A stretch of DNA of 29,296 bases from a virus. How positions within the stretch are numbered: the stretch's first letter is position 1; every line of letters begins with the position of its first letter. A program made the position numbers and the translations under genes. The notes beneath the pieces are model-generated. The model was given only the letters and a program-made list of their open reading frames with translations, had not been told where the DNA came from and made no database searches. Below are positions 1-29,296 of the stretch, piece after piece. The stretch is taken from the UHGV virus genome UHGV-0080837, one strand, 5' to 3'.

Positions 1-162
1 CGGCGAGAAGGGCGATGACCTCAACCAGCTCCGCGACAAGGCAATCATTGAAAATACGTGCCTCGAATCAAAGGCTTGTATTTTGAAAATTAACTTATAG
101 CTACCCTGTCATTTTTATATTTTTCGCGTAGCGTCATCTGTATATAGAGGTTAAATAGTTTC

Positions 163-1191
163 ATGAGTGAATTAATTATCTCTGGCAGTTCCGGTGGTTT
201 TCTGCGCAACATTGGCAAAGAGTACCAGGAAGCCGCAGAAAACTTTATGCGGTTCATGAATGACCAGGGAGCTTATGCGCCGAATACTCTGCGCGACCTC
301 CGTTTGGTGTTTCATTCCTGGGCGCGCTGGTGTCACGCTCGCCAGCTTGCCTGGTTTCCGATCTCACCAGAAATGGCCCGCGAGTATTTTCTTCAGCTGC
401 ATGATGCCGATCTGGCTTCGACCACCATTGATAAGCACTACGCCATGCTGAACATGCTGCTTTCGCATTGTGGCCTTCCGCCACTTTCGGATGATAAAAG
501 TGTTTCTCTGGCTATGCGGCGCATCCGGCGTGAAGCGGCAACTGAAAAAGGCGAACGAACAGGCCAGGCTATACCGCTGCGGTGGGACGATCTGAAACTG
601 CTCGACGTCCTGTTGTCCAGGTCAGAACGGCTGGTGGACCTGCGCAACCGGGCTTTTCTCTTTGTTGCATACAATACGCTGATGCGTATGTCGGAAATCT
701 CGCGTATTCGTGTAGGAGATCTGGACCAAACAGGTGACACTGTCACGCTACATATTTCACACACGAAGACAATAACGACCGCCGCCGGGCTTGATAAGGT
801 GCTTTCCCGTCGCACTACCGCTGTGCTGAATGACTGGCTGGATGTTTCCGGGCTTCGCGAACATCCTGACGCAGTGCTGTTCCCGCCGATACACCGTAGC
901 AATAAGGCCAGGATCACGATAACGCCCCTTACTGCACCTGCAATGGAGAAAATATTCAGCGACGCCTGGGTGTTGCTGAATAAAAGAGATGCTACGCCAA
1001 ACAAAGGAAGATACCGGACGTGGACCGGGCATAGTGCACGCGTCGGGGCCGCTATTGATATGGCTGAAAAGCAGGTGTCTATGGTGGAGATCATGCAGGA
1101 AGGAACCTGGAAGAAACCGGAAACACTTATGCGGTATCTTCGCCGTGGCGGCGTGTCTGTGGGGGCTAATAGCCGCCTGATGGATTCGTAA
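163..1191 (+). CDS. cre: Cre-family tyrosine site-specific recombinase (diverged homolog of phage P1 Cre)
   Basis: 342-aa ORF alignable by eye to P1 Cre along its length: VSLAMRRIR, AFLFVAYNTL.R..EI.RIRV.D, TKT, GHSARVGAA.DMA, and a C-terminal MRYLRRG segment holding the candidate catalytic Tyr. ATG at 163, TAA at 1189-1191. Confidence 0.88.
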   Translation: MSELIISGSSGGFLRNIGKEYQEAAENFMRFMNDQGAYAPNTLRDLRLVFHSWARWCHARQLAWFPISPEMAREYFLQLHDADLASTTIDKHYAMLNMLLSHCGLPPLSDDKSVSLAMRRIRREAATEKGERTGQAIPLRWDDLKLLDVLLSRSERLVDLRNRAFLFVAYNTLMRMSEISRIRVGDLDQTGDTVTLHISHTKTITTAAGLDKVLSRRTTAVLNDWLDVSGLREHPDAVLFPPIHRSNKARITITPLTAPAMEKIFSDAWVLLNKRDATPNKGRYRTWTGHSARVGAAIDMAEKQVSMVEIMQEGTWKKPETLMRYLRRGGVSVGANSRLMDS

Positions 1192-1264
1192 ATTAAATTT
1201 CTAACACATCTTTTTAGATTAACGCCTTTGCTGTAAAGTACCCTCGCCTATTTAGGAGGGTGCT

Positions 1265-1609
1265 TTGCAGAGTCAAATCACGGAATCAAGACGCTTCAAG
1301 GTGGATGGTTACACCGTAACCTTCGCCGCTGGTGTTAAGAACAGTCATGCTGTCGTTGTGTTCGGCATCATGACCGGGCTTGAGGCCGTCCCTGTGTTTA
1401 CCCTCGAAAAAAACTGGCGAAATCTGGAGGAAGCAGAAAGCTACGTCCGGAAAGTAACCATCATTGCCGCCGAAAAACTCCTGGCCCACTATCAGGAAAA
1501 TTATCGCACTATGGTCGAGAAGATTAATCTCGCTTTCACTCGCCCCACTACCGGCTTTATTGCACCGGATACTAATGCCGGTCGATATCCTGCAAGGGGG
1601 CGTCGGTGA
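1265..1609 (+). CDS. hypothetical protein (cre-adjacent small ORF)
   Basis: 114-aa ORF with TTG start at 1265 preceded by AGGAGG (1253-1258). Its stop overlaps the next start (GTGA at 1606-1609). Confidence 0.5.
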   Translation: MQSQITESRRFKVDGYTVTFAAGVKNSHAVVVFGIMTGLEAVPVFTLEKNWRNLEEAESYVRKVTIIAAEKLLAHYQENYRTMVEKINLAFTRPTTGFIAPDTNAGRYPARGRR

Positions 1610-2082
1610 AAACTTATTACCCATCTCTGAATTGTTACCCGTCTTCCTATCCAGAATTATCCGGGAAGCTGTTAGCTCTATTAGCTAAAGCACCTACGGA
1701 ATGGTTTAAGCCAGTCGTTATCAATCCACACTTCCTGGATTACGGATCTGTTCGCACTCGTAACGAACTCAAAAACCTACTGGCGCATGGATTCATTCGA
1801 CACCGTGCCGGGAAAGGCTATCAGTTAGCGATTGCACCAGAAGAGGCCGTGCGGCTATTCGCATATCGTGACAGCCAGACAAAAGCTCGGGTAATAGCTC
1901 AAATACTTCATAACGGCAGCACCTATGCCCGCCAGTTTGGCGGCGACACGTCGCAGTTCTTGCGGGCGGTGCGATCGCTGGAGGAGCAAGGAGTTATTGA
2001 AAGTTCCTGTCTTCCTGTTCCTACCGTTCCACATATCAAACGTCGGGTTTACACCTTCACGCAGAGAGCTAAAAAACAATGA
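1606..2082 (+). CDS. hypothetical protein
   Basis: 158-aa ORF, GTG start overlapping the upstream stop; its own stop overlaps the dut ATG (ATGA at 2079-2082). No family recognised. Confidence 0.5.
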   Translation: MKTYYPSLNCYPSSYPELSGKLLALLAKAPTEWFKPVVINPHFLDYGSVRTRNELKNLLAHGFIRHRAGKGYQLAIAPEEAVRLFAYRDSQTKARVIAQILHNGSTYARQFGGDTSQFLRAVRSLEEQGVIESSCLPVPTVPHIKRRVYTFTQRAKKQ

Positions 2083-2573
2083 TTTACGTAAAAGTGAAAC
2101 GCCTACATCCGGCAGCAAAACTTCCAGCTTATGCCACCTCCGGATCGGCGGCGATGGATTTTGAGGCTGTTGAAATAAAACCATGCGTCGATAGCAATGG
2201 TGCAATTTCCTCAAGCTGGTGGGTGTATACCGGACTGGCTATGGAGATCCCGCCCGGCTGGTGTCTGAAACTCTATCCGCGATCAGGATTGGGCTGCAAA
2301 AAACATACTCGCCTGGCTAACTGCGTAGGAATTATCGACTCCGATTATCGCGGCGAAATCATGGCAAAACTGATTACTGATCCCGGCGGGGAAGGCGTTT
2401 GTCTCAAGCCTGGAATGGCTGTCATGCAAGGAATTTTTGAGCGTGTTGAACAAGTCTCACTAGTCGAGGTTGAGGAACTCAACGAAACGGAGCGTGGTGC
2501 TGGTGGCTTTGGTAGCACATCGGAAGGCCACTTTGAAATTAAGCGTTCACCGCTTCAGTACGAAAAGTTATAA
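2079..2573 (+). CDS. dut: dUTP diphosphatase (trimeric dUTPase)
   Basis: 164-aa ORF with dUTPase motifs: RSGLG, IIDSDYRGEI, and the C-terminal motif-5-like ERGAGGFGSTS. Confidence 0.85.
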   Translation: MIYVKVKRLHPAAKLPAYATSGSAAMDFEAVEIKPCVDSNGAISSSWWVYTGLAMEIPPGWCLKLYPRSGLGCKKHTRLANCVGIIDSDYRGEIMAKLITDPGGEGVCLKPGMAVMQGIFERVEQVSLVEVEELNETERGAGGFGSTSEGHFEIKRSPLQYEKL

Positions 2574-2587
2574 GCAGAGAAAAGACT

Positions 2588-3265
2588 ATGAATAACAAGG
2601 CAACGAAAGAGCTTTTTAAGCTCCTTCCCAAATACAAAGCTCAAAAAAACGTTAGTGCATCGAAAATCAAAAATGTTGTTATTTTCGGAGTAACTGATAC
2701 CCCACTTTGGGGCAGCATCGAACTCGTTGAACCTAAAGGGGCAACAGTTTGTGTTGACGCAATGTTTTTACAAAAACACCGACCAAAAACTGGCGGGTAT
2801 CTGATCGTTTATGAAAACGGTTATCTGTTCTATGCCCCGGAGAAACCATTTGAGGAACGCTATGGCCTGGTTAACGACGCCTCCAAAAATGGAACCACGG
2901 TCATCATTACGGATGACAACGGCGTGATGATTAATCTTACCGGGAGCGTAACTATTTCTGCTGGTGGCATCACCACCCAGCAAGAAGAAATCGACCTTGA
3001 AGCAGCCGACTTTTCTGACGCGCTGATGTGGCTGAAGGATGGCAAGAAAGTTGCCCGGCGCGGGTGGAACGGCGAAAACCAATTCTGCTGGCTGGTTCCT
3101 GAAGGACAGTACCCGGCACGAATGGAAGCCATTAAGGGATATTTCCCCGGCGATCTCGTTCCGTATGGTGCTTATTTCGCCTTAAAAAATGCACAAGGTG
3201 TAGTTGTTCCGTGGGTGCCTTCTGTAGGCGACTTACTGGCATGTGACTGGTTTGTAGTGGAGTGA
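2588..3265 (+). CDS. two-domain protein: unknown N-terminal domain plus C-terminal DUF2829 (Tad2-like) domain
   Basis: 225-aa ORF. C-terminal ~85 aa (FSDALMWLKDGKKVARRGWNGEN ... WLVPEG ... VVPWVPSVGDLLACDWFVVE) matches the DUF2829 pattern as I recall it; the N-terminal ~140 aa are unassigned. Confidence 0.6.
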   Translation: MNNKATKELFKLLPKYKAQKNVSASKIKNVVIFGVTDTPLWGSIELVEPKGATVCVDAMFLQKHRPKTGGYLIVYENGYLFYAPEKPFEERYGLVNDASKNGTTVIITDDNGVMINLTGSVTISAGGITTQQEEIDLEAADFSDALMWLKDGKKVARRGWNGENQFCWLVPEGQYPARMEAIKGYFPGDLVPYGAYFALKNAQGVVVPWVPSVGDLLACDWFVVE

Positions 3266-3271
3266 TTTAAC

Positions 3272-4039
3272 GTGGAAAATACTAAAGCAATTCAATACCG
3301 CTTGCGTAATGGCCTGCTGGTGGCTGTTAACGCCGACATGTCACTGCCGTTTGACACGATTGAACGTACTATCATGACGTATCTCGGCTTTAATGAAGAG
3401 CTGAATGAAGAGCATGGCGTAGCTATATGGAGTGATGCAGAAAGCGGCGTTCATCGTTACATCACCGCCAGGGGCAAAGACTACTCTCTGGAAGAACTGT
3501 TTACCCTTGCACAGTCTTTCGAATGTGTAGCATTAGACATGTTTAATGATCCTGCTATAGCGCAACGACTTATACGCGAGCTTGGGCTGTCGGTTACACC
3601 AATTATCTTTAAGAATGGCAGCCTGACTGGCACATGGCGCGTAGAACGCATCTCAAACTACCTTCCATATAACCGACAGTTAAATGGAGTAATCTCCGGC
3701 GTTAATCAGCCCGTAGCGTGTGAAAATGTAAACCTGGTTGCCGCTGTTTTGGCAACCGCATGTCGTGTTATCGGTTTGGCTAAACAGGCTTTTATTCATT
3801 TCCCAAATGGTGCAGAAGGTAGCGCAGAGATTATCGCGTGTGATTTCGAATTTACCTGGATGCTACGCGAATATCTGGACCAAACAGTGTTCCGCGCCGA
3901 AGAACTGGATATGTATATCACGTCAACGATTCCTGATGATGTGCGTGCTGAAGCAATCGCTACGGCCAGGGCGAAATGCCGTGCGGCGATTGCAGAACAG
4001 GCCAAAGAAGAAGTTAAGGAAGTGGCAGATGGCGACTAA
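3272..4039 (+). CDS. hypothetical protein
   Basis: 255-aa ORF with GTG start at 3272, acidic C-terminus; same strand and tight spacing with neighbours. Confidence 0.5.
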   Translation: MENTKAIQYRLRNGLLVAVNADMSLPFDTIERTIMTYLGFNEELNEEHGVAIWSDAESGVHRYITARGKDYSLEELFTLAQSFECVALDMFNDPAIAQRLIRELGLSVTPIIFKNGSLTGTWRVERISNYLPYNRQLNGVISGVNQPVACENVNLVAAVLATACRVIGLAKQAFIHFPNGAEGSAEIIACDFEFTWMLREYLDQTVFRAEELDMYITSTIPDDVRAEAIATARAKCRAAIAEQAKEEVKEVADGD

Positions 4040-5123
4040 GAGCAATATTTATAAAGATCCGCGCTGGCTGTCGCTGGTGGAGAAATATAAAGACAATTGG
4101 GTACTGGCAGCAAAAGAATTGTTTGATATTGATTTAAGCCACCAGCAACAACAAATTGTTGAAGCTATACAGCCCAATAATGCAAAAGCTACTGTCACCA
4201 CTCCGTATGGGATCGGACGACCGCAAGTGCTTGCTGTTATTAGTACCCTTTATACGATTATGTATCCTGATTCCCGGACAGTAATTGTTTATCCAAAATC
4301 AAATGTTTGCAAAAGAGGAATTGTTGCATATGTGTGGCAATGTTGGGAGGCATTGCTGAAAAAACAACCTTTTATCATTGAGTATTTTAAGGTCGGTGAT
4401 AGCGGTCTGATGTTCAATGAATTTTGGGGAATGTGCTTTTGTAACTACCGCCTTAACTATGAAGATAGCATTGCAGGTCACTACGCCGACCATCTTTTAT
4501 TCATTATTGTGGATTCCGCACATATCAGCGATCGGGCATACAGCATTGTGTGGGCAAGCATGACTAGTGGTGATTCACGCATATTGCTCACTTCAATTCC
4601 GTCACCAGAGGAAATAGGCTTTTTTTATGATTCACATCATGGACGTGCTTTAGCTGAAGATAATCCGAGTGGTGTATATAAAGCCATTAAGCTGAGTGCG
4701 GAGGATTCACCATTTATTACCCAAGAATATCTTGATCATTTTGCCGAAAGGTATGGCGGGCGAAATAGTGATGACTATCGTCGTATGATTCTTGGTGAGT
4801 TCCCTGGTATTAGGGAGGCTGTTCTTGAATCAGATATGCCGAAGACAATGCGCTTTTCGATGCCTGATGGTAGTGAATGGACAATGCCATTACGAGTGAT
4901 AGCCCGGCATCATGCGCAGCACCACGCCAAAAAACATGGCGTCACGACATTAGAATGGTTGAAATCGCACACTATTCCACTCTTCACTGCAGATCACAAT
5001 GCTATCATTGAGTGGGCAAAAACAATTCCGTGGGAGCATGTCGCTGAATATGCTCACATGCTAAAACCGCCGAAAGACAGGCACGAAATTAGCTGGCTGA
5101 CAGCCGAAAAAATCATTGAATGA
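4029..5123 (+). CDS. hypothetical protein (364 aa from the ATG at 4029)
   Basis: The track ORF 3738..5123 overlaps the previous gene in another frame; the in-frame ATG at 4029 (MATKSNIYKD...) overlaps the upstream stop by 11 nt and is the likely start. Contains a Walker-B-like hydrophobic stretch ending in DS (LLFIIVDSAH), but no P-loop. Confidence 0.5.
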   Translation: MATKSNIYKDPRWLSLVEKYKDNWVLAAKELFDIDLSHQQQQIVEAIQPNNAKATVTTPYGIGRPQVLAVISTLYTIMYPDSRTVIVYPKSNVCKRGIVAYVWQCWEALLKKQPFIIEYFKVGDSGLMFNEFWGMCFCNYRLNYEDSIAGHYADHLLFIIVDSAHISDRAYSIVWASMTSGDSRILLTSIPSPEEIGFFYDSHHGRALAEDNPSGVYKAIKLSAEDSPFITQEYLDHFAERYGGRNSDDYRRMILGEFPGIREAVLESDMPKTMRFSMPDGSEWTMPLRVIARHHAQHHAKKHGVTTLEWLKSHTIPLFTADHNAIIEWAKTIPWEHVAEYAHMLKPPKDRHEISWLTAEKIIE

Positions 5124-5130
5124 TATCAAC

Positions 5131-5164
5131 AAAAAGCCCGCCAGGTCTGGCGGGCTTCTTTATG
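5131..5164. terminator. bidirectional intrinsic terminator between convergent operons
   Basis: Stem GCCCGCCAG (5136-5144), loop GTC, CTGGCGGGC (5148-5156), flanked by AAAAA upstream and TTCTTTAT downstream. Sits between the + stop at 5123 and the - stop at 5169. Confidence 0.65.
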
Positions 5165-5168
5165 CGCC

Positions 5169-5558
5169 TTAAATCACAGGTCTATAATCAAACTCCCCAC
5201 TTCGGGCATCATTAATGACATGAGTGATCACACCAAACACAGCATTACTGCCCGTGCATCCATCGTCATCTACTGGTAACGCCTCTTTCTTCCCGGTGCT
5301 TAAATCCTCCAGGTGCTGGCGCGGATACTTCCTGTATCTCTTTATGCGATATTCACCCTCCATAGCGCATATAAGCAGTGAACCATCAACCGGAGTAAGT
5401 GAGGAATCAACCACCAGCAAAGCACCTTGCAATATTCCCTCACGGTGATGGCTGTCTGCCGCCCGCATGAAGTAGGTCGCGGAAGGATGTCTGATTAGTT
5501 GCTGATCAAGAGAAATGCGGCTCTCTGCATAATCCGCCGCAGGAGAAGGGAAGCCCAT
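5169..5558 (-). CDS. humD: UmuD'-like S24-family protein (P1 HumD-type SOS mutagenesis accessory protein)
   Basis: 129-aa ORF with a LexA/UmuD C-terminal-domain-like core (LLVVDSSLTPVDGSLLI ... EGEYRIKRY). A consensus SOS box lies 19-38 nt upstream of its ATG. Confidence 0.8.
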   Translation of the reverse strand: MGFPSPAADYAESRISLDQQLIRHPSATYFMRAADSHHREGILQGALLVVDSSLTPVDGSLLICAMEGEYRIKRYRKYPRQHLEDLSTGKKEALPVDDDGCTGSNAVFGVITHVINDARSGEFDYRPVI

Positions 5559-5576
5559 AGCGTTTTACCTCAATGA

Positions 5577-5596
5577 TACTGTTTATTCATACAGTA
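5577..5596. promoter_or_regulatory. LexA operator (SOS box) in the humD promoter
   Basis: TACTGTTTATTCATACAGTA at 5577-5596: perfect CTGT-N8-ACAG spacing with an AT-rich centre. Confidence 0.8.
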
Positions 5597-5681
5597 TACA
5601 TTGAAAAGGCATAGTTTGTGAAAGCGGGGTTTGTAGGCGCGCCACGCTGGGGGCTAATCACATTTCTCCCCCATCTTGCCG

Positions 5682-5933
5682 TTATTTTTTTGGTGCATCC
5701 TCGTTCTGATACACCGGATCGCTCCCTTTTGGCAACTGGAGGCTTAACTGCCGGTAGTGCCGTAGCCGTTCCATGAAATAGGCGCGCAGATTCTCTGGTT
5801 GCTCGCGGGCTACCTGTTCAGCTATGACAGGTATGTTCAATCGCTCTTTGTACGCCACACCGCTGGCAGCCAGATCAACGTTAACCTTATCCCGTTCTTC
5901 CTGACTTTTAGCTGCAATATTCCAGTCGCTCAT
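5682..5933 (-). CDS. hypothetical protein
   Basis: 83-aa ORF, tightly spaced after the upstream gene (stop at 5936, start at 5933). Confidence 0.45.
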
Positions 5934-5935
5934 AT

Positions 5936-6208
5936 TTAAGGCTCACATTTCCAGATGGTATTCTGAACACCAGAACCGGGCGCTAGATGAGGGTTAGCGT
6001 TCGCGCTATGCTGATATACTGCTTTAGACTTCCCATATTGCTGACAGGCTTTATCTGCGGTTTTTTGCAGGCTATCCAGGCCATACCAACCATCTGACTG
6101 TATGCTTACCTTTTCACCGTCGTTGTATTGCACCATTGCACACCCAGATATAGCCAGTATCGCGCCGACAATAACGCTTTTCCATAAAACTCTATGCAAC
6201 ATATACAA
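5936..6208 (-). CDS. small lipoprotein, YgdI/YgdR-like (DUF903-like)
   Basis: Signal peptide with lipobox (ILAISGC); mature N-terminus [18 protein letters not shown] resembles the YgdI/YgdR pattern. Confidence 0.45.
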
Positions 6209-6247
6209 AAATCCCCTCTGTGAATTGAGGGGATTTTAGCATGGTGA

Positions 6248-7006
6248 TCAGATATCGGCCTTATTCGGAATTTTATCAGCCACCAGCGGCAATAAAGCCT
6301 TCGCCATTTCATGAACCAACATGGCATCAATGACGCCTAGCGTATGGCCCGGCTTAATCTTTAATGCGGCCTCAAGATAGCCTCTTTCCAGAGTGGTTTT
6401 TACGCTTTTCTTGGGCGATTGTTGGGAACTATCCGGAAAATCCGGATGGTTGCCAGCCTCGTAAGCTACCCGCAGCCAGTGCATGAATGTTTCAGTGGAC
6501 ACACAACCACAGTCCACATCGATTTTCCCGCGTTGCTGTTCCAGCCATTGCCCAAAATCCAACCTGTAAGTCTTACTTTCAAGTTCATCACCATTGAACT
6601 CGACTTTCTGCGACGCTATGAGAGCTGATTCGTATTGTTCGCGAGTGACAACTGACAGGTATTCATCGCTATCAAGGTCACCAATTGGAAGCTCAATCTC
6701 ACAACAAAAATTGCGCCCAAAGAACGTGTCTTTTTTGTGGTCTGAGCCAAAAGCAAAAGTCGCGCATGGCGCCATTAAATTGGCACTGAGCAGGCGACAA
6801 TCGATCATACCATCAGGCCACCCGCCGCACTTAGGCAGCTCCTTCACTAACAAGTCGATAAGCTTCATTTTTTTATCATCTTTGCAAGCCGCCAAAGCCA
6901 TTTGGGCAAGTGCCAATACTTCATCTGCCGTATATCCAGCACCGTGACCATACATTTCGATACGGGCGATAATCTCTGATATGCGTTCTTTAGTGATTCT
7001 TGTCAT
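6248..7006 (-). CDS. hypothetical protein
   Basis: Track ORF 6248..7021; the ATG at 7004-7006 (MTRITKER...) gives an ATGA overlap with the upstream stop and is the likely start. Confidence 0.45.
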   Translation of the reverse strand: MTRITKERISEIIARIEMYGHGAGYTADEVLALAQMALAACKDDKKMKLIDLLVKELPKCGGWPDGMIDCRLLSANLMAPCATFAFGSDHKKDTFFGRNFCCEIELPIGDLDSDEYLSVVTREQYESALIASQKVEFNGDELESKTYRLDFGQWLEQQRGKIDVDCGCVSTETFMHWLRVAYEAGNHPDFPDSSQQSPKKSVKTTLERGYLEAALKIKPGHTLGVIDAMLVHEMAKALLPLVADKIPNKADI

Positions 7007-7377
7007 TTCTTTTTGCGCCATTTCTTTTCACATTCCTTAGTCCATTTTTCAATGTTCATTTTGGCAATATCAGTCATTCCATCACCTAAGAAATACTTTT
7101 TCCGGTATGCCTTGCACTTAAACCACACGACAACAGCCACCAGCCAGAAAATAAAAGGCCATACAGCAATACCAACTACAGCCGCGATAAAGCCCAATAG
7201 CCATAAATGAAGCTCTCCAACTTCTGTTTGCGGCAATATTCTTAAAGAATTAAACAGCAGACTGAACGAATGGTCGTATGCATTGGCGGTATAAGACATG
7301 CAATCCATATAATTAAAGTCATAGCCTGCGGCTGCCGCCCATAATGGGCGGTCAAGAAAATGTTTTAGTGTCATCAT
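7003..7377 (-). CDS. small membrane protein
   Basis: 124-aa ORF with one strongly hydrophobic segment (LWLLGFIAAVVGIAVWPFIFWLVAVVVWF) and a Lys-rich C-terminus. Confidence 0.45.
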   Translation of the reverse strand: MMTLKHFLDRPLWAAAAGYDFNYMDCMSYTANAYDHSFSLLFNSLRILPQTEVGELHLWLLGFIAAVVGIAVWPFIFWLVAVVVWFKCKAYRKKYFLGDGMTDIAKMNIEKWTKECEKKWRKKK

Positions 7378-7383
7378 ATAAAC

Positions 7384-7677
7384 TTAAGGTTCAGACCAGT
7401 TATCTTCAATAGCAATGCTTAATCTTTGTAGCCATTCTGCTAATTTCAGCATTGCTTCTCTTTCGCTTAAACCACGAGGAAAATCATCAAGCGAAATTGT
7501 TGGCTTGAAGCCCCCGTAATTATCCATTTCAACGGTCAGATTTTGCTCCAGCACGGTATTCCTTACGCGGCTATTGTGCCGAAGCAAATATACTGAACGT
7601 GATTTATTGGTTTTGTGGTCGAATGTATATTCGGTAAGTATCATCTGGCTTCCGCCATGATTATTACCTCGCCACAT
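7384..7677 (-). CDS. hypothetical protein
   Basis: 97-aa ORF; GGAG 5 nt upstream of the ATG at 7677. Confidence 0.45.
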   Translation of the reverse strand: MWRGNNHGGSQMILTEYTFDHKTNKSRSVYLLRHNSRVRNTVLEQNLTVEMDNYGGFKPTISLDDFPRGLSEREAMLKLAEWLQRLSIAIEDNWSEP

Positions 7678-7689
7678 AATTACTCCGTG

Positions 7690-8106
7690 TTAATAAGAGA
7701 AATATACCGTTGCAACACTGTTATATTGGTCGAACGAAATAGCATTTACTTCATAGCTGGTGGGCAGCTTCTTACCAAGAATGTAGCCAGGCCATGAGTT
7801 CCACGGAATTTCTGTACGGTCGTCGTCTTGCCACATTACGCAACCAAGAGAGCCAACCATTTCACCATATCGCTTGCCACAAGTAACAAAGCCGATATTC
7901 GGCTTTTCTTGTGTTGCTGATACCATGGTGGTATTGGCAGATGCATTGATTGCAGTACGCCGCGCTTGCTCGCTAGCGATAGAAGCATTTACTGCCGCCG
8001 TGGTCGCTGCTGTTGCCGCCGCTCCAGCGGCAACAACTGACGCGTGGGATAAATGACTGGCTGATAACATAGCCAGAAAAATAATAGCTCTTTGAAATTT
8101 AGCCAT
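7690..8106 (-). CDS. secreted protein with N-terminal signal peptide
   Basis: Within track ORF 7690..8184; the internal ATG at 8106 gives MAKFQRAIIFLAMLSASHLSHA (a typical Sec signal) followed by an Ala/Thr-rich linker. Confidence 0.45.
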   Translation of the reverse strand: MAKFQRAIIFLAMLSASHLSHASVVAAGAAATAATTAAVNASIASEQARRTAINASANTTMVSATQEKPNIGFVTCGKRYGEMVGSLGCVMWQDDDRTEIPWNSWPGYILGKKLPTSYEVNAISFDQYNSVATVYFSY

Positions 8107-8132
8107 TGATTTAACCTTTATTGCGAACATAT

Positions 8133-8354
8133 TTAGCTGTGTGTTGCCGATGTGCGGAGATTCTCTTCTATCAATTCCACGCATTCTGACCGACGAACAA
8201 ATAATTCTTCTCCGTTATGAATTACGACATAGCCGTAAGCGGTTTTACGCATCACATCGAACTCATCCCATACGGAAATACCGCACTCTGCTAACGAGCA
8301 ATCCAAATAATCTTCCGGATGCTTGTCGGTGTTATTAATGATGCGAATCCTCAA
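8133..8354 (-). CDS. hypothetical protein
   Basis: 73-aa ORF in operon context. Confidence 0.4.
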   Translation of the reverse strand: MRIRIINNTDKHPEDYLDCSLAECGISVWDEFDVMRKTAYGYVVIHNGEELFVRRSECVELIEENLRTSATHS

Positions 8355-8391
8355 ATCTTTTCACCTTTGACGGCAAGTTGCAGGTTAGCCA

Positions 8392-8652
8392 TTACCTCAC
8401 CTCCAGTCTCCATACCGCCTGACCAATCCGGCTGGCATGGGTATCTTTGGATACTGTTCCGTCTTTAGCCATCTCCATAAGAATTTTGCGCAAATCTGCC
8501 GAGCGCCATTCTTCATCAGGAAATTCCTTCTCCATTGCCAACCGCAGATTCCAGGTTGCTATCGTGAATGGATATTCCCCGCCGAGAGCTTTCTCTTGCA
8601 GGGCCGCACGGGAACGTATCACCTGCAAAACCTTCTCTTTTACATCCATCAT
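8392..8652 (-). CDS. hypothetical protein
   Basis: Track ORF 8392..8724; the ATGATG at 8647-8652 is preceded by AGGAGG and overlaps the upstream stop (ATGA), so the start is taken at 8652 (MMDVKEK...). Confidence 0.45.
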   Translation of the reverse strand: MMDVKEKVLQVIRSRAALQEKALGGEYPFTIATWNLRLAMEKEFPDEEWRSADLRKILMEMAKDGTVSKDTHASRIGQAVWRLEVR

Positions 8653-9239
8653 TTTGCCTCCTGCGGCGGTTCTGGTAGCGGCATCCAGTGTGATGGTATC
8701 CACGACGCACCAGGTATTACCCACCCATCATTAGCGTCAGGATGCCCCGGGATGTAAGTCGCCCATTTCATTCGCCAGTCACCTTTCCTGTCAAACTCCC
8801 TGGCAACAAGAACGGCTGTTTTGGTATCCGGCATTCGCTCACTACAGCTTATCCAACTATCCGGAATTACCGGATAGTTGCGCATTGCGACCTTTAATGC
8901 CTCATAGAAGCAACCTTTCAGATTGTTGAACTGACGCCCATTTAGCGGGCCGTGTTCAGTCAGCATGTTGTGTAATTTCCATGCCGCGTCGTTTACTTCG
9001 TTGGATGACAGGGGAGGCAACTTGTAAGTTTGGCTTACAGGTTCGGCACCATGAAGCATGGCAGCACGGCAGGCGTTCCAGCCAGCTGTTCGCCCAAGCG
9101 AGTAAACTTCAGATGGCTCAAGATAATCAATGTCATGCCCGTCCTCATCGTCGTTCTCAGGTAATGCAGCAGGTACTACTGGTACTGGAGGGGGCGGCAT
9201 AAACAGGAATAACGTCCGCTTGCTCTTTATTGCTTTCAT
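8649..9239 (-). CDS. DUF551-domain phage protein
   Basis: C-terminal region (WISCSERMPDTKTAVLV ... GWVIPGASWIPSHWMPLP) fits the DUF551 pattern. The start is uncertain (alternative ATG at 9200); the track ORF overlaps the upstream gene by about 80 nt. Confidence 0.5.
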   Translation of the reverse strand: MKAIKSKRTLFLFMPPPPVPVVPAALPENDDEDGHDIDYLEPSEVYSLGRTAGWNACRAAMLHGAEPVSQTYKLPPLSSNEVNDAAWKLHNMLTEHGPLNGRQFNNLKGCFYEALKVAMRNYPVIPDSWISCSERMPDTKTAVLVAREFDRKGDWRMKWATYIPGHPDANDGWVIPGASWIPSHWMPLPEPPQEAK

Positions 9240-9417
9240 CCGTTAAAGCCCAGAATAATTTCCCGGCCGGATGTTTGAAAATATAAGCAACTGGATCTGC
9301 TTCCAGCGATGCCAGTGCAATTTCATAAGCCCGGCGTTCAATATTGTCTCGAACGTCCAGGCTGCTGATACGCTCTTTGATTTCTTTAATCAGTTCTTTG
9401 TCGGTTAAAGTGGTCAT
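9157..9417 (-). CDS. hypothetical protein
   Basis: 86-aa ORF, ATGA-coupled to the upstream gene. Confidence 0.4.
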   Translation of the reverse strand: MTTLTDKELIKEIKERISSLDVRDNIERRAYEIALASLEADPVAYIFKHPAGKLFWALTDESNKEQADVIPVYAAPSSTSSTCCIT

Positions 9418-9623
9418 TTGTTAATCCTCAAAACTTTATGCCCGGGCGCAAAAGCACGTGTTTTGTCTTTGCTTATTCGCCAGCCATCCTTACGTGCCTC
9501 TTTTGCACAGCCAGCCCATGACGTACCGATATATTCACCGAAGTCTGGCACTGGATATACACCTTCCGTACACTGGCGGCAGTCACAATAGAGATGCATG
9601 GTGTAACTTGCGGCAATAGCCAT
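9414..9623 (-). CDS. small Cys-rich protein
   Basis: Start placed at the ATG at 9621-9623 (MAIAASYTMHLYCDCRQC...), preceded by AAGGAG; the track ORF extends to 9695 in an overlapping frame. Confidence 0.4.
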   Translation of the reverse strand: MAIAASYTMHLYCDCRQCTEGVYPVPDFGEYIGTSWAGCAKEARKDGWRISKDKTRAFAPGHKVLRINK

Positions 9624-9624
9624 A

Positions 9625-9813
9625 TCACTCTCCTTTAGTGCGCAAATGGTTTTTCCAGCGGTTTTGCGCCGCGCTGGGCTTTTTGCAAAAACCACAATCC
9701 ATCATCCCGTAATATTTCATCAACCCCATCCGTCGGTTGCTGAGTCTCACCCACTGCCAGACGCCAGGAGCGTTTCTACGAACTAACAGAATCTTTGCTT
9801 TACGGTTTTTCAT
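9625..9813 (-). CDS. small basic protein (MKNRKAK N-terminus), copy 2
   Basis: 62-aa ORF whose ATG overlaps the stop of the upstream paralog (ATGA at 9810-9813). Confidence 0.35.
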   Translation of the reverse strand: MKNRKAKILLVRRNAPGVWQWVRLSNRRMGLMKYYGMMDCGFCKKPSAAQNRWKNHLRTKGE

Positions 9814-9986
9814 CTTACTGCGTACCCTTTCTTCCGCCTGTTCTGTGACGCAGTAGGCTTACGCTTTGCGGCAAAAGCCACCTGACCAAATGGATGGAGT
9901 ACCGCTATCTTATGGTTGCTAATAACCAGCTCCACCACACGCACAGGTCGCTGTAAAAAAAGTCGTTTTGCCTTACGGTTTTTCAT
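9810..9986 (-). CDS. small basic protein (MKNRKAK N-terminus), copy 1
   Basis: 58-aa ORF, below the ORF-track cutoff, translated by hand from the ATG at 9984-9986. Its first 7 codons are near-identical in DNA to the downstream copy. Confidence 0.3.
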   Translation of the reverse strand: MKNRKAKRLFLQRPVRVVELVISNHKIAVLHPFGQVAFAAKRKPTASQNRRKKGYAVR

Positions 9987-10158
9987 CGCTTTGCTCTCCT
10001 GCGTCTCTTTGCTGCTCGTCGTGCCGCTGCAATACCGGTATGGCGGCGCTTTGGTGCTGGGGTGATGTTGTCAGCCATCAGGACCTGTGGCTTTGCAATT
10101 AGCGCAGAAGCCCAAAAACGAGTCGGGTACGGTAACAAGCCAATACATGCCACACGCA

Positions 10159-10605
10159 CTACTCACCTCCGTTGATGCGAATGCCTGTTGCAATGCTGTT
10201 TATGATGCTGTCAGTGCATGGGGTAGAAAGCTGGGCATCTCCAGCAATTTTCATGACATCAACATCTGCATATCGAATACCGAGGTGTATCAGACCGGCT
10301 ATACCTGACTTAAGCCGAGCATTTTCCATAAACAGATCCTTTGCCCGCTGTTTTTCTGCCTCAAGCTCAACGCGCAACTTCCCTACCGTTAGCGCAATAT
10401 CCTCGTTCTCCTGGTCGCGGGATTTGATGTATTGCTGGTTTCTTTCCAGTTCATCCAGCAGTGCCAGCGCGATATCTGGCGAAAAGTGCTTCATAAAATC
10501 GTTAAGCGCATTAATTCGCTGATCGAAGGGCATTACAGGTGCTTCACCAGCAATTTTTGTTTTTTCAGCGATTTCACGAAGCTTTTGATAATCAATCTTG
10601 CTCAC
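10159..10605 (-). CDS. Ea22-like phage protein (paralog 3)
   Basis: GTG start preceded by AGGAGG; N-terminus MSKIDYQKLREIAE shared with the neighbouring paralog; coiled-coil middle. Confidence 0.55.
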   Translation of the reverse strand: MSKIDYQKLREIAEKTKIAGEAPVMPFDQRINALNDFMKHFSPDIALALLDELERNQQYIKSRDQENEDIALTVGKLRVELEAEKQRAKDLFMENARLKSGIAGLIHLGIRYADVDVMKIAGDAQLSTPCTDSIINSIATGIRINGGE

Positions 10606-11189
10606 TGGTTGCCTCCTTTGCGAAGCTGTTCAGCAATACTTACGCATATCTCTGCGCCTCTAATCAGCCCCGGAACGTTCTTGTTTGGCCCAACTTCACC
10701 ATCAACAAAATCAATCATCGCGTTACGAGCCATATCCACCCCCTGCGCACGTACTTCAGCCAGGAGAGCGTCGGTAGCTGGGGTTTCCGTGAAGTTGTCC
10801 TCCCAACCGTAGTACTCCTGACGACAGAAGTTATTAAATTCCTTCTCCGACTGTTTAAGCGCCGCATTCTCCACTGCCAGCGCCGCGCACTTGGCCTCAA
10901 GAGCGGCAACCACTTCCTGATGGTCTTTGTACTTAACGTATGAGCCGGAGATGTCATCACCTTCGGTGTTTAGCCATGCGTCATTGCAATTCACTGCGTA
11001 GGTTCTGATGCTGATGCTCTCCCGCCCCTGACAGACGCCAGGCCAGTCAATAAAGTATCCGCAATGCCTACCCTCAGACGTGCGCGCAGGATAAATGCCG
11101 TTATGACCCGGCAAAATATATGCTACCCATTCATCTTGCGTTGCCTGTTCCGCCGCCTCGCGCAGTTCTTGATAGTTAATTTTGCTCAC
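10602..11189 (-). CDS. Ea22-like phage protein (paralog 2)
   Basis: GTG start preceded by AGGAGG; N-terminus MSKINYQELREAAE; C-terminus ATDALLAEVRAQGVDM ... QLRKGGNQ shared with the 14072..14506 paralog. Confidence 0.6.
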   Translation of the reverse strand: MSKINYQELREAAEQATQDEWVAYILPGHNGIYPARTSEGRHCGYFIDWPGVCQGRESISIRTYAVNCNDAWLNTEGDDISGSYVKYKDHQEVVAALEAKCAALAVENAALKQSEKEFNNFCRQEYYGWEDNFTETPATDALLAEVRAQGVDMARNAMIDFVDGEVGPNKNVPGLIRGAEICVSIAEQLRKGGNQ

Positions 11190-11475
11190 TGGTTGCCTCC
11201 GCTTCCCACGTTTTCAGACTTTCACCACAGAATGGGCAAAATGAAACTCGAATAGGCGATTTAGAAAATTCACCAGACCGCAGCATGATCAGGTCCTGTG
11301 AATGAATTAATTCATGGTTATAGACTTTGTATTTCAGCAGGCCTTTTCGCGTCGTGTATTCAGCATCCTGCTCCAGAGATTGTGCCAGCGCCGCGCACGG
11401 TTCTATTTTTCTGCCATTAATCAAACAAGTGGAGATTCTGCACTTTGCAGCTCCGTCACCGTTACCTTGACTCAT
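11176..11475 (-). CDS. hypothetical protein with CxxC pairs (possible zinc ribbon)
   Basis: 99-aa ORF with CRISTC and CPFCG motifs. Confidence 0.4.
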   Translation of the reverse strand: MSQGNGDGAAKCRISTCLINGRKIEPCAALAQSLEQDAEYTTRKGLLKYKVYNHELIHSQDLIMLRSGEFSKSPIRVSFCPFCGESLKTWEAEATSEQN

Positions 11476-11488
11476 TGCGTTGTTCCCA

Positions 11489-12484
11489 TCAGTTATTAAA
11501 CGTGATCACTCCGCGCTCGATGGCGAAGTCGAAAAGCTGGTTAGCGACTACATAAAGGCGTATGCCATGTGCTTTTTCCCATGCCCGGACATCGTGTTCT
11601 GCGCTTCTGGCGCAGTCATCGCAAAGAGGAACAGCCCAGCGGTCGTGTTCGTTTAACGAGCGGGCGCGGTACATGAACGGGTGGTTAACTTTGCTACCGC
11701 ATCCGATGCACGGACGAGAAACCACAAAGCGGAGATAAGCCGGGCTTTTTCCGAGTAAGGTTTTTGGACGGCGCATATATAGGAGGCCAGAATCCTCATC
11801 TACAGACAGGTTGACGATCTGCTCTGCGGTTATGTCCACCAGCTCGCGCGTACTGCGCTCCCAGGTGATATCTGATTCTTTCAGCGTACCGGTAGGGATT
11901 TCAGTTTTTGGCTGACAAAATGCAATGCGCCCGGCTTCATCTGGCAGCTCATCTTTCAGATTCCGGCGAATGGCCCAAAAAGTGAGTTCAACCATGCTCA
12001 GATCGCGTTCTGGCGGTAGTTTTAACTCGCTCGCAGCCCAGTTCATAACCCAGTTGGCGCGATTCAGGGATAACTGGTCGTCCAGCTTGCTGTACCCCTT
12101 CATCATGTATTCCGCATCATGCTTCCAGCACAGGCGAACGGCAGAGCCGTTATAGAAATGAGTGGTTAGCTGGTGGCTGCAATCGCGCTTATCGTGCGCC
12201 TGGCAATCGTGGATATTGGAACTTACCCAATGAACAAGCGAATCTTCACCGCCTAACGCGTTAAATACGCGCTCGCTTTGAAAAAATGGTTTCAGCGACT
12301 GGTTGGCAACCAGCGAATAATTCAGATCCACTACGCCATCTGGAGTGTTTTCAGCCTGTTCTCGCGGAAGTGGTGAGATAATGAAACGGCGACCTGCGCC
12401 GATGTAGTTGCTGGTGGGCTTGTCTACCGGAAAGACAGCCACACCAGTTTCATTTACGACATATGGGGTGATTATTGCACTCAT
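11489..12484 (-). CDS. DUF968-like prophage protein
   Basis: 331-aa ORF with C-terminal Cys/His cluster (CIGCGS ... CDDCARSAEHD) as in lambdoid DUF968 proteins. Confidence 0.5.
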   Translation of the reverse strand: MSAIITPYVVNETGVAVFPVDKPTSNYIGAGRRFIISPLPREQAENTPDGVVDLNYSLVANQSLKPFFQSERVFNALGGEDSLVHWVSSNIHDCQAHDKRDCSHQLTTHFYNGSAVRLCWKHDAEYMMKGYSKLDDQLSLNRANWVMNWAASELKLPPERDLSMVELTFWAIRRNLKDELPDEAGRIAFCQPKTEIPTGTLKESDITWERSTRELVDITAEQIVNLSVDEDSGLLYMRRPKTLLGKSPAYLRFVVSRPCIGCGSKVNHPFMYRARSLNEHDRWAVPLCDDCARSAEHDVRAWEKAHGIRLYVVANQLFDFAIERGVITFNN

Positions 12485-12527
12485 AATGCATACCGACTCT
12501 GTTTTGTTCCGAGTGGTAAAATAATAT

Positions 12528-12558
12528 GTTAGAAAACTAAAATCAATATTCTAACGCA
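12528..12558. promoter_or_regulatory. operator dyad with leftward promoter-like elements (internal promoter)
   Basis: TGTTAGAAAA (12528-12537) and TTCTAACGCA (12549-12558) in inverted orientation. Minus-strand TTGATT and an AT-rich -10-like hexamer overlap it. Confidence 0.4.
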
Positions 12559-12581
12559 TTTTGAGTGCGTAAATGATTTGA

Positions 12582-13274
12582 TCAGACTTTAAGCTGCCCT
12601 CCCTTCACCTGCATTAGCGTCAGATTTCCACAAAAAACCGCGCCCGTGTCTATGTAGTGCTGATTCCAGTATGCTTTTGGTCTTCGTACCGGTGTGTGCC
12701 CAAAGATAAAGCGATCTGCGCCTGTGATTTCTCCACCAATGCCATCTATCGAATCACCGACGCGACTGCGCGACCAGACAACATCAAAAAGCGATACATC
12801 CTTACCGAACTGGTACTCTCCACCTGGATAGTCGGCATGGGCTATAACGATAGTTTCATGTCCGGTGTTCAACTCAATGATATATGGCAGACGCTTTACC
12901 AGCTCCACCAGCGCCTTGGCTAATATTTCCTGATCAGTGTCCAGCATGAAGAACCATTGTCCGCCATTCATTAGCCAGTTATTCACGTTGCCATCAGGAC
13001 TTAACGCATCAAGCATCAACCGCTCATGGTTCCCCATTACTGCCCTGAACCAGGGCATCTGCAATAGTTCCAGACATTCGACATTTTCAGTACCGCGATC
13101 GATAAGGTCGCCAACCGATATCAGTAAATCCTGCGCCGGGTCAAAATCCACACGATGGAGTTCGGACATCAGTCTGGTGTAGCAACCATGCAGATCACCA
13201 ACTACCCATATGTTTCTGTAGCCAGAACCATCAATACGGCTATATAAATTCACTTCATGCATAGCCTGGATCAT
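12582..13274 (-). CDS. Ser/Thr protein phosphatase, bacteriophage lambda PPase family
   Basis: Near-colinear similarity to lambda phosphatase from memory: [48 protein letters not shown]. Start taken at the ATG at 13274 (ATGA overlap with the upstream stop). Confidence 0.9.
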
Positions 13275-13582
13275 GCGGCAACCTTCTCCCGCAGCCAGAT
13301 ACAAACTGGACCATCTTCAGTGTCATGAATAGAGCCAACAAACCAGCCTTCACCCTCTGGTCGCTCCGGTTCCCAGGCGGCAATATCGGGACCAGCTGCG
13401 TCCAGATCAAAATCATCTTCATCCATACTGCGAATAGTCCACTGAAGATTATTTTCCTTCATCCAGGCGTCAAATTCCTCAGTGGATATATATTCACGAC
13501 CTGCGCAAAACTTTTCATACTCCGGATGTGTCCAGCAGCCATATTCATCACGTTCTACCGGCATTTCTTTAATGATGCTCAC
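13271..13582 (-). CDS. hypothetical protein
   Basis: 103-aa acidic ORF in operon context. Confidence 0.45.
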
Positions 13583-13803
13583 TCTTCATCCTCCAAGTCG
13601 GCAACGGCATCCATCACATCAGAACCGCGAATAACCTCAAAAGCACGGCAGGCCATTTCAAACACCTGTTGTTCTTGCGGATGCGGTGACTCCCAATACT
13701 TAAAACCAGGTCGATGCTCGTAACCCATCATGGAATAAAAATCGCCAGCAAGTTCAATCGCGGCATCAACAAGTTCGCGATTTGTCATCGTCTGTTCTGT
13801 CAT
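13579..13803 (-). CDS. hypothetical protein
   Basis: 74-aa ORF, ATGA-type coupling on both sides. Confidence 0.4.
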   Translation of the reverse strand: MTEQTMTNRELVDAAIELAGDFYSMMGYEHRPGFKYWESPHPQEQQVFEMACRAFEVIRGSDVMDAVADLEDEE

Positions 13804-14075
13804 TTTGTTTTCTCCTGTCTGAACATCACTATCATCAGGTCGCCTTTTGTCGCTATCCTGGCTGTTGTGCCAGGCTCAATGCGGCTAAGTTCAAATGCGT
13901 CATAGAACGCCTCTAACGCTTTCTGGCGTCTCTCCTGTTTGCGGCGCTTTCCCCACTGCTTTAGAAAAACAGAGGCCGCCCACTTCCCCGCACTGAACAT
14001 GATGTAAAGCCAACCGAGAAGTGCCAGACCGGAATTTAGGAGCGTATCGATCGTTATTGTCGTGTCGATATTCAC
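13800..14075 (-). CDS. small membrane protein
   Basis: GTG start in the same AGGAGGCAGCCAGTGA context as the Ea22-like genes; hydrophobic segment LLNSGLALLGWLYIMFSAG. Confidence 0.4.
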   Translation of the reverse strand: MNIDTTITIDTLLNSGLALLGWLYIMFSAGKWAASVFLKQWGKRRKQERRQKALEAFYDAFELSRIEPGTTARIATKGDLMIVMFRQEKTK

Positions 14076-14506
14076 TGGCTGCCTCCTTTGCGAAGCTGGT
14101 CGGCGAACAAACGTACACTAGACGCTTCACTGCGTAGAAACTTAACGGCATAATCAAAACCACCTCGTTCTGCGTCGTCTGCTCCGTTGTCGAGGTTATC
14201 TGCGTACATCTCTACCCCCTGCGCCCGTACTTCAGCCAGGAAAGCATCGGTGGCTGGAATGGGCTTTTGTGGTGATATAGCAATACGTATTGTCTCAAGG
14301 TCTGGATCTGTTTCCGCTGTTGGCACCTTGATATAACCCATCTGCACCCCATTCATGATGAACCTGCGACAGTCATCACATATCGCCTTTAGCCCTGCAT
14401 TCTCCGCCGCCAGCGCCGCGCGCTCTTTCTCAAGACGGAAAATTTCCGTCACATACTGAGCGTTACGCTCCGCCAGTTGCTCTGGCGTTAAACCTTCAGA
14501 CTTCAT
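14072..14506 (-). CDS. Ea22-like phage protein (paralog 1)
   Basis: ATG at 14506 preceded by AAGGAGAG; C-terminus ATDAFLAEVRAQGVEM ... QLRKGGSQ shared with the paralog at 10602..11189. Confidence 0.55.
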   Translation of the reverse strand: MKSEGLTPEQLAERNAQYVTEIFRLEKERAALAAENAGLKAICDDCRRFIMNGVQMGYIKVPTAETDPDLETIRIAISPQKPIPATDAFLAEVRAQGVEMYADNLDNGADDAERGGFDYAVKFLRSEASSVRLFADQLRKGGSQ

Positions 14507-14813
14507 GCACTCTCCTTTCGAAATAAACGTACTGATTAATCATGCCCAGGGGCATTTCGAGTTTTTCTGCGATCTCACGGCGGGGAACACCGCACTGATG
14601 AAGCTGCCGCGCCAGCTCTATATCGCTCTGCCGATATTTGGCTGACTGGTGAAAGTCACCTTTCAGAATCATTCTGATCCCCAGCTCTCGCGCTTTAGTC
14701 CTGACGGCATCACCGGTACGACCGATCAGCTTCCCGATACTCTCGACCGTCATAGTTCCGGCGCACTGGCGGAGTATCATGATTTCTGCCCTTCCCCATC
14801 CCCGCCAGCTCAC
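14496..14813 (-). CDS. putative helix-turn-helix DNA-binding protein
   Basis: 105-aa ORF with two HTH-like segments (TVESIGKLIGRTGDAVRTKARELGI and VPRREIAEKLEMPLGMI). Family not identified. Confidence 0.4.
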   Translation of the reverse strand: MSWRGWGRAEIMILRQCAGTMTVESIGKLIGRTGDAVRTKARELGIRMILKGDFHQSAKYRQSDIELARQLHQCGVPRREIAEKLEMPLGMINQYVYFERRVHEV

Positions 14814-15433
14814 GCCGACATCCTCTGAGACATAAACTCCACAAAACGAACTGCATCTTCAGAAACAACGCCGCATGACTTCAGATAATTCATTGCGTCA
14901 TTAGGTAGCGGATTAGTTGGTTCGGCATTTGCCAGGGATTGAGATAAACGCGTGATTAATTTGACCATTCTCCGCTGTCGGAGGTTGTATCCTTCGGCTA
15001 AAGACAGGTAACTGGAAAGGGTATTGCTTAAGCGAGCGCGAAGCTGATCCGTGCCGTGACATTCAATAGCAACATCACGTAACGCATCGACCAGTTCGCG
15101 GTAAATATGCGCTGCCATTCTGCAATCTGTGTCAGATGGCGCTTCATAAATTACCGTCAGCTCCAGTTTTTCAGCCAGGGCGTGTTCTGCTCGTGCTCCT
15201 GCGGACGCTTCCCAGCCCTTAAGCAGATAGATAGCATCAGCAGAACGCACCATTGCCAGGCAAATATCCATGTATTCACTCTGACAAAGGCCACCAGGTA
15301 ACACAGCTGGATTCAGAACGATATGCCCTTCAGACATCAGCTCGCTCGCTTTCGCATTAAACGCCGCACGGTTGTAGTCTGGATAACCAGTCATCGGCCC
15401 CGCGATGTAAATTTTCAAAACACGTTTCACCAT
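14810..15433 (-). CDS. DUF4406 / nucleoside 2-deoxyribosyltransferase-like protein
   Basis: N-terminus VLKIYIAGPMTGYPDYNRAAF ... VLNP ... LLKGWEASAGARAEHALA matches the DUF4406 pattern. Start taken at the ATG at 15433, which overlaps the stop of a small upstream ORF (TGATG). Confidence 0.55.
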   Translation of the reverse strand: MVKRVLKIYIAGPMTGYPDYNRAAFNAKASELMSEGHIVLNPAVLPGGLCQSEYMDICLAMVRSADAIYLLKGWEASAGARAEHALAEKLELTVIYEAPSDTDCRMAAHIYRELVDALRDVAIECHGTDQLRARLSNTLSSYLSLAEGYNLRQRRMVKLITRLSQSLANAEPTNPLPNDAMNYLKSCGVVSEDAVRFVEFMSQRMSA

Positions 15434-15588
15434 CAAAATTTCCCCAAAATCGTGACGCAAAACATAAGCACTGCGAAAAGCTCAATACCAAGCTCAAGTA
15501 GCGCCAGCGCCCCGAAAAACAACACATAGAACAGGCCAATCTCATTCACAGATGGCTGGTGGATCGCACTTAAAGCTATAAGCATCAT
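15433..15588 (-). CDS. small hydrophobic leader peptide (about 50 aa)
   Basis: Hand-translated: MMLIALSAIHQPSVNEIGLFYVLFFGALALLELGIELFAVLMFCVTILGKF. GGAGG precedes the ATGATG at 15583-15588; first ORF of the leftward operon. Confidence 0.3.
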   Translation of the reverse strand: MMLIALSAIHQPSVNEIGLFYVLFFGALALLELGIELFAVLMFCVTILGKF

Positions 15589-15613
15589 GTCCTCCAAACA
15601 GTTATCAGGAATG

Positions 15614-15658
15614 ATATTAATGTTTTGTGTTAGAAAATCAATTTTGAATATCTAACCA
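15614..15658. promoter_or_regulatory. divergent promoter region with operator dyad
   Basis: Dyad TGTTAGAAAA (15628-15637) and TATCTAACCA (15649-15658). On the minus strand TTGATT, a 16-nt spacer and TAATAT form a good sigma70 promoter with a half-site in the spacer; a rightward TTGAAT -35 overlaps the other half-site. Confidence 0.5.
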
Positions 15659-15705
15659 TTTAGATCAATCATAGAAAAATAGCTGAAAAGTAAGAGGCAG
15701 CCATC

Positions 15706-16284
15706 ATGCAGAAACAGAGCTATTGGGAGAAACAGAGACAAAAAGCCATGCAAAAATTGGCTGACCCAGCCTGGCGAGAGGAACAAAGGGCAAAGCGCCT
15801 TCAACAAGCTCAACGCCAGCAGCAACGAGCGAGAGAAAAAGCCGCATCGCCTGAATATCGGCAAAAGAGAATTGAAAAAGCAAAGCAATATGACCAGCGG
15901 AGAAAAGAGAAAGCTGTATCCACTCCGTCCAAAAAAACACGCACGTCACGCGGCCTGAAGGGCAGATCACTCACAGCCGATGAACGCCGGATACAGACCG
16001 CTATCGGTACTCTCCCCTGCATTGCCTGCCATATTCACGGGCAACATAGCCCAGTGGTATCCCTGCACCATATCTTCGGGAGAACGGCAGAGAACGCGCA
16101 TAAATATGTCCTCCCTTTGTGTAAATGGCACCACCAGTACGCAGCGCCAGCCGAGGTCCGAGAACAATATCCCTGGCTGGTCCCTGTTCATGCTGACGGA
16201 AAAATAGGCGGAAAAGCAGATTTCATGCGGCACAATGCCGATGAAATGGCGTTGTATCAGATGGCGATTGAATTGATAAATTAG
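15706..16284 (+). CDS. ref: Ref-like HNH-family nuclease (P1 recombination enhancement function type)
   Basis: 192-aa ORF with a long, highly charged K/R/Q/E-rich N-terminal region followed by a Cys/His core (CIACHIHG ... SLHHI ... LPLCKWHH), matching the known architecture of P1 Ref. AAGAGG RBS. Confidence 0.55.
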   Translation: MQKQSYWEKQRQKAMQKLADPAWREEQRAKRLQQAQRQQQRAREKAASPEYRQKRIEKAKQYDQRRKEKAVSTPSKKTRTSRGLKGRSLTADERRIQTAIGTLPCIACHIHGQHSPVVSLHHIFGRTAENAHKYVLPLCKWHHQYAAPAEVREQYPWLVPVHADGKIGGKADFMRHNADEMALYQMAIELIN

Positions 16285-16296
16285 TTTTCTAACATT
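16273..16296 (+). promoter_or_regulatory. promoter-like element with operator half-site, start of the immI-like region
   Basis: TTGATA then AATTAGTTTTCTAACAT; the 15-mer TTAGTTTTCTAACAT is shared with the minus-strand promoter at 12528-12546. Confidence 0.4.
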
Positions 16297-16615
16297 TTAA
16301 GTTGAATTGAAAAATGCTCCGATGTACATTCACTACCCATTGGCACACCGGTCAACTTTTTGAGACAAACTATTTAGTTTTTCGTATGATTGCCGCCGCC
16401 ATACCAATGGCGGTGCAATATAGGTGGCTGAAAAGCCCCCGTTGACTCACGGTGTTCCAGCCTTTATTGCGCCGCCACCAGACCGTGGAACAGTCGATGG
16501 CGGCTCCGAAAGCAAGGAGTCACTACACTATGAACAGCTACTGTCTTTTCCCATCACTCGTTGTCCGCCACTCACGCGATAATCTGCATTCTTTACTCGC
16601 GCTGGGGGTGTCAAA

Positions 16616-16783
16616 ATGACCGTTCGCTACCTCAACTTTCAAATCCAGAACATCACTGGCGGTTGCTATGACTGGTTTGTCACTCTCGGAAAAGAAGTGA
16701 TCACCGGGAAGCTGGATGAAGTGAAAGCTAAAGCAATGGCCTACGCCTGCAAGCAAGCCAGGAAGAAATCCGCCAAAGCATAA
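16616..16783 (+). CDS. small hypothetical protein (55 aa)
   Basis: Hand-translated MTVRYLNFQIQNITGGCYDWFVTLGKEVITGKLDEVKAKAMAYACKQARKKSAKA; GGGGTG 6 nt upstream of the ATG. Below the ORF-track cutoff. Confidence 0.3.
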   Translation: MTVRYLNFQIQNITGGCYDWFVTLGKEVITGKLDEVKAKAMAYACKQARKKSAKA

Positions 16784-16888
16784 AATACTGACTGTTGCGC
16801 CCTGACATTATCGTGGGGTATATTTCTACGGCACCTTAGAAAAACGGGTGCCGGGATTGGTCTCCCGGTAATGTCAAAGGCGACACAT

Positions 16889-16916
16889 AGACGCCACAAG
16901 CGTCTTTTTTGTTGTC
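16889..16916 (+). terminator. hairpin plus T-run (attenuator or terminator-like) inside the immI-like leader
   Basis: AGACGC CACAA GCGTCT followed by TTTTTTGTT at 16889-16913. Confidence 0.35.
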
Positions 16917-16924
16917 GGCGCACT

Positions 16925-17010
16925 CGCACACCTATCAATGGTGGGCTGTGTGGTGGCTTCTTCGGAAGCGCCGGTTCCCTTTGACGCCGGTAAGACCAAC
17001 TCCACACAGT
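16925..17010 (+). ncRNA. c4: candidate c4-like antisense RNA (P1 immI type); boundaries approximate
   Basis: Contains CCCTTTGAC (16977-16985) and AGACCAA (16994-17000), antiparallel complements of GTCAAAGG and TTGGTCT, which occur twice downstream/upstream as direct repeats. Also a GCUUC-UUCG-GAAGC tetraloop hairpin (16956-16969). Confidence 0.4.
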
Positions 17011-17074
17011 CCACCGCCAGTAAGATTGGTCTCTTCGGCGGTGGTATCGTTCACTGTCAAAGGAGGCTGCCAAT

Positions 17075-17290
17075 ATGGCTACTATCCCTACCCCAACTCA
17101 TTCTGAATTTATCTGGCGTTTCTATTCCTGCCAAAAACACCTGTATATCTGCGTCATGGCTGCAACCGAAGCAGAAGCTCGTTCATACCTTCCTGAAGAA
17201 CCCTGCATTTTTGCCGCACGCTTCACTCTTGATGCGATGGAGATCCTCAATTACTGGAATCTGCCAATGAACTGCGTGGAGGTGCACTGA
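17075..17290 (+). CDS. icd: Icd-like small protein (host cell division inhibitor family)
   Basis: 71-aa ORF; pattern IWRFYS ... AATEAEARSYLPEEPCIFAARF resembles Icd-like proteins. Its RBS AGGAGG (17061-17066) is part of the b2 antisense target; its stop overlaps the ant ATG (TGATG at 17288-17292). Confidence 0.5.
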   Translation: MATIPTPTHSEFIWRFYSCQKHLYICVMAATEAEARSYLPEEPCIFAARFTLDAMEILNYWNLPMNCVEVH

Positions 17291-18231
17291 TGAATCTGTC
17301 CATCTCTCAAAAAGCGACAATGACCAGTATTGAGATCGCGGAACTGGTAGGTAAGCGTCATGATAATGTGAAGCGTACCATTGAAGTATTAACTAAAGGT
17401 GGTGTCATTCAATTTCCTCAAATTGAGGAAATTGAAAATAAACAATCAGTTGGCCCTCGTCGATTTTCCAAGGCTTACATCTTTGAAGGCGAACAAGGAA
17501 AACGAGACAGCATTATTGTCGTCGCGCAGCTCTCTCCCGAATTCACCGCCCGGCTGGTGGACCGCTGGCGCGAACTGGAGAGTGCCAAAGTACAGTTAAA
17601 ATCAAAAGCCGAAATTCTGGCTGAAATGGCGCAAATGCATCTTGAGCATGAACGCCGGATCAACGCCGTTAATGCCCAGGTAGCCGAAGTATCGGCACAA
17701 GTGTCCAAAGTCGCTGAAACCGTCGAGCAAATAAAGAAAGGCAATATGCCGGAAGGCTACATTGGCTACCGCCAGTTGGCGGCGAAATGTGGCCTGACTG
17801 AAGCCAAATGTCGCAACCTGGTTAACGCTTACCGGATTCCCACCGATACACATGAGTTTTTGACCCCCGATGGCTTGCTTGCGCGACGCTCCATTGTGGC
17901 TCTGGCCCCCTTCCGGAAAGCCTTCAAGCAGGTTATGTCGGAGGCAGAACCACGCAACAAACGCTGGTATCATCCCAAGATGGGGCTGTTTCAGGCAATC
18001 CATCATCCTTTACCGGAAATCCCAAAAGATAATCTGTCACTGCATACCGCCAGAGAGAAGATCAGAAGTGGATATGCAACGGTATGCCGTCGCGCCTCAT
18101 GGTCTGAAGGTGTATGGGTATGGCCCGAAGGCGGATCAAGGAAGCACTGGCGCACTATCCGGGATGGGAAAATCCATGCTATTGATTTAGCGCCAGAGGA
18201 TATGGTTGCTATGGACTGGATTGTTAGTTAA
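17290..18231 (+). CDS. ant: antirepressor (Rha/Ant N-terminal domain) with C-terminal DUF2829-like domain
   Basis: N-terminus TSIEIAELVGKRHDNVKRTIEVL is a typical Rha/Ant-type HTH start. C-terminal ~60 aa (SGYATVCRRASW ... WVWPEGG ... IHAIDLAPEDMVAMDWIVS) parallel the DUF2829 domain at 2588..3265. Confidence 0.6.
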   Translation: MNLSISQKATMTSIEIAELVGKRHDNVKRTIEVLTKGGVIQFPQIEEIENKQSVGPRRFSKAYIFEGEQGKRDSIIVVAQLSPEFTARLVDRWRELESAKVQLKSKAEILAEMAQMHLEHERRINAVNAQVAEVSAQVSKVAETVEQIKKGNMPEGYIGYRQLAAKCGLTEAKCRNLVNAYRIPTDTHEFLTPDGLLARRSIVALAPFRKAFKQVMSEAEPRNKRWYHPKMGLFQAIHHPLPEIPKDNLSLHTAREKIRSGYATVCRRASWSEGVWVWPEGGSRKHWRTIRDGKIHAIDLAPEDMVAMDWIVS

Positions 18232-18239
18232 TTACTGTT

Positions 18240-18266
18240 GCCCCGGCCAGGTCGGGGCTTTAATTT
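18240..18266 (+). terminator. intrinsic terminator after ant
   Basis: Stem GCCCCG (18240-18245) / CGGGGC (18253-18258), followed by TTTAATTT. Confidence 0.5.
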
Positions 18267-18267
18267 A

Positions 18268-19143
18268 CTAGTCCTGCTGACAATTCAGGAACATAAACGC
18301 ACGTTTGTCCGTTAAATCCGTAACATAATATTCACGAATACCATTCGGTTTTATGCGGCGAGCATACACAAACTTATGAACTGGCTGGTCGCTGCCATAA
18401 CTAACCTCAGTGCGAAATTCATCGACCGTGCTACCATCCTTTTCTGTCTCTTTGCGTATCAGCTTATTGTTCAGAACTGGTTGAGTCTCATCCATTCCGC
18501 TAAATGCATCTTGCCCGGTACTATTACCCCGGTTGCCACGTGGTAAATCCCACGAGAAATAAGTCCCATAGTCTGTAATTACCTGATCCCACGCCCCGGC
18601 TTCATCCATATAATGACTACGCTTCCCTTGGTATGTTACGTCAACCTTACAGGAAAACGTTGGCGCGCTATTACTTGCAGCAGAGGCCGTTGAAGATTGT
18701 GTAACACTGCCATTGTTGGCATTTCCATAGTTCCAGCCATCATGCAACGCTTTAACCCACAGATTAGTCAGGGATAGCGTAACATCATTCCCCAGCGCCT
18801 GGCTGATTCGAAGCCTCTGTATCCGACGCAACCCATACTCATAGGCTTCATCGTCATTAATCACTCGCCCACGTTGAGCGGCTACCACCCCAGATTGCCA
18901 CGCACGATTAATTTCACGAATAAGATACACTTGTGGATCAACTCCGTATCTGTTGTATTCATAGTAAAGGCTCATTGCGCCATGTTGGCTCTGGTATTCA
19001 TTAGCCCATGATATAACCGCGTTTCTTCCATAATCCGCGAGCGCAGAATGACTTGACAGAAGAAGAGCAACGCCAACAGTCTTCAGTAATTTGAATCGGA
19101 ATAACTTTTTAATAATACGATTGGGAAATATGTTTTTGCTCAC
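18268..19143 (-). CDS. secreted protein of unknown function (signal peptide), moron-like
   Basis: 291-aa ORF on the opposite strand to its neighbours. N-terminus KLLKTVGVALLLSSHSALA is a Sec signal; Ser/Thr/Asn-rich middle. Own upstream region at 19144-19370. Confidence 0.5.
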   Translation of the reverse strand: MSKNIFPNRIIKKLFRFKLLKTVGVALLLSSHSALADYGRNAVISWANEYQSQHGAMSLYYEYNRYGVDPQVYLIREINRAWQSGVVAAQRGRVINDDEAYEYGLRRIQRLRISQALGNDVTLSLTNLWVKALHDGWNYGNANNGSVTQSSTASAASNSAPTFSCKVDVTYQGKRSHYMDEAGAWDQVITDYGTYFSWDLPRGNRGNSTGQDAFSGMDETQPVLNNKLIRKETEKDGSTVDEFRTEVSYGSDQPVHKFVYARRIKPNGIREYYVTDLTDKRAFMFLNCQQD

Positions 19144-19371
19144 TTTTCAACCTTTCACCACAAATCAAGACTAACAACCCAATAATAATAACTAACCACT
19201 CTGTTTTTTTGATAAGCACCAAATCGTTTACAAAAAAAATAGCAAATGACTATTGACACTATTCTGGAAATCACAAACTGCACATAATCCATCGCGCTAA
19301 CGGCTCCCGTTGAAGGTTCTTTTGACGATTAACTTTCAGCCGAAGCGCGGTAGGGAGTCATAACGCCAAAG

Positions 19372-19397
19372 CAGGCCGCCATGTGCGGCCTTTTTTT
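19372..19397 (+). terminator. intrinsic-terminator-like hairpin plus T7 in the leader of the 19425 gene
   Basis: AGGCCGC CATGT GCGGCCT followed by TTTTTTT, ending 27 nt upstream of the ATG at 19425. No + strand gene lies upstream. Confidence 0.5.
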
Positions 19398-19424
19398 GTA
19401 TCCGTCATCCGTGGAGGAAGGACA

Positions 19425-20078
19425 ATGGAAAAGATCGCAATATTCAGCCTGACCACCAGCAAGCCTCAAATGCTCACTGCAATACTGAAAGACGGTGCTC
19501 TCATTATTAACGAAGTAAAACCCCTTCCCGCGTCAGCATTGGAGCAAAAGCAAAAAATTCCTCCAGCTATAGCAGCCCTGCGGAAAAGCAAATTTAAGGT
19601 ACTGGTAGACGAAATTACGCCAACGATCTCCGCTGGCACCGGAGCAAGTCAGGTGACTCTCAAGACCCGTCATGCCGATGGTAGAGCAGCAATCATCGTC
19701 GGGATGGAAAGATACAGAGAGTTAAAACTCCAGAAACTATTATCCCTGCCGCAAAATAACAAAGGTGCTTTCGAAATCCCCGACTCTATCGTTGATACCG
19801 AATACAATGGTAACGGAGAAGAAGTCTACCGGGTGAACTGGCAGGACATCAGGCCGGAACATATTCTTATGATCCTGTGTTGCTACGCGACCGTATACCA
19901 CAACGTTGCCAGTGCGGATTACGTAGAGCAGATGACCGGCGCAGTCGAGAAAGAGCAAAAAACAGGCATACTCGCTTCGTTCCTGTCCATTATTGGGCAT
20001 GAAAAAGTTGAAGCAGGCACCTCCCAGCCAAAGTCACTGGCTGGGAAAGAAGTTGATGAAGATACCGTGATACTTTGA
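19425..20078 (+). CDS. hypothetical protein
   Basis: Start moved to the ATG at 19425 (GGAGG 5 nt upstream), inside track ORF 19383..20078. 217 aa, no family recognised. Confidence 0.5.
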   Translation: MEKIAIFSLTTSKPQMLTAILKDGALIINEVKPLPASALEQKQKIPPAIAALRKSKFKVLVDEITPTISAGTGASQVTLKTRHADGRAAIIVGMERYRELKLQKLLSLPQNNKGAFEIPDSIVDTEYNGNGEEVYRVNWQDIRPEHILMILCCYATVYHNVASADYVEQMTGAVEKEQKTGILASFLSIIGHEKVEAGTSQPKSLAGKEVDEDTVIL

Positions 20079-20406
20079 TCACATTAGTAGCTTTGTTAAC
20101 TCCCTCAATACCAGGTAGAAGAGTAACAAAAATATTGACGCCAGTATTTGCGTGGTCAATGAAGCGTTCATAAACAGATCAATTAGCATTAATAATTCGA
20201 ATATAACATCCATGTCATTCACTCCGTTTAATTTTTAATCTAATGCCAGCAAATGAAGCTGGCCCCCGCACAAAGATTAATGAAAGTCACTTGTCACCAG
20301 TGAGGGGATTTATGAACCACATCCCCCTGAACTGGTGGCCTGTCTGTTTCTCACATTTCACACCCTGCATACAGTTTCCCCCAGGTTATGACTGAGAGGC
20401 TTTGTT

Positions 20407-20736
20407 ATGGGCTATAGCAGACTCGACGACAGGTACATTGAAGACGATATTTTTCGTGCGCTGTTTCACCAGGAAATGATTAAGCGGGTATCGGAGTATC
20501 ACTCTGATAATTTCCAGTACACGATAAAGATTGATGAAGTATATCGTTCAGACCTTGCAGCCTACAGGGCGTATGGCAATGCAGATTTGCGCTGGGTATT
20601 CCGGGTGCTGGTGGGCCATGAGTCAGAAATGGAAGAAATGCCCGCCGGGACCACGTTAACTCTTCCTGATGTGGCATGGCTGAGGAACAAGATCCGTGAT
20701 TACGCGAGCGCGGAACCGGAGATAGAAAATGCCTGA
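20407..20736 (+). CDS. hypothetical protein
   Basis: 109-aa ORF; its stop overlaps the next ATG (ATGCCTGA region at 20729-20736). Confidence 0.45.
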   Translation: MGYSRLDDRYIEDDIFRALFHQEMIKRVSEYHSDNFQYTIKIDEVYRSDLAAYRAYGNADLRWVFRVLVGHESEMEEMPAGTTLTLPDVAWLRNKIRDYASAEPEIENA

Positions 20737-21922
20737 TTTCCTGAAAAACCAGGACGGGCGCTATATCACTGACGGCCTGTCCTCTAAGGACTTCACGCGT
20801 TTATTCGACCTTATCAGGAAAGAACAAACCCGTAAGCGCCGACAAGCTCACCGGACGCTGACGCCAGGTAGACTGAGGAACAAATCCGCCGAAGATATTC
20901 TCAAGTTAGGGAAGAAAAAAGGCGGCACGTTCTTCACGCGAGACGACCTGAAAGGTTTCGAAAAGCTACGGAGTAAAACACGCGAAAAATATGACAGCAA
21001 GACGGCTGGCATCACATACGCCCAGCTGGTGGCATCCAGCCAGGCAATCGATATTAAGCGTGCAAATAACGCCGTGGATGACGGATCTGGTATCAAAAGA
21101 GCTACACCCGTATCTCTTCGCCACAACGTGATTAATATCCGCGTAGAAGCATCGGATATATCCGTCCACCAGCACCATATCGTCCGGATACGCTTTGAAG
21201 AATGGGATCAGATGGTCGATGACATCGCAGAAGACGATAAATCAGCTCTGAAAATCACTAAATCACTGTGCGCTGGGCGGGTGTCTTTCGATTGTGACTG
21301 TGGTCGTCATCAATACTGGTATCGTTACATCGCTACTGCGGGTAACTTTGCCCTGGCCCCGCCAAAAGAATACGCCTATCCAAAAGTTCGTAACCCTAAG
21401 CTACAAGGCGTCGCCTGTAAACACGTGATCCACTCAATGACGCGGTTACAGTCCGCTAGTTGGCAAATGAGTATTGCTCGTGCGTTACAAAAGGCCGCAA
21501 CGCAAATTGCATTTGGTGACGATCGCCGCCGTACAACCAAACACTTCTCAAAAGAAGACGAGAGGGAGTTTAATCGCAATCGCAACAGTAAAACAAACGT
21601 TGACGCTGCCAAGCGCGAATGGAGGCTCTATCAGAAGCGCCAGGCAGCTTTAAGTACAAAACTGGCAAAGGACAACGGCAAGATCGACAAGCTACGTGAC
21701 CAATTGACCAGGGCCAGAAAGTTGTCAGACGCACAGAAAAAACGGGCGGCTGCAAAAGAAGCGGCCTTGCAACGTGAGAAACAGAAAAACAAGGAGCTTC
21801 AGCAACGCCTTGCCGATCAGTTCGCACTGAAGAAGCAAGCGTTCATTGATGCGCTTGTCATGGCTGGAACGCCACAAGAACAGGCTGAGAAGATGTTTAT
21901 AGAGTACGTGAAAAAAGCATAA
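20729..21922 (+). CDS. SWIM-type zinc-finger protein with basic coiled-coil C-terminus
   Basis: CxC-Xn-CxH signature (FDCDCGRHQYWYRY ... GVACKHVIH), then a long K/R/Q/E/A-rich helical tail. Confidence 0.5.
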   Translation: MPDFLKNQDGRYITDGLSSKDFTRLFDLIRKEQTRKRRQAHRTLTPGRLRNKSAEDILKLGKKKGGTFFTRDDLKGFEKLRSKTREKYDSKTAGITYAQLVASSQAIDIKRANNAVDDGSGIKRATPVSLRHNVINIRVEASDISVHQHHIVRIRFEEWDQMVDDIAEDDKSALKITKSLCAGRVSFDCDCGRHQYWYRYIATAGNFALAPPKEYAYPKVRNPKLQGVACKHVIHSMTRLQSASWQMSIARALQKAATQIAFGDDRRRTTKHFSKEDEREFNRNRNSKTNVDAAKREWRLYQKRQAALSTKLAKDNGKIDKLRDQLTRARKLSDAQKKRAAAKEAALQREKQKNKELQQRLADQFALKKQAFIDALVMAGTPQEQAEKMFIEYVKKA

Positions 21923-21966
21923 ACCACACATAGCCTAGTAGTTTATGCTGGGCTTTCATTTTTTTG
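21916..21966 (+). terminator. hairpin plus T-run between convergent genes
   Basis: AGCATAAAC (21916-21924) pairs with GTTTATGCT (21941-21949), followed by GGGCTTTCATTTTTTT. Confidence 0.35.
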
Positions 21967-22684
21967 AAAGATCAATTCCAGTATTATCAAACAAACTGGA
22001 AATATCAGACACCAATTTATTAAAATGCTTGTCATCATTATAGAATGATGTGCTTTTTATAGCGACTATAAAATCACATAAATCTTGCGGAGATTCAATG
22101 CTAACCCCCTTATTTTTATATAGCTCAATAATACTGCCAACATCAGTATGCAATAGTTTTATCGCGCCACAAATTTCTCGCTGTTTCGCAACTAGGTCAT
22201 TAAGTTTATTTTCATTTTCATCTAAGATTTGTTTTGAATATTTAGCGTCATTGGTTGCTTGATTTAACTTTGTTTTCTTTCTTTGCAATTCTATTCTTTT
22301 ATCATAATCAGCAACTTCATCTAAATATCTTATTTCAGTGTATAATTTACTTGTTAGCTTAGATATCTTCAGTGTGAGAATAGGAGCTAACACAGATGCA
22401 AATACTCCATAAACAAATGGGATTACAACGTGATAAACCCACGGGGATACAATCCAATTATCAAAGAACGGGACATTGCCACCAACAAAAACAATAGATA
22501 ATGTATATAGGATGTCGTCCTTTGACTTTAATATAATTAAAATATCCTTCCAGTTAAAAATTAGAAAAGAAATGACAACATATGCAAAAACCTTGTTAAA
22601 TATTTTATCTTTTATTATTTCAGAAAATGATTTTAGTTCTGTTTCATTTATAGACGGATTATCTGTAACTTTTTCTGACATCAT
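21956..22684 (-). CDS. AT-rich moron: two-TM membrane protein with coiled-coil and C-terminal globular region, function unknown
   Basis: 242-aa ORF; sampled 60-nt lines are about 25-27% G+C against about 50% in flanking genes. Two hydrophobic helices (VFAYVVISFLIFNW... and VYHVVIPFVYGVFASVLAPILTL), then K/E/N/Q-rich heptad-like sequence. Confidence 0.5.
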   Translation of the reverse strand: MMSEKVTDNPSINETELKSFSEIIKDKIFNKVFAYVVISFLIFNWKDILIILKSKDDILYTLSIVFVGGNVPFFDNWIVSPWVYHVVIPFVYGVFASVLAPILTLKISKLTSKLYTEIRYLDEVADYDKRIELQRKKTKLNQATNDAKYSKQILDENENKLNDLVAKQREICGAIKLLHTDVGSIIELYKNKGVSIESPQDLCDFIVAIKSTSFYNDDKHFNKLVSDISSLFDNTGIDLSKK

Positions 22685-22705
22685 AGCTTATCCTGATTAC
22701 TTTTA

Positions 22706-22906
22706 TTATGGATAGTTAAAAGATTCAACAGGTGATGGTGGCTGAATTGGGTAATGTTTCTTCTCGTACTCCTCAATGAGAAGACTCATAACCTCAAAGA
22801 AATCACCTTCCGGAGTATTCATTTCCGGTTCGTTATCGAACATCGGTTCGACCGCACGCAGTGCGGCCTCATAATCTTGTTCTGTACGGATAGGTTTAAT
22901 GTTCAT
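22706..22906 (-). CDS. small acidic protein, possibly antitoxin-N-domain-like
   Basis: 66-aa ORF (IKPIRTEQDYEAALRAVEPMFDNEPEMNTPEGDFFEVMSLLIEEYEKKHYPI). Normal GC, weak RBS; the family assignment is from a low-confidence recollection. Confidence 0.35.
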   Translation of the reverse strand: MNIKPIRTEQDYEAALRAVEPMFDNEPEMNTPEGDFFEVMSLLIEEYEKKHYPIQPPSPVESFNYP

Positions 22907-22917
22907 TAATTACAAAG

Positions 22918-22947
22918 GAAAGCCCACTTGCTAAGTGGGCTTTTTGT
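22918..22947. terminator. hairpin plus T-run between higA and the small ORF
   Basis: GCCCAC TTGCTAA GTGGGC (22923-22941) with TTTTT on the + side and a U-rich tract on the - side. Confidence 0.4.
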
Positions 22948-22962
22948 ATGTGTTTTACTATA

Positions 22963-23301
22963 TCAGGCTGCTTTTTTATTCAGGTTCCGCTGAGAAATAA
23001 ATTTTTCAGCAGTATTGATACGACTTAACTCTTCCTGAACGCGCATATCATTTTCGACTTCCCACAGATCTACTGCGGTCTGAAGATTAATCCAAAAATC
23101 TACAGAAGTATCGAATGCTTTTGCCAGGCGATATGCCATATCCATCGTTAGCTTACGATTATTATTAACAAGAGCACTTACGGTGTTACGATGAACATGA
23201 AGTATTTCTGCTAACTCGTTGATCTTCAGCTCTAACGGCTCCAGGTATTCGTACAGAAGGATATCACCTACGGTCGTCGGTTTTCTGGTTGCCTGTTTCA
23301 T
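22963..23301 (-). CDS. higA: HigA-family antitoxin (XRE-type HTH)
   Basis: 112-aa ORF with the HigA-type HTH pattern (VGDILLYEYLEPLELKINELAEILHVHRNTVSALVNNNRKLTMDMAYRLAKAFDTSVDFWINLQ), immediately downstream of the toxin gene. Confidence 0.75.
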   Translation of the reverse strand: MKQATRKPTTVGDILLYEYLEPLELKINELAEILHVHRNTVSALVNNNRKLTMDMAYRLAKAFDTSVDFWINLQTAVDLWEVENDMRVQEELSRINTAEKFISQRNLNKKAA

Positions 23302-23371
23302 TTTTTGCCCTTACTAGCGTGCGTATTAAGTGGACTCTGGTCAGAACCCGGACCGTAACCGGGAATCTGTT

Positions 23372-23674
23372 TTAGTATTTGTGTGGGTCGAGATACAAGT
23401 CCTCGGCCTTTCCGTTAACCCACTTAAAAATTAACCTATATTGCTTATTCACCCTTACTGATGAATAGCCATTTAGCTTCCCTGACAGTTCCTCATACCG
23501 ATTACCTGGTGGTGATCTTAAATCCTTACAGGTAGTTGCGGCATTGATAATGTCCAACTTCCGTGACAATGTCATATGAATATCAGGAGGTATCTTTCTA
23601 TGTGGTGTTGAAAATTCAAAAAAATCATCAAGCCACGCATCCCTGAAATCCTTTATGTTAATTTTTTTGGTCAT
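23372..23674 (-). CDS. higB: HigB-like toxin (plasmid maintenance system killer protein family)
   Basis: 100-aa ORF with the family pattern DL.SPPGNRYEELSGKLNGYSSVRVNKQYRLIFKWVNG.AEDLYLDPHKY; toxin-first order typical of higBA. Confidence 0.75.
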   Translation of the reverse strand: MTKKINIKDFRDAWLDDFFEFSTPHRKIPPDIHMTLSRKLDIINAATTCKDLRSPPGNRYEELSGKLNGYSSVRVNKQYRLIFKWVNGKAEDLYLDPHKY

Positions 23675-23719
23675 TAGTCATTTGATCCTCCGTGATGATT
23701 ACCGAATGCCATAACTATA

Positions 23720-23747
23720 GCGCACTGTTGCACTGTGCGCAAGTGCA
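23720..23747. promoter_or_regulatory. overlapping palindromes in the higBA promoter region (candidate HigA operator)
   Basis: GCGCAC (23720-23725) / GTGCGC (23735-23740) and TGCACT (23729-23734) / AGTGCA (23742-23747), about 50 nt upstream of the higB start. Confidence 0.4.
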
Positions 23748-23836
23748 TTTTATGGATTCCCCCTCCTTCATCCAAAATCACAATCTCCCGAAAATCTTCC
23801 TTTCGATACCTGACAGATCGACCTTTGAGGATGCTT

Positions 23837-24628
23837 ATGGGCCGTTTTGACGAATGGTTTGCTGACGATGCAAACCTGGCAAGTAAGGAGTCAGAACATG
23901 ACAGCACGCAGAGAGAAACGCCAGCGCCGATTGAAGCGAATGCAGGAGGTGCGCCGGAACATGGCAATACCGGTTCGGATTCATTCAGCATTCTGGAAGA
24001 GCAACCCGCCGCCAAAGCTGATAGCCATGATAATTTTGCTGATAGCAACGCTGGCCTTACTCCGGATGCTGCCGAATCAGATATAGCCATACTTCCACCT
24101 TCCCTGGCTGGCAGAGAACCAACTCCACAGCTAAAAGCACGCTATAACGGGCATAAAGCCTTTAATGACCAAATCCGCGCAGACTGGATGCTGATTATTG
24201 AATCCAGCCCAGACGCGTTTCAGGCTCTCTTATATCGACCAGATGTTGGCACATATGGGGTAGTCAGCGACGAAACAGGAGAAGAGTCATTCACTGAACT
24301 GGATAACAACCAACGCGAACTGACTTACCAGGAACCTGAAATCGTTTATGTGCTGGATAACCCTGACGGGCGTGACTCTTTCCATGCGATTGACGCAGAC
24401 GGTGAGCAGGATGGCTTAACCGATGATGTTCTGATTCTGCGTATTGCAGCAAATAACGTCCCCGTCGGCTCAATTCTTGAATGGAATGAAGAGATGGTAA
24501 ACGGCGTAGCCCGCCGCTGGTGGTACGTGCACCGTATTTTTAGCTACGGCACACAGCATGTTGGTTCGCTTTACTACTGCATACCTGCCAGGAATTTTGA
24601 TACGACTCAAAACGGAGTGATCGAATGA
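23837..24628 (+). CDS. hypothetical acidic protein, first gene of a rightward morphogenesis-type operon
   Basis: Start taken at the ATG at 23837 after GAGGA, inside track ORF 23735..24628. Acidic and Ala/Pro-rich N-terminal half; stop overlaps the next ATG. Confidence 0.45.
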   Translation: MGRFDEWFADDANLASKESEHDSTQRETPAPIEANAGGAPEHGNTGSDSFSILEEQPAAKADSHDNFADSNAGLTPDAAESDIAILPPSLAGREPTPQLKARYNGHKAFNDQIRADWMLIIESSPDAFQALLYRPDVGTYGVVSDETGEESFTELDNNQRELTYQEPEIVYVLDNPDGRDSFHAIDADGEQDGLTDDVLILRIAANNVPVGSILEWNEEMVNGVARRWWYVHRIFSYGTQHVGSLYYCIPARNFDTTQNGVIE

Positions 24629-25392
24629 CTTCAAATAAAACCCTCCTGGCGCGAACAGGTGAATGGCAAACCTCACGCACAGGAAAATTCCAGACCACGG
24701 GCTTTGAAAACGTGGATAACGCGTTTGCGACGCTAATCAGCAACATTTTTTCTGATATCTTACTTGTGGCCCCCGCGCCGGAAGAAAAACGCTTTGCGTC
24801 ATTCCTGAATCGTCCACCAGCAGAGCGTGTCTATGTGGCCCGTTTCGACAATGCGATCGAGTTTCTTAAAGCAGTACGTCGCGCAAATGCCGGGCAAGGG
24901 AGAAAACCTGAAAACCAGAACATTAACCGGGATGCTCTCCCCCTGGTCAATATCTCACGCACTATGGATATCAATTATATCAACGATGATCAGCAGATTG
25001 ACCGCAAAAAAGTAGCCAGTTTTTGCGAACCGGATACCGGAATGCCTTTAGCAGAACTGGAATACACCCAGGCCATTCTGACGTATGACGTTACGTTAAT
25101 GGCAACTGATAAAGCGACCATGAGTCTGATGTGTAATTCGCTGGGCGCACGGCTTCGCCTGATGACAGGTACACAATTTGAAGCAACCACTCACCTTGTT
25201 CGTGTCCCGGTCCCGCTGATTTGCTCGATACAGGATGCCAAAGAAGTCGGCTTTACGGATGTTTCAGCACCAATTGGAGAAGAGCGTATTTATGCCACAC
25301 AAGCGCCGATAAGTGTGATTGCAGACGTGATCACAGCATGGGAGTTGGACGCAAAACGTATTATTACCGAAACCTCGATATCTATGGGGTGA
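24625..25392 (+). CDS. hypothetical protein (tail/baseplate operon member)
   Basis: 255-aa ORF, ATGA-coupled to the upstream gene. Confidence 0.4.
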   Translation: MTSNKTLLARTGEWQTSRTGKFQTTGFENVDNAFATLISNIFSDILLVAPAPEEKRFASFLNRPPAERVYVARFDNAIEFLKAVRRANAGQGRKPENQNINRDALPLVNISRTMDINYINDDQQIDRKKVASFCEPDTGMPLAELEYTQAILTYDVTLMATDKATMSLMCNSLGARLRLMTGTQFEATTHLVRVPVPLICSIQDAKEVGFTDVSAPIGEERIYATQAPISVIADVITAWELDAKRIITETSISMG

Positions 25393-25395
25393 TAA

Positions 25396-26376
25396 GTGGC
25401 CCAGGAGTTACAACAATATTTTCTACAGTCAGTGCTCATTAACGATAACAAAGTGCCACGAGACTGGATTTTTACCGCAGTATATGTAGAAAAAACCAGC
25501 CTCAAAGCCCCTTTGCTAAAACTGGAAATTCATGACGCTACCGGCACCGTAATTGATGACTGGAAAGCAAAATACGGTGCATCGCTGGTGGCTGAAATGG
25601 GCGATCCAAACGGTAATGCAGGCACTTTTAAAACAGATTTCTTTGTTACGTCTGCAATGCTGGCTGGTGATGTTGTTACCGTTATTGCTGTCAGTGAAGA
25701 CGTGCGCAGGTTTAAGATCCCCTCCCCGCGCACAAATTTACATACCAACAAAACACCAGACGCTATATTCAAGGCATATTCCGGCAAGCTTAAAATTACC
25801 AGCAGCGTGCTAAAACGCGCAGTTACATATCATCTGAATGCCGGTGACAAACCGTCAAAAATGCTCTCGCAGATAGCGCGAGACAAAGGTGCATTATGTT
25901 GGGTATGCCGTGGGGAATTTAACTTTTACACCCTGGCTGATCTGATGAAGCAAACGCCATCATTTACCTACGAGGGGAATAACCCTAAAGCAGAATACAC
26001 TTTGTCCAAAATGCGCCTACTCCAACAGGAACATGCGACAACAGCAAAGAATCAATATCGTTTTGTTGGGTATTCCATGACCGATGGCTACGTCGAATAT
26101 GGCGATAGCTCACTCCCAGTGCGTTATATATCCGACTCTGATATGGAAACTCTTCGCAATATGCAGCTGTCTCTCGTCCCCAAAATGGATATAGAAGTCG
26201 CAGGCAATCCGGATATAAAACCGGGAATGGTAATAGAGATTATCGTATACCGCTATGACCAGGAAAACCGCATTGATGAATCAATGCCCCGCAAGCTGAT
26301 AGTAAAAAATGTTGCGCACTTTGAAGACCGCGTAGGCTACACAACACGAATGATATTAGGAGTGCCGAACAAATGA
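25396..26376 (+). CDS. putative baseplate hub-type protein (gpD/gp44-like)
   Basis: 326 aa. Assignment rests on position directly upstream of, and overlapping, the spike-like gene; sequence resemblance is weak. Confidence 0.35.
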   Translation: MAQELQQYFLQSVLINDNKVPRDWIFTAVYVEKTSLKAPLLKLEIHDATGTVIDDWKAKYGASLVAEMGDPNGNAGTFKTDFFVTSAMLAGDVVTVIAVSEDVRRFKIPSPRTNLHTNKTPDAIFKAYSGKLKITSSVLKRAVTYHLNAGDKPSKMLSQIARDKGALCWVCRGEFNFYTLADLMKQTPSFTYEGNNPKAEYTLSKMRLLQQEHATTAKNQYRFVGYSMTDGYVEYGDSSLPVRYISDSDMETLRNMQLSLVPKMDIEVAGNPDIKPGMVIEIIVYRYDQENRIDESMPRKLIVKNVAHFEDRVGYTTRMILGVPNK

Positions 26377-27026
26377 AGCGTAGAGCGCAAATTGTTGGAA
26401 CTGTGCACCCGGCAGGGCTTATGCGTGCTCAGGTCCGTGTTTTACCAGACTGGAATGGCGTTCCTGATGACGATCTACCCTGGGCAGAATACCTGTTACC
26501 CATAGGTAACGCGTTTGTACCTACAGTAAAAGGCGACCTGGTATGGGTAGAGTTTCCTTATCTGGATGTTAATGGTCGAATTGATACCAGACGCCCAATG
26601 ATAGTTGGCGCAGCTCAGGATGCGCCTGGCGGAGTACCAAACGTCGCGCCGGAGGCGTCAGGCAATGGTAGCGGCTGGACGCCACCAGAAGTAGACGGAG
26701 CGCCTCCCCGCCCGCAATTTTCGGCGACAAAAGATTTCGTGATTCACCGCAACAATGTGCTCGAAGTGCGAACGGCTGGCGGTGGATATGAAATAGCGAA
26801 TACGGCAGCAGGCTCAAGGATTGGAATGAATGAATCAGGGCAGATATACATCATTGGTCCGGCTGATGTAGTAGTGAATGCGGGAGGGAGTGTTAACGTC
26901 AAATCAGCCGATAACATCAGCGTTAATGGCAAAAACATTACTGTGACAGCCGACGAAAATATTGATTTCAAGGCTGGAGGCACCTTCCAGGCTATCGCAA
27001 GCAACTTTGATTTCAAGAAGGGATAG
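26373..27026 (+). CDS. putative baseplate spike protein (gpV/gp45-like)
   Basis: N-terminus MKRRAQIVGTVHPAGLMRAQVRVLPDW ... LPWAEYLLP ... GDLVWVEF fits the OB-fold start of P2 gpV / Mu gp45-type spikes; Gly-rich repetitive C-terminus. Confidence 0.45.
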   Translation: MKRRAQIVGTVHPAGLMRAQVRVLPDWNGVPDDDLPWAEYLLPIGNAFVPTVKGDLVWVEFPYLDVNGRIDTRRPMIVGAAQDAPGGVPNVAPEASGNGSGWTPPEVDGAPPRPQFSATKDFVIHRNNVLEVRTAGGGYEIANTAAGSRIGMNESGQIYIIGPADVVVNAGGSVNVKSADNISVNGKNITVTADENIDFKAGGTFQAIASNFDFKKG

Positions 27027-27035
27027 AAAACACAT

Positions 27036-27079
27036 CCAATTGTGTTAGATAATTGAATAGAATTTTCTAACACAATTGG
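27036..27079. promoter_or_regulatory. perfect 14-bp inverted repeat operator overlapping the rdgC promoter
   Basis: CCAATTGTGTTAGA (27036-27049) and TCTAACACAATTGG (27066-27079) flank a 16-bp spacer containing TTGAAT; ends 6 nt before the rdgC ATG. Confidence 0.55.
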
Positions 27080-27085
27080 TGAAAC

Positions 27086-27991
27086 ATGAGATCAGTCGCT
27101 TTCAAAAACATCTTCATCTATCGTCTTTCACGTGAAGTTAACTGGAGTGCCGCAGAAGTATCCGATGCTCTTAGCAAATTCGTGTTTACTCCTTGCGGTT
27201 CTCAGGACACAGCTAAAGTCGGTTGGACACCTGTTCTTGGTGACAACCTCACCCATGAATACCAGGGTTTTCTGCTAATACAGCATAAGCGAGAAGAAAA
27301 AATTCTCCCCTCGCAGGTGCTCAAGGAAGAGTTGCAGAAAAAAGTCCTGAAACTCGAAGAAGAGCAAGCCCGCAAGCTGAAGAAAACGGAAAGAGACAGT
27401 CTTAAAGATGAAGTCCTGCATTCACTTTTGCCTCGCGCGTTCACGAGAAAATCACTCGCCAAAATCCTGATCGACCGCAGCAACCATCTGGTATTCGTTG
27501 AGGCAAGCAGCGCCAAAAAGGCAGAGGACCAGCTGGCTTTATTGCGAAAGTCGCTCGGCAGCCTGCCTGTCATTCCATTCACACCACGCGAACCGCTGGA
27601 AATTACAATGACCGAGTGGTTTAAAAGCGGCTTCCCTGCCGGATTTACAGCAGGTGAAGACGCCACATTAAAGGGTCTGCTCGATAATGGTGGTGCCGTT
27701 CGCTGCAACAAAGTTGATCTACAGTCCGACGAGATTATGTCTCACATTGAGGCGGGGAAAGTAGCTACGACCGTTGCAATTAACTGGATGGACCGTGCGT
27801 CGTTCAGAGTCAACGATGATATGAGTATCAAAGCCCTGACATTCTGTGATGATCTCTATGACCAGAACGACGATATCGACCGGGAGGATGTAGCACAACG
27901 ATTTGATGCTGATTTCGTGCTCTTTACGGGCGAATTATCTGCACTGTTTAACGCGCTGGTGGAGGCCATTGGCGGTGAAGCAGAACGATAA
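27086..27991 (+). CDS. rdgC: recombination-associated protein RdgC homolog
   Basis: 301-aa ORF near-colinear with E. coli RdgC from memory: [93 protein letters not shown]. Confidence 0.9.
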
Positions 27992-28007
27992 TAACCGACC
28001 GCTTGTT

Positions 28008-28655
28008 GTGAGTCTTTGTGATTTTACGGGGGCAATGGTTGCCCCCTGGCTGGAATACGGTGTCGATGCCGCTATCGTCGATCCACAGCACTTATCGACC
28101 AGTGACGAGCGGATGCAATCAGGTGCCGTTCTGACGCGTATTAGTGCGATCATCGATAGCGATGAAGTATACGCTTTTCTCCGTAAGAATTTGCAGCGCA
28201 TCGTGTTTCTGGCCGGGTTCCCACCGTGTACTGACCTGGCTGTTTCCGGCGCGCGCTGGTTTTCGGACAAGGCTAATAAAGATCCGGTTTTCCAGTTCAA
28301 AGCAATGCAGGTTGTCTGGCAGTGTTATGACATTGCAAAGATGATCGGTTGTCCGTACATGATTGAAAATCCGGTCAGCAAAATATCGACATTCTGGCGT
28401 AAGCCAGATCACATCTTTCACCCTTACTTCTTCACTGCATATTGTCAGGAAGATAACTACACCAAAAAAACATGCCTCTGGAGCGGCCAGGGCTTTGTCA
28501 TGCCTGATGCCCTAATGGACGAATCATTAGGCAAGCCAGATAACAGAATCCATGCCGCGCCACCAGGGCCTGACAGGGCTAATTTCCGAAGTGCTACTCC
28601 ACATGGATTCGCAAAGGCAGTTTTCGAAGCGAATAAGGGGGTGCTCTATGAGTAA
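28008..28655 (+). CDS. compact C5-cytosine-methyltransferase-like protein
   Basis: Motif I-like SLCDFTGAM, PC motif FLAGFPPCTDLAVSG, ENV-like MIENPV, but only about 215 aa with no room for a normal target-recognition domain. Start uncertain (GTG at 28008 or ATG at 28035); the track ORF begins inside rdgC. Confidence 0.5.
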   Translation: MSLCDFTGAMVAPWLEYGVDAAIVDPQHLSTSDERMQSGAVLTRISAIIDSDEVYAFLRKNLQRIVFLAGFPPCTDLAVSGARWFSDKANKDPVFQFKAMQVVWQCYDIAKMIGCPYMIENPVSKISTFWRKPDHIFHPYFFTAYCQEDNYTKKTCLWSGQGFVMPDALMDESLGKPDNRIHAAPPGPDRANFRSATPHGFAKAVFEANKGVLYE

Positions 28656-29296
28656 ATCTATAGCAAGCATAGCCATAGAAAAACAGGATACGATGGCTGA
28701 AATTAGCTATATGCGCACCATTCGGACTCCGGATGAATATGAGCGTCCGATATTCAAATGGGTAGGTGGTAAATTCTCAGAATTGCCTACAGTGCTTGAG
28801 CATCTACCACACGGTAAGCGGTTAATAGAACCATTCGTTGGTGGCGGTTCCGTATTTACGAATGCAGGATTTCGCCACAACCTGCTTAATGATATTAACG
28901 GTGACCTGATTAACTTCTATCAGACATTGCAGCGAGAAGGACATTCGCTCGTCACGCTGTCATATAGTTTTTTCAAAAATTACAACAACGCTGACGCTTA
29001 CCTCGAAGTGCGTGAGGCATTTAACAGAGGAAAATATGACCAGCTACATCATGCTGCCGCATTTTTGTACCTTAATCGTCACTGTTTTAATGGCGTAACG
29101 CGGTACAACCAAAATGGCGAGTTCAACGTGGGGTATGGCAAATACAAAGCGCCCTACTTCCCACATGCAGAGATGGAGGCATTTTTGGCTGATGACGTAC
29201 TCAAAAACACTTCCTTTGTATCAGGAGACTTTGCTAGCGTCATCGAGGCGGCTGGTGAAGACGATGTGATTTTTTGTGATCCGCCGTATGAACCGC
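28648..29296 (+). CDS. dam: Dam-family N6-adenine DNA methyltransferase, 3' end truncated by the window
   Basis: Hand-translated from the ATG at 28648: PIFKWVGGKFS, EPFVGGGSVF, FLYLNRHCFNG, GEFNV, and DPPY at the window edge. Overlaps the upstream stop; not in the ORF track because no stop is reached. Confidence 0.8.
   Translation, partial: MSKSIASIAIEKQDTMAEISYMRTIRTPDEYERPIFKWVGGKFSELPTVLEHLPHGKRLIEPFVGGGSVFTNAGFRHNLLNDINGDLINFYQTLQREGHSLVTLSYSFFKNYNNADAYLEVREAFNRGKYDQLHHAAAFLYLNRHCFNGVTRYNQNGEFNVGYGKYKAPYFPHAEMEAFLADDVLKNTSFVSGDFASVIEAAGEDDVIFCDPPYEP

Follow-up and report, generated by a model that had tools for sequence, protein, structure and literature searches.

Why should two genes that are close neighbours in phage P1 lie far apart in a P1-like element? 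In the P1 annotation used here for comparison (Lobocka et al. 2004, NC_005856), the gap between cre (436-1467) and ref (2077-2637) is 610 bp. In the window, the 29,296-nucleotide stretch of viral DNA analysed here, 14,514 bp separate the stop codon of the Cre-type recombinase gene from the start of ref. An array of about 26-27 tightly packed or overlapping leftward ORFs, with strongly negative GC skew, takes up 10.4 kb of this distance (15597 to 5169). An earlier note had read the locus as P1-type landmark genes interrupted by a lambdoid-type operon. Its measurements of about 14 and 10 kb hold, the Cre-type, ref, C4/icd/ant and humD genes are all present (Table 1), and the element does belong to the P1-related phage-plasmids. 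The idea of an interruption fares otherwise. The window is very probably part of an Escherichia or Shigella plasmid prophage that is related to P1 and of the D6 type, sampled from a gut metagenome, and its array the D6-lineage equivalent of the P1 repressor-controlled early region, not a lambdoid insertion.

Table 1. Features of the window, with coordinates, strand and basis of assignment
Feature	Position	Strand	Basis or remark
Foreign left end	1-44	.	44/44 identity to four Segatella (Prevotella) copri genomes
dre, Cre-type tyrosine recombinase (D6 Dre orthologue)	163-1191	+	Pfam Phage_integrase
D6-type C1 operator candidate between dre and next rightward gene	1190-1206	-	1 mismatch to TGTTAGAAAAYYAATTT
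Rightward accessory genes kept with D6, including orf117-like and orf116-like	1265-4039	+	D6 comparison, Pfam
dUTPase	2079-2573	+	accessory group
Tad2-like/DUF2829 protein	2588-3265	+	accessory group
isaA-like gene	3272-4039	+	accessory group
Variable slot, 364-aa paralogue of PacB terminase N-terminal domain	4029-5123	+	phrog_5902, full length
humD (UmuD'-like)	5169-5558	-	NCBIfam HumD equivalog, 209 bits
humD promoter-like site, TTCACA-18-TATACT (5622-5593)	5579-5622	-	overlapped by LexA box
hot (Pol III theta homologue)	5682-5933	-	Pfam DNA_pol3_theta, 116 bits
Small ORF upstream of hot	5936-6136	-	
Terminator-like hairpin, candidate end of long leftward unit	6208-6237	-	11-bp stem and T run
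Hypervariable cassette zone, ~17 small ORFs: pmgT/U-like 257-aa gene (6248-7021), phrog-only unknowns, Eaa-like, DUF551, two Ea22, others	6248-11475	-	coverage map, Pfam, PHROG
DUF968/HNH gene (pdcB-like), backbone	11489-12484	-	Pfam DUF968, 154 bits
Overlapping pair of operator-like 17-mers (bivalent type), between ppp and DUF968 gene	12527-12556	.	motif match
Backbone: ppp (lambda NinI-like Ser/Thr phosphatase), two small ORFs, DUF4752	12582-14075	-	Pfam Metallophos, DUF4752
Lone variable slot within conserved part	14072-14506	-	3' 186 nt 99.5% identical to HK97 gp37
Promoter-proximal: 105-aa regulator-like ORF, DUF4406 protein, small hydrophobic first ORF	14496-15597	-	Pfam DUF4406, phrog_323
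D6-type C1 operator candidate, 108-bp divergent region array/ref	15628-15644	+	perfect match
ref (RecA-dependent nuclease)	15706-16284	+	Pfam RecA_dep_nuc, 119 bits
Second operator candidate, overlapping ref stop codon as P1 Omat does	16278-16294	-	motif match
immI-like module	16831-18231	+	Rfam, NCBIfam, Pfam
isrK-like RNA	16831-16910	+	immI-like module
C4 antisense RNA	16934-17021	+	Rfam C4, 75 bits (threshold 45)
icd	17075-17290	+	NCBIfam phage_ICD_like
ant, Rha-type	17290-18231	+	Phage_pRha
simB-like gene	18268-19143	-	C-terminal 127 aa 83% identical to D6 SimB-like
mat, baseplate gene 26, tail gene 25 homologues	19383-21922	+	D6/protein comparison
Low-GC island (~33-38%) between tail genes 25 and 7	21956-23674	-	D6 comparison, PHROG
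Tail and baseplate genes 7, 24, 6, 5	23837-27026	+	D6/protein comparison
Operator-like site upstream of hrdC	27056-27072	-	motif match
hrdC/RdgC-like, DNA methyltransferase, 5' part of dmt-like gene (runs off window)	27086-29296	+	D6/protein comparison

Lineage and gene order of the element

From position 44 to its end the window is collinear with Escherichia phage D6, whose genome (MF356679 / NC_050154) was reportedly described by Gilcrease and Casjens in 2018. The recombinase shares 99.7% amino acid identity with D6 Dre and 41% with P1 Cre; for Ref the figures are 96% with its D6 and 55% with its P1 counterpart. The recombinase gene is Cre-like, as the earlier note says, but the orthologue is Dre, and the operators are not of the P1 type. 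When relatives were defined by at least 80% of window positions 1-25000 lying in one place, the layout proved common to at least 13 PLSDB plasmids and at least 16 complete E. coli genomes; in at least 21 IMG/VR contigs the same Ref stands among the same neighbouring genes. Two records, CP183151 and CP043746, are collinear over 89-91% of the first 25 kb. Judged from these genomes, the gene order of the window is the normal one for the D6-type lineage. D6-like plasmid prophages, for example pYU39_89, have already been described (PMC6799933).

Since the window lacks c1, rox, a replicon and head genes, its status as a plasmid prophage is taken from its relatives. The missing rox and c1 are explained by the foreign left end, which is probably an assembly chimera: searches of E. 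coli genomes, PLSDB and IMG/VR did not find these 44 nucleotides, and D6-type homology begins at about 45-49, roughly 35 bp to the right of the rox position in record L003. The operator candidate beside dre is also present in D6 and CP043746. D6 lacks the segment 2649-2885. At the variable slot that follows, the ORF resembles residues 8-266 of P1 PacB (33% identity, E 7e-53), with degenerate Walker A/B motifs and without the nuclease half; CP043746 and CP183151 carry such an ORF too, whereas D6 has phd-doc-pdcA-orf109 there.

To the right of ref, the C4 loops have complementary targets upstream and downstream, the downstream one overlapping the icd ribosome-binding site. The N-terminal part of the simB-like gene is hypervariable, and at the DNA level the gene was present in 1 of 19 relatives. 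P1 has tail genes 25 and 7 side by side; the island between them in the window, which holds a 242-aa ORF without assignment, a 66-aa HTH ORF and a HigA/HigB-like toxin-antitoxin pair, varies among relatives.

Predicted control of the leftward array

A 17-nt operator-like motif occurs at six sites in the window against 0.38 expected, and at 15 sites in the D6 genome against 1.2 expected, 14 of them intergenic. At the divergent site (15628-15644) the motif does not vary across 24 loci (16 distinct sequences), although the bases around it do. In D6 the sites precede c1 and lpa, flank ref and occur close to pmgS/pmgR and repL, a placement of putative operators that parallels the P1 C1 regulon. Within three mismatches of the P1 operator consensus there was no site in the window; D6-type C1 and P1 C1 are distant homologues (21% identity, E 2e-8). 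The candidate between the array and ref matches P1 Oref in position and orientation, and at the place equivalent to the site upstream of hrdC, D6 has a pair of motif sites. A D6-type C1 repressor would bind the 17-nt operator (consensus TGTTAGAAAAYTAATTT), and the copy in the divergent region, together with the paired copy inside the array, would silence the array in the lysogen. In that divergent region a promoter scan called no sigma-70 promoter, and only weak hexamers were seen by eye.

The opposite end of the array appears to be separately controlled. Upstream of humD by 21 nt lies the sole perfect LexA box of the window (CTGT-N8-ACAG, 5579-5594), homologous to the annotated LexA site of P1 (7237-7256 in the P1 record, L002). 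The bounds given in the earlier note, an operator-bearing divergent promoter and an SOS-regulated humD, are therefore where it placed them, the operator being a candidate. The long leftward transcript would stop at the hairpin between the cassette zone and hot, and humD would use its own LexA-repressed promoter. Because of this hairpin, the internal paired operator and the separate humD promoter, the array is unlikely to form one operon.

Conserved backbone and exchangeable cassettes

The array falls into three parts. Its promoter-proximal backbone comprises the small first ORF, DUF4406, the regulator-like ORF, DUF4752, ppp and the pdcB-like gene; hot and humD form a conserved far end, and between the two lies a distal hypervariable zone. 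In a coverage map of 22-23 relatives, 11.5-14.0 kb and 14.5-18.25 kb are kept in 21-23, and within the array only 5.75-11.5 kb and a slot at 14.0-14.5 kb vary. By gene, the promoter-proximal group was found in 23/23 relatives, the ppp-DUF4752 block in 21-22/22 and the DUF968/HNH gene in 22/22. Amino acid identity to P1 is 95% for HumD, 93% for Hot and 84% for Ppp, and 38% between the DUF968 protein and PdcB.

Coverage of the hypervariable zone among relatives falls to 0-50%, except in one 250-bp bin (9501-9750, 15/16). At the DNA level the zone finds its best and longest matches in P1-group plasmids: MH422554 is 98.1% identical over 53% of the segment, with 9619-11181 as a single stretch at 99.7%, and MH422554, RCS47 and SJ46 share cassettes at 96-98%. 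Cassettes of the zone also match Stx/933W L0064-69 at 92-96%, and the 3' 186 nt of the lone slot, whose junctions are spanned by an independent contig (L012), match mEpX1/HK620 genes as well as HK97. In all, lambdoid or Stx phage DNA matches about 2 kb of the array, roughly a fifth, at 90% identity or more, and in those phages the matching cassettes sit between xis and exo/erf. The term lambdoid-type thus suits the ea/nin genes, some at 92-99.5% DNA identity to 933W/Stx and HK97 phages, but not a foreign interrupting operon.

Breakpoints recur in many loci at 11487, 14087, 14388, 9619 and 9814. We infer that recombination at such repeatedly used boundaries, close to the edges of genes, would swap gene-sized lambdoid ea/nin-type cassettes with P1-group phage-plasmids and with lambdoid or Stx prophages resident in the same host. 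The zone matches a published hypervariable region, and cassette swapping is already known there: in P1-like phage-plasmids such regions include pmgT-humD, simABC and isaA, and JL22 has an Ea22-containing cluster in place of pmgT (PMC9603915).

Alternative explanations

Could a complete lambdoid early operon nevertheless have recently inserted between a formerly adjacent cre and ref of a P1-type backbone? The short P1 distance invites the idea, as do the Ea22, DUF551, DUF4752 and NinI-like genes and the 2 kb of close lambdoid or Stx identity, yet we find it scarcely credible. In D6, a characterised phage, 13.4 kb naturally separate dre from ref, the backbone genes in this interval are the same, and all relatives examined, dozens of plasmids and viral contigs, show the same separation. 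Moreover, humD, hot and ppp, which anchor the array, are P1 genes and follow one another as in P1, the candidate operators of the array are of the D6 C1 type rather than lambdoid, and the variable zone is closest to P1-group plasmids. Pfam and PHROG searches of the array ORFs found none of the lambdoid core early functions int/xis, exo/bet/gam or erf, N, cIII and kil. On comparison of gene orders, the separation goes back to a rearrangement of modules that sets the D6 lineage as a whole apart from P1, rather than to DNA inserted into this one element. P1 itself has such an accessory operon, beside gene 26 and not ref, since the array is the counterpart of its pmg/ppp/hot/humD region.

The contig probably does contain at least one chimeric join, at its foreign first 44 nucleotides, and about 270 nt of the DUF551 gene (8832-8878, 9013-9242) had no independent spanning record in the comparison set. 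Given that left end, a local artefact at this patch is conceivable. It is most improbable, however, that an assembler created the whole mosaic by joining phage-plasmid and lambdoid prophage reads through short repeats: all other junctions in 44-29296 are spanned at 85% identity or more by closed plasmids or independent viral contigs, and the two collinear records named above agree. The P1 names pmgL-pmgV, the annotation 'putative morphogenetic function' of the homologous region and the likeness of ORF 6248-7021 to the pmgT/U region might instead suggest a morphogenesis operon rather than dispensable host-takeover or accessory genes. This, too, is very unlikely. Half of the array is freely replaced among otherwise near-identical elements, JL22 kept its lysogenic ability after pmgT replacement (PMC9603915), and the D6 homologues of pmgS/R/M lie elsewhere in its genome. 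The domains recognisable in the array (phosphatase, the HNH nuclease of DUF968, two Ead_Ea22, DUF551, DUF4752, DUF4406) are, moreover, typical of non-essential lambdoid ea/nin genes.

Comparison with known systems

The closest counterpart is D6, with the order dre, orf117/116, dut, DUF2829, isaA, then a leftward array ending in hot and humD, and to the right ref, c4-icd-ant, simB, mat, 26, 25, a higBA island, 7, 24, 6, 5, hrdC and methyltransferases. It has the same operator-like sites, and backbone proteins are mostly 92-100% identical (lower for Ant, 84%, and DUF4406, 78%). Even so, at a threshold of 80% identity D6 leaves about 26% of the window unmatched: the cassette set differs at 5.9-11.2 kb and 14.1-14.4 kb, as does the simB-like N-terminus, the Tad2-like gene is longer in the window, and Hot, truncated in D6, is full length.

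The P1 early region (pmgL...ppp...pmgT-V, hot, lxr, humD) is likewise a leftward multi-promoter array that starts at a divergent promoter and is under C1-operator control, for which the window offers candidate sites. Both have ppp, a pmgT/U-like gene, hot and a LexA-controlled humD in the same order and orientation, and in both two operators (candidates in the window) flank ref. In P1, however, the array starts back to back with tail gene 26 and leads on to phd-doc-pdcAB-lpa-pac-c1-lox-cre, whereas in the window ref is the divergent partner and the dre operon comes after the array; cre-c8-ref-mat are adjacent in P1, the operator sequence differs, the recombinases have diverged and lxr is absent from the window.

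Region 8 (pmgT-humD) of JL22, RCS47, SJ46 and MH422554 occupies the same position, between ppp/pmgS and hot/humD (PMC9603915), and is replaced by Ea22/Eaa/DUF551-type cassettes with up to 98-99.7% DNA identity to those of the window; these elements have a P1 (Punavirus) backbone, immunity and gene order, unlike the D6 backbone here. With the ea regions of lambdoid pL operons (933W L0064-L0069, HK97 gp37, phiV10 early genes) the array has individual small genes in common, 90-99.5% identical in DNA. In both, the genes are packed closely head to tail, so that stop and start codons overlap, and they occupy a distal position in an early, repressor-controlled leftward unit. By contrast, int/xis, exo/bet/erf, kil, cIII, N and lambdoid cI/Cro operators are all missing from the array of the window, whose control would rest on P1/D6-type C1 operators and LexA.

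Arrangement of the Landmark Genes

Does a lambdoid-type leftward operon interrupt a set of P1-type landmark genes, as the earlier note proposed? The landmarks named there (recombinase, Ref, C4/icd/antirepressor and HumD) are all in the window, as judged from Pfam, Rfam and NCBIfam matches (table). The proposed spacing, about 14 kb between recombinase and ref with a leftward block of about 10 kb, agrees with measurement. The recombinase stop lies 14,514 bp from the ref start, and the leftward block, or array, runs from 15597 to 5169 as about 26-27 tightly packed minus-strand ORFs over 10.4 kb of strongly negative GC skew. Its Pfam families are DUF4406, DUF4752, calcineurin-like phosphatase, DUF968, two Ead/Ea22, DUF551 and Pol III theta. 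It is also correct that cre (436-1467) and ref (2077-2637) are close neighbors in P1 (NC_005856), where they are 610 bp apart.

These features are real but were judged against the wrong reference, and against Escherichia phage D6 (MF356679), a P1 relative with a Dre/rox system, the layout is ordinary. D6 is the top phage match, aligning with 69% of the first 25 kb at 94.7% identity, whereas P1 matches only 5% of positions 1-25000, at ~91% identity. Ordered, same-strand matches to D6 extend from position 44 to the last base in both blastn and tblastn. The recombinase shares 99.7% amino acid identity with D6 Dre over 342 aa and only 41% with Cre, and the backbone proteins are mostly 92-100% identical to those of D6. 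The annotated gene order of D6 is rox, dre, orf117, orf116, dut, DUF2829, isaA-like, and a leftward block whose last genes are hot and humD, followed by ref, icd, ant, simB-like, mat, 26, 25, a toxin-antitoxin island, 7, 24, 6, 5, hrdC and methyltransferases; this is also the gene order of the window.

How common is this layout? At least 80% of the 25-kb query was found in one place in at least 13 PLSDB plasmids and in 16 of 5,426 complete E. coli genomes, and all 25 plasmid matches listed span the query from 44 to ~25000. In IMG/VR, 21 contigs carry a Ref 95-98% identical to that of the window with the same neighboring genes. The closed plasmids CP043746 and CP183151 have lpa, pacA, pacB and a repressor gene directly to the left of dre, and D6-like plasmid prophages have already been recognized as a group (PMC6799933). 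Since dre and ref are 13.4 kb apart in D6 and the layout is common among plasmids and contigs, a distant recombinase and ref with the same intervening genes are, for the backbone genes, natural to a characterized relative. The proposed interruption of P1 landmarks by a lambdoid operon is thereby contradicted: what looks like a striking mosaic is how the D6-type P1 relatives, a known lineage, are normally arranged, and its importance goes little beyond annotation. The virion genes in the window are limited to tail and baseplate genes 26, 25, 7, 24, 6 and 5; c1 and the replicon, head and sheath genes fall beyond the limits of the 29 kb. Given that the highest coverage of the first 25 kb by any record is 91%, known modules are combined in a new way in this member of the lineage.

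Positions of features in the window and of operator candidates in the D6 genome
Feature	Position	Strand	Remarks
Cre-type tyrosine recombinase (Dre)	163-1191	+	Pfam Phage_integrase
Tad2-like gene	2588-3265	+	225 aa
PacB-N-like ORF	4029-5123	+	364 aa
humD	5169-5558	-	HumD equivalog, 209 bits
LexA box	5579-5594		21 nt upstream of humD
Terminator-like hairpin	6237-6208		strong; inside array
DUF551 gene	8649-9239
ref (RecA-dependent nuclease)	15706-16284	+	PF16786, 119 bits
17-mer operator candidate			intergenic, just after dre
17-mer candidates, overlapping pair	12527-12556		between ppp and DUF968 gene
17-mer candidate	15628-15644		108-bp divergent region upstream of ref
17-mer candidate	16278-16294		opposite strand to 15628-15644 site; overlaps ref stop
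17-mer candidate			intergenic, upstream of hrdC
isrK-like sRNA	16831-16910	+	Rfam, 60 bits (threshold 50)
C4 targets, upstream	16857-63, 16873-80		TTGGTCT, GTCAAAGG
C4 antisense RNA	16934-17021		Rfam RF01695, 75.3 bits (gathering score 45)
C4 targets, downstream	17026-32, 17056-63		TTGGTCT, GTCAAAGG
SimB-like candidate	18268-19143	-
Low-GC island	21956-23674	-	between tail genes 25 and 7
D6 genome, 17-mer examples	199-215, 4632-4648, 10315-10331, 21260-21276, 75980-75996, 76630-76646, 80709-80738

Contig End and Assembly

Positions 1-44 match Segatella (Prevotella) copri chromosomes at 100% identity and have no counterpart in E. coli genomes, PLSDB, IMG/VR or any D6-type relative. D6-type sequence begins directly after 44, at a join ~35 bp to the right of the position that rox occupies in CP043746, and rox is absent next to dre in the window, where the S. 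copri sequence stands. Could the join be a product of Dre/rox recombination? We reject this origin because the join falls ~35 bp outside rox and because the partner is a Bacteroidota chromosome that shares no sequence with the D6-type side. Positions 1-44 are probably a chimeric contig end from human-gut metagenome assembly, and the missing rox most likely reflects a chimeric or truncated contig end rather than an element without rox. The S. copri sequence should not be read as a sign of integration or of host range.

Because the left end appears chimeric, the interior junctions were examined for independent support. All junctions from 44 to 29296 are spanned by independent records at no less than 85% identity, except within 8832-8878 and 9013-9242. 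Assembly chimerism of the whole array is therefore rejected, save for this patch of ~270 nt. Both unspanned stretches fall in the DUF551 gene, a patchwork of segments present separately in CP043746, in CP183151/L010 and in Stx phages; it arose either by true recombination within the gene or by local chimerism in the assembly.

Conserved Backbone and Exchangeable Cassettes

Aligning D6, CP043746 and 21 IMG/VR loci to the window yielded, as a by-product, a map of conserved backbone versus exchangeable cassettes across ~23 relatives. Two stretches are in essentially all 22-23 relatives: 11.5-14.0 kb, with the DUF968 gene, ppp, two small ORFs and DUF4752, and 14.5-18.25 kb, with a regulator-like ORF, DUF4406, the first small ORF, ref and immI. 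The single gene slot between them (14.0-14.5 kb) is shared with 4-11 of 23 relatives, and nearly all of 5.75-11.5 kb, with the exception of one 250-bp bin, is common to just 0-50%. Breakpoints at 11487, 14087, 14388, 9619 and 9814 recur in many loci and lie at or near gene borders.

What are the sources of the variable genes? The longest matches to the variable zone come from P1-group phage-plasmids (MH422554, RCS47 and SJ46), with MH422554 98.1% identical over 53% of 5936-11200, including 9619-11181 at 99.7%. In these phage-plasmids the cassettes occupy the equivalent position, between ppp/pmgS and humD. Pieces within 8360-10480 show 92-96% DNA identity to Stx phages and to 933W L0064-L0069, and 14072-14257 is 99.5% identical to HK97 gp37. 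The shared genes of 933W and HK97 belong to the non-essential ea section of the early-left operon, with xis on one side and exo or erf on the other. Array DNA with at least 90% identity to non-P1-type phages amounts to ~2 kb of the 10.4 kb. By Pfam, the array has in common with the lambdoid pL operon its non-essential ea-type cassettes (Ead_Ea22 twice, DUF551), while none of its ~27 ORFs matched the core pL functions int/xis, exo-bet-gam or erf, kil, cIII or N in Pfam or PHROGs.

The window is thus truly mosaic, but through the exchange of cassettes within a native module; the lambdoid-type genes remarked on earlier do reflect sharing with lambdoid phages, and the insertion they seemed to imply does not stand. 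Such sharing is expected and already documented. The eight hypervariable regions of P1-like elements include pmgT-pmgV/upf/hot/lxr/humD, simABC and the isaA region, and the P1-group phage-plasmid JL22 has an Ea22-containing cluster in place of pmgT (PMC9603915). GenBank notes on D6 describe its array genes as similar to genes of 933W, phiV10, mEp213, mEpX2, ES18 and N15. The array's variable half thus has its counterpart in a hypervariable region already described for P1-like phage-plasmids.

Candidate Operators and Transcription of the Array

The P1 C1 operator consensus, ATTGCTCTAATAAATTT, has no site in the window at up to three mismatches. A 17-mer found de novo, TGTTAGAAAAYYAATTT, occurs six times versus 0.38 expected, a count reached in 0 of 100 shuffles, and all six sites are intergenic. 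Two of them flank ref in an arrangement that mirrors Oref/Omat of P1. Across 24 loci (16 distinct sequences), the site upstream of ref never changes, although the bases next to it do. At up to three mismatches, ~1.2 copies would be expected in the D6 genome and 15 are present. Coding sequence makes up ~90% of that genome, and 14 of the copies fall between genes. Copies precede c1 and lpa, flank ref, separate ppp from pdcB and occur close to pmgS/pmgR and repL, a placement that parallels the P1 C1 regulon. The D6-type C1 is a distant homolog of P1 C1 (21% identity, E 2e-8), which fits a diverged operator. We propose the 17-mers as candidate operators and a candidate regulon of D6 C1, which would explain the differing immunity of D6 and P1.

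The enrichment of the 17-mer, its placement and the D6 sites together make the operator-bearing divergent promoter suggested for one end of the array a well-supported prediction. The assignment of the promoter itself within the divergent region is weak, being read by eye from weak hexamers, and a simple sigma-70 scan called no promoter there. SOS regulation of humD at the other end is supported by the sole perfect CTGT-N8-ACAG of the window. This LexA box, TACTGTATGAATAAACAGTA, directly adjoins the -10 hexamer of a promoter-like site and has the hexamer's last two bases in common with it; the box aligns with the homologous annotated LexA site of P1. Is the array a single leftward operon? The all-minus-strand block is real, but the paired operator candidate within it, the terminator-like hairpin and the predicted promoter of humD itself suggest that it probably comprises several transcription units.

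The immI Module

The C4 RNA is followed by an Icd-like ORF (NCBIfam) and a Rha-type antirepressor (Pfam Rha domain), with the icd stop overlapping the ant start at 17290; D6 annotation notes liken the antirepressor to Rha/Roi/KilA. The C4 loops, CCTTTGAC and AGACCAA, are complementary to the upstream and downstream targets. The second downstream target overlaps the GGAGG before the icd ATG and so covers the icd ribosome-binding site. From these pairings, the module is predicted to be mechanistically complete. An isrK-like Hfq-binding sRNA lies immediately upstream of C4 and holds the upstream copies of both C4-complementary targets.

Variable Slots

Several genes outside the array occupy variable positions. 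The Tad2-like gene encodes a C-terminal Tad2-like domain (Thoeris anti-defense 2, formerly DUF2829; Pfam, 80 bits) and includes a 236-bp segment, 2649-2885, absent from D6. The C-terminal 127 aa of the SimB-like superinfection-exclusion candidate are 83% identical to D6, and its N-terminal half is unrelated. This allele has a DNA-level match in one of 19 relatives, which fits the known hypervariability of the simABC region in P1-like elements. The low-GC island (~33-38%) separates two tail genes that are adjacent in P1, and parts of it are absent in 4-5 of 17-18 relatives. It contains a 242-aa ORF (phrog_8191) only 58% identical to D6 orf73, a HigB/HigA-like toxin-antitoxin pair, and a 66-aa HTH ORF matching the N-terminus of PD-Lambda-2_B. 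That HTH-only match was the sole PADLOC hit among ten ORFs searched, most of them lacking a Pfam family; PHROGs assigned all ten ORFs tested to families already defined, nearly every one of unknown function.

The PacB-N-like ORF (phrog_5902) sits in the slot of D6 phd-doc-pdcA-orf109 and is also present in CP043746 and CP183151. It shares 33% identity with the N-terminal ATPase half of the P1 terminase PacB (aa 8-266) and has no nuclease half, and both its Walker A (GHGTGKS to PYGIGRP) and Walker B (IIDE to IIVD) motifs are degenerate. Its role may be that of a decoy or a regulator in packaging. Could C1-repressed early arrays of the D6/P1 type be a dedicated platform for swapping small counter-defense or host-takeover genes with integrated lambdoid prophages, with the neighboring slots devoted to inter-phage competition? 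We regard this as unlikely. The main competition candidate would be this catalytically degenerate pseudo-terminase, which could, speculatively, poison the packaging of rival P1-type phages; the Tad2-like and hypervariable SimB-like proteins are the other, likewise speculative, candidates.

Comparison with P1

Comparison with D6 and P1 gave no sign of a recent insertion in this element. In P1, a leftward block studded with C1 operators starts from a divergent promoter at tail gene 26 and comprises pmgL-pmgN, ppp, pmgQ-S, pmgT-V, hot, (lxr) and humD. The array's anchors keep the order and orientation of this early region: HumD is 95% identical in amino acid sequence to that of P1, Hot 93% and Ppp 84%, a 257-aa ORF is 36% identical to the pmgT/U region, and the DUF968 protein is 38% identical to PdcB. 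We infer that the array is P1's own early region, placed in another neighborhood. In P1 sensu stricto (Punavirus), cre, c8, ref and mat are adjacent; in the window, 14.5 kb separate the recombinase from ref, and a further 3.1 kb, which include immI, separate ref from mat. The lpa-pac-c1-lox/rox-recombinase block keeps its internal order in both types. The humD...ppp array follows the recombinase operon in the D6 type and diverges from ref, whereas its P1 counterpart has gene 26 as divergent neighbor and continues into phd-doc-pdcAB-lpa, and homologs of pmgS, pmgR and pmgM are located elsewhere in the D6 genome. With anchors, order and orientation shared, the difference between P1 and the D6 type therefore amounts to a set of module rearrangements.

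Follow-up and report, generated by a model that had tools for sequence, protein, structure and literature searches.

The window, by which we mean the whole stretch of 29,296 nucleotides that was analysed, belongs to a D6-like phage-plasmid, a distant relative of phage P1: it is 94.6% identical to phage D6 over 62% of its first 20 kb, and E. coli plasmids match it at up to 97% identity. Phage D6 itself was reportedly treated by Sauer and McDermott in 2004 and by Gilcrease and Casjens in 2018. The window contains eight copies of an asymmetric motif of ∼20 bp, with the consensus AWTGTGTTAGAAAAYTAAWWT, at five intergenic places. All five are also present in D6 (at 89943, 80704/80720, 76612/76628, 75975 and 64111/64127), for which neither GenBank record carries an operator annotation. 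The sites and the genes around them are as follows.

163-1191, plus strand: dre, a gene for a Cre-like tyrosine recombinase (D6 annotation), a landmark for c1 and rox, which lie to its left in D6.
1188-1211, minus strand: site 1, a single operator-like site reading AGATGTGTTAGAAATTTAATTTAC, core TCTAAC at 1200-1205, matrix score 28.1 bits, with dre on one side and an orf117-like operon (1265 onward) on the other.
12522-12561: site 2, paired, left half 12522-12545 (plus strand, 29.1 bits) and right half 12538-12561 (minus strand, 28.2 bits), between a pdcB-like gene (11489-12484, minus strand) and ppp (12582-13304, minus strand).
15623-15662: site 3, paired, left half 15623-15646 (plus strand, 28.9 bits) and right half 15639-15662 (minus strand, 21.5 bits), in the divergent region between the leftward ppp-side operon (ending at 15545) and ref (from 15706).
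15706-16284, plus strand: ref homologue and presumed target gene, 55% identical to P1 Ref by tblastn (E = 5e-49).
16276-16299, minus strand: site 4, single, at the 3' end of ref and heading the immI-like region, core TCTAAC at 16288-16293, 27.3 bits.
16831-18231, plus strand: immI-like module downstream of site 4 (Rfam, tblastn and D6 annotation), with isrK RNA (16831-16910), C4 antisense RNA (16934-17021), icd (17075-17290) and an antirepressor gene (17290-18231).
27038-27077: site 5, paired (27.0 and 28.3 bits), upstream of an hrdC/rdgC-like gene and methyltransferase genes.
27086-27991, plus strand: the hrdC/rdgC-like gene, presumed target of site 5 (tblastn with P1 HrdC: 51% identity, E = 9e-91).

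The RNAs of the immI-like module match Rfam RF01394 (60 bits) and RF01695 (75 bits), both above the gathering scores, and its Icd is 63% identical to that of P1.

An earlier note had described TGTTAGA/TCTAACA as a recurrent motif at five promoter regions and had read it as the operator set of a C1-type repressor. An exact-match search of the window recovered every occurrence named there. The full heptamer is found at 1200-1206 (minus), 12527-12533 (plus), 15628-15634 (plus), 16288-16294 (minus), 27043-27049 (plus) and 27066-27072 (minus), and the second halves at 12550 (TCTAACG) and 15651 (TCTAACC) share only the hexamer core. Neither word is enriched in the window as a whole: the heptamer occurs 6 times against 3.28 expected, a count reached in 13 of 100 shuffles, and GTTAGA 10 times against about 14.5 expected. 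A compositional effect, in which A/T-rich intergenic DNA repeats a short word by chance, would agree with the heptamer count taken alone (6 versus 3.3). The placement of the hexamer argues otherwise: intergenic DNA makes up 11.8% of the window but has 8 of the 10 copies (binomial p = 1.4e-6), and these eight have a common flanking consensus of about 20 bp. The earlier note had asked about a similar frequency inside genes; only two of the ten copies (13912 and 23231) are in coding sequence, both outside the flanking consensus. Its claim that every site is intergenic holds for all eight cores, and only the A/T arm of the site at 16288 reaches into ref, over its last codons and stop codon. The 15-mer TTAGTTTTCTAACAT, which it had found shared between two sites, is present at 16281-16295, and its reverse-strand copy lies at 12526-12540, one base away from where it had been placed.

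A matrix trained only on the eight window sites was applied to the non-homologous D6 positions 1-71000. It returned nine sites of at least 20 bits, all intergenic, where simulations expect 0.00. Sites precede c1 and lpa, flank repL on both sides and surround pmgS; the region upstream of the major capsid gene, between that gene and orf52, also has the motif. D6 carries 15-17 motif sites at 12 places, every one of them intergenic, and across its whole genome TGTTAGAA is the 8-mer most enriched in intergenic DNA (11 intergenic copies, 1 coding, p = 7e-11).

The geometry of the pairs is fixed. All three dyads in the window are exactly GTTAGA-N16-TCTAAC, and among relatives we counted 26 unique inverted pairs with N16 against at most 4 for any other spacing from 4 to 30. 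The palindrome reported earlier at 27036-27079 is a perfect 14-bp inverted repeat, but not a contiguous one, its arms (27036-27049 and 27066-27079; CCAATTGTGTTAGA and TCTAACACAATTGG) standing 16 bp apart. In D6 and in L003, a relative, the arms and the length of the N16 are kept at this site and the spacer has a different sequence, an instance of a general pattern in which dyad arms and spacer length persist while spacer sequences diverge. Two of the window sites are single, D6 has at least 8 sites with no second half at the N16 offset (three single sites were inspected), and single sites are found in both orientations relative to transcription.

Conservation follows the cores. Site 1 keeps its core in place in 13 unique variants with varying flanks, some of them from elements with a C1 at 72-81% identity to the query. 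Among the 11 D6-type Ref-anchored relatives scanned, site 2 is always present in its left half, and in its right half in all but one (L046), and site 4 is identical throughout. In 17 unique variants of site 3 the left core is unchanged and the right one differs once (TCTAAC to TCTAAT), and these near-invariant cores adjoin a 7-column hypervariable patch. Outside the window, D6 and all relatives examined have one copy of the motif 10-33 bp before the start codon of c1, a putative autoregulatory operator. The site TTTTATGTTAGAAAACTAAATCGA, 33 bp from that codon, is invariant in D6, L003 and 10 of 10 IMG/VR relatives scanned. Even at 45-52% C1 identity to the query, elements still keep TGTTAGAAAA between genes: behind the recombinase gene, in two copies before c1, and before lpa. 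We consider a chance origin, practically devoid of probability, to be refuted by the placement, the common flank, the nine out-of-sample matches versus 0 expected, the fixed N16 geometry and conservation down to 45% C1 identity.

Candidate sigma-70 promoters accompany most of the sites. At site 2 a leftward candidate (TTGATT-17-TATTTT, 12546 to 12518) overlaps the left half. Site 3 has two back-to-back candidates, rightward to ref (TTGAAT-17-AATCAT, 15644-15672, plus strand) and leftward (TTGATT-16-TAATAT, 15641 to 15614, minus strand), with a half-site core in the spacer of each. Site 4 overlaps TTGAAT-16-TAACAT (16268-16295, plus strand), the next candidate being TTGAAT-17-TACATT (16302-16330), and at site 5 we found TAGAAA-18-GATAAT (27024-27053). 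These candidates should be interpreted with some caution since they are weak, with 8-9 of 12 matches, and a stricter promoter scan returned none at any of the sites. After dre, at site 1, no convincing sigma-70 promoter was found. Consequently, the description of five promoter regions is only partly borne out: there are five intergenic places, one of them with no clear promoter. Likewise, the overlap with -35-like hexamers (TTGATT, TTGAAT) applies to four of the five places, and the full promoter matches there are weak.

The overlap of A/T-rich sites with -35-like or -10-like hexamers, among them a -10-like TAACAT within TCTAACAT, could also mean that the motif is itself a promoter element (a -10- or UP-like signature of early promoters) or an activator site rather than a repressor operator. 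We find this very unlikely. Single sites are co-directional with transcription at c1 and pmgS but opposed to it at lpa, repL and sites 1 and 4, and the distance from core to candidate -35 varies from 1 nt at site 3 to 7 nt at site 2. Moreover, the late promoters of P1 have a box of another sequence, ACAAGTGACT, which is separately present at 20285-20294, and one copy of the motif studied here stands directly before the repressor gene.

That gene encodes a distant homologue of the P1 C1 repressor, and D6 and all relatives examined have one; the motif co-occurs with a D6-type c1. In D6, c1 and rox lie just left of dre, c1 directly upstream of the stretch that matches the window start. The alignment to D6 begins at window position 44; the first 43 bases are unrelated to D6 and found no match in any of the sequences searched. 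Since the window has no c1 and synteny with the c1 region ends at position 43/44, the molecule that carries this window may be without an adjacent c1. The C1 of D6 and L003 is 21% identical to P1 C1 over 240 aa (E = 2e-8). As in P1 and P7, the D6-type repressor belongs to phrog_1678 (E = 5e-159 for D6; 3e-140 for P1 C1) and to Pfam PF27008 (Phage_P7_repressor_C1), found on all D6-type homologues in precomputed annotation. Against the NCBIfam equivalog NF041318 (phage_rep_C1, cut-off 500 bits), P1 C1 scores 607.5 bits and D6-type C1 23.1, below the cut-off. With this score and 21% identity, the behaviour of P1 C1 is not simply transferable.

P1 C1 represses through 22 dispersed, asymmetric 17-bp operators (PMC8546580), and the genes it controls include ref, ssb, dmt, kilA and ban (PMC4713147). 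In the P1 GenBank record C1 operators are annotated at both ends of ref (upstream and at its 3' end), upstream of c4, kilA-repL, uhr-hrdC-dmt, lpa and c1, after repL, and at pmgR. The D6-type sites occupy equivalent neighbourhoods: ref 5' and 3', hrdC-dmt, c4-icd-ant, lpa, repL 5' and 3', pmgR/S and c1. Site 3 corresponds in position to P1 Oref and site 5 to Odmt (upstream of uhr-hrdC-dmt). Site 4 takes the place of Omat relative to ref and functionally resembles Oc4; each of the two c4-icd-ant regions is headed by such a site, one by that at the ref 3' end and the other by that downstream of D6 repL, a role that Oc4 has in P1. Both systems have single and paired sites, about 15-17 in the D6 type, dispersed over a plasmid prophage of roughly 90 kb, with asymmetric sequences, single sites in either orientation, overlap with sigma-70 promoter elements and an antirepressor module under C4 RNA control.

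The operator sequences themselves differ, as the earlier note had supposed: the P1 17-bp consensus ATTGCTCTAATAAATTT has no match in the window within 3 mismatches. A by-eye ungapped alignment gives 11 of 17 positions equal between the P1 and D6 consensus sequences (ATTG..TA..AAATT being common), but the core is TGTTAGA in the D6 type and CTCTAAT in P1, with no cross-matches in either direction. The D6 matrix finds 15 matches in D6, 8 in the window and 0 in P1, whereas the P1 matrix finds 21 in P1 and 0 in both D6 and the window. In L058, a P1-type relative (Ref identity 48%), the same positions have operators of the P1 type, one of them upstream of ref, and the D6 motif was not found. In the sequences compared, the putative operator type follows the type of C1, and the P1 and D6 sets are mutually exclusive.

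The recognisable site is also longer in the D6 type (about 20 bp) than in P1. The bivalent P1 operators Obanab and Oc1ab span 28 bp, as inverted 17-mers overlapping by 6 bp. Paired cores are 16 bp apart in the D6 type and 6 bp apart in P1; as a consequence the D6-type sites abut instead of overlapping, and their centres lie about one helical turn further apart. The D6-type repressor is 345 aa long against 283 aa in P1, the roughly 60 extra residues being C-terminal. Tblastn with P1 proteins (E ≤ 0.01) found no homologues of the co-repressor Lxc or of the antirepressor Coi in D6 or the window, and P1 Ant1 gave no match, the antirepressor family being different. A D6-like plasmid has been reported without Lxc (PMC6799933).

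Two lines of evidence could favor another regulator encoded by the element, either a Cro- or Coi-like lytic regulator or a small HTH protein such as the HigA-type antitoxin at 22963-23301. First, the link between C1 and the sites is drawn from sequence, and the element encodes further DNA-binding proteins. Secondly, inverted pairs would suit a conventional dimeric HTH protein. We nevertheless hold such a binder to be unlikely. Every locus examined ties the motif to c1. In the D6-like loci scanned, with C1 at 72-100% identity to the query, it stands 10-33 bp before c1, and three relatives at 45-52% have it in their c1-upstream region. It occupies the same places as the experimentally defined C1 operators of P1. 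Single asymmetric sites, moreover, outnumber the places with inverted pairs in D6, as is the habit of C1. As for the antitoxin, D6 and the closest plasmid have different toxin-antitoxin modules, and antitoxins normally regulate only their own promoter.

Our results favor the hypothesis that the eight sites are operators of the D6-type C1, the probable master repressor of the prophage in this group of phage-plasmids, and we put its probability at roughly 0.85. The C1-regulon reading of the earlier note is supported by the c1-upstream site, the P1-equivalent positions, the mutually exclusive motif sets, the case of L058 and the persistence of the motif at 45% C1 identity. One C1 molecule would recognise one asymmetric site of ∼20 bp, in which the invariant GTTAGA core is preceded by a preferred TGT and followed by the A/T-rich arm AAAAYTAAWWT. 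Part of the signal in this arm may come from promoter function or DNA bending and not from contacts with the protein. A single site would then hold one C1 molecule, a monomer per half-site, and at three places two sites would be set arm-to-arm with the fixed 16-bp gap between cores. The -35 hexamers appear to fall in this gap and each core in a promoter spacer or -10 region, so that bound C1 would exclude RNA polymerase from early lytic promoters. Those repressed would be the dut operon, the pdcB-side and ppp-side operons, ref, the isrK-c4-icd-ant immunity I module, and hrdC with the methyltransferases. Repression would be lifted by the antirepressor, whose gene lies downstream of site 4 and is presumably held in check by the C4 antisense RNA, as in P1.

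Occlusion of early promoters by an autoregulated prophage repressor would recall CI and Cro of lambda. In lambda, the operators are symmetric and form clusters at two loci, where an HTH protein binds as a dimer, whereas D6-type sites are asymmetric and genome-wide, and no HTH family match was found in the D6-type C1. The modelled D6-type C1 may resemble Tus, and only Tus, the replication terminator protein of E. coli, which arrests replication forks on asymmetric Ter sites. Pfam gave no match to PF05472 (Ter) at E ≤ 10. Hhalign gave no convincing sequence homology, with a probability of 0.2-0.3% for a narrow profile and of 9% (pairwise E = 0.0037) for a 61-sequence C1 profile. The similarity of TerB to the operators is not above chance, and nothing suggests a fork-arrest role for the D6-type C1 sites.

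In conclusion, the comparison of sequences supports the view that this motif set belongs to the known C1 operator regulon as a heteroimmune member. Dispersed operators are expected in such phages; those described here have their own core sequence and their own spacing.

The window belongs to the D6 group of P1-like phage-plasmids, as judged by megablast. Identity to Escherichia phage D6 was 94.6% over 62% of the first 20 kb, and ∼90 kb plasmids of E. coli, Shigella and Salmonella reached up to 97% over 75-88% of the same 20 kb; the final 9.3 kb was 99.5% identical to plasmid CP057742.1. Genes and motif sites are arranged as follows.

Gene order and TGTTAGA sites in the window
163-1191, dre, encoding a Cre-like recombinase, first in the gene order
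1188-1211 (-), site 1, single half-site
after dre, a dut-containing operon
∼15545 down to ∼5169, long leftward block including ppp and a pdcB-like gene
12522-12561, site 2, inverted half-site pair
15623-15662, site 3, inverted half-site pair
15706-16284, ref
16276-16299 (-), site 4, single half-site
16831-18231, isrK RNA, C4 RNA, icd and antirepressor
next, mat, then tail and baseplate genes with a HigBA-type module
27038-27077, site 5, inverted half-site pair
27086-27991, hrdC/rdgC-like gene, methyltransferase genes next

Rfam models place an isrK-like RNA (16831-16910, 60 bits) directly 5' of a C4 antisense RNA (16934-17021, 75 bits); D6 carries a second c4-icd-ant region at another place. 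An inverted repeat, CCCTC at 1241-1245 and GAGGG at 1256-1260, would mask the GGAGGG ribosome-binding site of an orf117-like gene with a TTG start at 1265, and is kept in 13 of 13 aligned variants.

An earlier note had read the TGTTAGA/TCTAACA motif as the operator set of a C1-type repressor, and all occurrences it gave were found in the window sequence. The “14-bp palindrome” described at site 5 is indeed a perfect 14-bp inverted repeat, but its arms are separated by a 16-bp spacer, and the shared 15-mer is real, except that its second copy lies at 12526-12540 instead of 12527-12541. The bare 7-mer is not significantly enriched (6 copies against 3.3 expected, a number reached in 13 of 100 shuffles), and its exact count was for that reason dropped as sole evidence; nor is the 6-mer GTTAGA over-represented, with 10 copies against ∼14.5 expected. 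The proposed intergenic placement holds: eight of the ten GTTAGA copies fall in the intergenic 11.8% of the window (p = 1.4e-6). These eight have ∼20 bp of flank in common, which the two coding copies do not share. Inverted pairs occur at three of the five places, in every case exactly as GTTAGA-N16-TCTAAC, where N16 is the 16-bp spacer. When oriented on the core, 21 non-redundant sites of the window and D6 give the consensus AWTGTGTTAGAAAAYTAAWWT, in which GTTAGA is almost invariant.

Three tests that are independent of the site choice in the earlier note exclude chance as the source of this pattern. First, a position weight matrix trained on the eight window sites alone was scanned over the whole D6 genome. 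The 71 kb of D6 without a counterpart in the window yielded 9 sites of at least 20 bits and 10 of at least 17 bits, compared with 0.00 and 0.11 expected from 100 first-order Markov simulations, and all of these out-of-sample sites were intergenic. Secondly, when all 8-mers were compared, the one most enriched in intergenic D6 DNA was TGTTAGAA (11 intergenic versus 1 coding, p = 7e-11), followed by GTTAGAAA. Thirdly, the D6-type DNA collected contained 26 unique inverted half-site pairs with a 16-bp spacer and at most 4 with any other spacer of 4-30 bp. The dyad centers did not fit an IHF-like site in a by-eye comparison with WATCAANNNNTTR, and a degenerate second half-site was absent at the N16 offset of three single sites inspected by eye (1-4 of 6 matches). 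Other 8-mers enriched in D6 intergenic DNA were AAATCACA (12 intergenic versus 5 coding) and the group TGAGGGCA/GCCCTCAA/GAGGGCAA (6-7 versus 1-3); these may represent iterons or repeats bound by some other protein.

The C1 operators of P1 that have been defined by experiment are annotated in GenBank record AF234172, and this annotation agrees with the D6 scan in that most D6-type sites have a P1 operator as their counterpart by position.

D6-type sites and P1 C1 operators (AF234172)
c1: D6 site 10-33 bp upstream of the start codon; P1 Oc1a-e, upstream of c1
lpa: D6 site upstream; P1 Olpa, upstream
repL, upstream: D6 site; P1 OrepL, upstream of kilA-repL
repL, just downstream: D6 site heading the second c4-icd-ant region; P1 Orlf, just after repL
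pmgS: D6 sites flanking the gene on both sides; P1 OpmgRa/b and OpmgT, around pmgR/pmgS
orf52/major capsid gene: intergenic D6 site, upstream of the latter
hrdC: D6 site upstream (window site 5); P1 Odmt, upstream of uhr-hrdC-dmt
ref, 3' end: D6 site (window site 4); P1 Omat
ref, upstream: D6 site (window site 3); P1 Oref
ppp/pdcB: D6 site between the genes (window site 2)
dre: D6 site after the gene (window site 1)
c4: P1 Oc4, upstream

The distance from site 4 to c4 is ∼650 bp in the window, including small ORFs, compared with ∼200 bp in P1. Neither D6 GenBank record carries an operator annotation, and full-text literature searches on the motif and on D6 operators returned nothing relevant; an earlier printed description may exist. 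Binding of the motif by another regulator instead of C1 is disfavored, since the motif is invariably tied to c1 and the sites coincide in position with the P1 operators.

The consensus that we derived from the annotated P1 operators, ATTGCTCTAATAAATTT, is the known C1 operator consensus (PMC8546580). In an ungapped alignment made by eye, the D6-type site, ATTGTGTTAGAAAATTN, agrees with the P1 operator at 11 of 17 positions. Both start with ATTG and have a central TA and an AAATT arm, whereas the core is CTCTAAT in P1 and TGTTAGA in the D6 type. The P1 matrix gave 21 matches in P1 and 0 in D6 and the window; the D6 matrix gave 15 in D6, 8 in the window and 0 in P1. The difference from the P1 consensus that had been suggested was thus borne out by the lack of cross-matches between the two sets, and P1-type operators sought in the window were not found. 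D6-type sites share with P1 operators their asymmetry, their occurrence as single sites and their use of both orientations with respect to the downstream gene. The pairs differ in geometry: the bivalent P1 operators Obanab and Oc1ab consist of two 17-mers with a 6-bp overlap (28 bp in total), whereas in D6-type dyads the two sites abut, with cores 16 bp apart instead of 6 and centers about one helical turn further apart. Homologues of the P1 accessory proteins Lxc (co-repressor) and Coi (antirepressor) were not detectable in D6 or the window, the absence of Lxc having likewise been noted in PMC6799933, and P1 Ant1 has no counterpart in either. The fixed N16 and the absence of Lxc and Coi point to a different stabilization of repression.

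Among IMG/VR loci whose C1 is 72-100% identical to our query, the C1 of the D6-type plasmid L003, the c1-proximal site is unchanged and the post-dre site keeps its core with variable flanks. Sites 2, 3 and 4 are kept in the 11 scanned D6-type Ref-anchored loci, except that the scan missed the weaker right half of site 2 in one of them, L046. Alignment of 17 unique ref upstream sequences showed no change in the left core and a one-base change in the right core of one variant. Adjoining this near-invariant right core are seven consecutive hypervariable columns (15657-15663), with at least 8 versions among 17 variants that are otherwise ∼95% identical. At site 5 the window, D6 and L003 share the arms and the 16-bp spacer length and differ in spacer sequence. 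TGTTAGAAAA is retained even in three far more distant elements, whose C1 shares 45-52% identity with the query: intergenic copies follow the recombinase gene and precede lpa, and two lie upstream of c1. The 90-kb IMG/VR contig L058 (3300048927_000308) has a Ref 48% identical to that of the window, no D6-type sites, and five P1-type C1 operators (1-3 mismatches) at 3771-9893, one of them just upstream of ref; it is a P1-immunity element that has diverged from P1 in other respects. Operator type thus tracks repressor type at the same positions.

D6 gene 1 encodes a protein of 345 aa, annotated as similar to P1 C1, with which it shares 21% identity over 240 residues (pairwise E = 2e-8) and beyond which it has ∼60 more C-terminal residues. 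PHROG family phrog_1678 includes both proteins (E = 5e-159 for D6-type C1, 3e-140 for P1 C1), and the precomputed Pfam assignment of all D6-type homologues is PF27008, Phage_P7_repressor_C1; our local Pfam search returned no family for either C1. The NCBIfam equivalog model of P1 C1 scores D6-type C1 at 23 bits, below its 500-bit cut-off, which makes the latter a distant family member. The family is small (107 clusters at the 50% identity level in a set of 1.84 billion proteins) and falls into two length classes, a D6-type of ∼345-380 aa that has a helical extension at the C-terminus and a P1-type of ∼250-290 aa. A C1-based search for related loci among genome contigs found none.

The window itself lacks c1. 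Its first 43 nucleotides, CGGCGAGAAGGGCGATGACCTCAACCAGCTCCGCGACAAGGCA, are G+C rich with one frame open and had no match in D6, 105 D6-like plasmids, E. coli complete genomes, GTDB genomes or IMG/VR. The alignment of all relatives begins at 44; left of the equivalent point in D6, rox lies within ∼35 bp and is followed by c1. The 43/44 boundary resembles a junction created by rearrangement, by cointegrate formation or during assembly. Since c1 lies outside the window and 1-43 is unrelated to D6, the repressor gene of the UHGV-0080837 molecule is presumed from relatives only.

The sites had also been assigned to five promoter regions. Under a lenient threshold (at least 4 matches out of 6 per hexamer, i.e. 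at least 8 of 12) candidates appeared at sites 2-5, all weak matches, but none at site 1, where there is no more than a conserved TTTAGA...TGTAAAGT pair with variable spacer; a strict sigma-70 scan of 12400-16500 found no promoter at the sites. The site 2 candidate is TTGATT-17-TATTTT, leftward. Site 3 has back-to-back candidates, TTGAAT-17-AATCAT towards ref and TTGATT-16-TAATAT leftward, so placed that the 16-bp gap is taken up by the two -35 hexamers and one core falls within each promoter spacer. At site 4, TTGAAT-16-TAACAT overlaps the core and has a second, operator-free candidate after it, a pair reminiscent of P1 P2c4/P1c4, and at site 5 TAGAAA-18-GATAAT overlaps the left half. Most likely, C1 bound to the cores would occlude these promoters, as shown for P1. 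Repression would be relieved by the antirepressor encoded downstream of site 4, which in turn would be held back by the C4 RNA. That the motif is instead a promoter element is disfavored: site orientations are mixed, the distance to the -35 varies, and the P1-type late-promoter box is a distinct motif. For the latter reason a late-promoter motif was ruled out. The P1 late-promoter (Lpa) box, ACAAGTGACT, has an exact copy at 20285-20294 (-), between mat and gene 26, and a 2-mismatch copy at 19242-19251 (+), upstream of mat, which suggests retention of late promoters of the P1 type.

An AlphaFold2 model of D6-type C1 (P0001; 10-sequence alignment, mean pLDDT 84, pTM 0.54) offers a lead, not a finding, on how such sites might be read. 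Foldseek matched it significantly to only four solved structures, each of them a Tus-DNA complex (E = 3.5e-7 to 1e-5, probability 1.00, ∼305 aligned columns, TM ∼0.4). Monomeric Tus binds Ter, an asymmetric site of ∼21 bp. The distance from TerB to the start codon of tus, downstream of it, is 11 bp, a position that resembles that of the c1 operator. Evidence for homology at the sequence level was weak: hhalign gave a probability of 0.2-0.3% with a narrow profile and 9% at best with a 61-sequence C1 profile (pairwise E = 0.0037; C1 87-192 versus Tus 147-264). The resemblance of TerB to the c1 operator DNA did not exceed chance, its score being matched by 2305 of 5000 shuffles. A BFVD fold search gave no significant match, not even to P1 C1, and a full-text search for a C1-Tus link returned nothing relevant. 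That the C1 family (P1, P7, D6 and ∼100 other clusters) consists of Tus-fold monomeric clamps on asymmetric ∼20 bp sites, with ancestry in common with Tus, is a tentative proposal from the model, and we would sooner bet against it than for it. The extra C-terminal helical hairpin of the D6 branch would then pair two clamps across N16 dyads and replace the missing Lxc. If true, this would explain a long-known oddity, the asymmetry of C1 operators and their lack of an HTH-type reader, and would suggest a plasmid-prophage repressor as the source from which Tus-Ter was domesticated, or the opposite; if confirmed, it would link prophage immunity to replication-fork arrest proteins.

In conclusion, the linkage of the motif to c1, the P1-equivalent positions and the type exclusivity support the reading of a C1-type repressor regulon. 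On this sequence evidence the motif set appears to belong to the known regulon of dispersed C1 operators as a new, heteroimmune member, set apart by a core of its own and by wider dyads. For the phage-plasmids of the D6 group, which are common in E. coli, Salmonella and Shigella (>100 PLSDB plasmids match), it provides a concrete operator map that can be tested. Moreover, it defines a second C1/operator specificity without cross-reaction, which could account for heteroimmunity with P1 and could serve as an orthogonal repressor-operator pair beside the Dre/rox tool of the same phage.

Follow-up and report, generated by a model that had tools for sequence, protein, structure and literature searches.

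The window analysed here, a stretch of 29,296 nucleotides given as one strand, is 97% identical to Escherichia phage D6 over its first 5.6 kb, and as a whole it is colinear with ~90-kb non-mobilizable plasmids of E. coli, Shigella and Salmonella (84–89% coverage, 95–97% identity). Consequently, it is read as part of a D6-like, P1-related phage-plasmid. The counter-defence repertoire of D6-like and P1-like elements bears on their spread, since both kinds are common among clinical E. coli, Shigella and Salmonella. The features that concern us lie close to the left end of the window:

163–1191, + strand: gene for Dre, a Cre-like recombinase
1265–1609, + strand: first uncharacterised gene between dre and dut
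1606–2082, + strand: second uncharacterised gene between dre and dut
2079–2573, + strand: dut, dUTPase (PF00692, PHROG 135), annotated as dut in D6 and related plasmids
2588–3265, + strand: complete coding sequence of the OB-linker-Tad2 protein under study, 225 aa plus stop
2588–2875, + strand: predicted OB-like β-barrel, aa 1–96, Dec-related
2876–2989, + strand: acidic β-rich linker, aa 97–134, of two allelic types and kept in the OB-deleted D6 form (aa 100–225)
2990–3262, + strand: Tad2/DUF2829 domain, aa 135–225 (Pfam match aa 141–224, nt 3008–3259)
3098–3172, + strand: insertion after β2, aa 171–195, of ModTad2-like length and sequence, with one 1-aa gap to ModTad2
3272–4039, + strand: isaA-like gene, downstream (PHROG 2326, E = 4e-134; D6 annotation 'similar to P1 isaA')

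All genes from dre to isaA are on the + strand, with intergenic spacing from a 4-nt overlap to 14 nt and a single exception of 73 nt after dre; the stop codon of dut lies 14 nt upstream of the start codon of the OB-Tad2 ORF. A consensus scan of the dre-to-isaA block returned no sigma-70 promoter and no intrinsic terminator inside it, and the block fits one transcription unit. The first-pass annotation had correctly placed the ORF directly after dut in a recombinase-proximal operon. Its further description of the block as one of early genes, of the kind in which anti-defence genes cluster, found no support in the promoter and terminator scan, which was empty, or in the neighbours, which are without assigned function. 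The isaA-like gene is the conserved 3' neighbour in D6-like as well as P1-like (SJ46) elements, the gene order in SJ46 being ssb, the DUF2829 gene and isaA.

The ORF at 2588–3265 (+) starts with ATG and encodes 225 aa, with the C-terminus ...VGDLLACDWFVVE. The exact 225-aa protein is present on 123 public contigs, a recurrence far beyond chance that marks it as a real gene. PHROG 872 covers it over the full length (E = 6e-57), RefSeq homologues already bear the name 'DUF2829 domain-containing protein', and one UniRef homologue is named 'Thoeris anti-defense Tad2 family protein'. In addition, a 2025 survey of phage-plasmids reported Tad2/AcrIIA7 for 93% of the D6-like group and 56% of the P1-like group. 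From the existing annotation and this survey it follows that the presence of Tad2 here was already known at the annotation level, and the Tad2 part, annotated and counted in surveys of P1/D6 phage-plasmids, adds little. What is new in this gene is only the OB fusion partner, the Tad2 part being already known.

The earlier assignment of the C-terminal ~85 aa to DUF2829 was borne out. Residues 141–224 match Pfam PF11195 ('Tad2-like', formerly DUF2829) with 80 bits against a cut-off of 25 (profile positions 2–73 of 73, E = 1.9e-22), and the predicted fold agrees; a Pfam search with the C-terminal piece alone likewise gave Tad2-like, with E = 2.3e-23. The AF2 model gives the Tad2 part a pLDDT of 82–91 and the insertion region one of 62–71. 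Searching the PDB with this model by Foldseek returned Tad2 chains at all of ranks 1–24, with target-normalised TM scores of 0.61–0.85. On the strength of profile and predicted structure, the C-terminal domain can be placed in the Tad2 family with high confidence. A sequence search of the PDB placed ModTad2 (9EIB with His-ADPR, 8V3E apo) first with E ~6e-21 and 45–46% identity, followed by HgmTad2/AcrIIA7, SPO1 Tad2 and SptTad2 with E values from 1e-11 to 3e-9.

ModTad2, also called MoTad2 and encoded by a Myroides odoratus prophage, is the best match of the domain in sequence as well as structure. The E value of 6e-21 compares with 1e-11 at best for the other homologues, and the identity over the Tad2 domain, 45%, with 37% to HgmTad2 and 36% to SPO1 Tad2. 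Furthermore, the insertion is of the ModTad2 type and equally long, and the GWNG and W-x-P-S-V-x-D motifs are common to both proteins. On this similarity the domain is assigned to the ModTad2-like group. The two differ in that ModTad2 is a single domain of about 88 aa, whereas the protein studied here adds an N-terminal extension of 134 aa. SPO1 Tad2 (Gp34.65; 8SME–8SMG) and HgmTad2/AcrIIA7 (8KBI–8KBM) share its Pfam family, its fold and the core gcADPR contacts, but the insertion resembles neither the short SPO1 type nor the long, cGG-binding Hgm type.

The ligand contacts reported for SPO1 Tad2 are W25, N26, W73, S76 and D79, and those for HgmTad2 are W21, N22, G23, W87, S90 and D93. By alignment, the core pocket residues W160, N161, G162, W209, S212 and D215 of the present protein are all identical to these known Tad2 contacts. 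Conversely, the specificity contacts, to the base or to ordered waters, differ: T78, T65, D67 and H71 of SPO1 Tad2 are replaced by G214, N201, Q203 and V207, and the specificity contacts T92, A78 and T82 of HgmTad2 likewise differ here, V205 being among the corresponding residues. The adenine contact, T78 in SPO1 and T92 in Hgm, is thereby a Gly. This set of specificity contacts is unlike that of every characterised homologue, and ModTad2 differs at the same positions near the pocket (T, D and S in place of N201, Q203 and G214). Consequently, the ligand is not readable from the sequence. Since these positions vary among sponges of different ligand, their divergence concerns which ligand is bound, not whether the protein belongs to the family.

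The first-pass annotation had counted this domain as the second of two independent DUF2829 domains in the element, which was not confirmed for the window. When the 100 ORFs with a length of 70 aa or more were all scanned against Pfam, exactly one Tad2-like protein emerged, that of the 2588–3265 ORF. The Tad2 HMM, run with filters off over every segment of the six-frame translation down to a length of 30 aa, the window edges included, also recovered only this ORF (the runner-up scored 3.7 bits), and tblastn of the window did not find a second DUF2829. The suggestion of a layered counter-defence built on two such domains is thus without basis in a window that holds one. The same HMM does detect, with 28.6 bits, a divergent DUF2829-like 'hypothetical protein' of 191 aa on the closely related plasmid NZ_CP058787.1 (78182–78757) and is therefore sensitive enough for very divergent members. 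That gene would be positioned ~5 kb past the left end of the window, beyond the c1 and pac genes, and has no homologue inside the window. D6-like elements may thus carry two DUF2829 genes; the window has one.

The N-terminal ~140 aa had been described as novel and matching nothing recognisable. This is correct as far as curated domain models are concerned, the first 140 aa giving no Pfam and no NCBIfam match, but it does not extend to aa 1–96, which match PHROG 11049/872, belong to a large family and show a Dec-like OB fold in the model. Folded alone, aa 1–96 form a small β-barrel with flanking short helices (pLDDT 90, pTM 0.81). In the full-length model, residues from about 97 to 135 are of low confidence, with a pLDDT of about 50 for the linker, the one stretch left without assignment, and the overall pTM is 0.42, which argues against a fixed mutual orientation of the OB and Tad2 domains. 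The domain is basic (pI 9.35), and in the allele of the window the near-invariant Cys18-His19 of the family is replaced by Ala18-Gln19; as this A18/Q19 allele circulates, the replacement is no sequencing error.

The relationship to Dec of phage L was recovered by several comparisons: profile-to-PDB searches with two different alignments (E = 4.9e-5 and 1.3e-4), hhalign (probability 95.2% over 87 columns), Foldseek (E = 3e-3, the sole non-Tad2 match below 0.01) and Smith-Waterman scores against shuffles (z = 6.9). As judged from profiles and predicted structure, aa 1–96 are homologous to the OB fold of Dec at the level of fold and core motifs, and this fold is the only characterised relative found for the N-terminal domain. 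Still, Dec (6E3C) is without the L-P-x-Y-x-C-H-K and Y-E-D-G-Y-x-S-x-S-P motifs of the OB family. The present domain belongs to a separate and much larger subfamily than Dec, its gene lies outside a structural module, and it has no detectable β-helix spike. A phmmer alignment had hinted that the linker might correspond to the trimeric spike of Dec, and this candidate was rejected on comparison with Dec 88–134, where z was 1.5 and 180 of 2000 shuffles scored as high. Protein P0002, which combines a tail-fibre repeat with DUF2829, was likewise set aside as evidence for a spike, its tail-fibre part replacing the N-terminus in what looks like a rearrangement chimera. A word-indexed homologue search with the N-domain alone returned near-identical fragments only. 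In the window itself, a tblastn match of the N-domain at 16141–16067 (− strand, E = 0.02) was discarded, being antisense inside the Ref nuclease gene and missed by the N-domain HMM.

Segment-wise identities computed across 26 homologues show that, at the level of protein comparison, the segments of the gene assort independently as exchangeable cassettes. In P0003, the OB domain, linker and Tad2 flanks are 96–100% identical to those of the window, with an insertion that is 27% identical. P0016 has a Tad2 domain of 100% and an OB domain of 56% identity, and P0028 an OB domain of 92% and a linker of 53% identity. Two orthologues in the same or an equivalent position, D6 orf114 (YP_009914791.1) and SJ46 gp048, illustrate the extremes. 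SJ46 has an identical Tad2 domain with another OB allele and another linker allele, both of the P0016 type (56% and 50% protein identity, respectively). D6 orf114 is 100% identical over linker and Tad2 and carries an in-frame deletion of aa 21–99, the OB core. Between the window, phage SJ46 and plasmid NZ_CP058787.1, the Tad2 domain shows a dS of 0.02–0.06 and almost no amino-acid change, as opposed to a dS of 0.5–0.7 with dN/dS of 0.4–0.5 for the OB domain.

In-frame loss of the OB core has occurred on at least three occasions, independently and with Tad2 kept: in D6 orf114, in P0286 by a different deletion, and in P0055, a natural dUTPase-Tad2 fusion without everything up to aa ~126. The OB-deleted form of D6 orf114, 146 aa long, is found on 527 contigs, above any full-length allele in the cluster sample. 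In combination, the near-identity of Tad2 against the divergence of OB and the recurrent loss of OB indicate that selection holds the Tad2 module. Judging from these circulating alleles, the OB module evolves fast, and the element can do without it.

Previously characterised Tad2 proteins act on a range of signals. SPO1 Tad2 binds 3'cADPR; ModTad2 sequesters His-ADPR, thereby blocking type II Thoeris, and binds cUMP/cCMP in a second pocket; HgmTad2 binds cGG/cGAMP via its insertion; and further members block type IV Thoeris. One of five tested Tad2 homologues does not block type I Thoeris, so that family membership does not fix the target. In the solved structures Tad2 is a homotetramer of two V-shaped dimers, and the insertion of HgmTad2 and MoTad2 forms a second, cyclic-nucleotide pocket. 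The characterised members are short, single-domain proteins of about 89–104 aa, and the published pocket analysis left out long versions. With 225 aa, of which 96 make up a separate OB domain and 38 a linker, the present protein departs from this architecture. One solved AcrIIA7 chain is itself 158 aa long with an N-terminal extension of ~45 aa, in an entry of 4 chains, and N-terminal extensions thus do occur in crystallised Tad2 proteins.

Against this background, we consider it probable that the gene product is a cytoplasmic, tetrameric signal sponge of the Tad2 type with a dispensable accessory OB domain. The proposal builds on the domain identities, the pocket conservation, the mosaicism, the loss of OB and the operon position described above, and takes tetramer, ligand and phenotype from the characterised homologues. 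By analogy to the solved Tad2 structures, aa 135–225 would form a homotetramer in which two V-shaped dimers come together, with two pockets between non-dimeric protomers. The GWNG loop (W160, N161) would line these pockets together with the W209-x-P-S212-x-x-D215 segment, and signals derived from ADP-ribose by TIR proteins would be sequestered in them; His-ADPR (type II Thoeris) and/or 3'cADPR (type I) are the likeliest ligands. A second kind of pocket, possibly two per tetramer, may be formed by the ModTad2-like insertion (aa 171–195) and take up cyclic mono- or dinucleotides, the signals of Pycsar or CBASS. With the signal removed, the effector would be kept off, and the phage-plasmid could replicate in hosts with such systems. 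The OB domain would be an accessory module on which sponge function does not depend, and candidate roles for it are protein binding, targeting or added avidity.

A profile search with the OB domain itself, over a set of 1.84 billion, matched 4,979 cluster representatives when the cut-off was E ≤ 1e-3 and 2,592 when it was E ≤ 1e-10. Among the top matches were giant proteins of 1,500–4,900 aa, Big_9/cadherin (Ig/cadherin) repeat adhesins, which were dismissed as spurious since their scores were summed over many partial matches and the per-domain HMM test failed. The rest are mostly stand-alone proteins of about 85–130 aa, with a median of 98 aa in 80 viral loci. The family is marked by the motifs L-P-x-Y-x-C-H-K-x-V-x-A-x-K-I and G-G-Y-x-V-x-Y-E-D-G-Y-x-S-Y-S-P-x-x-A-F-E-x-G-Y; it has no model in Pfam or NCBIfam, and it falls into PHROGs 11049, 9467 and 872, all labelled 'unknown function'.

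Stand-alone OB genes occupy no consistent gene module. In Ralstonia phage GP4 the homologue gp05 lies between the portal and the major head protein, in SopranoGao and Dolphis the homologues are in blocks of small early or accessory genes, and in a lambdoid phage the gene is found 3' of the lysis cassette. Across 50 IMG/VR loci, the two largest neighbouring ORFs of each locus include 8 portals, 5 terminases and 1 coat protein, besides helicases, polymerases, methylases, integrases, SSB/ERF and one Acb1. The association of OB with Tad2 is nevertheless genuine, as it recurs in several forms: Tad2 is present in about 10% of the best-ranking OB-family representatives, one protein (P0090) has the reverse order Tad2-OB, and at one locus (L073) the two are adjacent separate genes. 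Moreover, this Tad2 subtype follows other small N-terminal domains in some proteins and precedes crAss001_48 domains in others. Pfam gave nothing significant for these other N-terminal partners in P0059, P0065, P0068 and P0071.

These contexts bear on a bifunctional counter-defence protein, in which the OB domain would be an independent inhibitor, acting as a further small-molecule sponge or by binding a host defence protein, so that the fusion would link two anti-defence activities within a single chain. Fusion in either order, with OB first in many proteins and Tad2 first in P0090, speaks for it, as do the adjacent genes at L073, the fusion of OB to MazG-like pyrophosphatase and crAss001_48 domains, an Acb1 gene next to one stand-alone copy, and a mostly stand-alone family of a size typical of phage accessory proteins; yet a Tad2 gene is near only one of the 80 stand-alone OB loci, and the neighbours of OB are a mixture of portal and terminase with replication genes. 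At the residue level, the family-wide invariant H19, K20, Y71, Y75, D77, Y79, E89 and Y92 suggest a binding site; against the reading, the window allele has lost the near-invariant Cys-His pair (A18, Q19). Similarly, the high dN/dS and the cassette exchange fit a protein-protein arms race, but the commonest form of the gene, on 527 contigs, has OB deleted. On balance a bifunctional protein of this kind appears unlikely. The broader idea that OB-family proteins serve by themselves in counter-defence or host manipulation, with the phage-plasmid alleles diversifying through exchanged cassettes as they compete with a host protein in an arms race, is put forward with similar doubt. If true, the fusions to Tad2, MazG-like and crAss001_48 domains would constitute the first functional handle on the family. 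The ties of this widespread phage OB family to Dec on one side and a sponge domain on the other offer a testable lead on function.

A role of the DUF2829 domain other than signal sequestration was also considered, for example as the anti-CRISPR once reported for AcrIIA7. DUF2829 was first linked to Cas9 inhibition, the specificity residues are unlike those of all characterised sponges, and surveyed D6-like elements almost never carry defence systems of their own. Such a role is nonetheless improbable, as the anti-Cas9 activity of HgmTad2/AcrIIA7 was not reproducible, every biochemically characterised Tad2 homologue is a signal sponge, and the core pocket residues are all conserved in the present protein.

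Finally, the homology of aa 1–96 to the capsid-binding OB fold of Dec, together with the basic character of the domain (binding by Dec is electrostatic), the occurrence of stand-alone homologues in head modules (GP4 gp05; portals next to 8 of the 50 loci) and the annotation 'capsid decoration protein' on one homologue, would be in line with a virion-associated protein whose OB domain binds the capsid, the particle thereby displaying the Tad2 domain or carrying it along, but this is highly improbable: none of the five capsid-contact residues of Dec (K30, Y31, Y49, Y71, E73) is conserved at the aligned positions (V31, I32, C55, N77, Y79), in itself weak negative evidence as these contacts are specific to one coat protein; the trimerising spike is undetectable in the linker (z = 1.5); the gene is in a recombinase-dut operon, with the head genes of the related plasmid tens of kb away; the cement protein of the GP4 head is, by cryo-EM, gp1, of Ig-like fold, and not gp05; no decoration protein was found by proteomics of P1 virions; sitting outside the capsid, a sponge would be unable to act in the cytoplasm; and D6, without the OB core, is still a described phage.

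For the proposed cytoplasmic Tad2 sponge with an accessory OB domain, the circulating alleles amount to a natural dissection. Full-length, OB-deleted and dUTPase-fused forms occur with an identical Tad2 module and could reveal which benefit the partner domains bring to multi-domain Tad2 proteins. The insertion at aa 171–195, in turn, is 20–33% identical in close homologues inside flanks of 96–100% identity. With at least three exchangeable types, different ligand specificities are plausible among otherwise close homologues, on this ground instead of through two DUF2829 domains, and the swappable second-pocket insertion provides a natural series for mapping ligand specificity.

In the P1-like Salmonella phage SJ46 (L007 5854-7488), the orthologue of the 225-aa OB-Tad2 gene is flanked by ssb and isaA and is not adjacent to dut. 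The conserved unit is therefore the DUF2829-isaA pair, which moves as a block. On the other side of the isaA-like gene the window carries the following ORF:

4023-5123 (longest form 3738-5123), + strand, 366-aa ORF, PHROG 5902

Its product displays weak similarity to a segment of the terminase large subunit, and its position is occupied by pdcA/doc/phd in phage D6 and in the related plasmid NZ_CP058787.1. The ORF looks like a cassette replacement of these genes.

The OB core of the target gene has been lost by in-frame deletion in three independent cases, represented by the following forms:

L001 2594-3034, phage D6 orf114, 146-aa form lacking the OB core
homologues P0276, P0286 and P0055, OB-core-deletion forms

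P0055 is a natural dUTPase-Tad2 fusion. The D6-type form is carried by 527 contigs, compared with 123 for the exact allele of the window. The latter encodes Ala-Gln at codons 18-19 (2639-2644), where the OB family near-invariantly has Cys-His; the same 123 contigs show that this Gln allele is circulating, and another allele, 99% identical to that of the window, has Ala-His. The two domains also occur in other arrangements, namely in reversed order within a single protein (P0090, 13 contigs) and as separate neighbouring Tad2 and OB genes on one viral contig (L073 465-953 and 980-1711).

The best-scoring matches in the OB-domain profile search were giant bacterial Ig/cadherin (Big_9) adhesins:

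P0128-P0130, P0132, P0134, P0141, P0148 and similar, adhesin matches to the OB profile

These proteins match by a G-G-Y...D-G-Y half-motif only, repeated 10-28 times per protein, and the three that were checked against Pfam (P0130, P0141 and P0148) are Big_9/cadherin proteins. The adhesins were rejected as family members, being summed-score artefacts of the repeated half-motif, by which the OB-family count is slightly inflated.

A further DUF2829-like gene was found in NZ_CP058787.1:

78182-78757 (L009 183-758, - strand in L009), 191-aa 'hypothetical protein' with a DUF2829-like C-terminal domain

This domain is very divergent (28.6 bits with our Tad2 HMM) and is given no name by PGAP. The gene would map ~5 kb outside the left edge of the window and is a candidate for the 'other' DUF2829 in elements of this D6-like type.

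Elsewhere, the window encodes a toxin-antitoxin pair:

22963-23674, - strand, HigB-like toxin / HTH antitoxin pair (Pfam HigB-like_toxin, E=4e-35)

The pair is annotated as HigA/RelE-ParE in the related plasmid. Additional genes in the window encode RdgC, a Ref nuclease, DUF968 and DUF4406 proteins and a metallophosphoesterase.

Follow-up and report, generated by a model that had tools for sequence, protein, structure and literature searches.

UmuD'-type genes that stand apart from umuC are known from several phages. The closest described systems are the humD genes of P1 and P7, in whose records positions −20 to −39 of humD are marked as a LexA protein_bind feature (P1, AF234172, 87545-87564; P7, AF503408). 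The P1 record describes it as a "LexA binding site in the regulatory region of lxr and humD". humD has been listed as a LexA-regulated SOS gene (PMC9603915), and P1 lytic growth does not need it (PMC10695390). Further UmuD'-type cassettes are found in the linear plasmid prophages phiKO2 (gp23, with an annotated lexA site) and N15 (gp26), in the lambdoid phages HK639 and HK140, and in the P22-like phage BTP1. As in the locus described here, each is a stand-alone gene whose product begins M/V-GFPSPA, with no umuC and with a strong LexA box upstream; in N15 and phiKO2, a terminator is also annotated downstream. These five systems differ from ours in that the proteins are 60-67% identical and the neighborhood is another one, after tail-fibre genes and near sop/par or int. 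In some of them the box is shared with a divergent dinI or a small ORF lies between box and gene.

The host counterpart, E. coli umuDC, has a promoter LexA box of similar strength and encodes a Pol V accessory subunit with the S24 fold. E. coli umuD differs in specifying a 139-aa precursor that is cleaved on RecA filaments at Cys24-Gly25 and in being co-transcribed with umuC, whereas the HumD sequence begins where UmuD is cut, has no accompanying umuC, and is extended at its C-terminus by a tail of about 11 residues.

We analyzed a 29,296-nt stretch of the virus genome UHGV-0080837, referred to here as the window. Its matches place the window among the P1-type phage-plasmids as a D6-like representative: within the first 25 kb, 69% is covered by phage D6 (94.7% identity), and positions 3000-7500 are covered by the E. 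coli plasmid pN16EC0879-2 (98.9% identity). A LexA site in front of humD is already known from the P1, P7, and phiKO2 records and is found here in a D6-like variant context; since the same site is annotated in P1 and P7, the feature is ordinary rather than new. From its sequence and setting, we consider it probable (about 0.85) that the box is a functional, high-affinity operator for host LexA on a private humD promoter and that HumD, derepressed during the SOS response, pairs with UmuC. The features of the locus are as follows.

5169-5558, minus strand: humD, encoding a 129-aa, pre-truncated UmuD'-like protein; the A of the ATG is at 5558
5577-5596, no strand assigned: LexA (SOS) box, TACTGTTTATTCATACAGTA on the plus strand and TACTGTATGAATAAACAGTA in the direction of humD
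5617-5622, minus strand: predicted −35 hexamer TTCACA from a promoter scan, common to D6, RCS47, and pN16EC0879-2
5593-5598, minus strand: predicted −10 hexamer TATACT from a promoter scan, kept in P7, SJ46, Cyrano, and PhiR41_1
5568-5571, minus strand: Shine-Dalgarno sequence GAGG, read directly, 9 nt before the ATG and conserved in an alignment of upstream regions
5124-5160, minus strand: intrinsic terminator, a 13-bp GC-rich hairpin followed by UUUUUGUU
5682-5933, minus strand: hot, encoding a homologue of the DNA polymerase III theta subunit (PF06440, 1e-34)

The first-pass annotation, made from the sequence alone, had called the gene downstream of the box UmuD'-like, and the protein comparisons bear this out. 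The product matches Peptidase_S24 in a Pfam scan and belongs to the HumD equivalog NCBIfam NF051876 over its full length (209.4 bits; cut-off, 120; residues 1-129 of 129). It scores 86.8 bits against the model for self-cleaving, full-length UmuD (NF007621), below the cut-off of 110, and lacks the 24-residue N-terminal arm that carries the Cys24-Gly25 cleavage site. The UmuD' structures 1umu, 1i4v, and 8gmt all align with the protein (E about 1e-22). Since HumD residue 2 aligns with residue 1 of UmuD' in 1umu_A and with residue 25 (Gly25) of UmuD in 8gmt_B, HumD corresponds to a Met followed by the exact product of RecA-mediated cleavage. Its identity to P1 HumD is 95%.

To describe the family, we aligned the protein with homologues from N15, phiKO2, HK639, yong1, and Cyrano. 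The position of the UmuD catalytic Ser60 is occupied by Ser, Thr, or Tyr, and that of Lys97 by Lys, Met, or Arg. Variation at these positions is consistent with self-cleavage no longer being needed. HumD proteins also share a conserved C-terminal extension (GEFDD.P; SGEFDDCPV) that is absent from E. coli UmuD'; in the window it reads SGEFDYRPVI (GEFDYRP; residues 119-129, 5169-5204).

The catalytic changes and the tail also bear on what HumD does. A LexA-controlled HumD could have a main role other than mutagenesis, either titrating host UmuD/UmuC or acting with Hot on the beta clamp/Pol III, so as to favor phage-plasmid replication after damage. The adjacency of hot and humD in the window, the tail that UmuD' lacks, the unconserved catalytic Ser and Lys, and the dispensability of humD in P1 lytic growth would all fit such a role. 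We nonetheless regard it as highly improbable. P1 HumD reportedly dimerizes and binds both UmuC and RecA filaments; it is also said to complement UmuD' functions and to restore mutagenesis in hosts unable to make UmuD'. Loss of the catalytic residues is expected once self-cleavage is unneeded, and most other lineages have no hot beside humD. A narrower version, in which the humD and adjacent hot of the D6/RCS47 type, which lacks lxr and has a near-consensus promoter, work together as a small SOS-linked unit for tuning the replisome, with the HumD tail mediating a phage-specific interaction beyond replacement of UmuD', strikes us as decidedly unlikely.

The box itself carries exact TACTGT and ACAGTA arms at 5577-5596. 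In a pattern search of the 29.3-kb window, it is the single exact occurrence of the CTGT-N8-ACAG palindrome (full consensus, TACTGTATATATATACAGTA); from base composition, 0.002 exact matches to TACTGT-N8-ACAGTA are expected in 29.3 kb. We scored LexA sites with an approximate symmetric weight matrix built from 25 E. coli LexA boxes. With this approximate matrix, the box scores 25.0 bits and has a heterology index of about 3.0, compared with 25.6 bits and 2.4 for umuDC and 22.1 bits and 5.2 for recA. The threshold for sites that bind LexA is reportedly about 12.6, which places the index of the box, approximate as the matrix is, within the LexA-binding range.

A matrix scan of the whole window found a second-best site of 10.4 bits. 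Since this runner-up falls below the mean for the best site in shuffled windows (11.2 bits; maximum, 18.8 bits), no LexA-type site other than the box is present in the window; none of 500 shuffles reached 25.0 bits. The first-pass annotation had described a sole LexA-type site 19-38 nt upstream of the humD ATG, within the span 5559-5600, and both its position and its uniqueness stand. The LexA site is thus confirmed as real; on its sequence, it is almost certainly functional. A palindrome that arose by chance and has no regulatory role would be easier to credit if the pattern were loose, as 0.5 matches per window are expected when two mismatches are allowed. However, the match is exact, the shuffles do not approach its score, and both its position and its arm sequence are conserved across unrelated phage lineages. 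Together, the shuffles and the conservation in the named and IMG/VR loci described below effectively refute a chance origin.

Outside the window, another strong LexA-like site, TACTGGATAAAAAACCAGTA (22.3 bits), is present in the plasmid CP043746.1 at 77079-77098 (27079-27098 of our extracted locus L018). This plasmid site, which possibly corresponds to the LexA site reported for the P1 coi promoter, falls within a 104-aa ORF; genes for a regulator, an Icd-like protein, and a DNA-binding protein form a module about 600 nt downstream.

We next consider the promoter. The predicted sigma-70 promoter of humD, TTCACA-18-TATACT, agrees with the consensus at 10 of 12 positions and is the only promoter-like minus-strand site that the scan found in 5000-6300. 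The box had been said to overlap the likely −10 element; the predicted TATACT (5598-5593) indeed shares 4 nt with it, and on this predicted promoter the box would also cover the expected transcription start. Such placement over the −10 and the start would be the standard repressing position for an operator. In Salmonella, the box spacing of tightly LexA-repressed genes is 21.6 ± 5.8 bp, and the 18-nt gap between box and ATG in the window fits this class (PMC8072944).

On the other side of the gene, the terminator begins 13 nt past the humD stop codon, between humD and the convergent plus-strand ORF 4029-5123. The hairpin has a predicted energy of −24.7 kcal/mol (z = −4.8), with 0 of 200 shuffles folding as well, and because an A-run lies on its other side, the terminator is probably bidirectional. 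A phd-doc addiction module follows humD in P1, P7, RCS47, SJ46, and D6 and is absent from 3272-5160 of the window. Its place is taken by two plus-strand ORFs with matches of unknown function, 3272-4039 (phrog_2326) and 4029-5123 (phrog_5902), the second with weak similarity to the terminase large subunit. Both ORFs converge on humD at the shared terminator.

The same-strand neighbor upstream of humD is hot, whose stop codon is at 5682, leaving an intergenic gap of 123 nt. We found no significant terminator between the two genes (hairpin after hot, z = −0.5), and transcripts of the upstream operon could therefore also reach humD; with such read-through from hot, bound LexA would act as a roadblock only. 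The first-pass annotation had placed humD at the end of an accessory operon. This holds insofar as the gene lies downstream of hot and may receive read-through, but not for its own promoter and terminator, which set it apart. With its own promoter, the GAGG, and the hairpin terminator, humD is predicted to be a self-contained, LexA-gated cassette downstream of hot. A 52-aa plus-strand ORF at 5618-5776, divergent from the box and antisense to the end of hot, was treated as spurious.

Other features of this region concern hot and the genes beyond it. A 90-aa minus-strand ORF upstream of hot (5936-6237) has a lipoprotein-like signal sequence and matches phrog_7757 (function unknown). A terminator-like hairpin (6237-6208) precedes this ORF and suggests that the genes upstream of hot are transcribed as two or more units. 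While hot is intact (83 aa) in the window, RCS47, and pN16EC0879-2, comparison of phage D6 (MF356679, about 3394-3540 of our extracted locus L003) with 5600-5933 of the window revealed a deletion that joins hot near codon 25 (..SGVAYK) to the humD upstream region, with the junction at the microhomology CTACAAA. The 48-aa "theta-like" ORF annotated in D6 runs across the LexA box.

On comparison with P1 and P7, the parallel to P1 that had been drawn for this locus proves exact: both records annotate a LexA site at the same humD position. The HumD proteins are 95-96% identical, the box lies at −19 to −38 in the window and at −20 to −39 in P1, and the TACTGT/ACAGTA arms and the context of the ribosome site are the same. 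The central spacer differs from that of P1 by two substitutions (ATGAATAA in the window, ATAAATGA in P1). In P1, a divergent lxr lies between the box and hot; the window, like RCS47, has no lxr in the 123-nt gap and so no divergent lxr-humD unit of the P1 type, and the P1 match to the window breaks into two pieces around the lxr insertion. Downstream, P1 has phd-doc where the window has the terminator and the convergent ORF.

The promoters differ as well. The −35 and −10 hexamers of the window are nearer the consensus (10/12), while the same scan found no promoter in the P1 region, where the −35 position reads TGCACC in place of TTCACA. The hexamer that overlaps the box is TGTACT in P1 c1.100 (about 2931-2936 of our extracted locus L001) and TATACT in P7, SJ46, D6, RCS47, and the window, so the −10 of the P1 laboratory strain is one step further from the consensus. 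P1 HumD is reportedly poorly expressed in vivo, and the TGTACT might contribute to this. We rejected a far-upstream PhumD of the P1 kind for the window, as that sequence lies within lxr and is absent here.

These P1 features raise another possibility, namely that the box is a leftover or shared operator for a divergent gene (lxr in P1; dinI in phiKO2 and HK140), that humD is mainly read through from a repressor-controlled or late operon ending with hot, and that LexA has little effect on it. In P1 the site is annotated for lxr as well as humD, and the predicted PhumD is about 480 nt upstream, inside lxr; the phiKO2 box is shared with the divergent dinI; and, as described above, the gap between hot and humD contains no significant terminator. 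We consider this reading unlikely. In the window, the box overlaps a promoter with 10 of 12 consensus positions that points at humD. Moreover, N15, HK639, yong1, pAEv1818, and APC_JM3.2 have the box although their upstream neighbor is a same-strand tail gene and there is no divergent partner; the APC_JM3.2 box, beside a truncated gene, is degraded to 14.8 bits. The box is also kept in 78 of 80 humD loci from IMG/VR.

The distribution of the box was examined in 16 named loci (P1, P7, D6, pN16EC0879-2, RCS47, SJ46, Cyrano, PhiR41_1, N15, phiKO2, HK140, HK639, APC_JM3.2, pAEv1818, BTP1, and yong1). In every one, the gene with the MGFPSPA start is preceded by a box scoring 14.8 bits or more; 15 of the 16 boxes reach at least 20 bits, and that of APC_JM3.2 is the weakest. 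The box ends 15-45 nt before the annotated start codon in 14 of the 16, with pAEv1818 counted by its annotated start, which is 15 nt upstream of the coordinate scored. As for the remaining two, the phiKO2 box ends 45 nt before a GTG, at the edge of the range, and that of HK140 is at −282.

The IMG/VR loci gave a similar picture. A strong upstream box was present in 78 of the 80 and lacking in two. In 63, a box of at least 18 bits lies within 120 nt of the start, and where the box is proximal, no further site reaches 15 bits. Another 15 resemble HK140 in that a small ORF intervenes, with one box or two in front of it at −275 to −305. Across the 26 distinct box sequences, the CTG/CAG arms are invariant and the center varies at most positions; the promoter DNA on either side does not align from one lineage to another. 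Invariant arms, a variable center, and unalignable flanks are what one would expect of an operator that is under selection and moves together with its gene, which argues that the box belongs to humD and not to lxr.

In one IMG/VR sublineage, two LexA boxes stand in tandem with their starts separated by 24 nt, at −305 and −281 relative to humD and ahead of the small ORF. These loci are L050, L051, L053, L054, L056, L057, L061, L062, L065, L069, and L072, and the pair is duplicated in L056.

Closer to the window, the box is identical in D6, RCS47, and pN16EC0879-2. Among 5,426 complete E. coli genomes, 619 contain the 5′ region of humD together with its box-bearing upstream DNA. Of 647 placements of the humD 5′ region in E. 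coli, 630 are on plasmids, almost always P1-like ones.

Since the reading of humD as a LexA-gated cassette had included independence from the phage repressor, we searched for repressor operators. The P1 C1 operator ATTGCTCTAATAAATTT, with up to three mismatches allowed, has no match in the window. As a search with the P1 consensus cannot alone exclude a heteroimmune operator, we also sought repeated motifs. One of these, TGTTAGAAAAT (up to one mismatch), occurs in seven copies in the window against 0.74 expected.

1196-1206, 12527-12537, 15628-15638, 16284-16294, 27043-27053, and 27062-27072: six strong copies of TGTTAGAAAAT, all between ORFs
9272-9282: a weaker copy of TGTTAGAAAAT

One pair of copies forms a palindrome just upstream of rdgC (27086). 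The copy at 12527 lies between a phosphatase gene (12582-13304) and a DUF968 gene (11489-12484), both of which belong to the minus-strand gene string that ends with hot. From their number and placement, the copies are probably operators of a D6-type C1 repressor, and none was found within 3.6 kb of the humD promoter. In a P1 study that compared four C1-controlled genes with four not under C1 control, the primer targets not named as C1-controlled were humD, phd, hot, and parA (PMC4713147). Given the lack of an operator candidate nearby and the P1 humD primers of that study, it is reasonable to infer that humD is independent of the phage repressor and the prophage immunity circuit, which agrees with the earlier suggestion.

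The first-pass annotation had also noted that humD has no umuC partner in the window, and our searches gave the same result. A Pfam scan detected no Y-family polymerase domain in any window ORF of at least 290 aa. When the window and CP043746, the nearest complete plasmid, were searched with UmuC by tblastn, no match was better than E = 0.39; the gene table of CP043746 lists no Y-family polymerase. A umuC partner carried on the element was therefore rejected by both Pfam scan and tblastn.

These features suggest how the cassette would work. As long as the lysogen is undamaged, humD would be kept off by a LexA dimer sitting at 5577-5596, across the end of the −10 element and the predicted start. 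Upon DNA damage, RecA filaments would stimulate LexA self-cleavage, the promoter would clear, and HumD would be made. HumD would serve as a UmuD' that needs no RecA-mediated processing and, together with SOS-induced UmuC from the host, would form a Pol V-like translesion polymerase. Such an enzyme could form once UmuC appears, bypassing the slow conversion of UmuD to UmuD'. We infer LexA occupancy, the start site, and SOS induction of humD from the arrangement of the locus; the partnership with UmuC is proposed because of what is reported for P1 HumD.

For annotation, the value of the finding is that humD can be marked as a host-SOS-controlled cassette. As a LexA-gated gene on common phage-plasmids, humD could supply pre-activated UmuD' during antibiotic-induced SOS, which would bear on stress-induced mutagenesis in clinical and livestock E. 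coli.

Follow-up and report, generated by a model that had tools for sequence, protein, structure and literature searches.

Three genes for predicted envelope proteins beside hot in a P1-like phage-plasmid: joint module or patchwork?

Within the viral genome UHGV-0080837, three genes whose products are predicted to leave the cytoplasm lie inside a stretch of about 2.2 kb, which raises the question of whether they act together on the bacterial envelope or are simply neighbors with separate histories. The sequence analyzed (29,296 nucleotides; hereafter the window) is a P1-like phage-plasmid, with a near-identical plasmid in pPEC145_2. The block in question runs along the minus strand from 8106 to 5936, in the variable region adjoining hot–humD, and encodes in this order SP138 (138 aa), cyt97 (97 aa), TM124 (124 aa), mos257 (257 aa), and lipo88 (88 aa). 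The hot-proximal region is one of eight hypervariable regions described in P1-like elements (PMC9603915). The block shares its genomic position and its hot–humD boundary with the pmgT...upfO-hot-humD region of P1; P1 itself, however, lacks all five block genes and carries upfM/N/O and the late promoter LPhot instead, and a search of the window found no LPhot -22 box upstream of either hot or lipo88. Neighboring genes in the window include Ead/Ea22, eaa, and DUF551 types, which Stx phages carry as well.

Predicted locations and families of the five block proteins

A sequence-only reading of this DNA had described a lipoprotein, a single-pass membrane protein, and a signal-peptide protein with an Ala/Thr-rich linker, and all three were recovered here by hydropathy, motif rules, and conservation—the combination on which our topology calls are based. 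The first gene of the block, SP138 (7690..8106, minus strand; PHROG 8805), encodes a predicted secreted (periplasmic) protein, as judged from its ORF and hydropathy. Its N-terminus, MAKFQRAIIFLAMLSASHLSHA followed by serine, leads into the Ala/Thr-rich linker, and motif rules divide it into the n-, h-, and c-regions of a signal peptide, MAKFQR-AIIFLAMLSASHL-SHA, with small residues at -3/-1 and predicted cleavage between SHA and the serine. Homologues have cleavage sites TQA/S, VQA/S, and ANA/V (the slash marking the cut), and those in the virulent phages Av-05 and KW1E_UTAR bring signal peptides of their own. While the linker varies in length by indels among homologues, the C-terminal domain of ~70 aa is conserved, and Cys76 and Cys89 are invariant in the homologue alignment. 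The start codon matches the PGAP start in pPEC145_2; the AF2 model is poor (pLDDT 44.6).

TM124 (7003..7377, minus strand; PHROG 2638) is a predicted bitopic inner-membrane protein with one hydrophobic stretch of 31 residues, at about residues 56–86 (maximum Kyte-Doolittle 19-mer score 2.6). A conserved N-terminal domain, WAAAAGYDFNYMDC, precedes that stretch, and the C-terminal tail after it is basic and carries an ECEKKW motif; because the N-terminal side is acidic (charge about -2) and the tail very basic (about +9), an N-out/C-in orientation is predicted, and the layout is kept in homologues. In pPEC145_2, a single base change truncates TM124 at codon 110. The two remaining products have no hydrophobic segment: cyt97 (7384..7677, minus strand; PHROG 1258, E 1.8e-49) is a small soluble protein, and mos257 (6248..7021, minus strand), whose start is overlapped by the TM124 3' end by 19 nt, is a mosaic cytoplasmic protein, different segments of which match eight PHROGs. 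The interleaved ORFs had been called small and cytoplasmic; the second term suits both, the first does not suit the 257-aa ORF.

None of the five proteins scored above a family cutoff in Pfam, NCBIfam, or PADLOC, where sub-threshold matches were at chance level; every PHROG match was to a family of "unknown function", and PDB profile and sequence searches with all five returned nothing meaningful. These searches agree with the earlier remark that the block shows no lysozyme, holin, or spanin signature, and since no block protein has a lysis-related Pfam, NCBIfam, or PHROG match, we reject a lysis cassette.

The lipo88 gene, its upstream signals, and its prophage contexts

The last gene, lipo88 (5936..6202, minus strand), encodes a putative outer-membrane lipoprotein precursor matching PHROG 7757 (E 5e-53), with an alternative TTG start at 6208. 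Its N-terminus passes from a positively charged n-region through a hydrophobic core to the lipobox ISG/C, which fits [LVI][ASTVI][GAS]C. Across 37 homologues the signal peptides are divergent, and [GAS]-C—that is, including the lipobox Cys—is invariant, as are two further Cys. The residue at +2 is Ala here and never Asp among homologues, so that Lol export to the outer membrane is predicted. The mature part comprises 68 aa with a conserved Cys pair.

PGAP leaves lipo88 unannotated in pPEC145_2, and its Shine-Dalgarno sequence is weak, distant, and buried in a hairpin, both of which would suit a spurious ORF and a cluster that is in part an artifact. We find this scarcely credible and reject it as refuted by conservation: there are 65 homologues (65–100% identity) across Enterobacterales, with invariant lipobox and Cys residues despite divergent signal peptides, dN/dS in the mature part is 0.01–0.09 with synonymous sites saturated, and the PHROG match and a confident AF2 fold point the same way. 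Judged by these substitution ratios, lipo88 is under strong purifying selection; it is a self-contained, widely spread prophage gene, and automatic annotation misses it although it is well conserved.

Between the mos257 stop and the lipo88 start lies a terminator-like hairpin (6208..6237, minus strand) with an 11-bp stem, an 8-nt loop, and a T-rich tail, the top-ranked site of its kind in a scan of positions 5000–16500. Its 3' arm includes the Shine-Dalgarno-like GAGGGG of lipo88 (6218–6213), and its 5' arm is overlapped by an extended -10-like element, TGcTAAAAT (6233..6241, minus strand), which we read from the sequence. The hairpin is kept in almost all P1-like copies, with a G-U wobble in one variant and folding energies of -15 to -23 kcal/mol; RNAalifold on the upstream regions of diverse lipo88 lineages gave no consensus hairpin. 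A TA[TA]AAT hexamer precedes the start codon by 21–41 nt in most lipo88 loci, diverse lineages included. The -10-like element has no -35 partner and was not called by a sigma-70 scan, which needs one. We consider it a candidate promoter belonging to lipo88 and the next gene, hot (5682..5933, minus strand), a DNA polymerase III theta subunit homologue (Pfam DNA_pol3_theta, E 5.8e-34) whose start codon lies 2 nt past the lipo88 stop, with no terminator between the two.

Adjacency of lipo88 and hot recurs in P1-like and lambdoid loci. More widely, homologues of lipo88 occur in lambdoid and in siphovirus-type prophages whose hosts are Klebsiella, Enterobacter, and Serratia, where they frequently form the outermost gene of the prophage. 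It is the final prophage gene in Serratia, Enterobacter, and Phytobacter, adjoining tail-tip and lysozyme genes; in Klebsiella prophages it sits in a nin-like region next to hot; in Pectobacterium it adjoins an integrase and a Thoeris system; and one of the distant family members has a mobile-element-like context (HigB, AlpA). A tblastn search of the INPHARED phage collection gave no match, and lipo88 was found only in plasmids, prophages, and IMG/VR contigs. This moron-like placement in other prophages makes masking of a receptor or exclusion of superinfecting phages a reasonable guess for lipo88, and for lipo88 only among the block proteins.

The proximity of lipo88 to lysozyme genes in some prophages also bears on the idea that TM124, with or without SP138 and lipo88, serves an accessory lysis or lysis-timing function as a holin/antiholin-like or spanin-like protein. 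TM124 does share generic holin-like traits, being small, with a single TM segment and a C-terminal tail that is strongly basic. We nevertheless regard such a role as very improbable. No holin, endolysin, or spanin family was matched in Pfam or PHROGs, and TM124 homologues lie in early or DNA-metabolism regions, outside lysis cassettes; the distant ones come from Yersinia, Klebsiella, and Proteus phages and from an N15-like plasmid prophage, where the gene is part of the early region. As for lipo88, it is globular, unlike a Pro-rich o-spanin, it is neither nested in nor beside an i-spanin gene, and in prophages with lysis and tail genes nearby it is oriented opposite to the adjoining tail genes.

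Co-inheritance of the block genes

Whether the three envelope genes travel together was addressed by counting their neighbors in the loci retrieved from IMG/VR (80 for TM124, 80 for lipo88, and 10 for SP138). The constant neighbor is cyt97, with SP138 upstream and TM124 downstream: every TM124 locus (80/80) and every SP138 locus (10/10) has it. By comparison, only 14 of the 80 P1-like loci with TM124 also have lipo88, which P1, SJ46, and RCS47 lack; SP138 adjoins cyt97 in 2/80 TM124 loci, and TM124 occurs in 2/10 SP138 loci. More than half of the lipo88 loci (44/80) lie outside P1-like elements and contain none of the other block genes. Distant homologues of SP138 and TM124 likewise stand alone in unrelated phages. 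The linkages seen are SP138 to cyt97, cyt97 to TM124 to mos257, and lipo88 to hot. Identity of mos257 among P1-like loci ranges from 48 to 97%, as against about 95% for the flanking genes.

The same locus also offers grounds for treating the three exported proteins as one joint envelope-modifying or superinfection-exclusion module of the phage-plasmid. A hydrophobic 19-mer scoring above 1.6 occurs in only 3 of 23 leftward genes, SP138, TM124, and lipo88, and these fall within five consecutive genes; moreover, pPEC145_2 and at least two IMG/VR contigs (only two among the loci retrieved) have all three in the same order. Clustering of the export genes is only marginally beyond chance (p about 0.07 for three such genes within five consecutive positions), a spacing that could still be compatible with some functional grouping in the window element. 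Against a joint module stand the independent distribution of the genes, the terminator-like hairpin that lies between lipo88 and the rest, the distant homologues of each gene found without the others, and the failure to match known exclusion or defense families. We reject a co-inherited three-gene module on the IMG/VR distribution, and a joint function of the three proteins seems to us improbable. The suggestion of a "set" of envelope modifiers is not supported by these counts. The block had also been placed at the distal end of an accessory operon; it is indeed the distal end of the leftward accessory string, but a single operon is not supported, given the strong terminator-like hairpin between lipo88 and the upstream genes and the linkage of lipo88 to hot.

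What we favor instead, with moderate confidence, is that the block is the promoter-distal end of a recombination-prone P1-like variable region, a patchwork in which at least three units have been exchanged independently, rather than one envelope module. The genes themselves are ordinary phage accessory cargo. We infer the transcription-unit boundaries and subcellular locations, as well as any binding partner or exclusion phenotype. Under the patchwork reading, a first unit would comprise SP138 and cyt97, with SP138 passing through Sec and ending up free in the periplasm. A second would comprise cyt97, TM124, and mos257, tightly packed or overlapping genes that are probably translationally coupled, with TM124 expected to insert in the inner membrane so that the basic tail faces inward and the N-terminal domain outward. 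The third, lipo88 and hot, would be set off from the second by the terminator-like hairpin, and probably has its own extended -10 promoter, which would make it a moron-type unit. Like a moron, lipo88 is variably present among closely related genomes.

Predicted fold of lipo88 and comparison with known systems

The AF2 model of lipo88 (pLDDT 83) predicts a beta-beta-alpha-beta-beta, YecR-like fold that has a central helix and matches YecR and DUF1471-type proteins, and a fold test assigned the model to the same fold as YecR in PDB 7BGL. As modeled, then, the lipo88 fold resembles that of a flagellar-ring lipoprotein: YecR (PF13992) is an FlhDC-regulated lipoprotein that binds FlgH on the Salmonella flagellar L ring (PDB 7BGL). 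Profile alignment of lipo88 with YecR by hhalign gave a probability of 83% with signal peptides included and 39% over 28 columns once the comparison was confined to mature domains, where the score was 23.5 against 9.5 ± 1.9 for column shuffles, none of which (0/300) reached it. The Pfam YecR model did not match lipo88 (E. coli YecR scores 104.9 bits), and a Foldseek search of PDB and BFVD with the lipo88 model gave nothing significant, with YecR not ranked. The two proteins also differ: mature lipo88 has 68 residues against about 92 in YecR, whose second Cys pair is missing from it, and YecR is a chromosomal flagellar-regulon gene whereas lipo88 is borne by phages and plasmids, including those of Klebsiella pneumoniae.

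The resemblance lends itself to a literal interpretation, in which lipo88 is a phage-borne YecR analogue that sits on FlgH outside the L ring and alters flagellar function or blocks flagellotropic phages. This appears unlikely to us. Klebsiella pneumoniae is classically non-flagellate, yet close lipo88 homologues (82% identity) are common in its prophages; the Pfam model and Foldseek both fail to connect lipo88 with YecR; and no family member lay near flagellar genes in the contexts examined, although for all but one of the distant members the contig was too short to be informative. YecR itself, moreover, is of unknown function and dispensable for L-ring formation (PMC11756786). We hold equally doubtful a broader version, in which a prophage and phage-plasmid lipoprotein family diverged from YecR, lipo88 docks on a ring or pore of the outer membrane, be it the L ring or some other large assembly there, and excludes competing phages or remodels the envelope, and the promoter overlapping the terminator/anti-Shine-Dalgarno hairpin insulates the gene against read-through.

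Within the patchwork reading, Lgt/LspA would process lipo88, and the Lol pathway, on account of the Ala at +2, would deliver it to the outer membrane. There its small YecR-like domain, braced by a disulfide, would most likely bind some outer-membrane component of the lysogen. Such binding would alter the cell surface, for example by blocking a receptor, as in Cor/Llp-like exclusion, or by shielding the envelope; a role in modifying the surface or in excluding superinfecting phages is plausible only by analogy. Were lipo88 to modify an outer-membrane structure of its lysogens, this would make it a lysogenic-conversion factor that is widely distributed yet lacks annotation: many Enterobacterales prophages carry it, as do P1-like plasmids, vehicles of resistance genes as well. 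It would then also offer a first functional handle on the YecR fold. Otherwise, the locus mainly documents the way in which P1-like elements build up their variable region next to hot, out of small genes exchanged independently of one another.

Among known lipoproteins, YgdI/YgdR was the likeness first proposed, and it shares with lipo88 a similar size, a lipobox, and an apparent short N-terminal motif resemblance (NDG...SDG). We reject that identity: DUF903 was not matched by lipo88 at E<=0.1 nor by 39 family members at E<=1, and the central-helix fold fits YecR/DUF1471-type proteins. Cor (phi80/N15/T1) and Llp (T5) offer another parallel, as small phage-encoded outer-membrane lipoproteins (a location predicted for lipo88) of about 60–70 mature residues with a disulfide; in several prophages lipo88 is placed at one end, close to genes for tail-tip or receptor-binding proteins, and a promoter of its own is probable. 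In the window, by contrast, lipo88 is beside hot and far from tail genes, and searches of PHROGs and Pfam, and of BFVD and PDB by Foldseek, showed no relationship to Cor or Llp by sequence or family. The block has no homology to Bor or Lom, but lambda-type morons (bor, lom) and the lambdoid nin/ea regions resemble it in organization: in each, a promoter-like element and a hairpin accompany small genes that look autonomous, are found in some genomes and not in others that are otherwise near-identical, and in many cases specify envelope proteins.

Setting and composition of the block

P1-like phage-plasmids (Punavirus) match most of the window's length, with 13 E. coli and Shigella plasmids of ~90 kb each covering at least 80% of its first 25 kb at 95–98% identity and partial matches to phage isolates such as vB_EcoM-813R1, RCS47, SJ46, and P1. 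The block lies on the minus strand, downstream of orf73 (8354–8133) and directly upstream, in the sense of transcription, of hot (5933–5682), a DNA polymerase III theta-subunit homologue, and humD (5558–5169). Its limits in the sequence-only reading, 5936–8106, proved to be exactly the lipoprotein stop and the start of SP138. This region is one of eight hypervariable regions in a survey of P1-like elements (PMC9603915), and a neighbourhood protein search found none of the five block proteins in P1 itself. In P1, phd-doc follows humD, whereas in the window plus-strand genes for a recombinase, a dUTPase, and a Tad2-like protein converge on humD instead. The last of these (2588–3265, plus strand) encodes 225 aa with a Tad2-like (Thoeris anti-defence 2) domain (Pfam E 1.9e-22) and adjoins the dUTPase gene (2079–2573), with the Cre-like tyrosine recombinase (163–1191) upstream. 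Just ahead of the block (8360–9300), eaa and DUF551 genes are 95–97% identical to those of Stx-converting lambdoid phages, an identity showing that P1-like plasmids and lambdoid prophages have exchanged genes recently.

None of the five block proteins passed a family cutoff in Pfam, NCBIfam, or PADLOC, and their PHROG matches were all of "unknown function"; a known defence system is therefore unsupported, as is a lysis cassette, which the sequence-only reading had not considered obvious either.

Export signals and independent distribution

Three of the proteins carry export signals that are conserved in their homologues, bearing out the earlier description of envelope-targeted products. SP138 (8106–7690, minus; 138 aa) opens with a classical Sec signal peptide (SHA|S), followed by an Ala/Thr-rich linker, longer or shorter through indels, and a C-terminal domain of ~70 aa with two cysteines invariant in the homologue alignment; homologues in virulent phages have signal peptides of their own, and the protein would be secreted into the periplasm. 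Across the linker (7950–8040), AATAATT-like units have been gained or lost between homologues, a pattern typical of a low-complexity spacer, not a folded domain. Beyond the soluble protein cyt97 (7677–7384, minus; 97 aa), TM124 (7377–7003, minus; 124 aa) contains a single 31-residue hydrophobic stretch; its acidic N-terminal domain and strongly basic tail predict an N-out/C-in topology, presumably across the inner membrane. Translational coupling of the gene to cyt97 and mos257 is probable. The motifs WAAAAGYDFNYMDC and ECEKKW are kept in TM124 relatives as low as 51% identity. The near-identical E. coli plasmid pPEC145_2 differs from the window at one base in 5900–8250—at 7050, where Glu110 of TM124 becomes a stop and the conserved ECEKKW tail is lost—and tblastn matches to TM124 in SJ46, RCS47, and several P1 variants span residues 1–109 only. 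The fourth gene, mos257 (7021–6248, minus; 257 aa), overlaps TM124 by 19 nt and is a patchwork: separate segments match eight different PHROGs, and identity among P1-like loci is 48–97% versus ~95% for flanking genes, which indicates recombination within it. A comparable hydrophobic segment was absent from all other genes of the 23-gene leftward string, and three such genes within five consecutive positions (p ~0.07) is suggestive at most of clustering beyond chance.

We fetched up to 80 IMG/VR loci per envelope gene and searched each with ten neighbourhood proteins. All 80 TM124 loci had cyt97 directly upstream; 14 had the lipoprotein and two had SP138, adjacent to cyt97. Similarly, cyt97 lay directly downstream of SP138 in all 10 loci fetched for that gene, of which six had the lipoprotein and two TM124. 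About 36 of the 80 lipoprotein loci were P1-like, with hot almost always immediately downstream, and the other 44 were prophages lacking SP138, cyt97, TM124, and mos257. The coherent envelope module proposed earlier thus gives way to three independently distributed genes, found together on only two of the fetched contigs. More distant relatives are scattered likewise: a phiTE-like phage has a 58% identical SP138 relative by itself amid small genes, and others occur in Av-05 and 45-kb virulent phages; a 51% identical TM124 relative is flanked by exonuclease and Dam methylase genes in an N15-like plasmid prophage, within its early region, with weaker ones in Yersinia, Klebsiella, and Proteus phages. 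The linkages that these loci mark as real are SP138 to cyt97, cyt97 to TM124 to the mosaic gene, and lipoprotein with hot. This last adjacency occurs in both P1-like plasmids and lambdoid prophages, in both gene orders (loci L004–L007, L061, L063, L065, L067, L068, L070, L078, and L083–L085), the lambdoid copies being 67–82% identical for the lipoprotein and 51–80% for hot. The genes belong to a known class, phage accessory or moron genes, and the block would be a mosaic of such units rather than one machine.

A hairpin and candidate promoter ahead of the lipoprotein gene

The best terminator-like site in a scan of 5000–16500 was an 11-bp hairpin (6237–6208, minus) directly past the mos257 stop and ending 6 nt ahead of the lipoprotein ATG. 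Almost every P1-like copy retains this hairpin, one variant having a G-U wobble, with folding energies of −15 to −23 kcal/mol. An extended −10-like element, TGcTAAAAT (6241–6233, minus), overlaps its 5' arm, and its 3' arm carries the lipoprotein's Shine-Dalgarno-like GAGGGG. In 86 of ~113 lipoprotein loci, the 50 nt before the ATG include a TA[TA]AAT hexamer (at 21–41 nt in most types), and a C-rich tract complementary to the Shine-Dalgarno sequence usually comes after it; this pairing recurs in diverged lineages (L055, L067, L068, L070, and others). The promoter scan did not call the TGcTAAAAT site, and RNAalifold across lipoprotein lineages returned no consensus structure. The arrangement suggests a putative promoter-within-terminator "insulator": read-through transcripts would form the hairpin, terminating and masking the Shine-Dalgarno sequence, and transcripts begun ~7 nt after the −10 would lack the 5' arm and be translated. 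The lipoprotein gene would probably have a promoter of its own and be expressed from it in the lysogen.

The lipoprotein, its fold, and its possible role

The lipoprotein ORF (6202–5936, minus; 88 aa), whose stop lies 2 nt before the hot start, is unannotated by PGAP in pPEC145_2; despite this, its 65 homologues and match to PHROG 7757 (E 5e-53) clearly mark it, by sequence, as a genuine gene. The mature part has a dN/dS of 0.01–0.09, and synonymous sites are saturated in comparisons with distant copies. A signal peptide is followed by a lipobox with Cys at +1 and Ala at +2, the latter predicting that the lipidated protein is sorted to the outer membrane. Across 37 relatives, the lipobox Cys and two further cysteines are invariant and the signal peptides diverge freely. 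A full-library profile search recovered 54 relatives at E<1e-3; the 35 aligned are mostly lipoproteins of 80–104 aa, and most share an NDG, AC..GK..A, and C-terminal Cys signature. By tblastn, no copy occurred among 50,697 phage records; plasmids, prophages, and IMG/VR contigs were the sole sources of the gene.

The AlphaFold2 model (26 homologues as input; pLDDT 83, confident) predicts a beta-beta-alpha-beta-beta domain past the signal helix. This fold, as modelled, is YecR-like; the earlier YgdI/YgdR-like label is contradicted by it and by the lack of a DUF903 match for the lipoprotein or any relative. YecR is a lipoprotein on each FlgH subunit at the outer face of the Salmonella L ring (bioRxiv 10.1101/2020.12.05.413195); L-ring formation does not need it, and its role is unknown (PMC11756786). 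Profile–profile comparison with E. coli and Salmonella YecR gave 83% probability, and 39% over 28 columns centred on A-D-[KR]-A-C-Q-Q-x-G-x-x-x-A-V when signal peptides were removed; the mature-domain score (23.5) exceeded all 300 column shuffles (mean 9.5, sd 1.9). The Pfam YecR model did not match the lipoprotein, and Foldseek with our model did not recover YecR. The protein is thus probably a distant YecR relative, not one to be filed as a family member, and a modestly interesting lead as a YecR-like prophage lipoprotein that is widespread and often unannotated.

A small domain of YecR-like fold, braced by a disulfide, points to an outer-membrane assembly as the lipoprotein's binding partner. 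That this is the flagellar L ring, in a literal YecR-like role, is improbable, because prophages of Klebsiella pneumoniae, a classically non-flagellate species, commonly carry close copies. In Klebsiella prophages, the gene lies in a nin-like region near a hot homologue. In Pectobacterium (L189, 1603–5252), a homologue sits beside an integrase on an integrative element that also has a Thoeris ThsA/ThsB pair ~2 kb away, a defence-island-like context. In Serratia, Enterobacter, and Phytobacter, the lipoprotein is the last prophage gene: it borders host DNA, points the opposite way from the tail genes nearby, and lies ~3 kb past those for the tail tip and lysozyme. Across these contexts, the gene is distributed as a moron is. 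Receptor masking or superinfection exclusion, though still doubtful, is our best functional guess by analogy, since this prophage-end position near tail-tip genes parallels that of cor and llp.

Follow-up and report, generated by a model that had tools for sequence, protein, structure and literature searches.

Two consecutive minus-strand ORFs in the 29,296-nucleotide stretch of viral DNA analyzed here (UHGV-0080837; the whole stretch is referred to as the window) are almost certainly protein-coding: they appear as diverged, full-length tandem paralogues of one small phage family, PHROG 1380. As an overall explanation we lean toward unlike paralogues that are co-expressed and act as nucleic-acid-binding accessory proteins. 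The exact proteins are already in RefSeq, the family is already defined as PHROG 1380, and the similarity within a tandem pair has been remarked in the record of phage phiV10, whose annotators had noted that p51 resembles p50. What is new here is the evidence for frame-specific selection, the position-dependent C-terminal tails, the rule that pairs combine unlike types, and the inconsistent public annotation of the family.

The two ORFs are diverged members of PHROG 1380

The two ORFs, named copy 1 and copy 2 in the order of transcription, and their repeated starts are as follows.

9810..9986, minus strand: copy 1, 58 aa, full protein MKNRKAKRLFLQRPVRVVELVISNHKIAVLHPFGQVAFAAKRKPTASQNRRKKGYAVR, beginning MKNRKAKRLFLQ (ORF listing)
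9625..9813, minus strand: copy 2, 62 aa, full protein MKNRKAKILLVRRNAPGVWQWVRLSNRRMGLMKYYGMMDCGFCKKPSAAQNRWKNHLRTKGE, beginning MKNRKAKILLVRR (ORF listing)
9967..9986, minus strand: start of copy 1, 20 nt, ATGAAAAACCGTAAGGCAAA, coding for MKNRKAK (exact repeat)
9794..9813, minus strand: start of copy 2, 20 nt, ATGAAAAACCGTAAAGCAAA, its ATG overlapping the stop codon of copy 1 (exact repeat)

Both ORFs open with ATGAAAAACCGTAA(G/A)GCAAA, and the 20-nt sequence ATGAAAAACCGTAARGCAAA occurs exactly twice in the window, at 9967-9986 and 9794-9813 on the minus strand, against 0.00 occurrences expected from 100 shuffles. The stop codon of copy 1 and the start codon of copy 2 overlap as ATGA at 9813-9810 (minus-strand sequence), while the stop codon of copy 2, TGA at 9627-9625, is followed by a single T and then by the ATG, at 9623, of a 69-aa ORF. 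The initial annotation had described these two ORFs of 58 and 62 aa, with their shared start, ATGA overlap, and 1-nt gap to the next gene, and every one of these features was confirmed in the sequence. It had also described duplicated start regions after which the two ORFs diverge. Paralogy in fact spans their whole length: BLASTP aligned 54 residues of copies 1 and 2 (E = 5e-10), of which 37% are identical and 61% similar, and each copy matches phrog_1380 from its first residue to its last, copy 1 with residues 1-58 against positions 1-60 of the 62-position profile (E = 6.5e-23) and copy 2 with residues 1-62 against positions 1-62 (E = 1e-40). Copy 1 is identical to the RefSeq protein WP_000797289.1 and copy 2 to WP_000797279.1, both hypothetical proteins. 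The two are strongly basic, with pI values of 12.0 (copy 1) and 11.3 (copy 2), 16 Lys+Arg against 1-2 Asp+Glu, and a net charge of about +14.

Searches of 5.8 billion proteins yielded 171 family clusters at 90% identity. Among 1.84 billion representatives, an exhaustive profile search picked out 48 at 50% identity, all of them small enterobacterial phage ORFs once P0099, a spurious repeat protein, was rejected; a scan of genome contigs for the family returned one 228-bp contig. Members are phage or prophage ORFs of 55-70 aa from Escherichia, Salmonella, Enterobacter, Citrobacter, and Klebsiella, and the family proteins have pI values of 11-12. Entries of greater length result from over-extension or frameshift fusion in the gene calls, and the fusion proteins P0107 and P0108 contained no informative additional domain. 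Three motifs are near-invariant in the alignments: M[KN]NRKA[KR]xL at the N terminus (MKNRKAK in both window copies), [RK][ILV]SN[RH][RK] in the middle, and K[PR]SAAQNRWKNH near the C terminus, the last with the signature form [ST]A[AS]QNR[WR]K. The stretches that separate them are hypervariable. All three signature motifs are found in copy 1 and in copy 2. Copy 1 belongs to the 'SNHK' subfamily (type G) and carries a junction-type C-terminal tail ending in ASQNRRKKGYAVR, whereas copy 2 belongs to the 'SNRR' subfamily (type A) and carries a terminal-type tail ending in SAAQNRWKNHLRTKGE. The MKNRKAK start that the two copies share is an invariant N-terminal motif of the family, preserved as protein sequence while its codons vary synonymously; it is not a local DNA duplication.

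Both copies evolve as protein-coding genes

Codon usage was analyzed in 119 unique gene sequences taken from 278 loci. Invariant residues are encoded by several synonymous codons: Ser27 by AGC, AGT, TCA, or TCT; Arg29 by CGC, CGA, CGT, or CGG; Gly39 by GGT, GGA, or GGG; and Arg61 by CGC, AGG, or AGA. Values of pN/pS were computed within types from pairwise sums over nonindependent pairs. For the copy-1 type (G), the called frame gave 0.11 and the two remaining forward frames 3.2 and 7.2; for the copy-2 type (A), the called frame gave 0.21 and the two remaining forward frames 0.93 and 1.49. For type H, the called frame gave 0.19; across types, the other forward frames spanned 0.93-7.2. The in-phase antisense frame also had a low pN/pS, as expected, and contains no ORF. 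Because invariant residues vary synonymously and, of the forward frames, only the called one has a low pN/pS, both copies are, on this comparative evidence, protein-coding and under purifying selection. Part of the DNA identity of the conserved ends could stem from recent recombination rather than from selection on the protein.

The initial annotation had taken the tight packing of the two ORFs as a sign that they are translated. This argument held up, with an ATGA overlap at every adjacent junction of 59 multi-copy arrays and a low pN/pS confined to the called frame. Literature searches with the peptide and with the accessions returned no paper that mentions either, and no experimental data on translation or function.

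Copies form ATGA-joined arrays with position-specific tails

Across 146 distinct regions, the family occurs as a single copy in 87, as a double in 56, and as a triple in three. A comparison of the copy 1-copy 2 junction across relatives, which the initial annotation had proposed, found the same -4 (ATGA) overlap in all tandem arrays. The C-terminal tail follows array position independently of type: copies at upstream or middle positions terminate in [ST]A[AS]QNRRKKGYAVR, a copy that is last or alone has the terminal-type tail of copy 2, and bodies of types A and B are seen with either tail. A junction module consisting of tail, ATGA, and MKNRKAK is common to all arrays.

Pairs nearly always combine different types, the upstream member being of an 'SNHK' type and the downstream member of an 'SNRR' type, as they are in the window; by region, G-A was found 36 times (the window's own combination), F-E eight, B-D four, F-D three, G-D three, and A-D twice. 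Among the triples, the combinations are G-A-D and F-F-D. Types G and F, which make up the 'SNHK' subfamily of copy 1, essentially never occur alone. The arrays form a cassette-like mosaic in which conserved ends serve as recombination handles and the middles are shuffled between them.

The Shine-Dalgarno sequence of copy 1 (AGGAG) is moderate, with a dG of -7.4 kcal/mol, and that of copy 2 is weak (-4.5 kcal/mol); the flanking genes have strong ones (-9.1 to -11.6 kcal/mol). Since its own Shine-Dalgarno sequence is weak, we infer that copy 2 is quite probably co-translated with copy 1 by termination-reinitiation coupling. Such coupling would give co-expression of the unlike pair.

The pair lies in the accessory gene string of a P1-like phage-plasmid

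Window positions 9400-10200 are 100% identical to several E. coli plasmids of about 90 kb, including p1_000837 and pCREC455-3, and 96.6% identical to the Punavirus RCS47. The matching records annotate a terminase, a Cre-type recombinase, Ref, Icd/Ant, a maturation control protein, hot, humD, and tail and baseplate genes. Judged by these annotations, the host element is a P1-like phage-plasmid and not a lambdoid prophage. The initial annotation had placed the pair in a lambdoid early-left operon, which fails for this element but is right for the origin of the cassette, as an orthologue of copy 2 (98% identical) lies between ea22 and xis in the Stx phage 933W.

The pair sits in a string of small same-strand genes that covers about 10 kb, from window position ~15460 down to 5169, and runs from the ref-divergent end to hot/humD. 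Its counterpart in P1-like elements is 'variable region 8', pmgT...hot-humD (PMC9603915). Its content is of the lambdoid 'ea' type, with Ead/Ea22-like, DUF551, DUF968, DUF1382, DUF4752, and metallophosphoesterase genes. The ref gene itself, at 15706-16284 on the plus strand, is divergent from the leftward accessory string. When promoters and terminators were sought inside the gene run, no minus-strand promoter-like site was found in 7500-14500. The P1 C1 operator consensus ATTGCTCTAATAAATTT, allowing up to three mismatches, is absent from the whole window, including the intergenic region 15461-15705; because of this absence, immunity or regulation of this P1-like element probably differs from that of P1.

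The immediate neighbors of the pair are the following.

10159..10605, minus strand: Ead/Ea22-like gene at the head of the local run of coupled ORFs (Pfam PF13935, E = 5e-23; RefSeq annotation)
9983..10159, minus strand: upstream Arg-rich ORF, 58 aa, pI 12, ending in TGIAAARRAAKRRRRAKR (phrog_13831, E = 5e-40)
9414..9623, minus strand: downstream Cys-rich ORF, 69 aa, starting 1 nt past the stop codon of copy 2 (phrog_926; RefSeq WP_000951710.1)

The stop codon of the phrog_13831 ORF overlaps the ATG of copy 1, again as ATGA, and its GTG start is preceded by a strong Shine-Dalgarno sequence, GGAGGUGA (dG -10.8). It is unannotated in the identical RefSeq plasmids and annotated in phiV10 (p49), and it lies directly upstream of PHROG 1380 members in at least 85 of about 117 contexts. 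Its pN/pS is 0.65 against 0.77-1.29 in the other frames, and on these sequence data its coding status is uncertain. The phrog_926 ORF has its Shine-Dalgarno sequence within the tail codons of copy 2 (AAAGGAGAG, dG -9.1). It is one of several alternative downstream neighbors of the family: a search for a fixed downstream functional partner found none, with a 171-aa nuclease-like protein in this position 44 times, phrog_926 32 times, and others besides.

Several further features of the element were observed. A DUF551-like gene looks split into ORFs 9157..9417 (86 aa) and 8649..9239 (196 aa), both on the minus strand and overlapping in different frames at the tract GCCGCCCCCTCC (around 9190-9200), which contains a run of five C; a frameshift, a pseudogene, or a sequencing error may account for this, and related plasmids annotate one intact DUF551 gene at this position. 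ORF sizes and correspondence to the pCREC455-3 annotation indicate a HigA-antitoxin/RelE-ParE-toxin pair at 22963-23301 and 23372-23674 (minus strand), between tail genes. Related phage-plasmids carry an IS200/IS605 remnant and a TnpB (InsQ) gene in or near the same string (L001:1599-2897, L279:23075-24283), and no ORF of TnpB size (~402 aa) is found among the window ORFs of at least 90 aa.

The cassette is shared among several kinds of phage and annotated inconsistently

The cassette is common to the exo-xis region of 933W-type Stx phages and to phiV10. Phages 933W and VT2-Sakai carry a single copy that is 98% identical to copy 2, whereas the window carries two. RCS47 (gp057) has the same family, and the proteins of the Stx phages and RCS47 show 98-100% identity to copy 2. 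In phiV10, p50 and p51 likewise form an ATGA-joined tandem pair, but of types B-D rather than the G-A of the window. The virulent Sashavirus and Avunavirus phages have single members, likewise within runs of small hypothetical genes. For Stx phages, a modeling review of the exo-xis region notes "full or partial gene duplication," with the PHROG 1380 family left untreated (PMC8614690).

The initial annotation had supposed that the first copy, being so short, would normally be missed. This is only partly so: RefSeq annotates both copies in several of the identical plasmids, whereas copy 2 is absent from the RefSeq record of RCS47 and the single copy of 933W from the annotation of that phage. In 933W, the 62-aa gene was omitted and its neighbor L0068 was extended at the N terminus; in VT2-Sakai, orf8 is a 155-aa over-extension that seeded phrog_12350; and in phiV10, p51 is over-extended.

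Predicted fold and proposed function

Scans of both copies and 27 family members against Pfam, NCBIfam, and PADLOC gave nothing significant; a match to zf-C2H2_jaz (E = 0.096) was rejected, as the Cys and His residues are not conserved across the family. A profile search of PDB sequences returned no match at E ≤ 10, and the sole finding of Foldseek against BFVD was a family member from phage Av-05. Two AF2 models were built, the first with a pLDDT of 63.7 and the second, of the 62-aa copy 2 with a 59-sequence alignment, with a pLDDT of 80.4 and a pTM of 0.44. The predicted secondary structure (H4-13, E19-23, E28-33, E38-43, H48-60) is that of an alpha-beta3-alpha mini-domain, so that each copy would fold as a helix, a three-stranded sheet, and a helix. 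In the model, the three invariant Asn/Arg-rich motifs map to helix 1, to the beta1-beta2 turn, and to the start of helix 2. Because of this placement and the net charge of about +14, a nucleic-acid-binding mini-domain is suggested, and we tentatively propose that the proteins may be nucleic-acid- or ribosome-binding accessory mini-proteins, with RNA or the ribosome a somewhat likelier target than DNA. The variable surface of the sheet would tune specificity. The likely role would be an accessory, host-modulating function, expressed together with the neighboring ea-type genes.

Alternative readings of the family

The initial annotation had suggested that small basic proteins in this position of lambdoid early-left operons are often Kil-like or host-takeover factors. 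Each protein would then be a toxin that blocks an essential host process, such as FtsZ-dependent division, with filamentation or growth arrest on induction. The genes do sit among nonessential ea-type accessory genes, and the 98% orthologue of copy 2 lies within the pL-transcribed exo-xis region of 933W. Published work shows an influence of entire exo-xis regions on the lysis-lysogeny decision (PMC3824215, PMC8614690). The published exo-xis experiments, however, were done with lambda and the Stx phage Phi24B, and in the first 9 kb of the latter, where its exo-xis region is located, no family-like ORF is present. Lambda Kil is also a small protein of a phage accessory or early region, but it is not strongly basic like the family, there is no match to Pfam Kil (PF06301), and hhalign gives a probability of 0.2% against lambda Kil, so that a Kil-like identity by homology was discarded. 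Nor does position argue for it: Kil lies between gam and cIII in the lambdoid pL operon, whereas the pair lies in the accessory string of a P1-like element, and in 933W the family orthologue is found between ea22 and xis, with kil elsewhere. On balance, we consider toxins of this kind unlikely. Homology to lambda cIII, Ral, Orf60a, Orf61, Orf63, Ea8.5, Orf55, Xis, and N was rejected as well (hhalign probability below 1% each; 0.1-0.6% for Orf60a/DUF1317, Orf63/DUF1382, Orf61, Ea8.5, and Orf55). The small exo-xis proteins of lambda and Stx phages (Orf60a, Orf61, Orf63, Ea8.5, Orf55, and Ea22) do share a niche with the family, being short, nonessential, packed, and near Ea22-like genes, but they have no sequence relationship to it, and the locus studied here is in a P1-like phage-plasmid.

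The family could also comprise divergent relatives of Sra/S22, acting as phage-encoded ribosome-binding factors that modulate the host 30S subunit. Sra/S22 is a stationary-phase ribosome-associated protein specific to enterobacteria. Like the family, it is small and basic; its N-terminal SNRxARxLL motif, followed by an ISN motif, weakly resembles the N-terminal half of the family proteins, and it shares the narrow host range of Escherichia, Salmonella, Citrobacter, Enterobacter, and Klebsiella, Sra being restricted to the same enterobacterial genera (PMC3353972). PRK10057 (Sra) was the only NCBIfam model matched by more than one member (three of 27, best E = 0.17). Compared by hhalign with a 3-sequence Sra-like profile, the family alignment matched it over 37 columns with P = 0.0034; KNRKAKxLL fell opposite SNRxARxLL, and ISNRR opposite [KL][IL]SN. 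The family HMM ranked Sra above 2989 of 3000 composition-matched shuffles, 11 of the 3000 reaching the real score. Against this, the hhalign probability is 9.5% with the Sra-like profile and 1.4% with Sra alone, and the scores fall far below the 35-bit cutoff (12.4 bits for the best member, with E = 0.17), with no match for the window copies. Only the N-terminal halves resemble each other, and aligning them takes a gap of 8 residues. Neither the first beta-strand nor the C-terminal SAAQNRWKNH helix has a counterpart in Sra, and homology is conjectural. With about 15 candidate proteins and 18,950 models screened, correction leaves the nominal P-values nonsignificant.

True Sra-family proteins do occur in phages, a point in favor of this reading, but the phage Sra-like proteins do not match phrog_1380. 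One, QXN68753.1 of Hafnia phage yong2 (L284:1486-1770), scores 60.7 bits against PRK10057, and gp67 of Escherichia phage Sa179lw (L285:1501-1680) scores 34 bits, the cutoff in both cases being 35. A tblastn search for further examples found only three phages, which do not suffice for a better profile, and phage-borne Sra homologues appear to have received little study. We regard a true relationship to Sra as quite unlikely and keep the weak sequence resemblance only as a lead. A more elaborate version appears improbable. Here, the family would be a diversified, phage-borne branch of Sra/S22-like proteins whose arrays of one to three unlike copies reprogram or protect host ribosomes, with the beta-sheet under arms-race diversification and the conserved ends serving both as ribosome or RNA contacts and as recombination handles.

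Still less probable, in our estimate, is a HicA-like or dsRBD-like RNA-binding or RNase module, in which copies 1 and 2 could form a toxin-modulator pair. The likeness consists of a length of about 60 aa, basic character, the alpha1-beta1-beta2-beta3-alpha2 order predicted by AF2, and an SNH turn in copy 1, whose ISNHK lies at the beta1-beta2 turn as GSNHL lies at the turn of E. coli HicA (6HPB; the G-S-N-H catalytic turn). A 'HicA-like toxin' appeared at rank 12 in the BFVD Foldseek search and was nonsignificant (E = 0.25). HicA homology was rejected, since hhalign gave a probability of 0.07% and the shuffle test a p of about 0.21. No superposition in three dimensions was obtained on solved structures of HicA or dsRBD proteins, and none of the 27 family members matched Pfam HicA. 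No HicB-type antitoxin is adjacent, the neighbors being the Arg-rich ORF, phrog_926, the nuclease-like 171-aa protein, and DUF551 proteins.

Finally, we find scarcely credible a nonfunctional, non-coding duplication, which the initial annotation had named as the result that would speak against it and in which the repeated start is a recombination scar or linker and the ORFs are fortuitous: conserved ends flanking shuffled middles and position-specific tails are both typical of mosaic recombination joints, and frameshifted or fused variants such as P0110, P0022, and P0073 occur, but purifying selection is frame-specific, codons turn over synonymously at invariant residues (AGY/TCN serine switches included), and the motifs are kept in distant members from other genera and in the virulent Sashavirus and Avunavirus phages. 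Codon turnover and the pN/pS tests led us to reject it.

Discussion

The coding tandem paralogues described here exemplify something common, namely uncharacterized small accessory genes in a mosaic phage region. As regards annotation, the family is called inconsistently in 933W, VT2-Sakai, phiV10, and RCS47, and frame-specific selection fixes gene models of 58-65 aa. The cassette moves among lambdoid Stx phages, epsilon15-like phages, P1-like phage-plasmids, and virulent phages, and this spread marks it as a portable accessory function. The resemblance to Sra, if true, would be the first functional handle on the family and would bear on an enigmatic host protein. Conserved ends, swappable middles, position-specific tails, and unlike pairs together suggest cassette diversification. 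Elsewhere among phage accessory genes, such a pattern is usually a sign of interaction with a variable host or defense target.

Follow-up and report, generated by a model that had tools for sequence, protein, structure and literature searches.

The window, that is, the whole 29,296-nt stretch of the virus genome UHGV-0080837, is a D6-like (P1-related) phage-plasmid that carries a lambdoid-type accessory operon, and not a lambdoid prophage. The genes, conserved islands and repeated junctions considered here all lie on the minus strand (Table 1). Ref (15706-16284) and DUF968 (11489-12484) are encoded in the operon or adjoin it, and the only tyrosine recombinase in the window is a Cre-like integrase at 163-1191, 9 kb off.

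Table 1. Positions of genes, islands and repeated junctions in the window.
Feature	Position	Strand	Details
148-aa Ead/Ea22-like protein	10159..10605	-	Pfam PF13935, E = 5e-23; PHROG 368
195-aa Ead/Ea22-like protein	10602..11189	-	Pfam PF13935, E = 2e-17
99-aa ORF, upf87.4-like	11176..11475	-	PHROG 4030; 3' end runs into junction 2 in a different frame
DUF4752 gene, 91 aa	13800..14075	-	Pfam PF15944, E = 8e-41
144-aa protein, coiled coil and helical-hairpin C-terminal domain	14072..14506	-	no Pfam Ead_Ea22 match
Junction 1 (tail to head)	10598..10634	-	195-aa ORF end ..AEQLRKGGNQ*, SD AAGGAGG, spacer CAACCA, GTG of 148-aa Ea22-like gene over TGA
Junction 2 (head only)	11182..11200	-	GTGAGCAA start of the 195-aa Ea22-like gene, with SD core and spacer as in junction 1
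Junction 3 (tail only)	14072..14104	-	144-aa ORF tail ..ADQLRKGGSQ*, SD, DUF4752 gene GTG over TGA
Island (T)PATDA(L/F)LAEVRAQGV(D/E)M	10731..10781	-	88% identical to 14207-14257; mosaic breakpoint in relatives
Second copy of ATDAFLAEVRAQGVEM island	14207..14257	-	homology in relatives ends at 14257
Coiled-coil island (..CAALAVENAALK..)	10855..10902	-	79% identical to 14388-14435; mosaic breakpoint in relatives
Second coiled-coil island copy (..RAALAAENAGLK..)	14388..14435	-	homology resumes at 14388 in D6 and pEP91B-2
Second repeated-junction type, RBS and MKNRKAK head of small gene	9794..9814	-	95% identical to 9967-9987
Second copy of MKNRKAK head junction	9967..9987	-	self-comparison

Three of the encoded proteins had been described as Ea22-like paralogs, a description that holds for two of them. 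With the gathering threshold (27 bits) as the cut-off for membership of PF13935, the 148-aa (82.6 bits) and 195-aa (64.4 bits) proteins are members, while the 144-aa protein gives no match to this family at E <= 0.01 and resembles the 195-aa protein only in C-terminal islands (38% identity). These two fall into the same mosaic PHROGs (368, 492 and 614), with the match of the 144-aa protein confined to their C-terminal parts. Similarity between the 148-aa and 195-aa proteins is restricted to the first 15 residues, and alignment of the 148-aa with the 144-aa protein gives no significant similarity. In the 148-aa protein, the head MSKIDYQKLRE precedes a coiled-coil block that many proteins share, and the sequence ends in ..GIRINGGE*, a second tail of the SD-coding kind; the 195-aa protein is made up of the head MSKINYQELRE, a middle domain, the coil block, the ATDALLAEVRAQGVDM island and the QLRKGGNQ tail. 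In the AlphaFold model of the 144-aa protein (pLDDT 81), helices 84-115 and 118-140 form a hairpin (pLDDT > 90) that begins at ATDAFLAEVRAQGVEM and closes at ..FADQLRK, leaving the final four residues, GGSQ, non-helical (pLDDT 53); the island at 10731-10781 likewise starts the first helix of the C-terminal hairpin. In a sequence-level comparison by phmmer, none of the three proteins matched PDB sequences, the lambda Ea22 C-terminal domain included, below E = 0.5. In annotation, such 'Ea22-like paralogs' should be regarded as mosaics with common heads, islands and tails, not as proteins homologous over their whole length.

The junctions between these genes are marked by a repeat. On the coding strand, the 15-mer GGAGGCARCCAGTGA has exactly three exact matches, at 10602, 11186 and 14072; read on the plus strand as TCACTGGYTGCCTCC, the copies occupy 10602-10616, 11186-11200 and 14072-14086, and the rest of the window contains no further copy with up to two mismatches. 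These three copies compare with 0.12 expected by chance, and three or more matches were reached in 0 of 100 shuffles. Self-comparison of the window extends the resemblance to 33 nt at 91% identity (10602-10634 and 14072-14104), 33 nt at 73% (10602-10634 and 11186-11218) and 77 nt at 70% (10557-10633 and 11141-11217), and 10598-10616 is an exact 19-nt repeat of 11182-11200. The repeat is real, and the initial annotation is correct on the two tails, AEQLRKGGNQ* and ADQLRKGGSQ*, and on the GTG starts (10605, 11189 and 14075). Of the two 26-mers noted there, the second lies at 14073-14098 and not, 10 nt off, at 14083-14108. The start cassette is indeed shared by three genes, over 15 nt and not 16, since the copy at 11189 reads CGGAGGCAACCAGTGA; the genes in question are the DUF4752 gene (13800-14075) and the two Ea22-like genes that encode the 148-aa and 195-aa proteins, instead of the three supposed paralogs.

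The coding (minus) strand of the junction reads ...CAG CTT CGC AAA GGA GGC A(A/G)C CAG TGA. At all three sites, a Shine-Dalgarno (SD) sequence, AAGGAGG (GGAGG at 11194-11198), is followed by the 6-nt spacer CA(A/G)CCA and GTG, so that the SD sits 6 nt 5' of the start, in the range of 5-9 nt expected for a coupled junction, and inside the upstream ORF. The stop and start overlap as GTGA at 10602-10605 and 14072-14075, and by 14 nt at 11176-11189. There, in a junction that belongs to the wider 77-nt repeat (11141-11217), the 99-aa ORF passes through the cassette in a different frame (..EAEATSEQN*) and ends 14 nt into the gene that follows; because this upstream ORF is out of frame at 11186, what is conserved in that copy is the DNA and not a peptide tail. 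Where an Ea22-like gene follows, its head MS[KE]I[ND]YQxLRE lengthens the conserved patch to ~80 nt. No inverted repeat or palindrome was found at the junctions by self-comparison. As for the second type of repeated junction, comparison with a plasmid whose backbone is 99% identical shows a swapped segment, of which the copy at 9794-9814 forms the left boundary.

Translationally coupled genes with ATGA or GTGA stop/start overlaps are familiar from tightly packed bacterial and phage operons. The cassette resembles them in its 4-nt GTGA overlap, in the strong SD 6 nt upstream within the preceding ORF, and in a C-terminal K-G-G dictated by AAAGGAGG; it differs from ordinary coupled junctions in that one sequence recurs between the genes of many unrelated pairs, and in that ~24-35 nt are conserved, beyond what the SD and start need (CTTCGC). 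Among the fetched loci, all 267 of the 267 tail-type ORFs ending in [LIVM]R[KQRET][GEQ]xxx* overlap the next start, by GTGA in 239 and by ATGA in 28, and identical start codons have been chosen in the RefSeq annotation of relatives. In other genera, the tail residues vary (K-G, Q-E, K-E, Q-G) and the GGAG core is kept. In the fetched loci, the tail shows synonymous variation across at least 87 DNA alleles, and its Leu codon is CTT in 75 of 79 cases, with neighbouring Ala codons variable. The arrangement of SD and GTGA overlap suggests that the cassette is primarily a translational-coupling signal, and that the DUF4752 gene is coupled to the 144-aa ORF via junction 3. As the SD is encoded in the tail codons, the ...QLRKGG(N/S)Q peptide is in part a by-product of the ribosome-binding site. 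The sequence would be kept by selection for expression of the next gene, while the first part of the tail, FAxQLRK, would close the predicted C-terminal helical hairpin in this highly mosaic Ead/Ea22/Eae-like family.

The cassette is widespread and has many partners. An exact 24-mer of it occurs in at least 120 viral contigs, and the junction is found in 298 phage records; about a fifth of complete E. coli genomes (1115 of 5426) also contain it, at up to 8 places per genome. In 120 junctions from viral contigs and relatives, with bodies clustered by their immediate 100-nt flanks, the exact 24-mer stands between 17 different upstream and 26 different downstream bodies, which combine into 69 pairs, each body having up to 11 partners. 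Junctions upstream of the DUF4752 gene were compared in 80 relatives, and with 300-nt flanks DUF4752 has 20 upstream partner clusters against 6 downstream. In the sample picked via DUF4752, which is unbiased for the cassette, each junction allele occurs mostly with a single upstream body when the immediate 100-nt flanks are used, which argues for little shuffling at the tail-to-DUF4752 junction there.

Close relatives provide evidence of recombination. Phage D6 equals the window minus 584 bp, comprising the whole 195-aa gene, and the indel is flanked by the 19-nt exact repeat within two cassettes; the hybrid junction of D6 puts the crossover inside this repeat, GGAGGCAACCAGTGAGCAA. Ten D6-like plasmids are 98-99% identical to the window across 10586/10589-14900 and diverge directly after GTGAGC; in one relative that diverges at this point (L203), the backbone is 99% identical. 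In another relative (L204), a different tail allele precedes the 148-aa gene, and a third (L156) has a chimeric tail, CVSIA|DELRRGSSK. Among non-redundant recombinant pairs, divergence sets in at -18 to -35 in 54 of 54 and at +1 to +40 in 30 of 30. Breakpoints coincide with the cassettes for the D6 indel and for several close relatives in which homology stops at cassettes, but homology ends pile up most strongly within genes, at 10340-10359 and 10460-10479 inside the 148-aa gene, and also at other conserved islands, and at the boundary at 14085-14087 the two relatives have unrelated junctions without a cassette. The cassettes do not appear to be special as breakpoints, intragenic ones being equally strong. 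Homology always stops at the edge of a conserved island, whatever the mechanism, so coincidence of breakpoints alone is no proof of crossover in the cassette. Much of the signal is accounted for by conservation for translation.

The cassette is probably a gene junction built for translational coupling that doubles as a short homology patch for gene deletion, insertion and swap. Near-identical copies are present at several boundaries of this operon and in co-resident prophages and phage-plasmids, and owing to this presence they would also act as short homology patches, at which homologous or homeologous recombination may delete, insert or swap whole genes. An exchange at the cassette would automatically preserve the end of the reading frame, the ribosome-binding site and the start codon. 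The recombinant junctions point to crossovers inside the cassette through homology. Two points count against a recombination role: a homology of 19-33 nt is around the lower limit for RecA-type recombination, and the at least 87 synonymous tail alleles are as expected under ordinary purifying selection. The earlier proposal of recombination linkers therefore stands in part, in that the repeats are conserved beyond chance, match the homology breakpoints of relatives and join many bodies; it is limited by the intragenic and cassette-free breakpoints and by the primacy of the coupling role.

The modular theory of how lambdoid phages evolve includes short conserved boundary ('linker') sequences (Susskind & Botstein 1978; Clark et al. 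2001, on HK620; both as cited in PMC3029335). Like the lambdoid linkers, the cassette is a short conserved sequence at gene boundaries whose flanking modules differ, a proposed site of homologous recombination that reassorts modules; natural recombinants (D6, L203, L156) have crossovers that map within it, and two copies here exactly delimit at least one indel. Unlike those linkers, it is mostly coding (tail plus next head), doubles as a ribosome-binding site, and is common to integrated lambdoid/P22-like prophages and the P1/D6-type phage-plasmid. It adds a new example to the established notion of the 'boundary sequence', one that is ordinary in kind but clear. Lambda and Stx phages have mosaic ea22 genes in an early accessory operon, with interchangeable C-terminal domains (PMC10834534; PMC7093339). 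The present genes share with them these features as well as an N-terminal head and coiled coil (Pfam/InterPro Ead_Ea22) and differ in that the 144-aa protein is without that signature, the C-terminal domains have no sequence match to the solved lambda Ea22 domain (phmmer, PDB sequences), and the host element is a phage-plasmid. No description of the cassette was found in these ea22 papers or among the papers searched for the motif strings. Integron gene cassettes also consist of promoterless genes in series behind an upstream promoter, with a repeated element at every boundary; unlike attC, however, these junctions have neither an imperfect palindrome nor a foldable structure, and the repeat is coding and serves translation. 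An attC-like site was ruled out, as there is no inverted repeat, fold z-scores are insignificant, Rfam gives no match, and no integron integrase was found in the window.

Among the alternatives, the one that survives best holds that the cassette is kept solely as a translation signal and structural helix end without a causal part in shuffling, the joints arising via illegitimate recombination plus selection for intact genes, or via exchange through long flanking homology. This is possible, albeit rather unlikely. The consistent overlap of tail-type ORF ends with the next start, the numerous synonymous alleles, the breaks inside genes and at cassette-free junctions, and the one upstream body per allele in the DUF4752 sample all accord with it, as does the absence of conserved sequences at most mosaic boundaries reported in PMC3029335. 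It is at odds with the D6/window indel lying exactly within a 19-nt direct repeat, with the 54 of 54 left edges at -18 to -35, and with the identical 24-mer, rare CTT and GGA codons included, on 17 unrelated upstream bodies, which would require convergence if no exchange took place at the tail.

A bolder reading, for which the odds are poor, sees a standardised 'socket', CTTCGC-AAAGGAGG-N6-GTGAGC, maintained at the nucleotide level across Enterobacteriaceae phages and actively used by HNH, Ref or a Red/Erf-type annealase to move accessory genes. If true, accessory and possibly counter-defence genes would move between prophages and phage-plasmids with expression guaranteed, and this activity would have left its mark in the fixation of the rare CTT and in the HNH endonuclease that one relative has between head and tail. 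Still less credible is that CTTCGC..GGAG..GTGAGC is the direct target of a phage enzyme that recognises or cleaves it, be it Ref with RecA, the DUF968/PdcB HNH protein or a homing endonuclease of the HNH type, with breaks driving exchange. CTT is conserved beyond the needs of the peptide while adjacent Ala codons vary, an in-frame fusion in one relative (L121) places an HNH endonuclease between an Eae-like head and the tail, and Ref and DUF968 lie in or beside the operon; the support is co-location, the site has no inverted repeat or palindrome, and no enzyme regularly accompanies the cassette in all of its lambdoid, P22-like and D6-like hosts. Equally improbable is an RNA element, in which a CUUC-GGAG mini-hairpin would mask the SD until the ribosome finishes the upstream ORF, or a small-RNA target. 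Its 4-bp stem is pairable in 89.6% of cells versus 42-77% in slid controls, and it would account for the CTT codon bias; the stem is very weak, covariation does not exceed that of shuffles, the fold z-scores (-1.5, +1.3 and -0.3) are not significant, and the Rfam search gave no match. Chance likeness of three ribosome-binding sites, conceivable as SD sequences are purine-rich and alike everywhere, has a negligible probability and was rejected on the copy number against expectation, the 33-nt (91%) and 77-nt (70%) pairwise extensions and the same 24-mer in viral contigs.

The 'linker' hypothesis of phage modular evolution has had few clean examples, shared sequence being absent at most mosaic boundaries. 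In the present case, a single recognisable junction, 24-35 nt long, provides the next gene with its ribosome-binding site and start, joins dozens of gene bodies and brackets a whole-gene indel between two sequenced phage-plasmids; together with its wide spread, these properties make the linker hypothesis directly testable. Moreover, the presence of the junction in both settings means that lambdoid prophages and P1/D6-type phage-plasmids draw their early accessory genes from a single pool.

The cassette, a repeated stop/start gene junction, occurs three times in the window, at 10598-10634 (junction 1), 11182-11200 (junction 2) and 14072-14104 (junction 3). Its core is a 15-mer, TCACTGGYTGCCTCC (coding strand GGAGGCARCCAGTGA), with copies at 10602, 11186 and 14072; no further copy was found in the window with two mismatches allowed, and the three copies stand against 0.12 expected by chance, three matches being reached in 0 of 100 shuffles. 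The repeat extends to 33 nt at 91% identity between 10602-10634 and 14072-14104, and to 77 nt at 70% identity between 10557-10633 and 11141-11217, the latter pair having an exact 19-nt core (10598-10616 / 11182-11200). By these counts and extensions, the repeat described in the initial annotation is borne out, with two corrections. The second of its near-identical 26-mers lies at 14073-14098, not 14083-14108, and the 16-nt initiation cassette assigned to three genes is common to them over 15 bases, the 16th failing in the copy at 11189.

Every gene of the Ea22 region is carried on the minus strand. The best matches to the window are plasmid prophages of ~90 kb akin to phage D6, a relative of P1: the plasmid pEP91B-2 has 96.8% identity, covering 91% of 9900-14900, D6 has 95.6%, and several Shigella and E. 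coli plasmids have 98-99%. The window also encodes a Cre-like integrase, a dUTPase, a Tad2-like protein, Ref, a Rha-type regulator and RdgC, and a 92.7-kb E. coli contig carries a protein identical to the 144-aa protein. Because of these best matches, the gene content and the 144-aa identity, the locus is a lambdoid-type accessory operon on a phage-plasmid, not a lambdoid prophage. A promoter and terminator scan gave nothing notable within the Ea22 region; the top terminator-like hairpin, an 11-bp stem followed by a T-run at 6208-6237 on the minus strand, may be the end of a long leftward operon holding the Ea22-like genes. Elsewhere, the dUTPase gene adjoins the Tad2-like gene. The Ref gene is divergent from the operon, the DUF968/PdcB gene lies inside it, and their closeness to a gene array prone to recombination may be significant or fortuitous.

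Genes of the Ea22 region, in order of transcription, and other genes of the window
Feature	Coordinates	Strand	Remarks
DNA-binding-like ORF, 105 aa	14496-14813	-	first in transcription order
144-aa ORF	14072-14506	-	second
DUF4752 gene	13800-14075	-	third
Two small ORFs	13579-13803, 13271-13582	-	after DUF4752
Ppp-type phosphatase	about 12582-13274	-	after the two small ORFs
DUF968/PdcB	11489-12484	-	after the phosphatase; D6 counterpart annotated as HNH endonuclease
99-aa ORF	11176-11475	-	after DUF968/PdcB
195-aa Ead/Ea22-like ORF	10602-11189	-	after the 99-aa ORF
148-aa Ead/Ea22-like ORF	10159-10605	-	after the 195-aa ORF; followed by several small ORFs
Two tandem small paralogs, head MKNRKAK	9625-9813, 9810-9986	-	
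Ref-type gene	15706-16284	+	RecA-dependent nuclease (recombination enhancement)
Tad2-like gene	2588-3265	+	225 aa; Tad2-like (Thoeris anti-defence 2) domain, Pfam PF11195, E = 2e-22
dUTPase	2079-2573		

The coding-strand sequence of junction 1 is ...GAA CAG CTT CGC AAA GGA GGC AAC CAG TGA GCA AGA..., in which a 7-base Shine-Dalgarno (SD) sequence, AAGGAGG, is followed by a 6-base spacer and a GTG overlapping the TGA stop (GTGA), which, judged from sequence, is a textbook arrangement for translational coupling. At junction 3 the GTG of DUF4752 is preceded by that same tail and SD, and junction 2 has an identical SD core, spacer and GTGAGCAA start before the 195-aa gene. At junction 2 the upstream 99-aa ORF uses another frame (..EAEATSEQN*), stopping 14 nt into the next gene; because it reads the cassette out of frame, this copy is conserved as DNA of the downstream gene's start region, not as peptide. 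Across all fetched loci, tail-type ORF ends (pattern [LIVM]R[KQRET][GEQ]xxx*) overlap the next start codon in 267 of 267 cases, 239 as GTGA and 28 as ATGA. In other genera, whose loci were selected on protein similarity, the GGAG core is kept and the residues encoded over the SD vary (K-G, Q-E, K-E, Q-G); therefore, part of the shared tail, ..QLRKGG(N/S)Q, follows from the ribosome-binding site that its codons contain. The 144-aa protein was modelled with AlphaFold (42-sequence alignment, mean pLDDT 81); the model has a long coiled-coil helix at residues 8-55 and a C-terminal helical hairpin (84-115 and 118-140, pLDDT above 90) running from ATDAFLAEVRAQGVEM to ..FADQLRK, with a non-helical final GGSQ (pLDDT 53). 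As the modelled hairpin closes at FADQLRK, FAxQLRK is probably conserved for structure and GG(N/S)Q for translation.

The Leu codon of the tail is the rare CTT in 75 of 79 Leu-bearing alleles (19 of 20 in other genera), the neighbouring Ala codons vary freely, and CTTCGC upstream of the SD is conserved at the nucleotide level, for example at 10620-10625 and 14090-14095. An SD-masking hairpin, CUUC:GGAG (4 bp) or GCUUC:GAGGC, is usually pairable, but covariation was not above that of shuffles and fold energies were not significant, so this candidate was rejected; Rfam matches at E <= 1 were absent from 9000-15600.

The 148-, 195- and 144-aa proteins are mosaics with heads, islands and tails in common, in agreement with the description of ea22 genes as mosaic (PMC10834534). 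The 148-aa and 195-aa proteins have only their first 15 residues in common (11 of 15 identical), the 195-aa and 144-aa proteins are 38% identical in the C-terminal half, and no significant similarity was found between the 148-aa and 144-aa proteins. At the nucleotide level, the 195-aa and 144-aa genes share a coil block (10855-10902 / 14388-14435, 79%), the ATDA island, a repeated block at 10731-10781 / 14207-14257 (88%), and the tail (91%). All three proteins match PHROGs 368 and 492, via different parts, and sequence comparison with solved structures, including the C-terminal domain (CTD) of lambda Ea22, gave no matches. The initial reading of 'three Ea22-like paralogs' is a loose one: Pfam Ead_Ea22 is found in the 148-aa and 195-aa proteins, whereas the 144-aa protein lacks it. 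An apparent 'fusion' of 215 aa that joins the latter to DUF4752 (P0033) comes from an error-ridden assembly with several frameshifts and is no evidence for read-through. Within the 148-aa gene, a block of ~120 nt (10351-10468) encoding the coiled-coil segment ..LLDELERNQQYIKSRDQENEDIALTVGKLRVELE.. is 90-95% identical to sequence in a great many E. coli prophages, BL21(DE3) among them, and homology ends pile up there more than anywhere else in the region. The same protein ends in a second SD-coding tail, ..GIRINGGE* (ATTCGCATCAACGGAGGTGAGTAGTG, 10157-10185, minus strand), its TAG stop sharing one base with the GTG of a 58-aa ORF (9983-10159) that RefSeq left unannotated in the one relative checked (L205); ends in ..IRIKGE* or ..IKGGE* are common in Ea22-like proteins of other phages.

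The cassette is widespread and appears in many combinations. The exact 24-mer CTTCGNAAAGGAGGCARCCAGTGA occurs in at least 120 viral contigs. Among the matches listed, it is preceded by several kinds of ATDAFLAEVRAQGVE-variable-FAAQLRKGGNQ hairpins, by bodies without the ATDAFLAEVRAQGVE island in their last 60 residues, or by an HNH endonuclease fusion, and is followed by several Ea22 heads, DUF4752, DUF7446, a methyltransferase-like gene, a PAPS-reductase-like gene, or homologues of the window's 74-aa and 99-aa ORFs. In one IMG/VR contig (L121), an HNH endonuclease lies in frame between an Eae-like head and a ..TDAQLRKGGNQ tail, reminiscent of the eaE-HNH fusion reported in gene 31 of phage epsilon34 (PMC2629481). 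For 120 junctions among the matches listed, the immediate 100-nt flanks fall into 17 upstream clusters and 26 downstream ones, which pair in 69 ways, a cluster having up to 11 partners; with 300-nt flanks, these matches give 55 upstream clusters, 32 downstream clusters and 83 pairs. The junction was found in 298 phage records, including Stx phages, HK633, mEpX1 and a P22-like EaE|EaA junction, and in 1115 of 5426 complete E. coli genomes (21%), where it is both chromosomal and plasmid-borne, at as many as eight places in one genome. The exact 24-mer had zero matches in 185,579 GTDB species-representative genomes, and the cassette resides in strain-variable prophages and mobile elements; a protein-guided scan was therefore used for other genera and gave 24 loci with diverged tails. 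Other genera have junction alleles of their own, such as CTTCGCAAAGGAGTGCAGTCATGAGC in Enterobacter and Citrobacter.

In close relatives, homology breakpoints coincide with cassettes. In D6, the end of the 99-aa gene is joined via a single cassette straight to a head of the 148-aa type, so that the window corresponds to D6 with 584 bp added, namely the entire 195-aa gene, and the hybrid junction puts the crossover inside the exact 19-nt repeat. In ten D6-like plasmids the match to 10586/10589-14900 is unbroken at 98-99%, and directly past GTGAGC they diverge into a different Ea22-like gene. In a Shigella plasmid (L203), a backbone of 99.2-99.8% identity flanks a swapped segment (9811-10585 of the window), the right edge of which is junction 1 and the left edge the repeated MKNRKAK-head junction at 9794-9814. 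This second repeated junction (9794-9814 versus 9967-9987, 95% identical) comprises the ribosome-binding site and head of the two tandem small paralogs, and is also a boundary in another plasmid. Another relative (L204) has the 148-aa gene of the window behind a different tail allele. Homology of the window to D6 and to pEP91B-2 stops at 14085-14087, within junction 3, beyond which both have unrelated junctions with no cassette; a P1-like plasmid matches 9619-11181 at 99.7% and continues into a cassette-free ATGA junction.

Recombinant pairs were defined as non-redundant pairs with one side at least 97% identical and the other unrelated. Among the matches listed, divergence begins at -18 to -35 in 54 of 54 pairs with common downstream and unrelated upstream sequence, and from +1 to +6 in 11 and +12 to +40 in 19 of those with the reverse arrangement. 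Homology always ends at the edge of any conserved island, regardless of how the joint arose. Moreover, the largest pile-ups of homology ends in the sample fall within the 148-aa gene (10340-10359 and 10460-10479) and at other islands, so the cassette is one anchor of several in a thoroughly mosaic family. A sample of 80 loci chosen via DUF4752, unbiased for the cassette, served as control: only about half of the upstream junctions are tail-type, in several DNA alleles, each mostly paired with one immediate upstream body. Junction-specific shuffling, suggested at first by 20 versus 6 partner clusters, was not sustained in this control with immediate flanks. Shuffling is evident for the tail-to-Ea22-head junction (~80 nt conserved) and not where the tail joins DUF4752. 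At least 87 DNA alleles make up the tail family, and synonymous changes occur among them.

Taken as a whole, the element is a junction of predicted translational coupling within the conserved tail of a mosaic Ea22/Eae-like family, extending over the conserved head of the following gene if this, too, is Ea22-like, and function best accounts for its conservation. Repeated as it is, it would act as a de facto recombination linker, a role for which sequence comparison supplies one cassette-bounded whole-gene indel, several sharp boundaries on near-identical backbones and extensive combinatorial reuse. A text search of the literature by motif strings, outside which Clark et al. 2001 fell, returned no earlier description of this cassette. 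The boundary-sequence idea goes back to Susskind and Botstein, and to Clark et al., as cited in PMC3029335. The present finding is that idea, aided by relaxed phage recombination (PMC2327257), applied to one specific, very widespread junction.

Follow-up and report, generated by a model that had tools for sequence, protein, structure and literature searches.

The closest described counterpart of the locus considered here is found in phage D6, in which orf88 and orf89 (YP_009914765 / YP_009914766) form the same pair of genes in the same order, with the same TGATG overlap and the same divergent Ref neighbour. The second gene of the pair encodes a DUF4406 protein. A literature search on this domain (PF14359, IPR025518) found no biochemical, genetic or functional data and no published function, in keeping with the initial annotation of the locus, which had described its role in prophages as unknown. 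The best sequence and Foldseek matches to DUF4406 are the nucleoside 2'-deoxyribosyltransferases (NDTs; PF05014; T. brucei 2a0k, L. leichmannii 1f8x). NDTs belong to a separate Pfam family, carry an Asp six residues before the nucleophilic Glu where DUF4406 has a Ser, and possess a C-terminal third of the fold which is absent from DUF4406. The nucleotide N-glycosidases DNPH1 (Rcl), MilB, BlsM and BcmB also differ from DUF4406, whose core is about 35–60 residues shorter and has no conserved general acid and no helical extension that gives a second phosphate ligand. In DNPH1, S98 binds the phosphate (S97 in MilB), E104 is the nucleophile, the catalytic triad includes the general-acid Asp D80 on helix 2, and the helical extension donates S128' to the active site of the neighbouring subunit (PMC10603095).

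The regulation of the locus has its nearest parallel in the C1 system of phage P1. In both, an operator covers the promoter of a Ref gene, and an asymmetric motif of ~17 bp with a TCTAA core recurs at c1, lpa, dmt, ref and immI-type loci. In P1 the C1 repressor governs the counterparts ref, dmt and kilA, with binding and derepression shown for P1 ref (PMC4713147). The D6-type operator at orf88/ref is a bivalent (palindromic) form of the asymmetric motif, and in D6-like elements it also faces a leftward operon, whereas P1 has no such operon at that place.

Host element and gene layout

The window, by which we mean the whole 29,296-nucleotide stretch analysed (UHGV-0080837), is 91% identical to phage D6 at the nucleotide level and 95–97% identical to plasmids of ~90 kb. 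Judged by these comparisons it is a D6-like, P1-family E. coli phage-plasmid. About 110–119 PLSDB plasmids carry the module of peptide and DUF4406 gene. Among 5426 complete E. coli genomes it is present in 81, plasmid-borne in every case. Both genes are annotated in phage D6, as orf88 and orf89, while RefSeq mostly leaves out the small membrane-protein gene. The finding is genuine but ordinary: two catalogued genes open the early operon of a D6-type phage-plasmid. The genes and domains are arranged as follows.

14496–14813, minus strand: next cistron, a 105-aa HTH-like protein (phrog_323 match; D6 orf90)
14810–15142, minus strand: C-terminal extension of the DUF4406 protein, predicted helical, residues 98–207 plus stop codon; a lineage-specific add-on
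15143–15433, minus strand: DUF4406 core domain, residues 1–97 of the 207-aa protein
15433–15585, minus strand: small ORF, 50 aa plus stop, MLIALSAIHQPSVNEIGLFYVLFFGALALLELGIELFAVLMFCVTILGKF (D6 orf88)
15591–15595, minus strand: GGAGG, the Shine-Dalgarno sequence 5 nt ahead of the small ORF's ATG at 15585
15706–16284, plus strand: Ref-like RecA-dependent nuclease, the divergent neighbour (Pfam RecA_dep_nuc, E 8.5e-35; D6 orf87)

The initial annotation had placed a 50-aa hydrophobic ORF, led by GGAGG and overlapping the DUF4406 gene through TGATG, on the minus strand, and each of these elements lies at the position it gave. Two ATGs could open the small ORF, at 15588 (51 aa) and at 15585 (50 aa); the latter is conserved among relatives and is also the start in the D6 annotation. 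The peptide stop TGA (15435–15433) and the DUF4406 ATG (15433–15431) have one base in common, and the DUF4406 gene then runs from 15433 to its stop at 14812–14810, which is overlapped in turn by the GTG start of the HTH-like cistron (GTGA). The small ORF is the first cistron past a divergent promoter/operator region common to it and the Ref gene. The leftward gene string further includes a metallophosphoesterase gene and a DUF968 gene, and the isrK/C4/icd/ant region lies downstream of ref.

A conserved small gene with a predicted membrane helix

Positions 15247–16865 form a mosaic block ~98% identical to D6, with one synonymous difference, and the product of the small ORF is identical to that of D6 orf88 (100% at the amino acid level), so the coding test was moved to more distant plasmids. 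Relatives at 70–75% DNA identity keep the length and frame of the small ORF, its Shine-Dalgarno sequence (AGGAGG or GGGAGA in relatives L002–L005) and the TGATG overlap. Across these relatives dN/dS is 0.07–0.41, and the other frames are closed. The product also matches phrog_8890, a small phage protein, over residues 2–51 (model 1–50 of 50, E 2.5e-35). These signs of conservation and selection mark the small ORF as a genuine coding gene under selection, coupled to DUF4406 as had been proposed.

The peptide has a strongly hydrophobic composition (GRAVY 1.64), with a net charge of −2 and one basic residue, and an AF2 single-sequence model has a helix over residues 13–49 (pLDDT 90–98). From hydropathy and this helix the peptide is predicted to form a single long transmembrane helix; a two-helix hairpin was considered for its 33-residue hydrophobic stretch and set aside, as the model shows one continuous helix. 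The centre of the protein holds an invariant 12-residue stretch, LALxELGIELFA, in which the ELGIELFA core carries two invariant glutamates.

Two other accounts of the small ORF deserve consideration. The first is that it encodes a membrane-damaging peptide of type I-toxin or Kil type, acting independently of DUF4406. Its size, extreme hydrophobicity and single helix fit such peptides, as does an expression that would begin only once the repressor is lifted. However, the charge of −2 with a single basic residue is unlike most Hok, Ldr and TisB-type toxins, the gene is tightly coupled within an operon rather than forming a separate locus, no Pfam or NCBIfam model matches the ORF, and Rfam detects no RNA gene and no cognate antisense RNA over 15433–15600. 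A Hok-Gef-like identity was rejected on the last two results, and a toxin of this broader kind is unlikely. The second account, also improbable, holds that the ORF is a mere translated leader which brings ribosomes to the DUF4406 start and yields a functionless peptide. The conserved TGATG overlap would suit such a leader, as would the last codons (GGG/GAG AAA TTT), which double as a Shine-Dalgarno-like element for DUF4406, and a peptide family that is tiny and restricted to D6-like elements. Against this stand a dN/dS well below 1 and the position of the invariant stretch, mid-ORF and distant from the junction. At about 50% amino acid identity the peptide moreover retains its length and hydrophobicity, which a pure leader would not need.

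The small hydrophobic ORF was also considered as a general companion of DUF4406, which other contexts contradict. In N15, gp56 is an acidic, soluble protein, the ORF upstream of DUF4406 in Kpn74 is lipoprotein-like, the DUF4406 domain of a Proteus phage bears an N-terminal fusion, and in lambdoid prophages DUF977 lies upstream. The peptide was not found in any non-D6 DUF4406 context examined.

The DUF4406 core and its likely chemistry

Pfam DUF4406 (PF14359) covers residues 7–96 of the protein (model 2–91 of 91, E 5.7e-34) with a score of 116.8 bits, against a curated gathering threshold of 22, which upholds the domain assignment of the initial annotation. NCBIfam gave no match for the protein. 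The core has the flavodoxin-like fold of NDT, MilB and DNPH1, which supports the proposed relation to nucleoside deoxyribosyltransferases. Alignment to the T. brucei NDT matches the segment KIYIAGP, which includes Y9, and the nucleophilic Glu, E83 corresponding to the Glu of GTAFEVG in 2a0k; the nucleophile Glu on helix 3 and the Tyr on strand 1 are both present and invariant. All residues of the signature are found in the window protein (Y9, G12-P13-M14, G16, N21, F25, Y54, W74, S77-x-G79-A80-x2-E83). The family signature Y-I-A-G-P-M-T-G...N-x-x-A-F...Y...W-x-x-S-x-G-A-x-x-E is invariant in alignments which take in members from N15, Klebsiella, Proteus, Mycobacterium and Diaphorobacter, with Y9, S77, G79 and E83 invariant when actinophage members are included, and the core is under strong purifying selection.

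The spacing S77-x-G79-x3-E83, with Ser six residues before the nucleophile, is that of S98...E104 in DNPH1, and Ser77 would thus correspond to the phosphate-binding Ser of DNPH1, a match of motif spacing and not of residue-level superposition. Profile comparison with human DNPH1 was not significant and aligned the N-terminal motif alone. In the window protein, E53 and D56 lie at the beginning of helix 2, and the family columns vary (E/Q/H/D/N/G at 53, D/Q/R/C/A at 56), so that in the alignments the general-acid Asp of the NDT/DNPH1 triad is without a conserved counterpart in DUF4406. Strand 4 closes the conserved core at about residue 97, and the C-terminal active-site segment is lacking.

Genome context bears on the substrate. 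The collections searched contain DUF4406 in 645 phage records and 364 plasmids. In Kalah2 gp161 it is joined to a MazG/PRA-PH domain; it also adjoins a dATP/dGTP diphosphohydrolase N-domain protein, appears in BFVD as fusions to dATP/dGTP diphosphohydrolase, and in other phages lies inside replication and nucleotide-metabolism cassettes. Because DUF4406 is fused to or beside dNTP pyrophosphohydrolases, a dNMP/NMP N-glycosidase is the best guess for its activity. Some mycobacteriophage homologues are labelled 'deoxycytidylate deaminase', which looks like a mis-annotation, as Elite2014 gp110 holds only DUF4406.

A different reading is that DUF4406 is not an enzyme of nucleotide metabolism and instead binds or cleaves an immune signal, or depletes a host nucleotide, in anti-defence or host takeover, with the peptide as a possible partner. 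Such a role had been proposed from the first position of the pair in the operon, but has no support here: PADLOC found no match for either protein, the literature searched offered nothing relevant to this family, and the peptide is no general partner of DUF4406. That the nucleophile Glu is invariant and strongly selected argues for catalysis, and the cassettes in which DUF4406 occurs elsewhere also count against this reading, which we regard as rather improbable. That DUF4406 is a genuine NDT, swapping bases between free deoxynucleosides, is suggested by the family name and often assigned by annotators, but is very unlikely given an invariant Ser, as in DNPH1/MilB, in place of the Asp at −6 from the nucleophile (DCGTAFE, 2a0k), the missing C-terminal part of the fold with no match of the window protein to PF05014, and fusion partners which yield nucleoside monophosphates and not nucleosides. 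Of the relation to deoxyribosyltransferases first put forward, the fold is retained, and the conserved residues point to nucleotide (5'-phosphate) N-glycosidases such as DNPH1 and MilB rather than to nucleoside transferases.

A variable C-terminal tail

The protein is a mosaic. It is 77% identical to D6 orf89 (207 aa vs 203 aa), with a breakpoint within the gene near 15246, and its C-terminal two-thirds represent a different allele from that of D6. The tail consists of a mobile module of ~40 aa (HxYRELVNxLRDxAxxYxGxxQLRE), common to DUF551-containing and other prophage proteins, and a tail segment of ~60 aa. It is predicted as low-confidence helices unrelated to the DNPH1 extension, and its relatives form only 21 clusters among 1.84 billion representatives. 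The S. dysenteriae relative L005 has no tail and encodes the 97-aa core alone, a comparison which shows that the tail is dispensable.

Operator and promoters

The intergenic region between Ref and orf88, and two further sites in the window, hold the following elements.

12528–12540, minus strand: operator-like half-site TTAGTTTTCTAAC, between the metallophosphoesterase and DUF968 genes in the leftward string; D6 equivalent at 80725
15614–15641, minus strand: candidate sigma-70 leftward promoter, TTGATT (15641–15636), 16 nt, TAATAT (15619–15614); 8/12
15629–15656, no strand: 28-bp near-palindrome GTTAGAAAATCAA-TT-TTGAATATCTAAC, an inverted repeat and probable bivalent C1-type operator
15644–15672, plus strand: candidate divergent ref promoter, TTGAAT (15644–15649), 17 nt, AATCAT (15667–15672); 8/12
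16281–16293, plus strand: operator-like half-site where ref ends, ahead of the isrK/C4/icd/ant region

The palindrome spans the −35 boxes of both back-to-back divergent candidate promoters. It occurs once in the window at ≤3 mismatches (0 expected) and is perfect in relatives L002–L005; in L004 and L005 a change in one arm is matched by a compensating change in the other. The half-site TTnnTTTTCTAACA has about 12 copies in D6, where its 8-mer core would be expected 3.4 times, with copies ahead of c1 (two), lpa, icd/ant-repL, hrdC-dmt and ref. The D6-type motif derived de novo is TTAnTTTTCTAACAyA, and the P1 C1 operator consensus ATTGCTCTAATAAATTT has no match in the window at ≤3 mismatches. 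As the half-site recurs at the D6 counterparts of P1 genes under C1 control, the motif evidence supports control of the operon head by a C1-type repressor. Together with the palindrome it supports the repressor-controlled operon of the initial annotation, and from its distribution the repressor would bind at 15629–15656.

The leftward promoter had also been called strong. Both candidate promoters were picked by eye from the sequence and are putative as to use; each reaches 8/12, a moderate match to consensus, and a consensus scan of the intergenic region found no site at ≥9/12, which does not bear out that description. L002 (TTGATT-17-GATACT) and L004 (TTGAAT-16-TGgTAGTCT) have comparable leftward elements in the corresponding position.

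A model for the pair

The explanation we favour, with a probability of roughly 0.5 as a whole, is that of a repressor-controlled early pair formed by a membrane helix and a nucleotide-editing N-glycosidase. It builds on the observed gene structure, conservation, selection, fold, conserved residues and operator-motif recurrence, from which we infer repressor binding, promoter use, membrane insertion, catalysis and substrate. The peptide and DUF4406 genes would be the two nearest the promoter in an early (lytic-phase) operon, most likely silenced in the plasmid-prophage state by a C1-type repressor sitting on the 28-bp bivalent operator over the −35 boxes of the leftward and ref promoters. Translation of the first cistron would give a 50-residue protein with one long membrane helix, and its stop, overlapping the DUF4406 start, would couple translation of the two. 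The DUF4406 core would then bind a (deoxy)nucleoside 5'-monophosphate and cleave its N-glycosidic bond, the most likely activity; Glu83 would form the covalent intermediate, helped by Tyr9, and Ser77 would hold the phosphate. In this capacity the protein may act as a nucleotide-pool editor downstream of dNTP pyrophosphohydrolases.

In a far more speculative extension, which we consider highly doubtful, the peptide would, in the first minutes that follow derepression, tether the minimal N-glycosidase to the inner membrane or activate it there, and the enzyme would destroy a specific nucleotide, be it a modified dNMP or an immune signal derived from a nucleotide. If true, this would add a new mechanism of anti-defence or host takeover, one based on the NDT fold.

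Significance

For the window itself the gain is modest: the early operon of the D6 type can be annotated more cleanly, with the small membrane-protein gene, a probable bivalent operator and the limits of the orf89 domains added. Phage D6 offers a tractable genetic system for the function of the pair. DUF4406 is among the more widespread uncharacterised phage domains, and if it is a dNMP/NMP N-glycosidase, hundreds of 'nucleoside deoxyribosyltransferase' annotations would need correction, and phages would gain a nucleotide-pool editing step downstream of MazG-type enzymes.

A coupled gene pair on a D6-like element

The initial annotation had described a small hydrophobic ORF coupled to a DUF4406 gene, and the minus strand of 14810-15597 bears this out:

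15595-15591, minus strand: GGAGG, Shine-Dalgarno sequence of the small ORF
15588 and 15585, minus strand: two in-frame ATG codons of the small ORF
15435-15433, minus strand: TGA stop of the small ORF, whose product is very hydrophobic
15433-15431, minus strand: ATG of the DUF4406 gene (207 codons, ending at 14810)
14813-14496, minus strand: next gene, with a GTG start overlapping the DUF4406 stop (GTGA)

In the TGATG overlap the A of the small-ORF TGA is the A of the DUF4406 ATG, and the GTGA overlap indicates that the chain of coupled cistrons continues past the DUF4406 gene. In the 207-aa protein, Pfam DUF4406 covers residues 7-96 (E 5.7e-34, 116.8 bits, cut-off 22).

Over 14400-16400 the window shares 91% identity with Escherichia phage D6, a plasmid prophage of the P1 family, and its first 25 kb is 95-97% identical to ~90-kb non-mobilizable plasmids of E. 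coli, Shigella and Salmonella. The D6 record annotates both genes, the small ORF as orf88 (hypothetical; 50 aa) and the DUF4406 gene as orf89, 'similar to the N-terminal half of N15 gp57'. They diverge from a Ref-like RecA-dependent nuclease gene (ref), and a series of mosaic accessory genes comes after them (HTH protein, Ead/Ea22-like proteins, DUF4752 protein, metallophosphoesterase (ppp) and DUF968/pdcB-like protein), a layout identical to that of the window. The module is carried by 81 of 5426 complete E. coli genomes, on plasmids in every case, and by about 110-119 PLSDB plasmids; near-identical proteins (98% identity) are in NCBI. Both genes are already known (D6 orf88/orf89, PF14359, phrog_8890/5781), and the pair belongs to a known, uncharacterised kind. 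The 50-aa ORF is unannotated in most PGAP/RefSeq D6-like plasmids, though conserved and under purifying selection.

The small ORF

D6 is uninformative on the coding status of the small ORF, being ~98% identical to the window across the mosaic block 15247-16865. Diverged relatives keep the ORF at 50 or 51 codons and retain a Shine-Dalgarno sequence 5 nt before the ATG equivalent to 15585, the TGATG junction and an invariant LALxELGIELFA core, while the remaining two frames contain many stops. Pairwise dN/dS is 0.07-0.41, versus 0.05-0.35 for the DUF4406 core in the same sequence pairs. By these comparative measures the small ORF is a real gene under selection. A mere coupling leader, which the overlap itself might suggest, is an unlikely description of a product with such conservation.

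The product has a GRAVY of 1.64 and a net charge of -2, its 19-residue hydropathy windows exceed 1.6 from about residue 12 through the C-terminus, and AF2 models residues 13-49 as a single continuous helix (pLDDT 90-98). These properties might also suit an independent membrane toxin, although the ORF is coupled to the DUF4406 gene wherever it was compared, and we consider this unlikely too. Only 4 clusters among 5.8 billion proteins match, every one from D6-like elements; the ORF has a PHROG family of its own (8890), its product has no match in Pfam, NCBIfam or PADLOC, and no Rfam RNA overlaps it. As a general DUF4406 companion it was rejected: unrelated genes lie upstream in N15, Klebsiella phage Kpn74, a Proteus phage and lambdoid prophages.

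A probable shared control region

The small ORF and ref are separated by 117 bp, which contain:

15629-15656: 28-bp near-palindrome, found by inverted-repeat detection
15641-15636 and 15619-15614, minus strand: TTGATT and TAATAT, candidate leftward promoter
15644-15649 and 15667-15672, plus strand: TTGAAT and AATCAT, candidate rightward promoter (ref)

The near-palindrome occurs once only in the window. It is perfect in relatives at 70-75% DNA identity (E. coli, E. marmotae, E. fergusonii, S. dysenteriae), two of which show a matched change in both arms, as would be expected where a protein binds as a dimer or bivalently. Each arm holds an outward-facing TTGAAT/TTGATT hexamer with a 4/6 -10 match 16-17 nt beyond. 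Both candidate promoters score 8/12 to consensus, under the promoter-scan threshold, so the initial description of the leftward promoter as strong finds no support.

The D6-type half-site TTAnTTTTCTAACAyA has about a dozen copies in the D6 genome (8-mer core: 12 observed vs 3.4 expected), each with the same extended flank. They lie upstream of c1 (two copies), upstream of lpa, between icd/ant and repL, in a second palindrome upstream of hrdC-dmt, at ref and upstream of the pdcB-like gene. In P1, c1 and lpa are C1-controlled. P1 ref, dmt and kilA are lytic genes under the C1 repressor (PMC4713147). The P1 C1 operator consensus is absent from the window at 3 or fewer mismatches, which fits a related repressor of different specificity. 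We infer a bivalent C1-type operator, common to the leftward operon and ref, that occludes both -35 boxes, and the earlier proposal of a repressor-controlled operon is to this extent supported by the operator-like site and its recurrence at D6 operon heads.

Further half-sites in the window lie at 16281-16293 (plus; where ref ends, upstream of isrK, C4 and icd/ant), 12528-12540 (minus; between the metallophosphoesterase and DUF968 genes), 1193-1205 (plus) and about 27065 (plus). Rfam places isrK Hfq-binding RNA at 16831-16910 (60 bits) and C4 antisense RNA at 16934-17021 (75 bits), both plus strand; an icd-like ORF (17075-17290) and a Rha/Ant-like gene (17290-18231) lie immediately downstream. 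Together they make up an ImmI-type immunity region some 1.3 kb to the right of the gene pair.

The DUF4406 core

AF2 gives a confident core for residues 1-100 (pLDDT about 90; 4 strands and 3 helices), which Foldseek matches in the PDB, at probability 1.0, to nucleoside 2'-deoxyribosyltransferases (NDTs) and the nucleotide N-glycosidases DNPH1, MilB and BlsM. The sole PDB sequence match is T. brucei NDT, with KIYIAGP on KIYIAGP and E83 on the catalytic Glu. Alignments reaching actinophage members leave Y9, G12, P13, M14, G16, N21, F25, Y54, W74, S77, G79, A80 and E83 invariant. The S77-x-G-x3-E83 spacing equals that of S98 and E104 in DNPH1, whereas NDTs have Asp at the Ser77 position. DNPH1 uses S98 to bind the 5'-phosphate and E104 to form the covalent intermediate, and MilB has the same Ser (PMC10603095).

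Family alignments lack a conserved acidic residue in helix 2, and the core ends short of the DNPH1 segment that reaches into the partner's active site; both count against a textbook mechanism. The protein could instead be a nucleotide binder or an anti-defence factor, which the invariance of E83 makes quite improbable in our view; for the anti-defence role suggested initially, this analysis found no positive evidence.

Genomic partners of DUF4406

The domain occurs in 645 phage records and 364 plasmids. Mycobacterium phage Kalah2 carries it as a fusion with a MazG/PRA-PH-type pyrophosphohydrolase, beside a PAPS-reductase-like gene, a dATP/dGTP-diphosphohydrolase-N-domain gene and a metallophosphoesterase; BFVD holds fusions with dATP/dGTP diphosphohydrolase domains, and in an E. 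fergusonii D6-like plasmid PAPS-reductase and metallophosphoesterase genes follow the DUF4406 gene. These partners yield nucleoside monophosphates or act on DNA precursors, and a monophosphate-directed N-glycosidase therefore fits better than a nucleoside transferase. The proposed relation to NDTs holds for the fold and the aligned KIYIAGP and Glu, but S77 and this context favour DNPH1/MilB-like logic, and a true NDT is improbable.

Two very distant phage lineages (Kalah2 locus L012, 625-3324; E. fergusonii plasmid locus L004, 2744-4881) share the combination of DUF4406, PAPS-reductase-like and metallophosphoesterase genes, which may form a recurring nucleotide-metabolism cassette. DUF4406 genes also repeatedly adjoin, and often overlap, C5- or N6-DNA methyltransferase genes (L009, N15, 2504-3812; L018, 5001-6475; L010, 1-2812), as in N15 gp57-gp58, a P2-like Diaphorobacter prophage, Klebsiella phage Kpn74 and Acidovorax phage Alfacinha1. 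In lambdoid prophages the gene comes after the replication genes. In Mycobacterium phage Elite2014 (L013), 1435-1809 is labelled 'deoxycytidylate deaminase', as are several cluster relatives; only DUF4406 is detected, and the label is probably a mis-annotation.

A mosaic tail

The helical tail is modelled at low confidence (pLDDT 35-63), and its relatives form only 21 clusters among 1.84 billion representatives. Its first part is a ~40-aa helical module, HxYRELVNxLRDxAxxYxGxxQLRE (14990-15120, residues about 104-145), found in many enterobacterial prophage proteins that are not otherwise related, DUF551 proteins among them (P0126-P0140; twice in P0126), and it behaves as a mobile protein segment. 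The ~60-aa end is also found on small proteins with different N-termini. Compared with the window, the S. dysenteriae relative lacks residues 98-207, leaving a DUF4406 protein of 97 aa; on that plasmid (L005, 2744-3678) after the core-only gene comes an unrelated Cys-rich ORF of 214 aa without a Pfam match. Judged from such sequence comparisons, the tail is a mosaic add-on and could plausibly serve for oligomerisation or as an adaptor. A sharp recombination breakpoint with D6 lies inside the DUF4406 gene near 15246 (identity is about 98% for 15247-16865 but about 75-80% between 15246 and about 14827), so the N-terminus of the catalytic core and the remainder of the protein differ in recent history.

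Implications

Our main reading, to which we give a probability of about 0.5, is an early operon that would be held off by a C1-type repressor, its first product a lineage-specific membrane protein with a single predicted helix and its second a putative minimal DNPH1/MilB-like nucleotide N-glycosidase working through Glu83. What is added here is evidence that the small ORF is a real, selected gene for a predicted membrane protein that RefSeq usually leaves out, together with a probable bivalent operator, the domain dissection of the DUF4406 protein and a residue-level argument that places DUF4406 closer in logic to DNPH1/MilB than to NDT.
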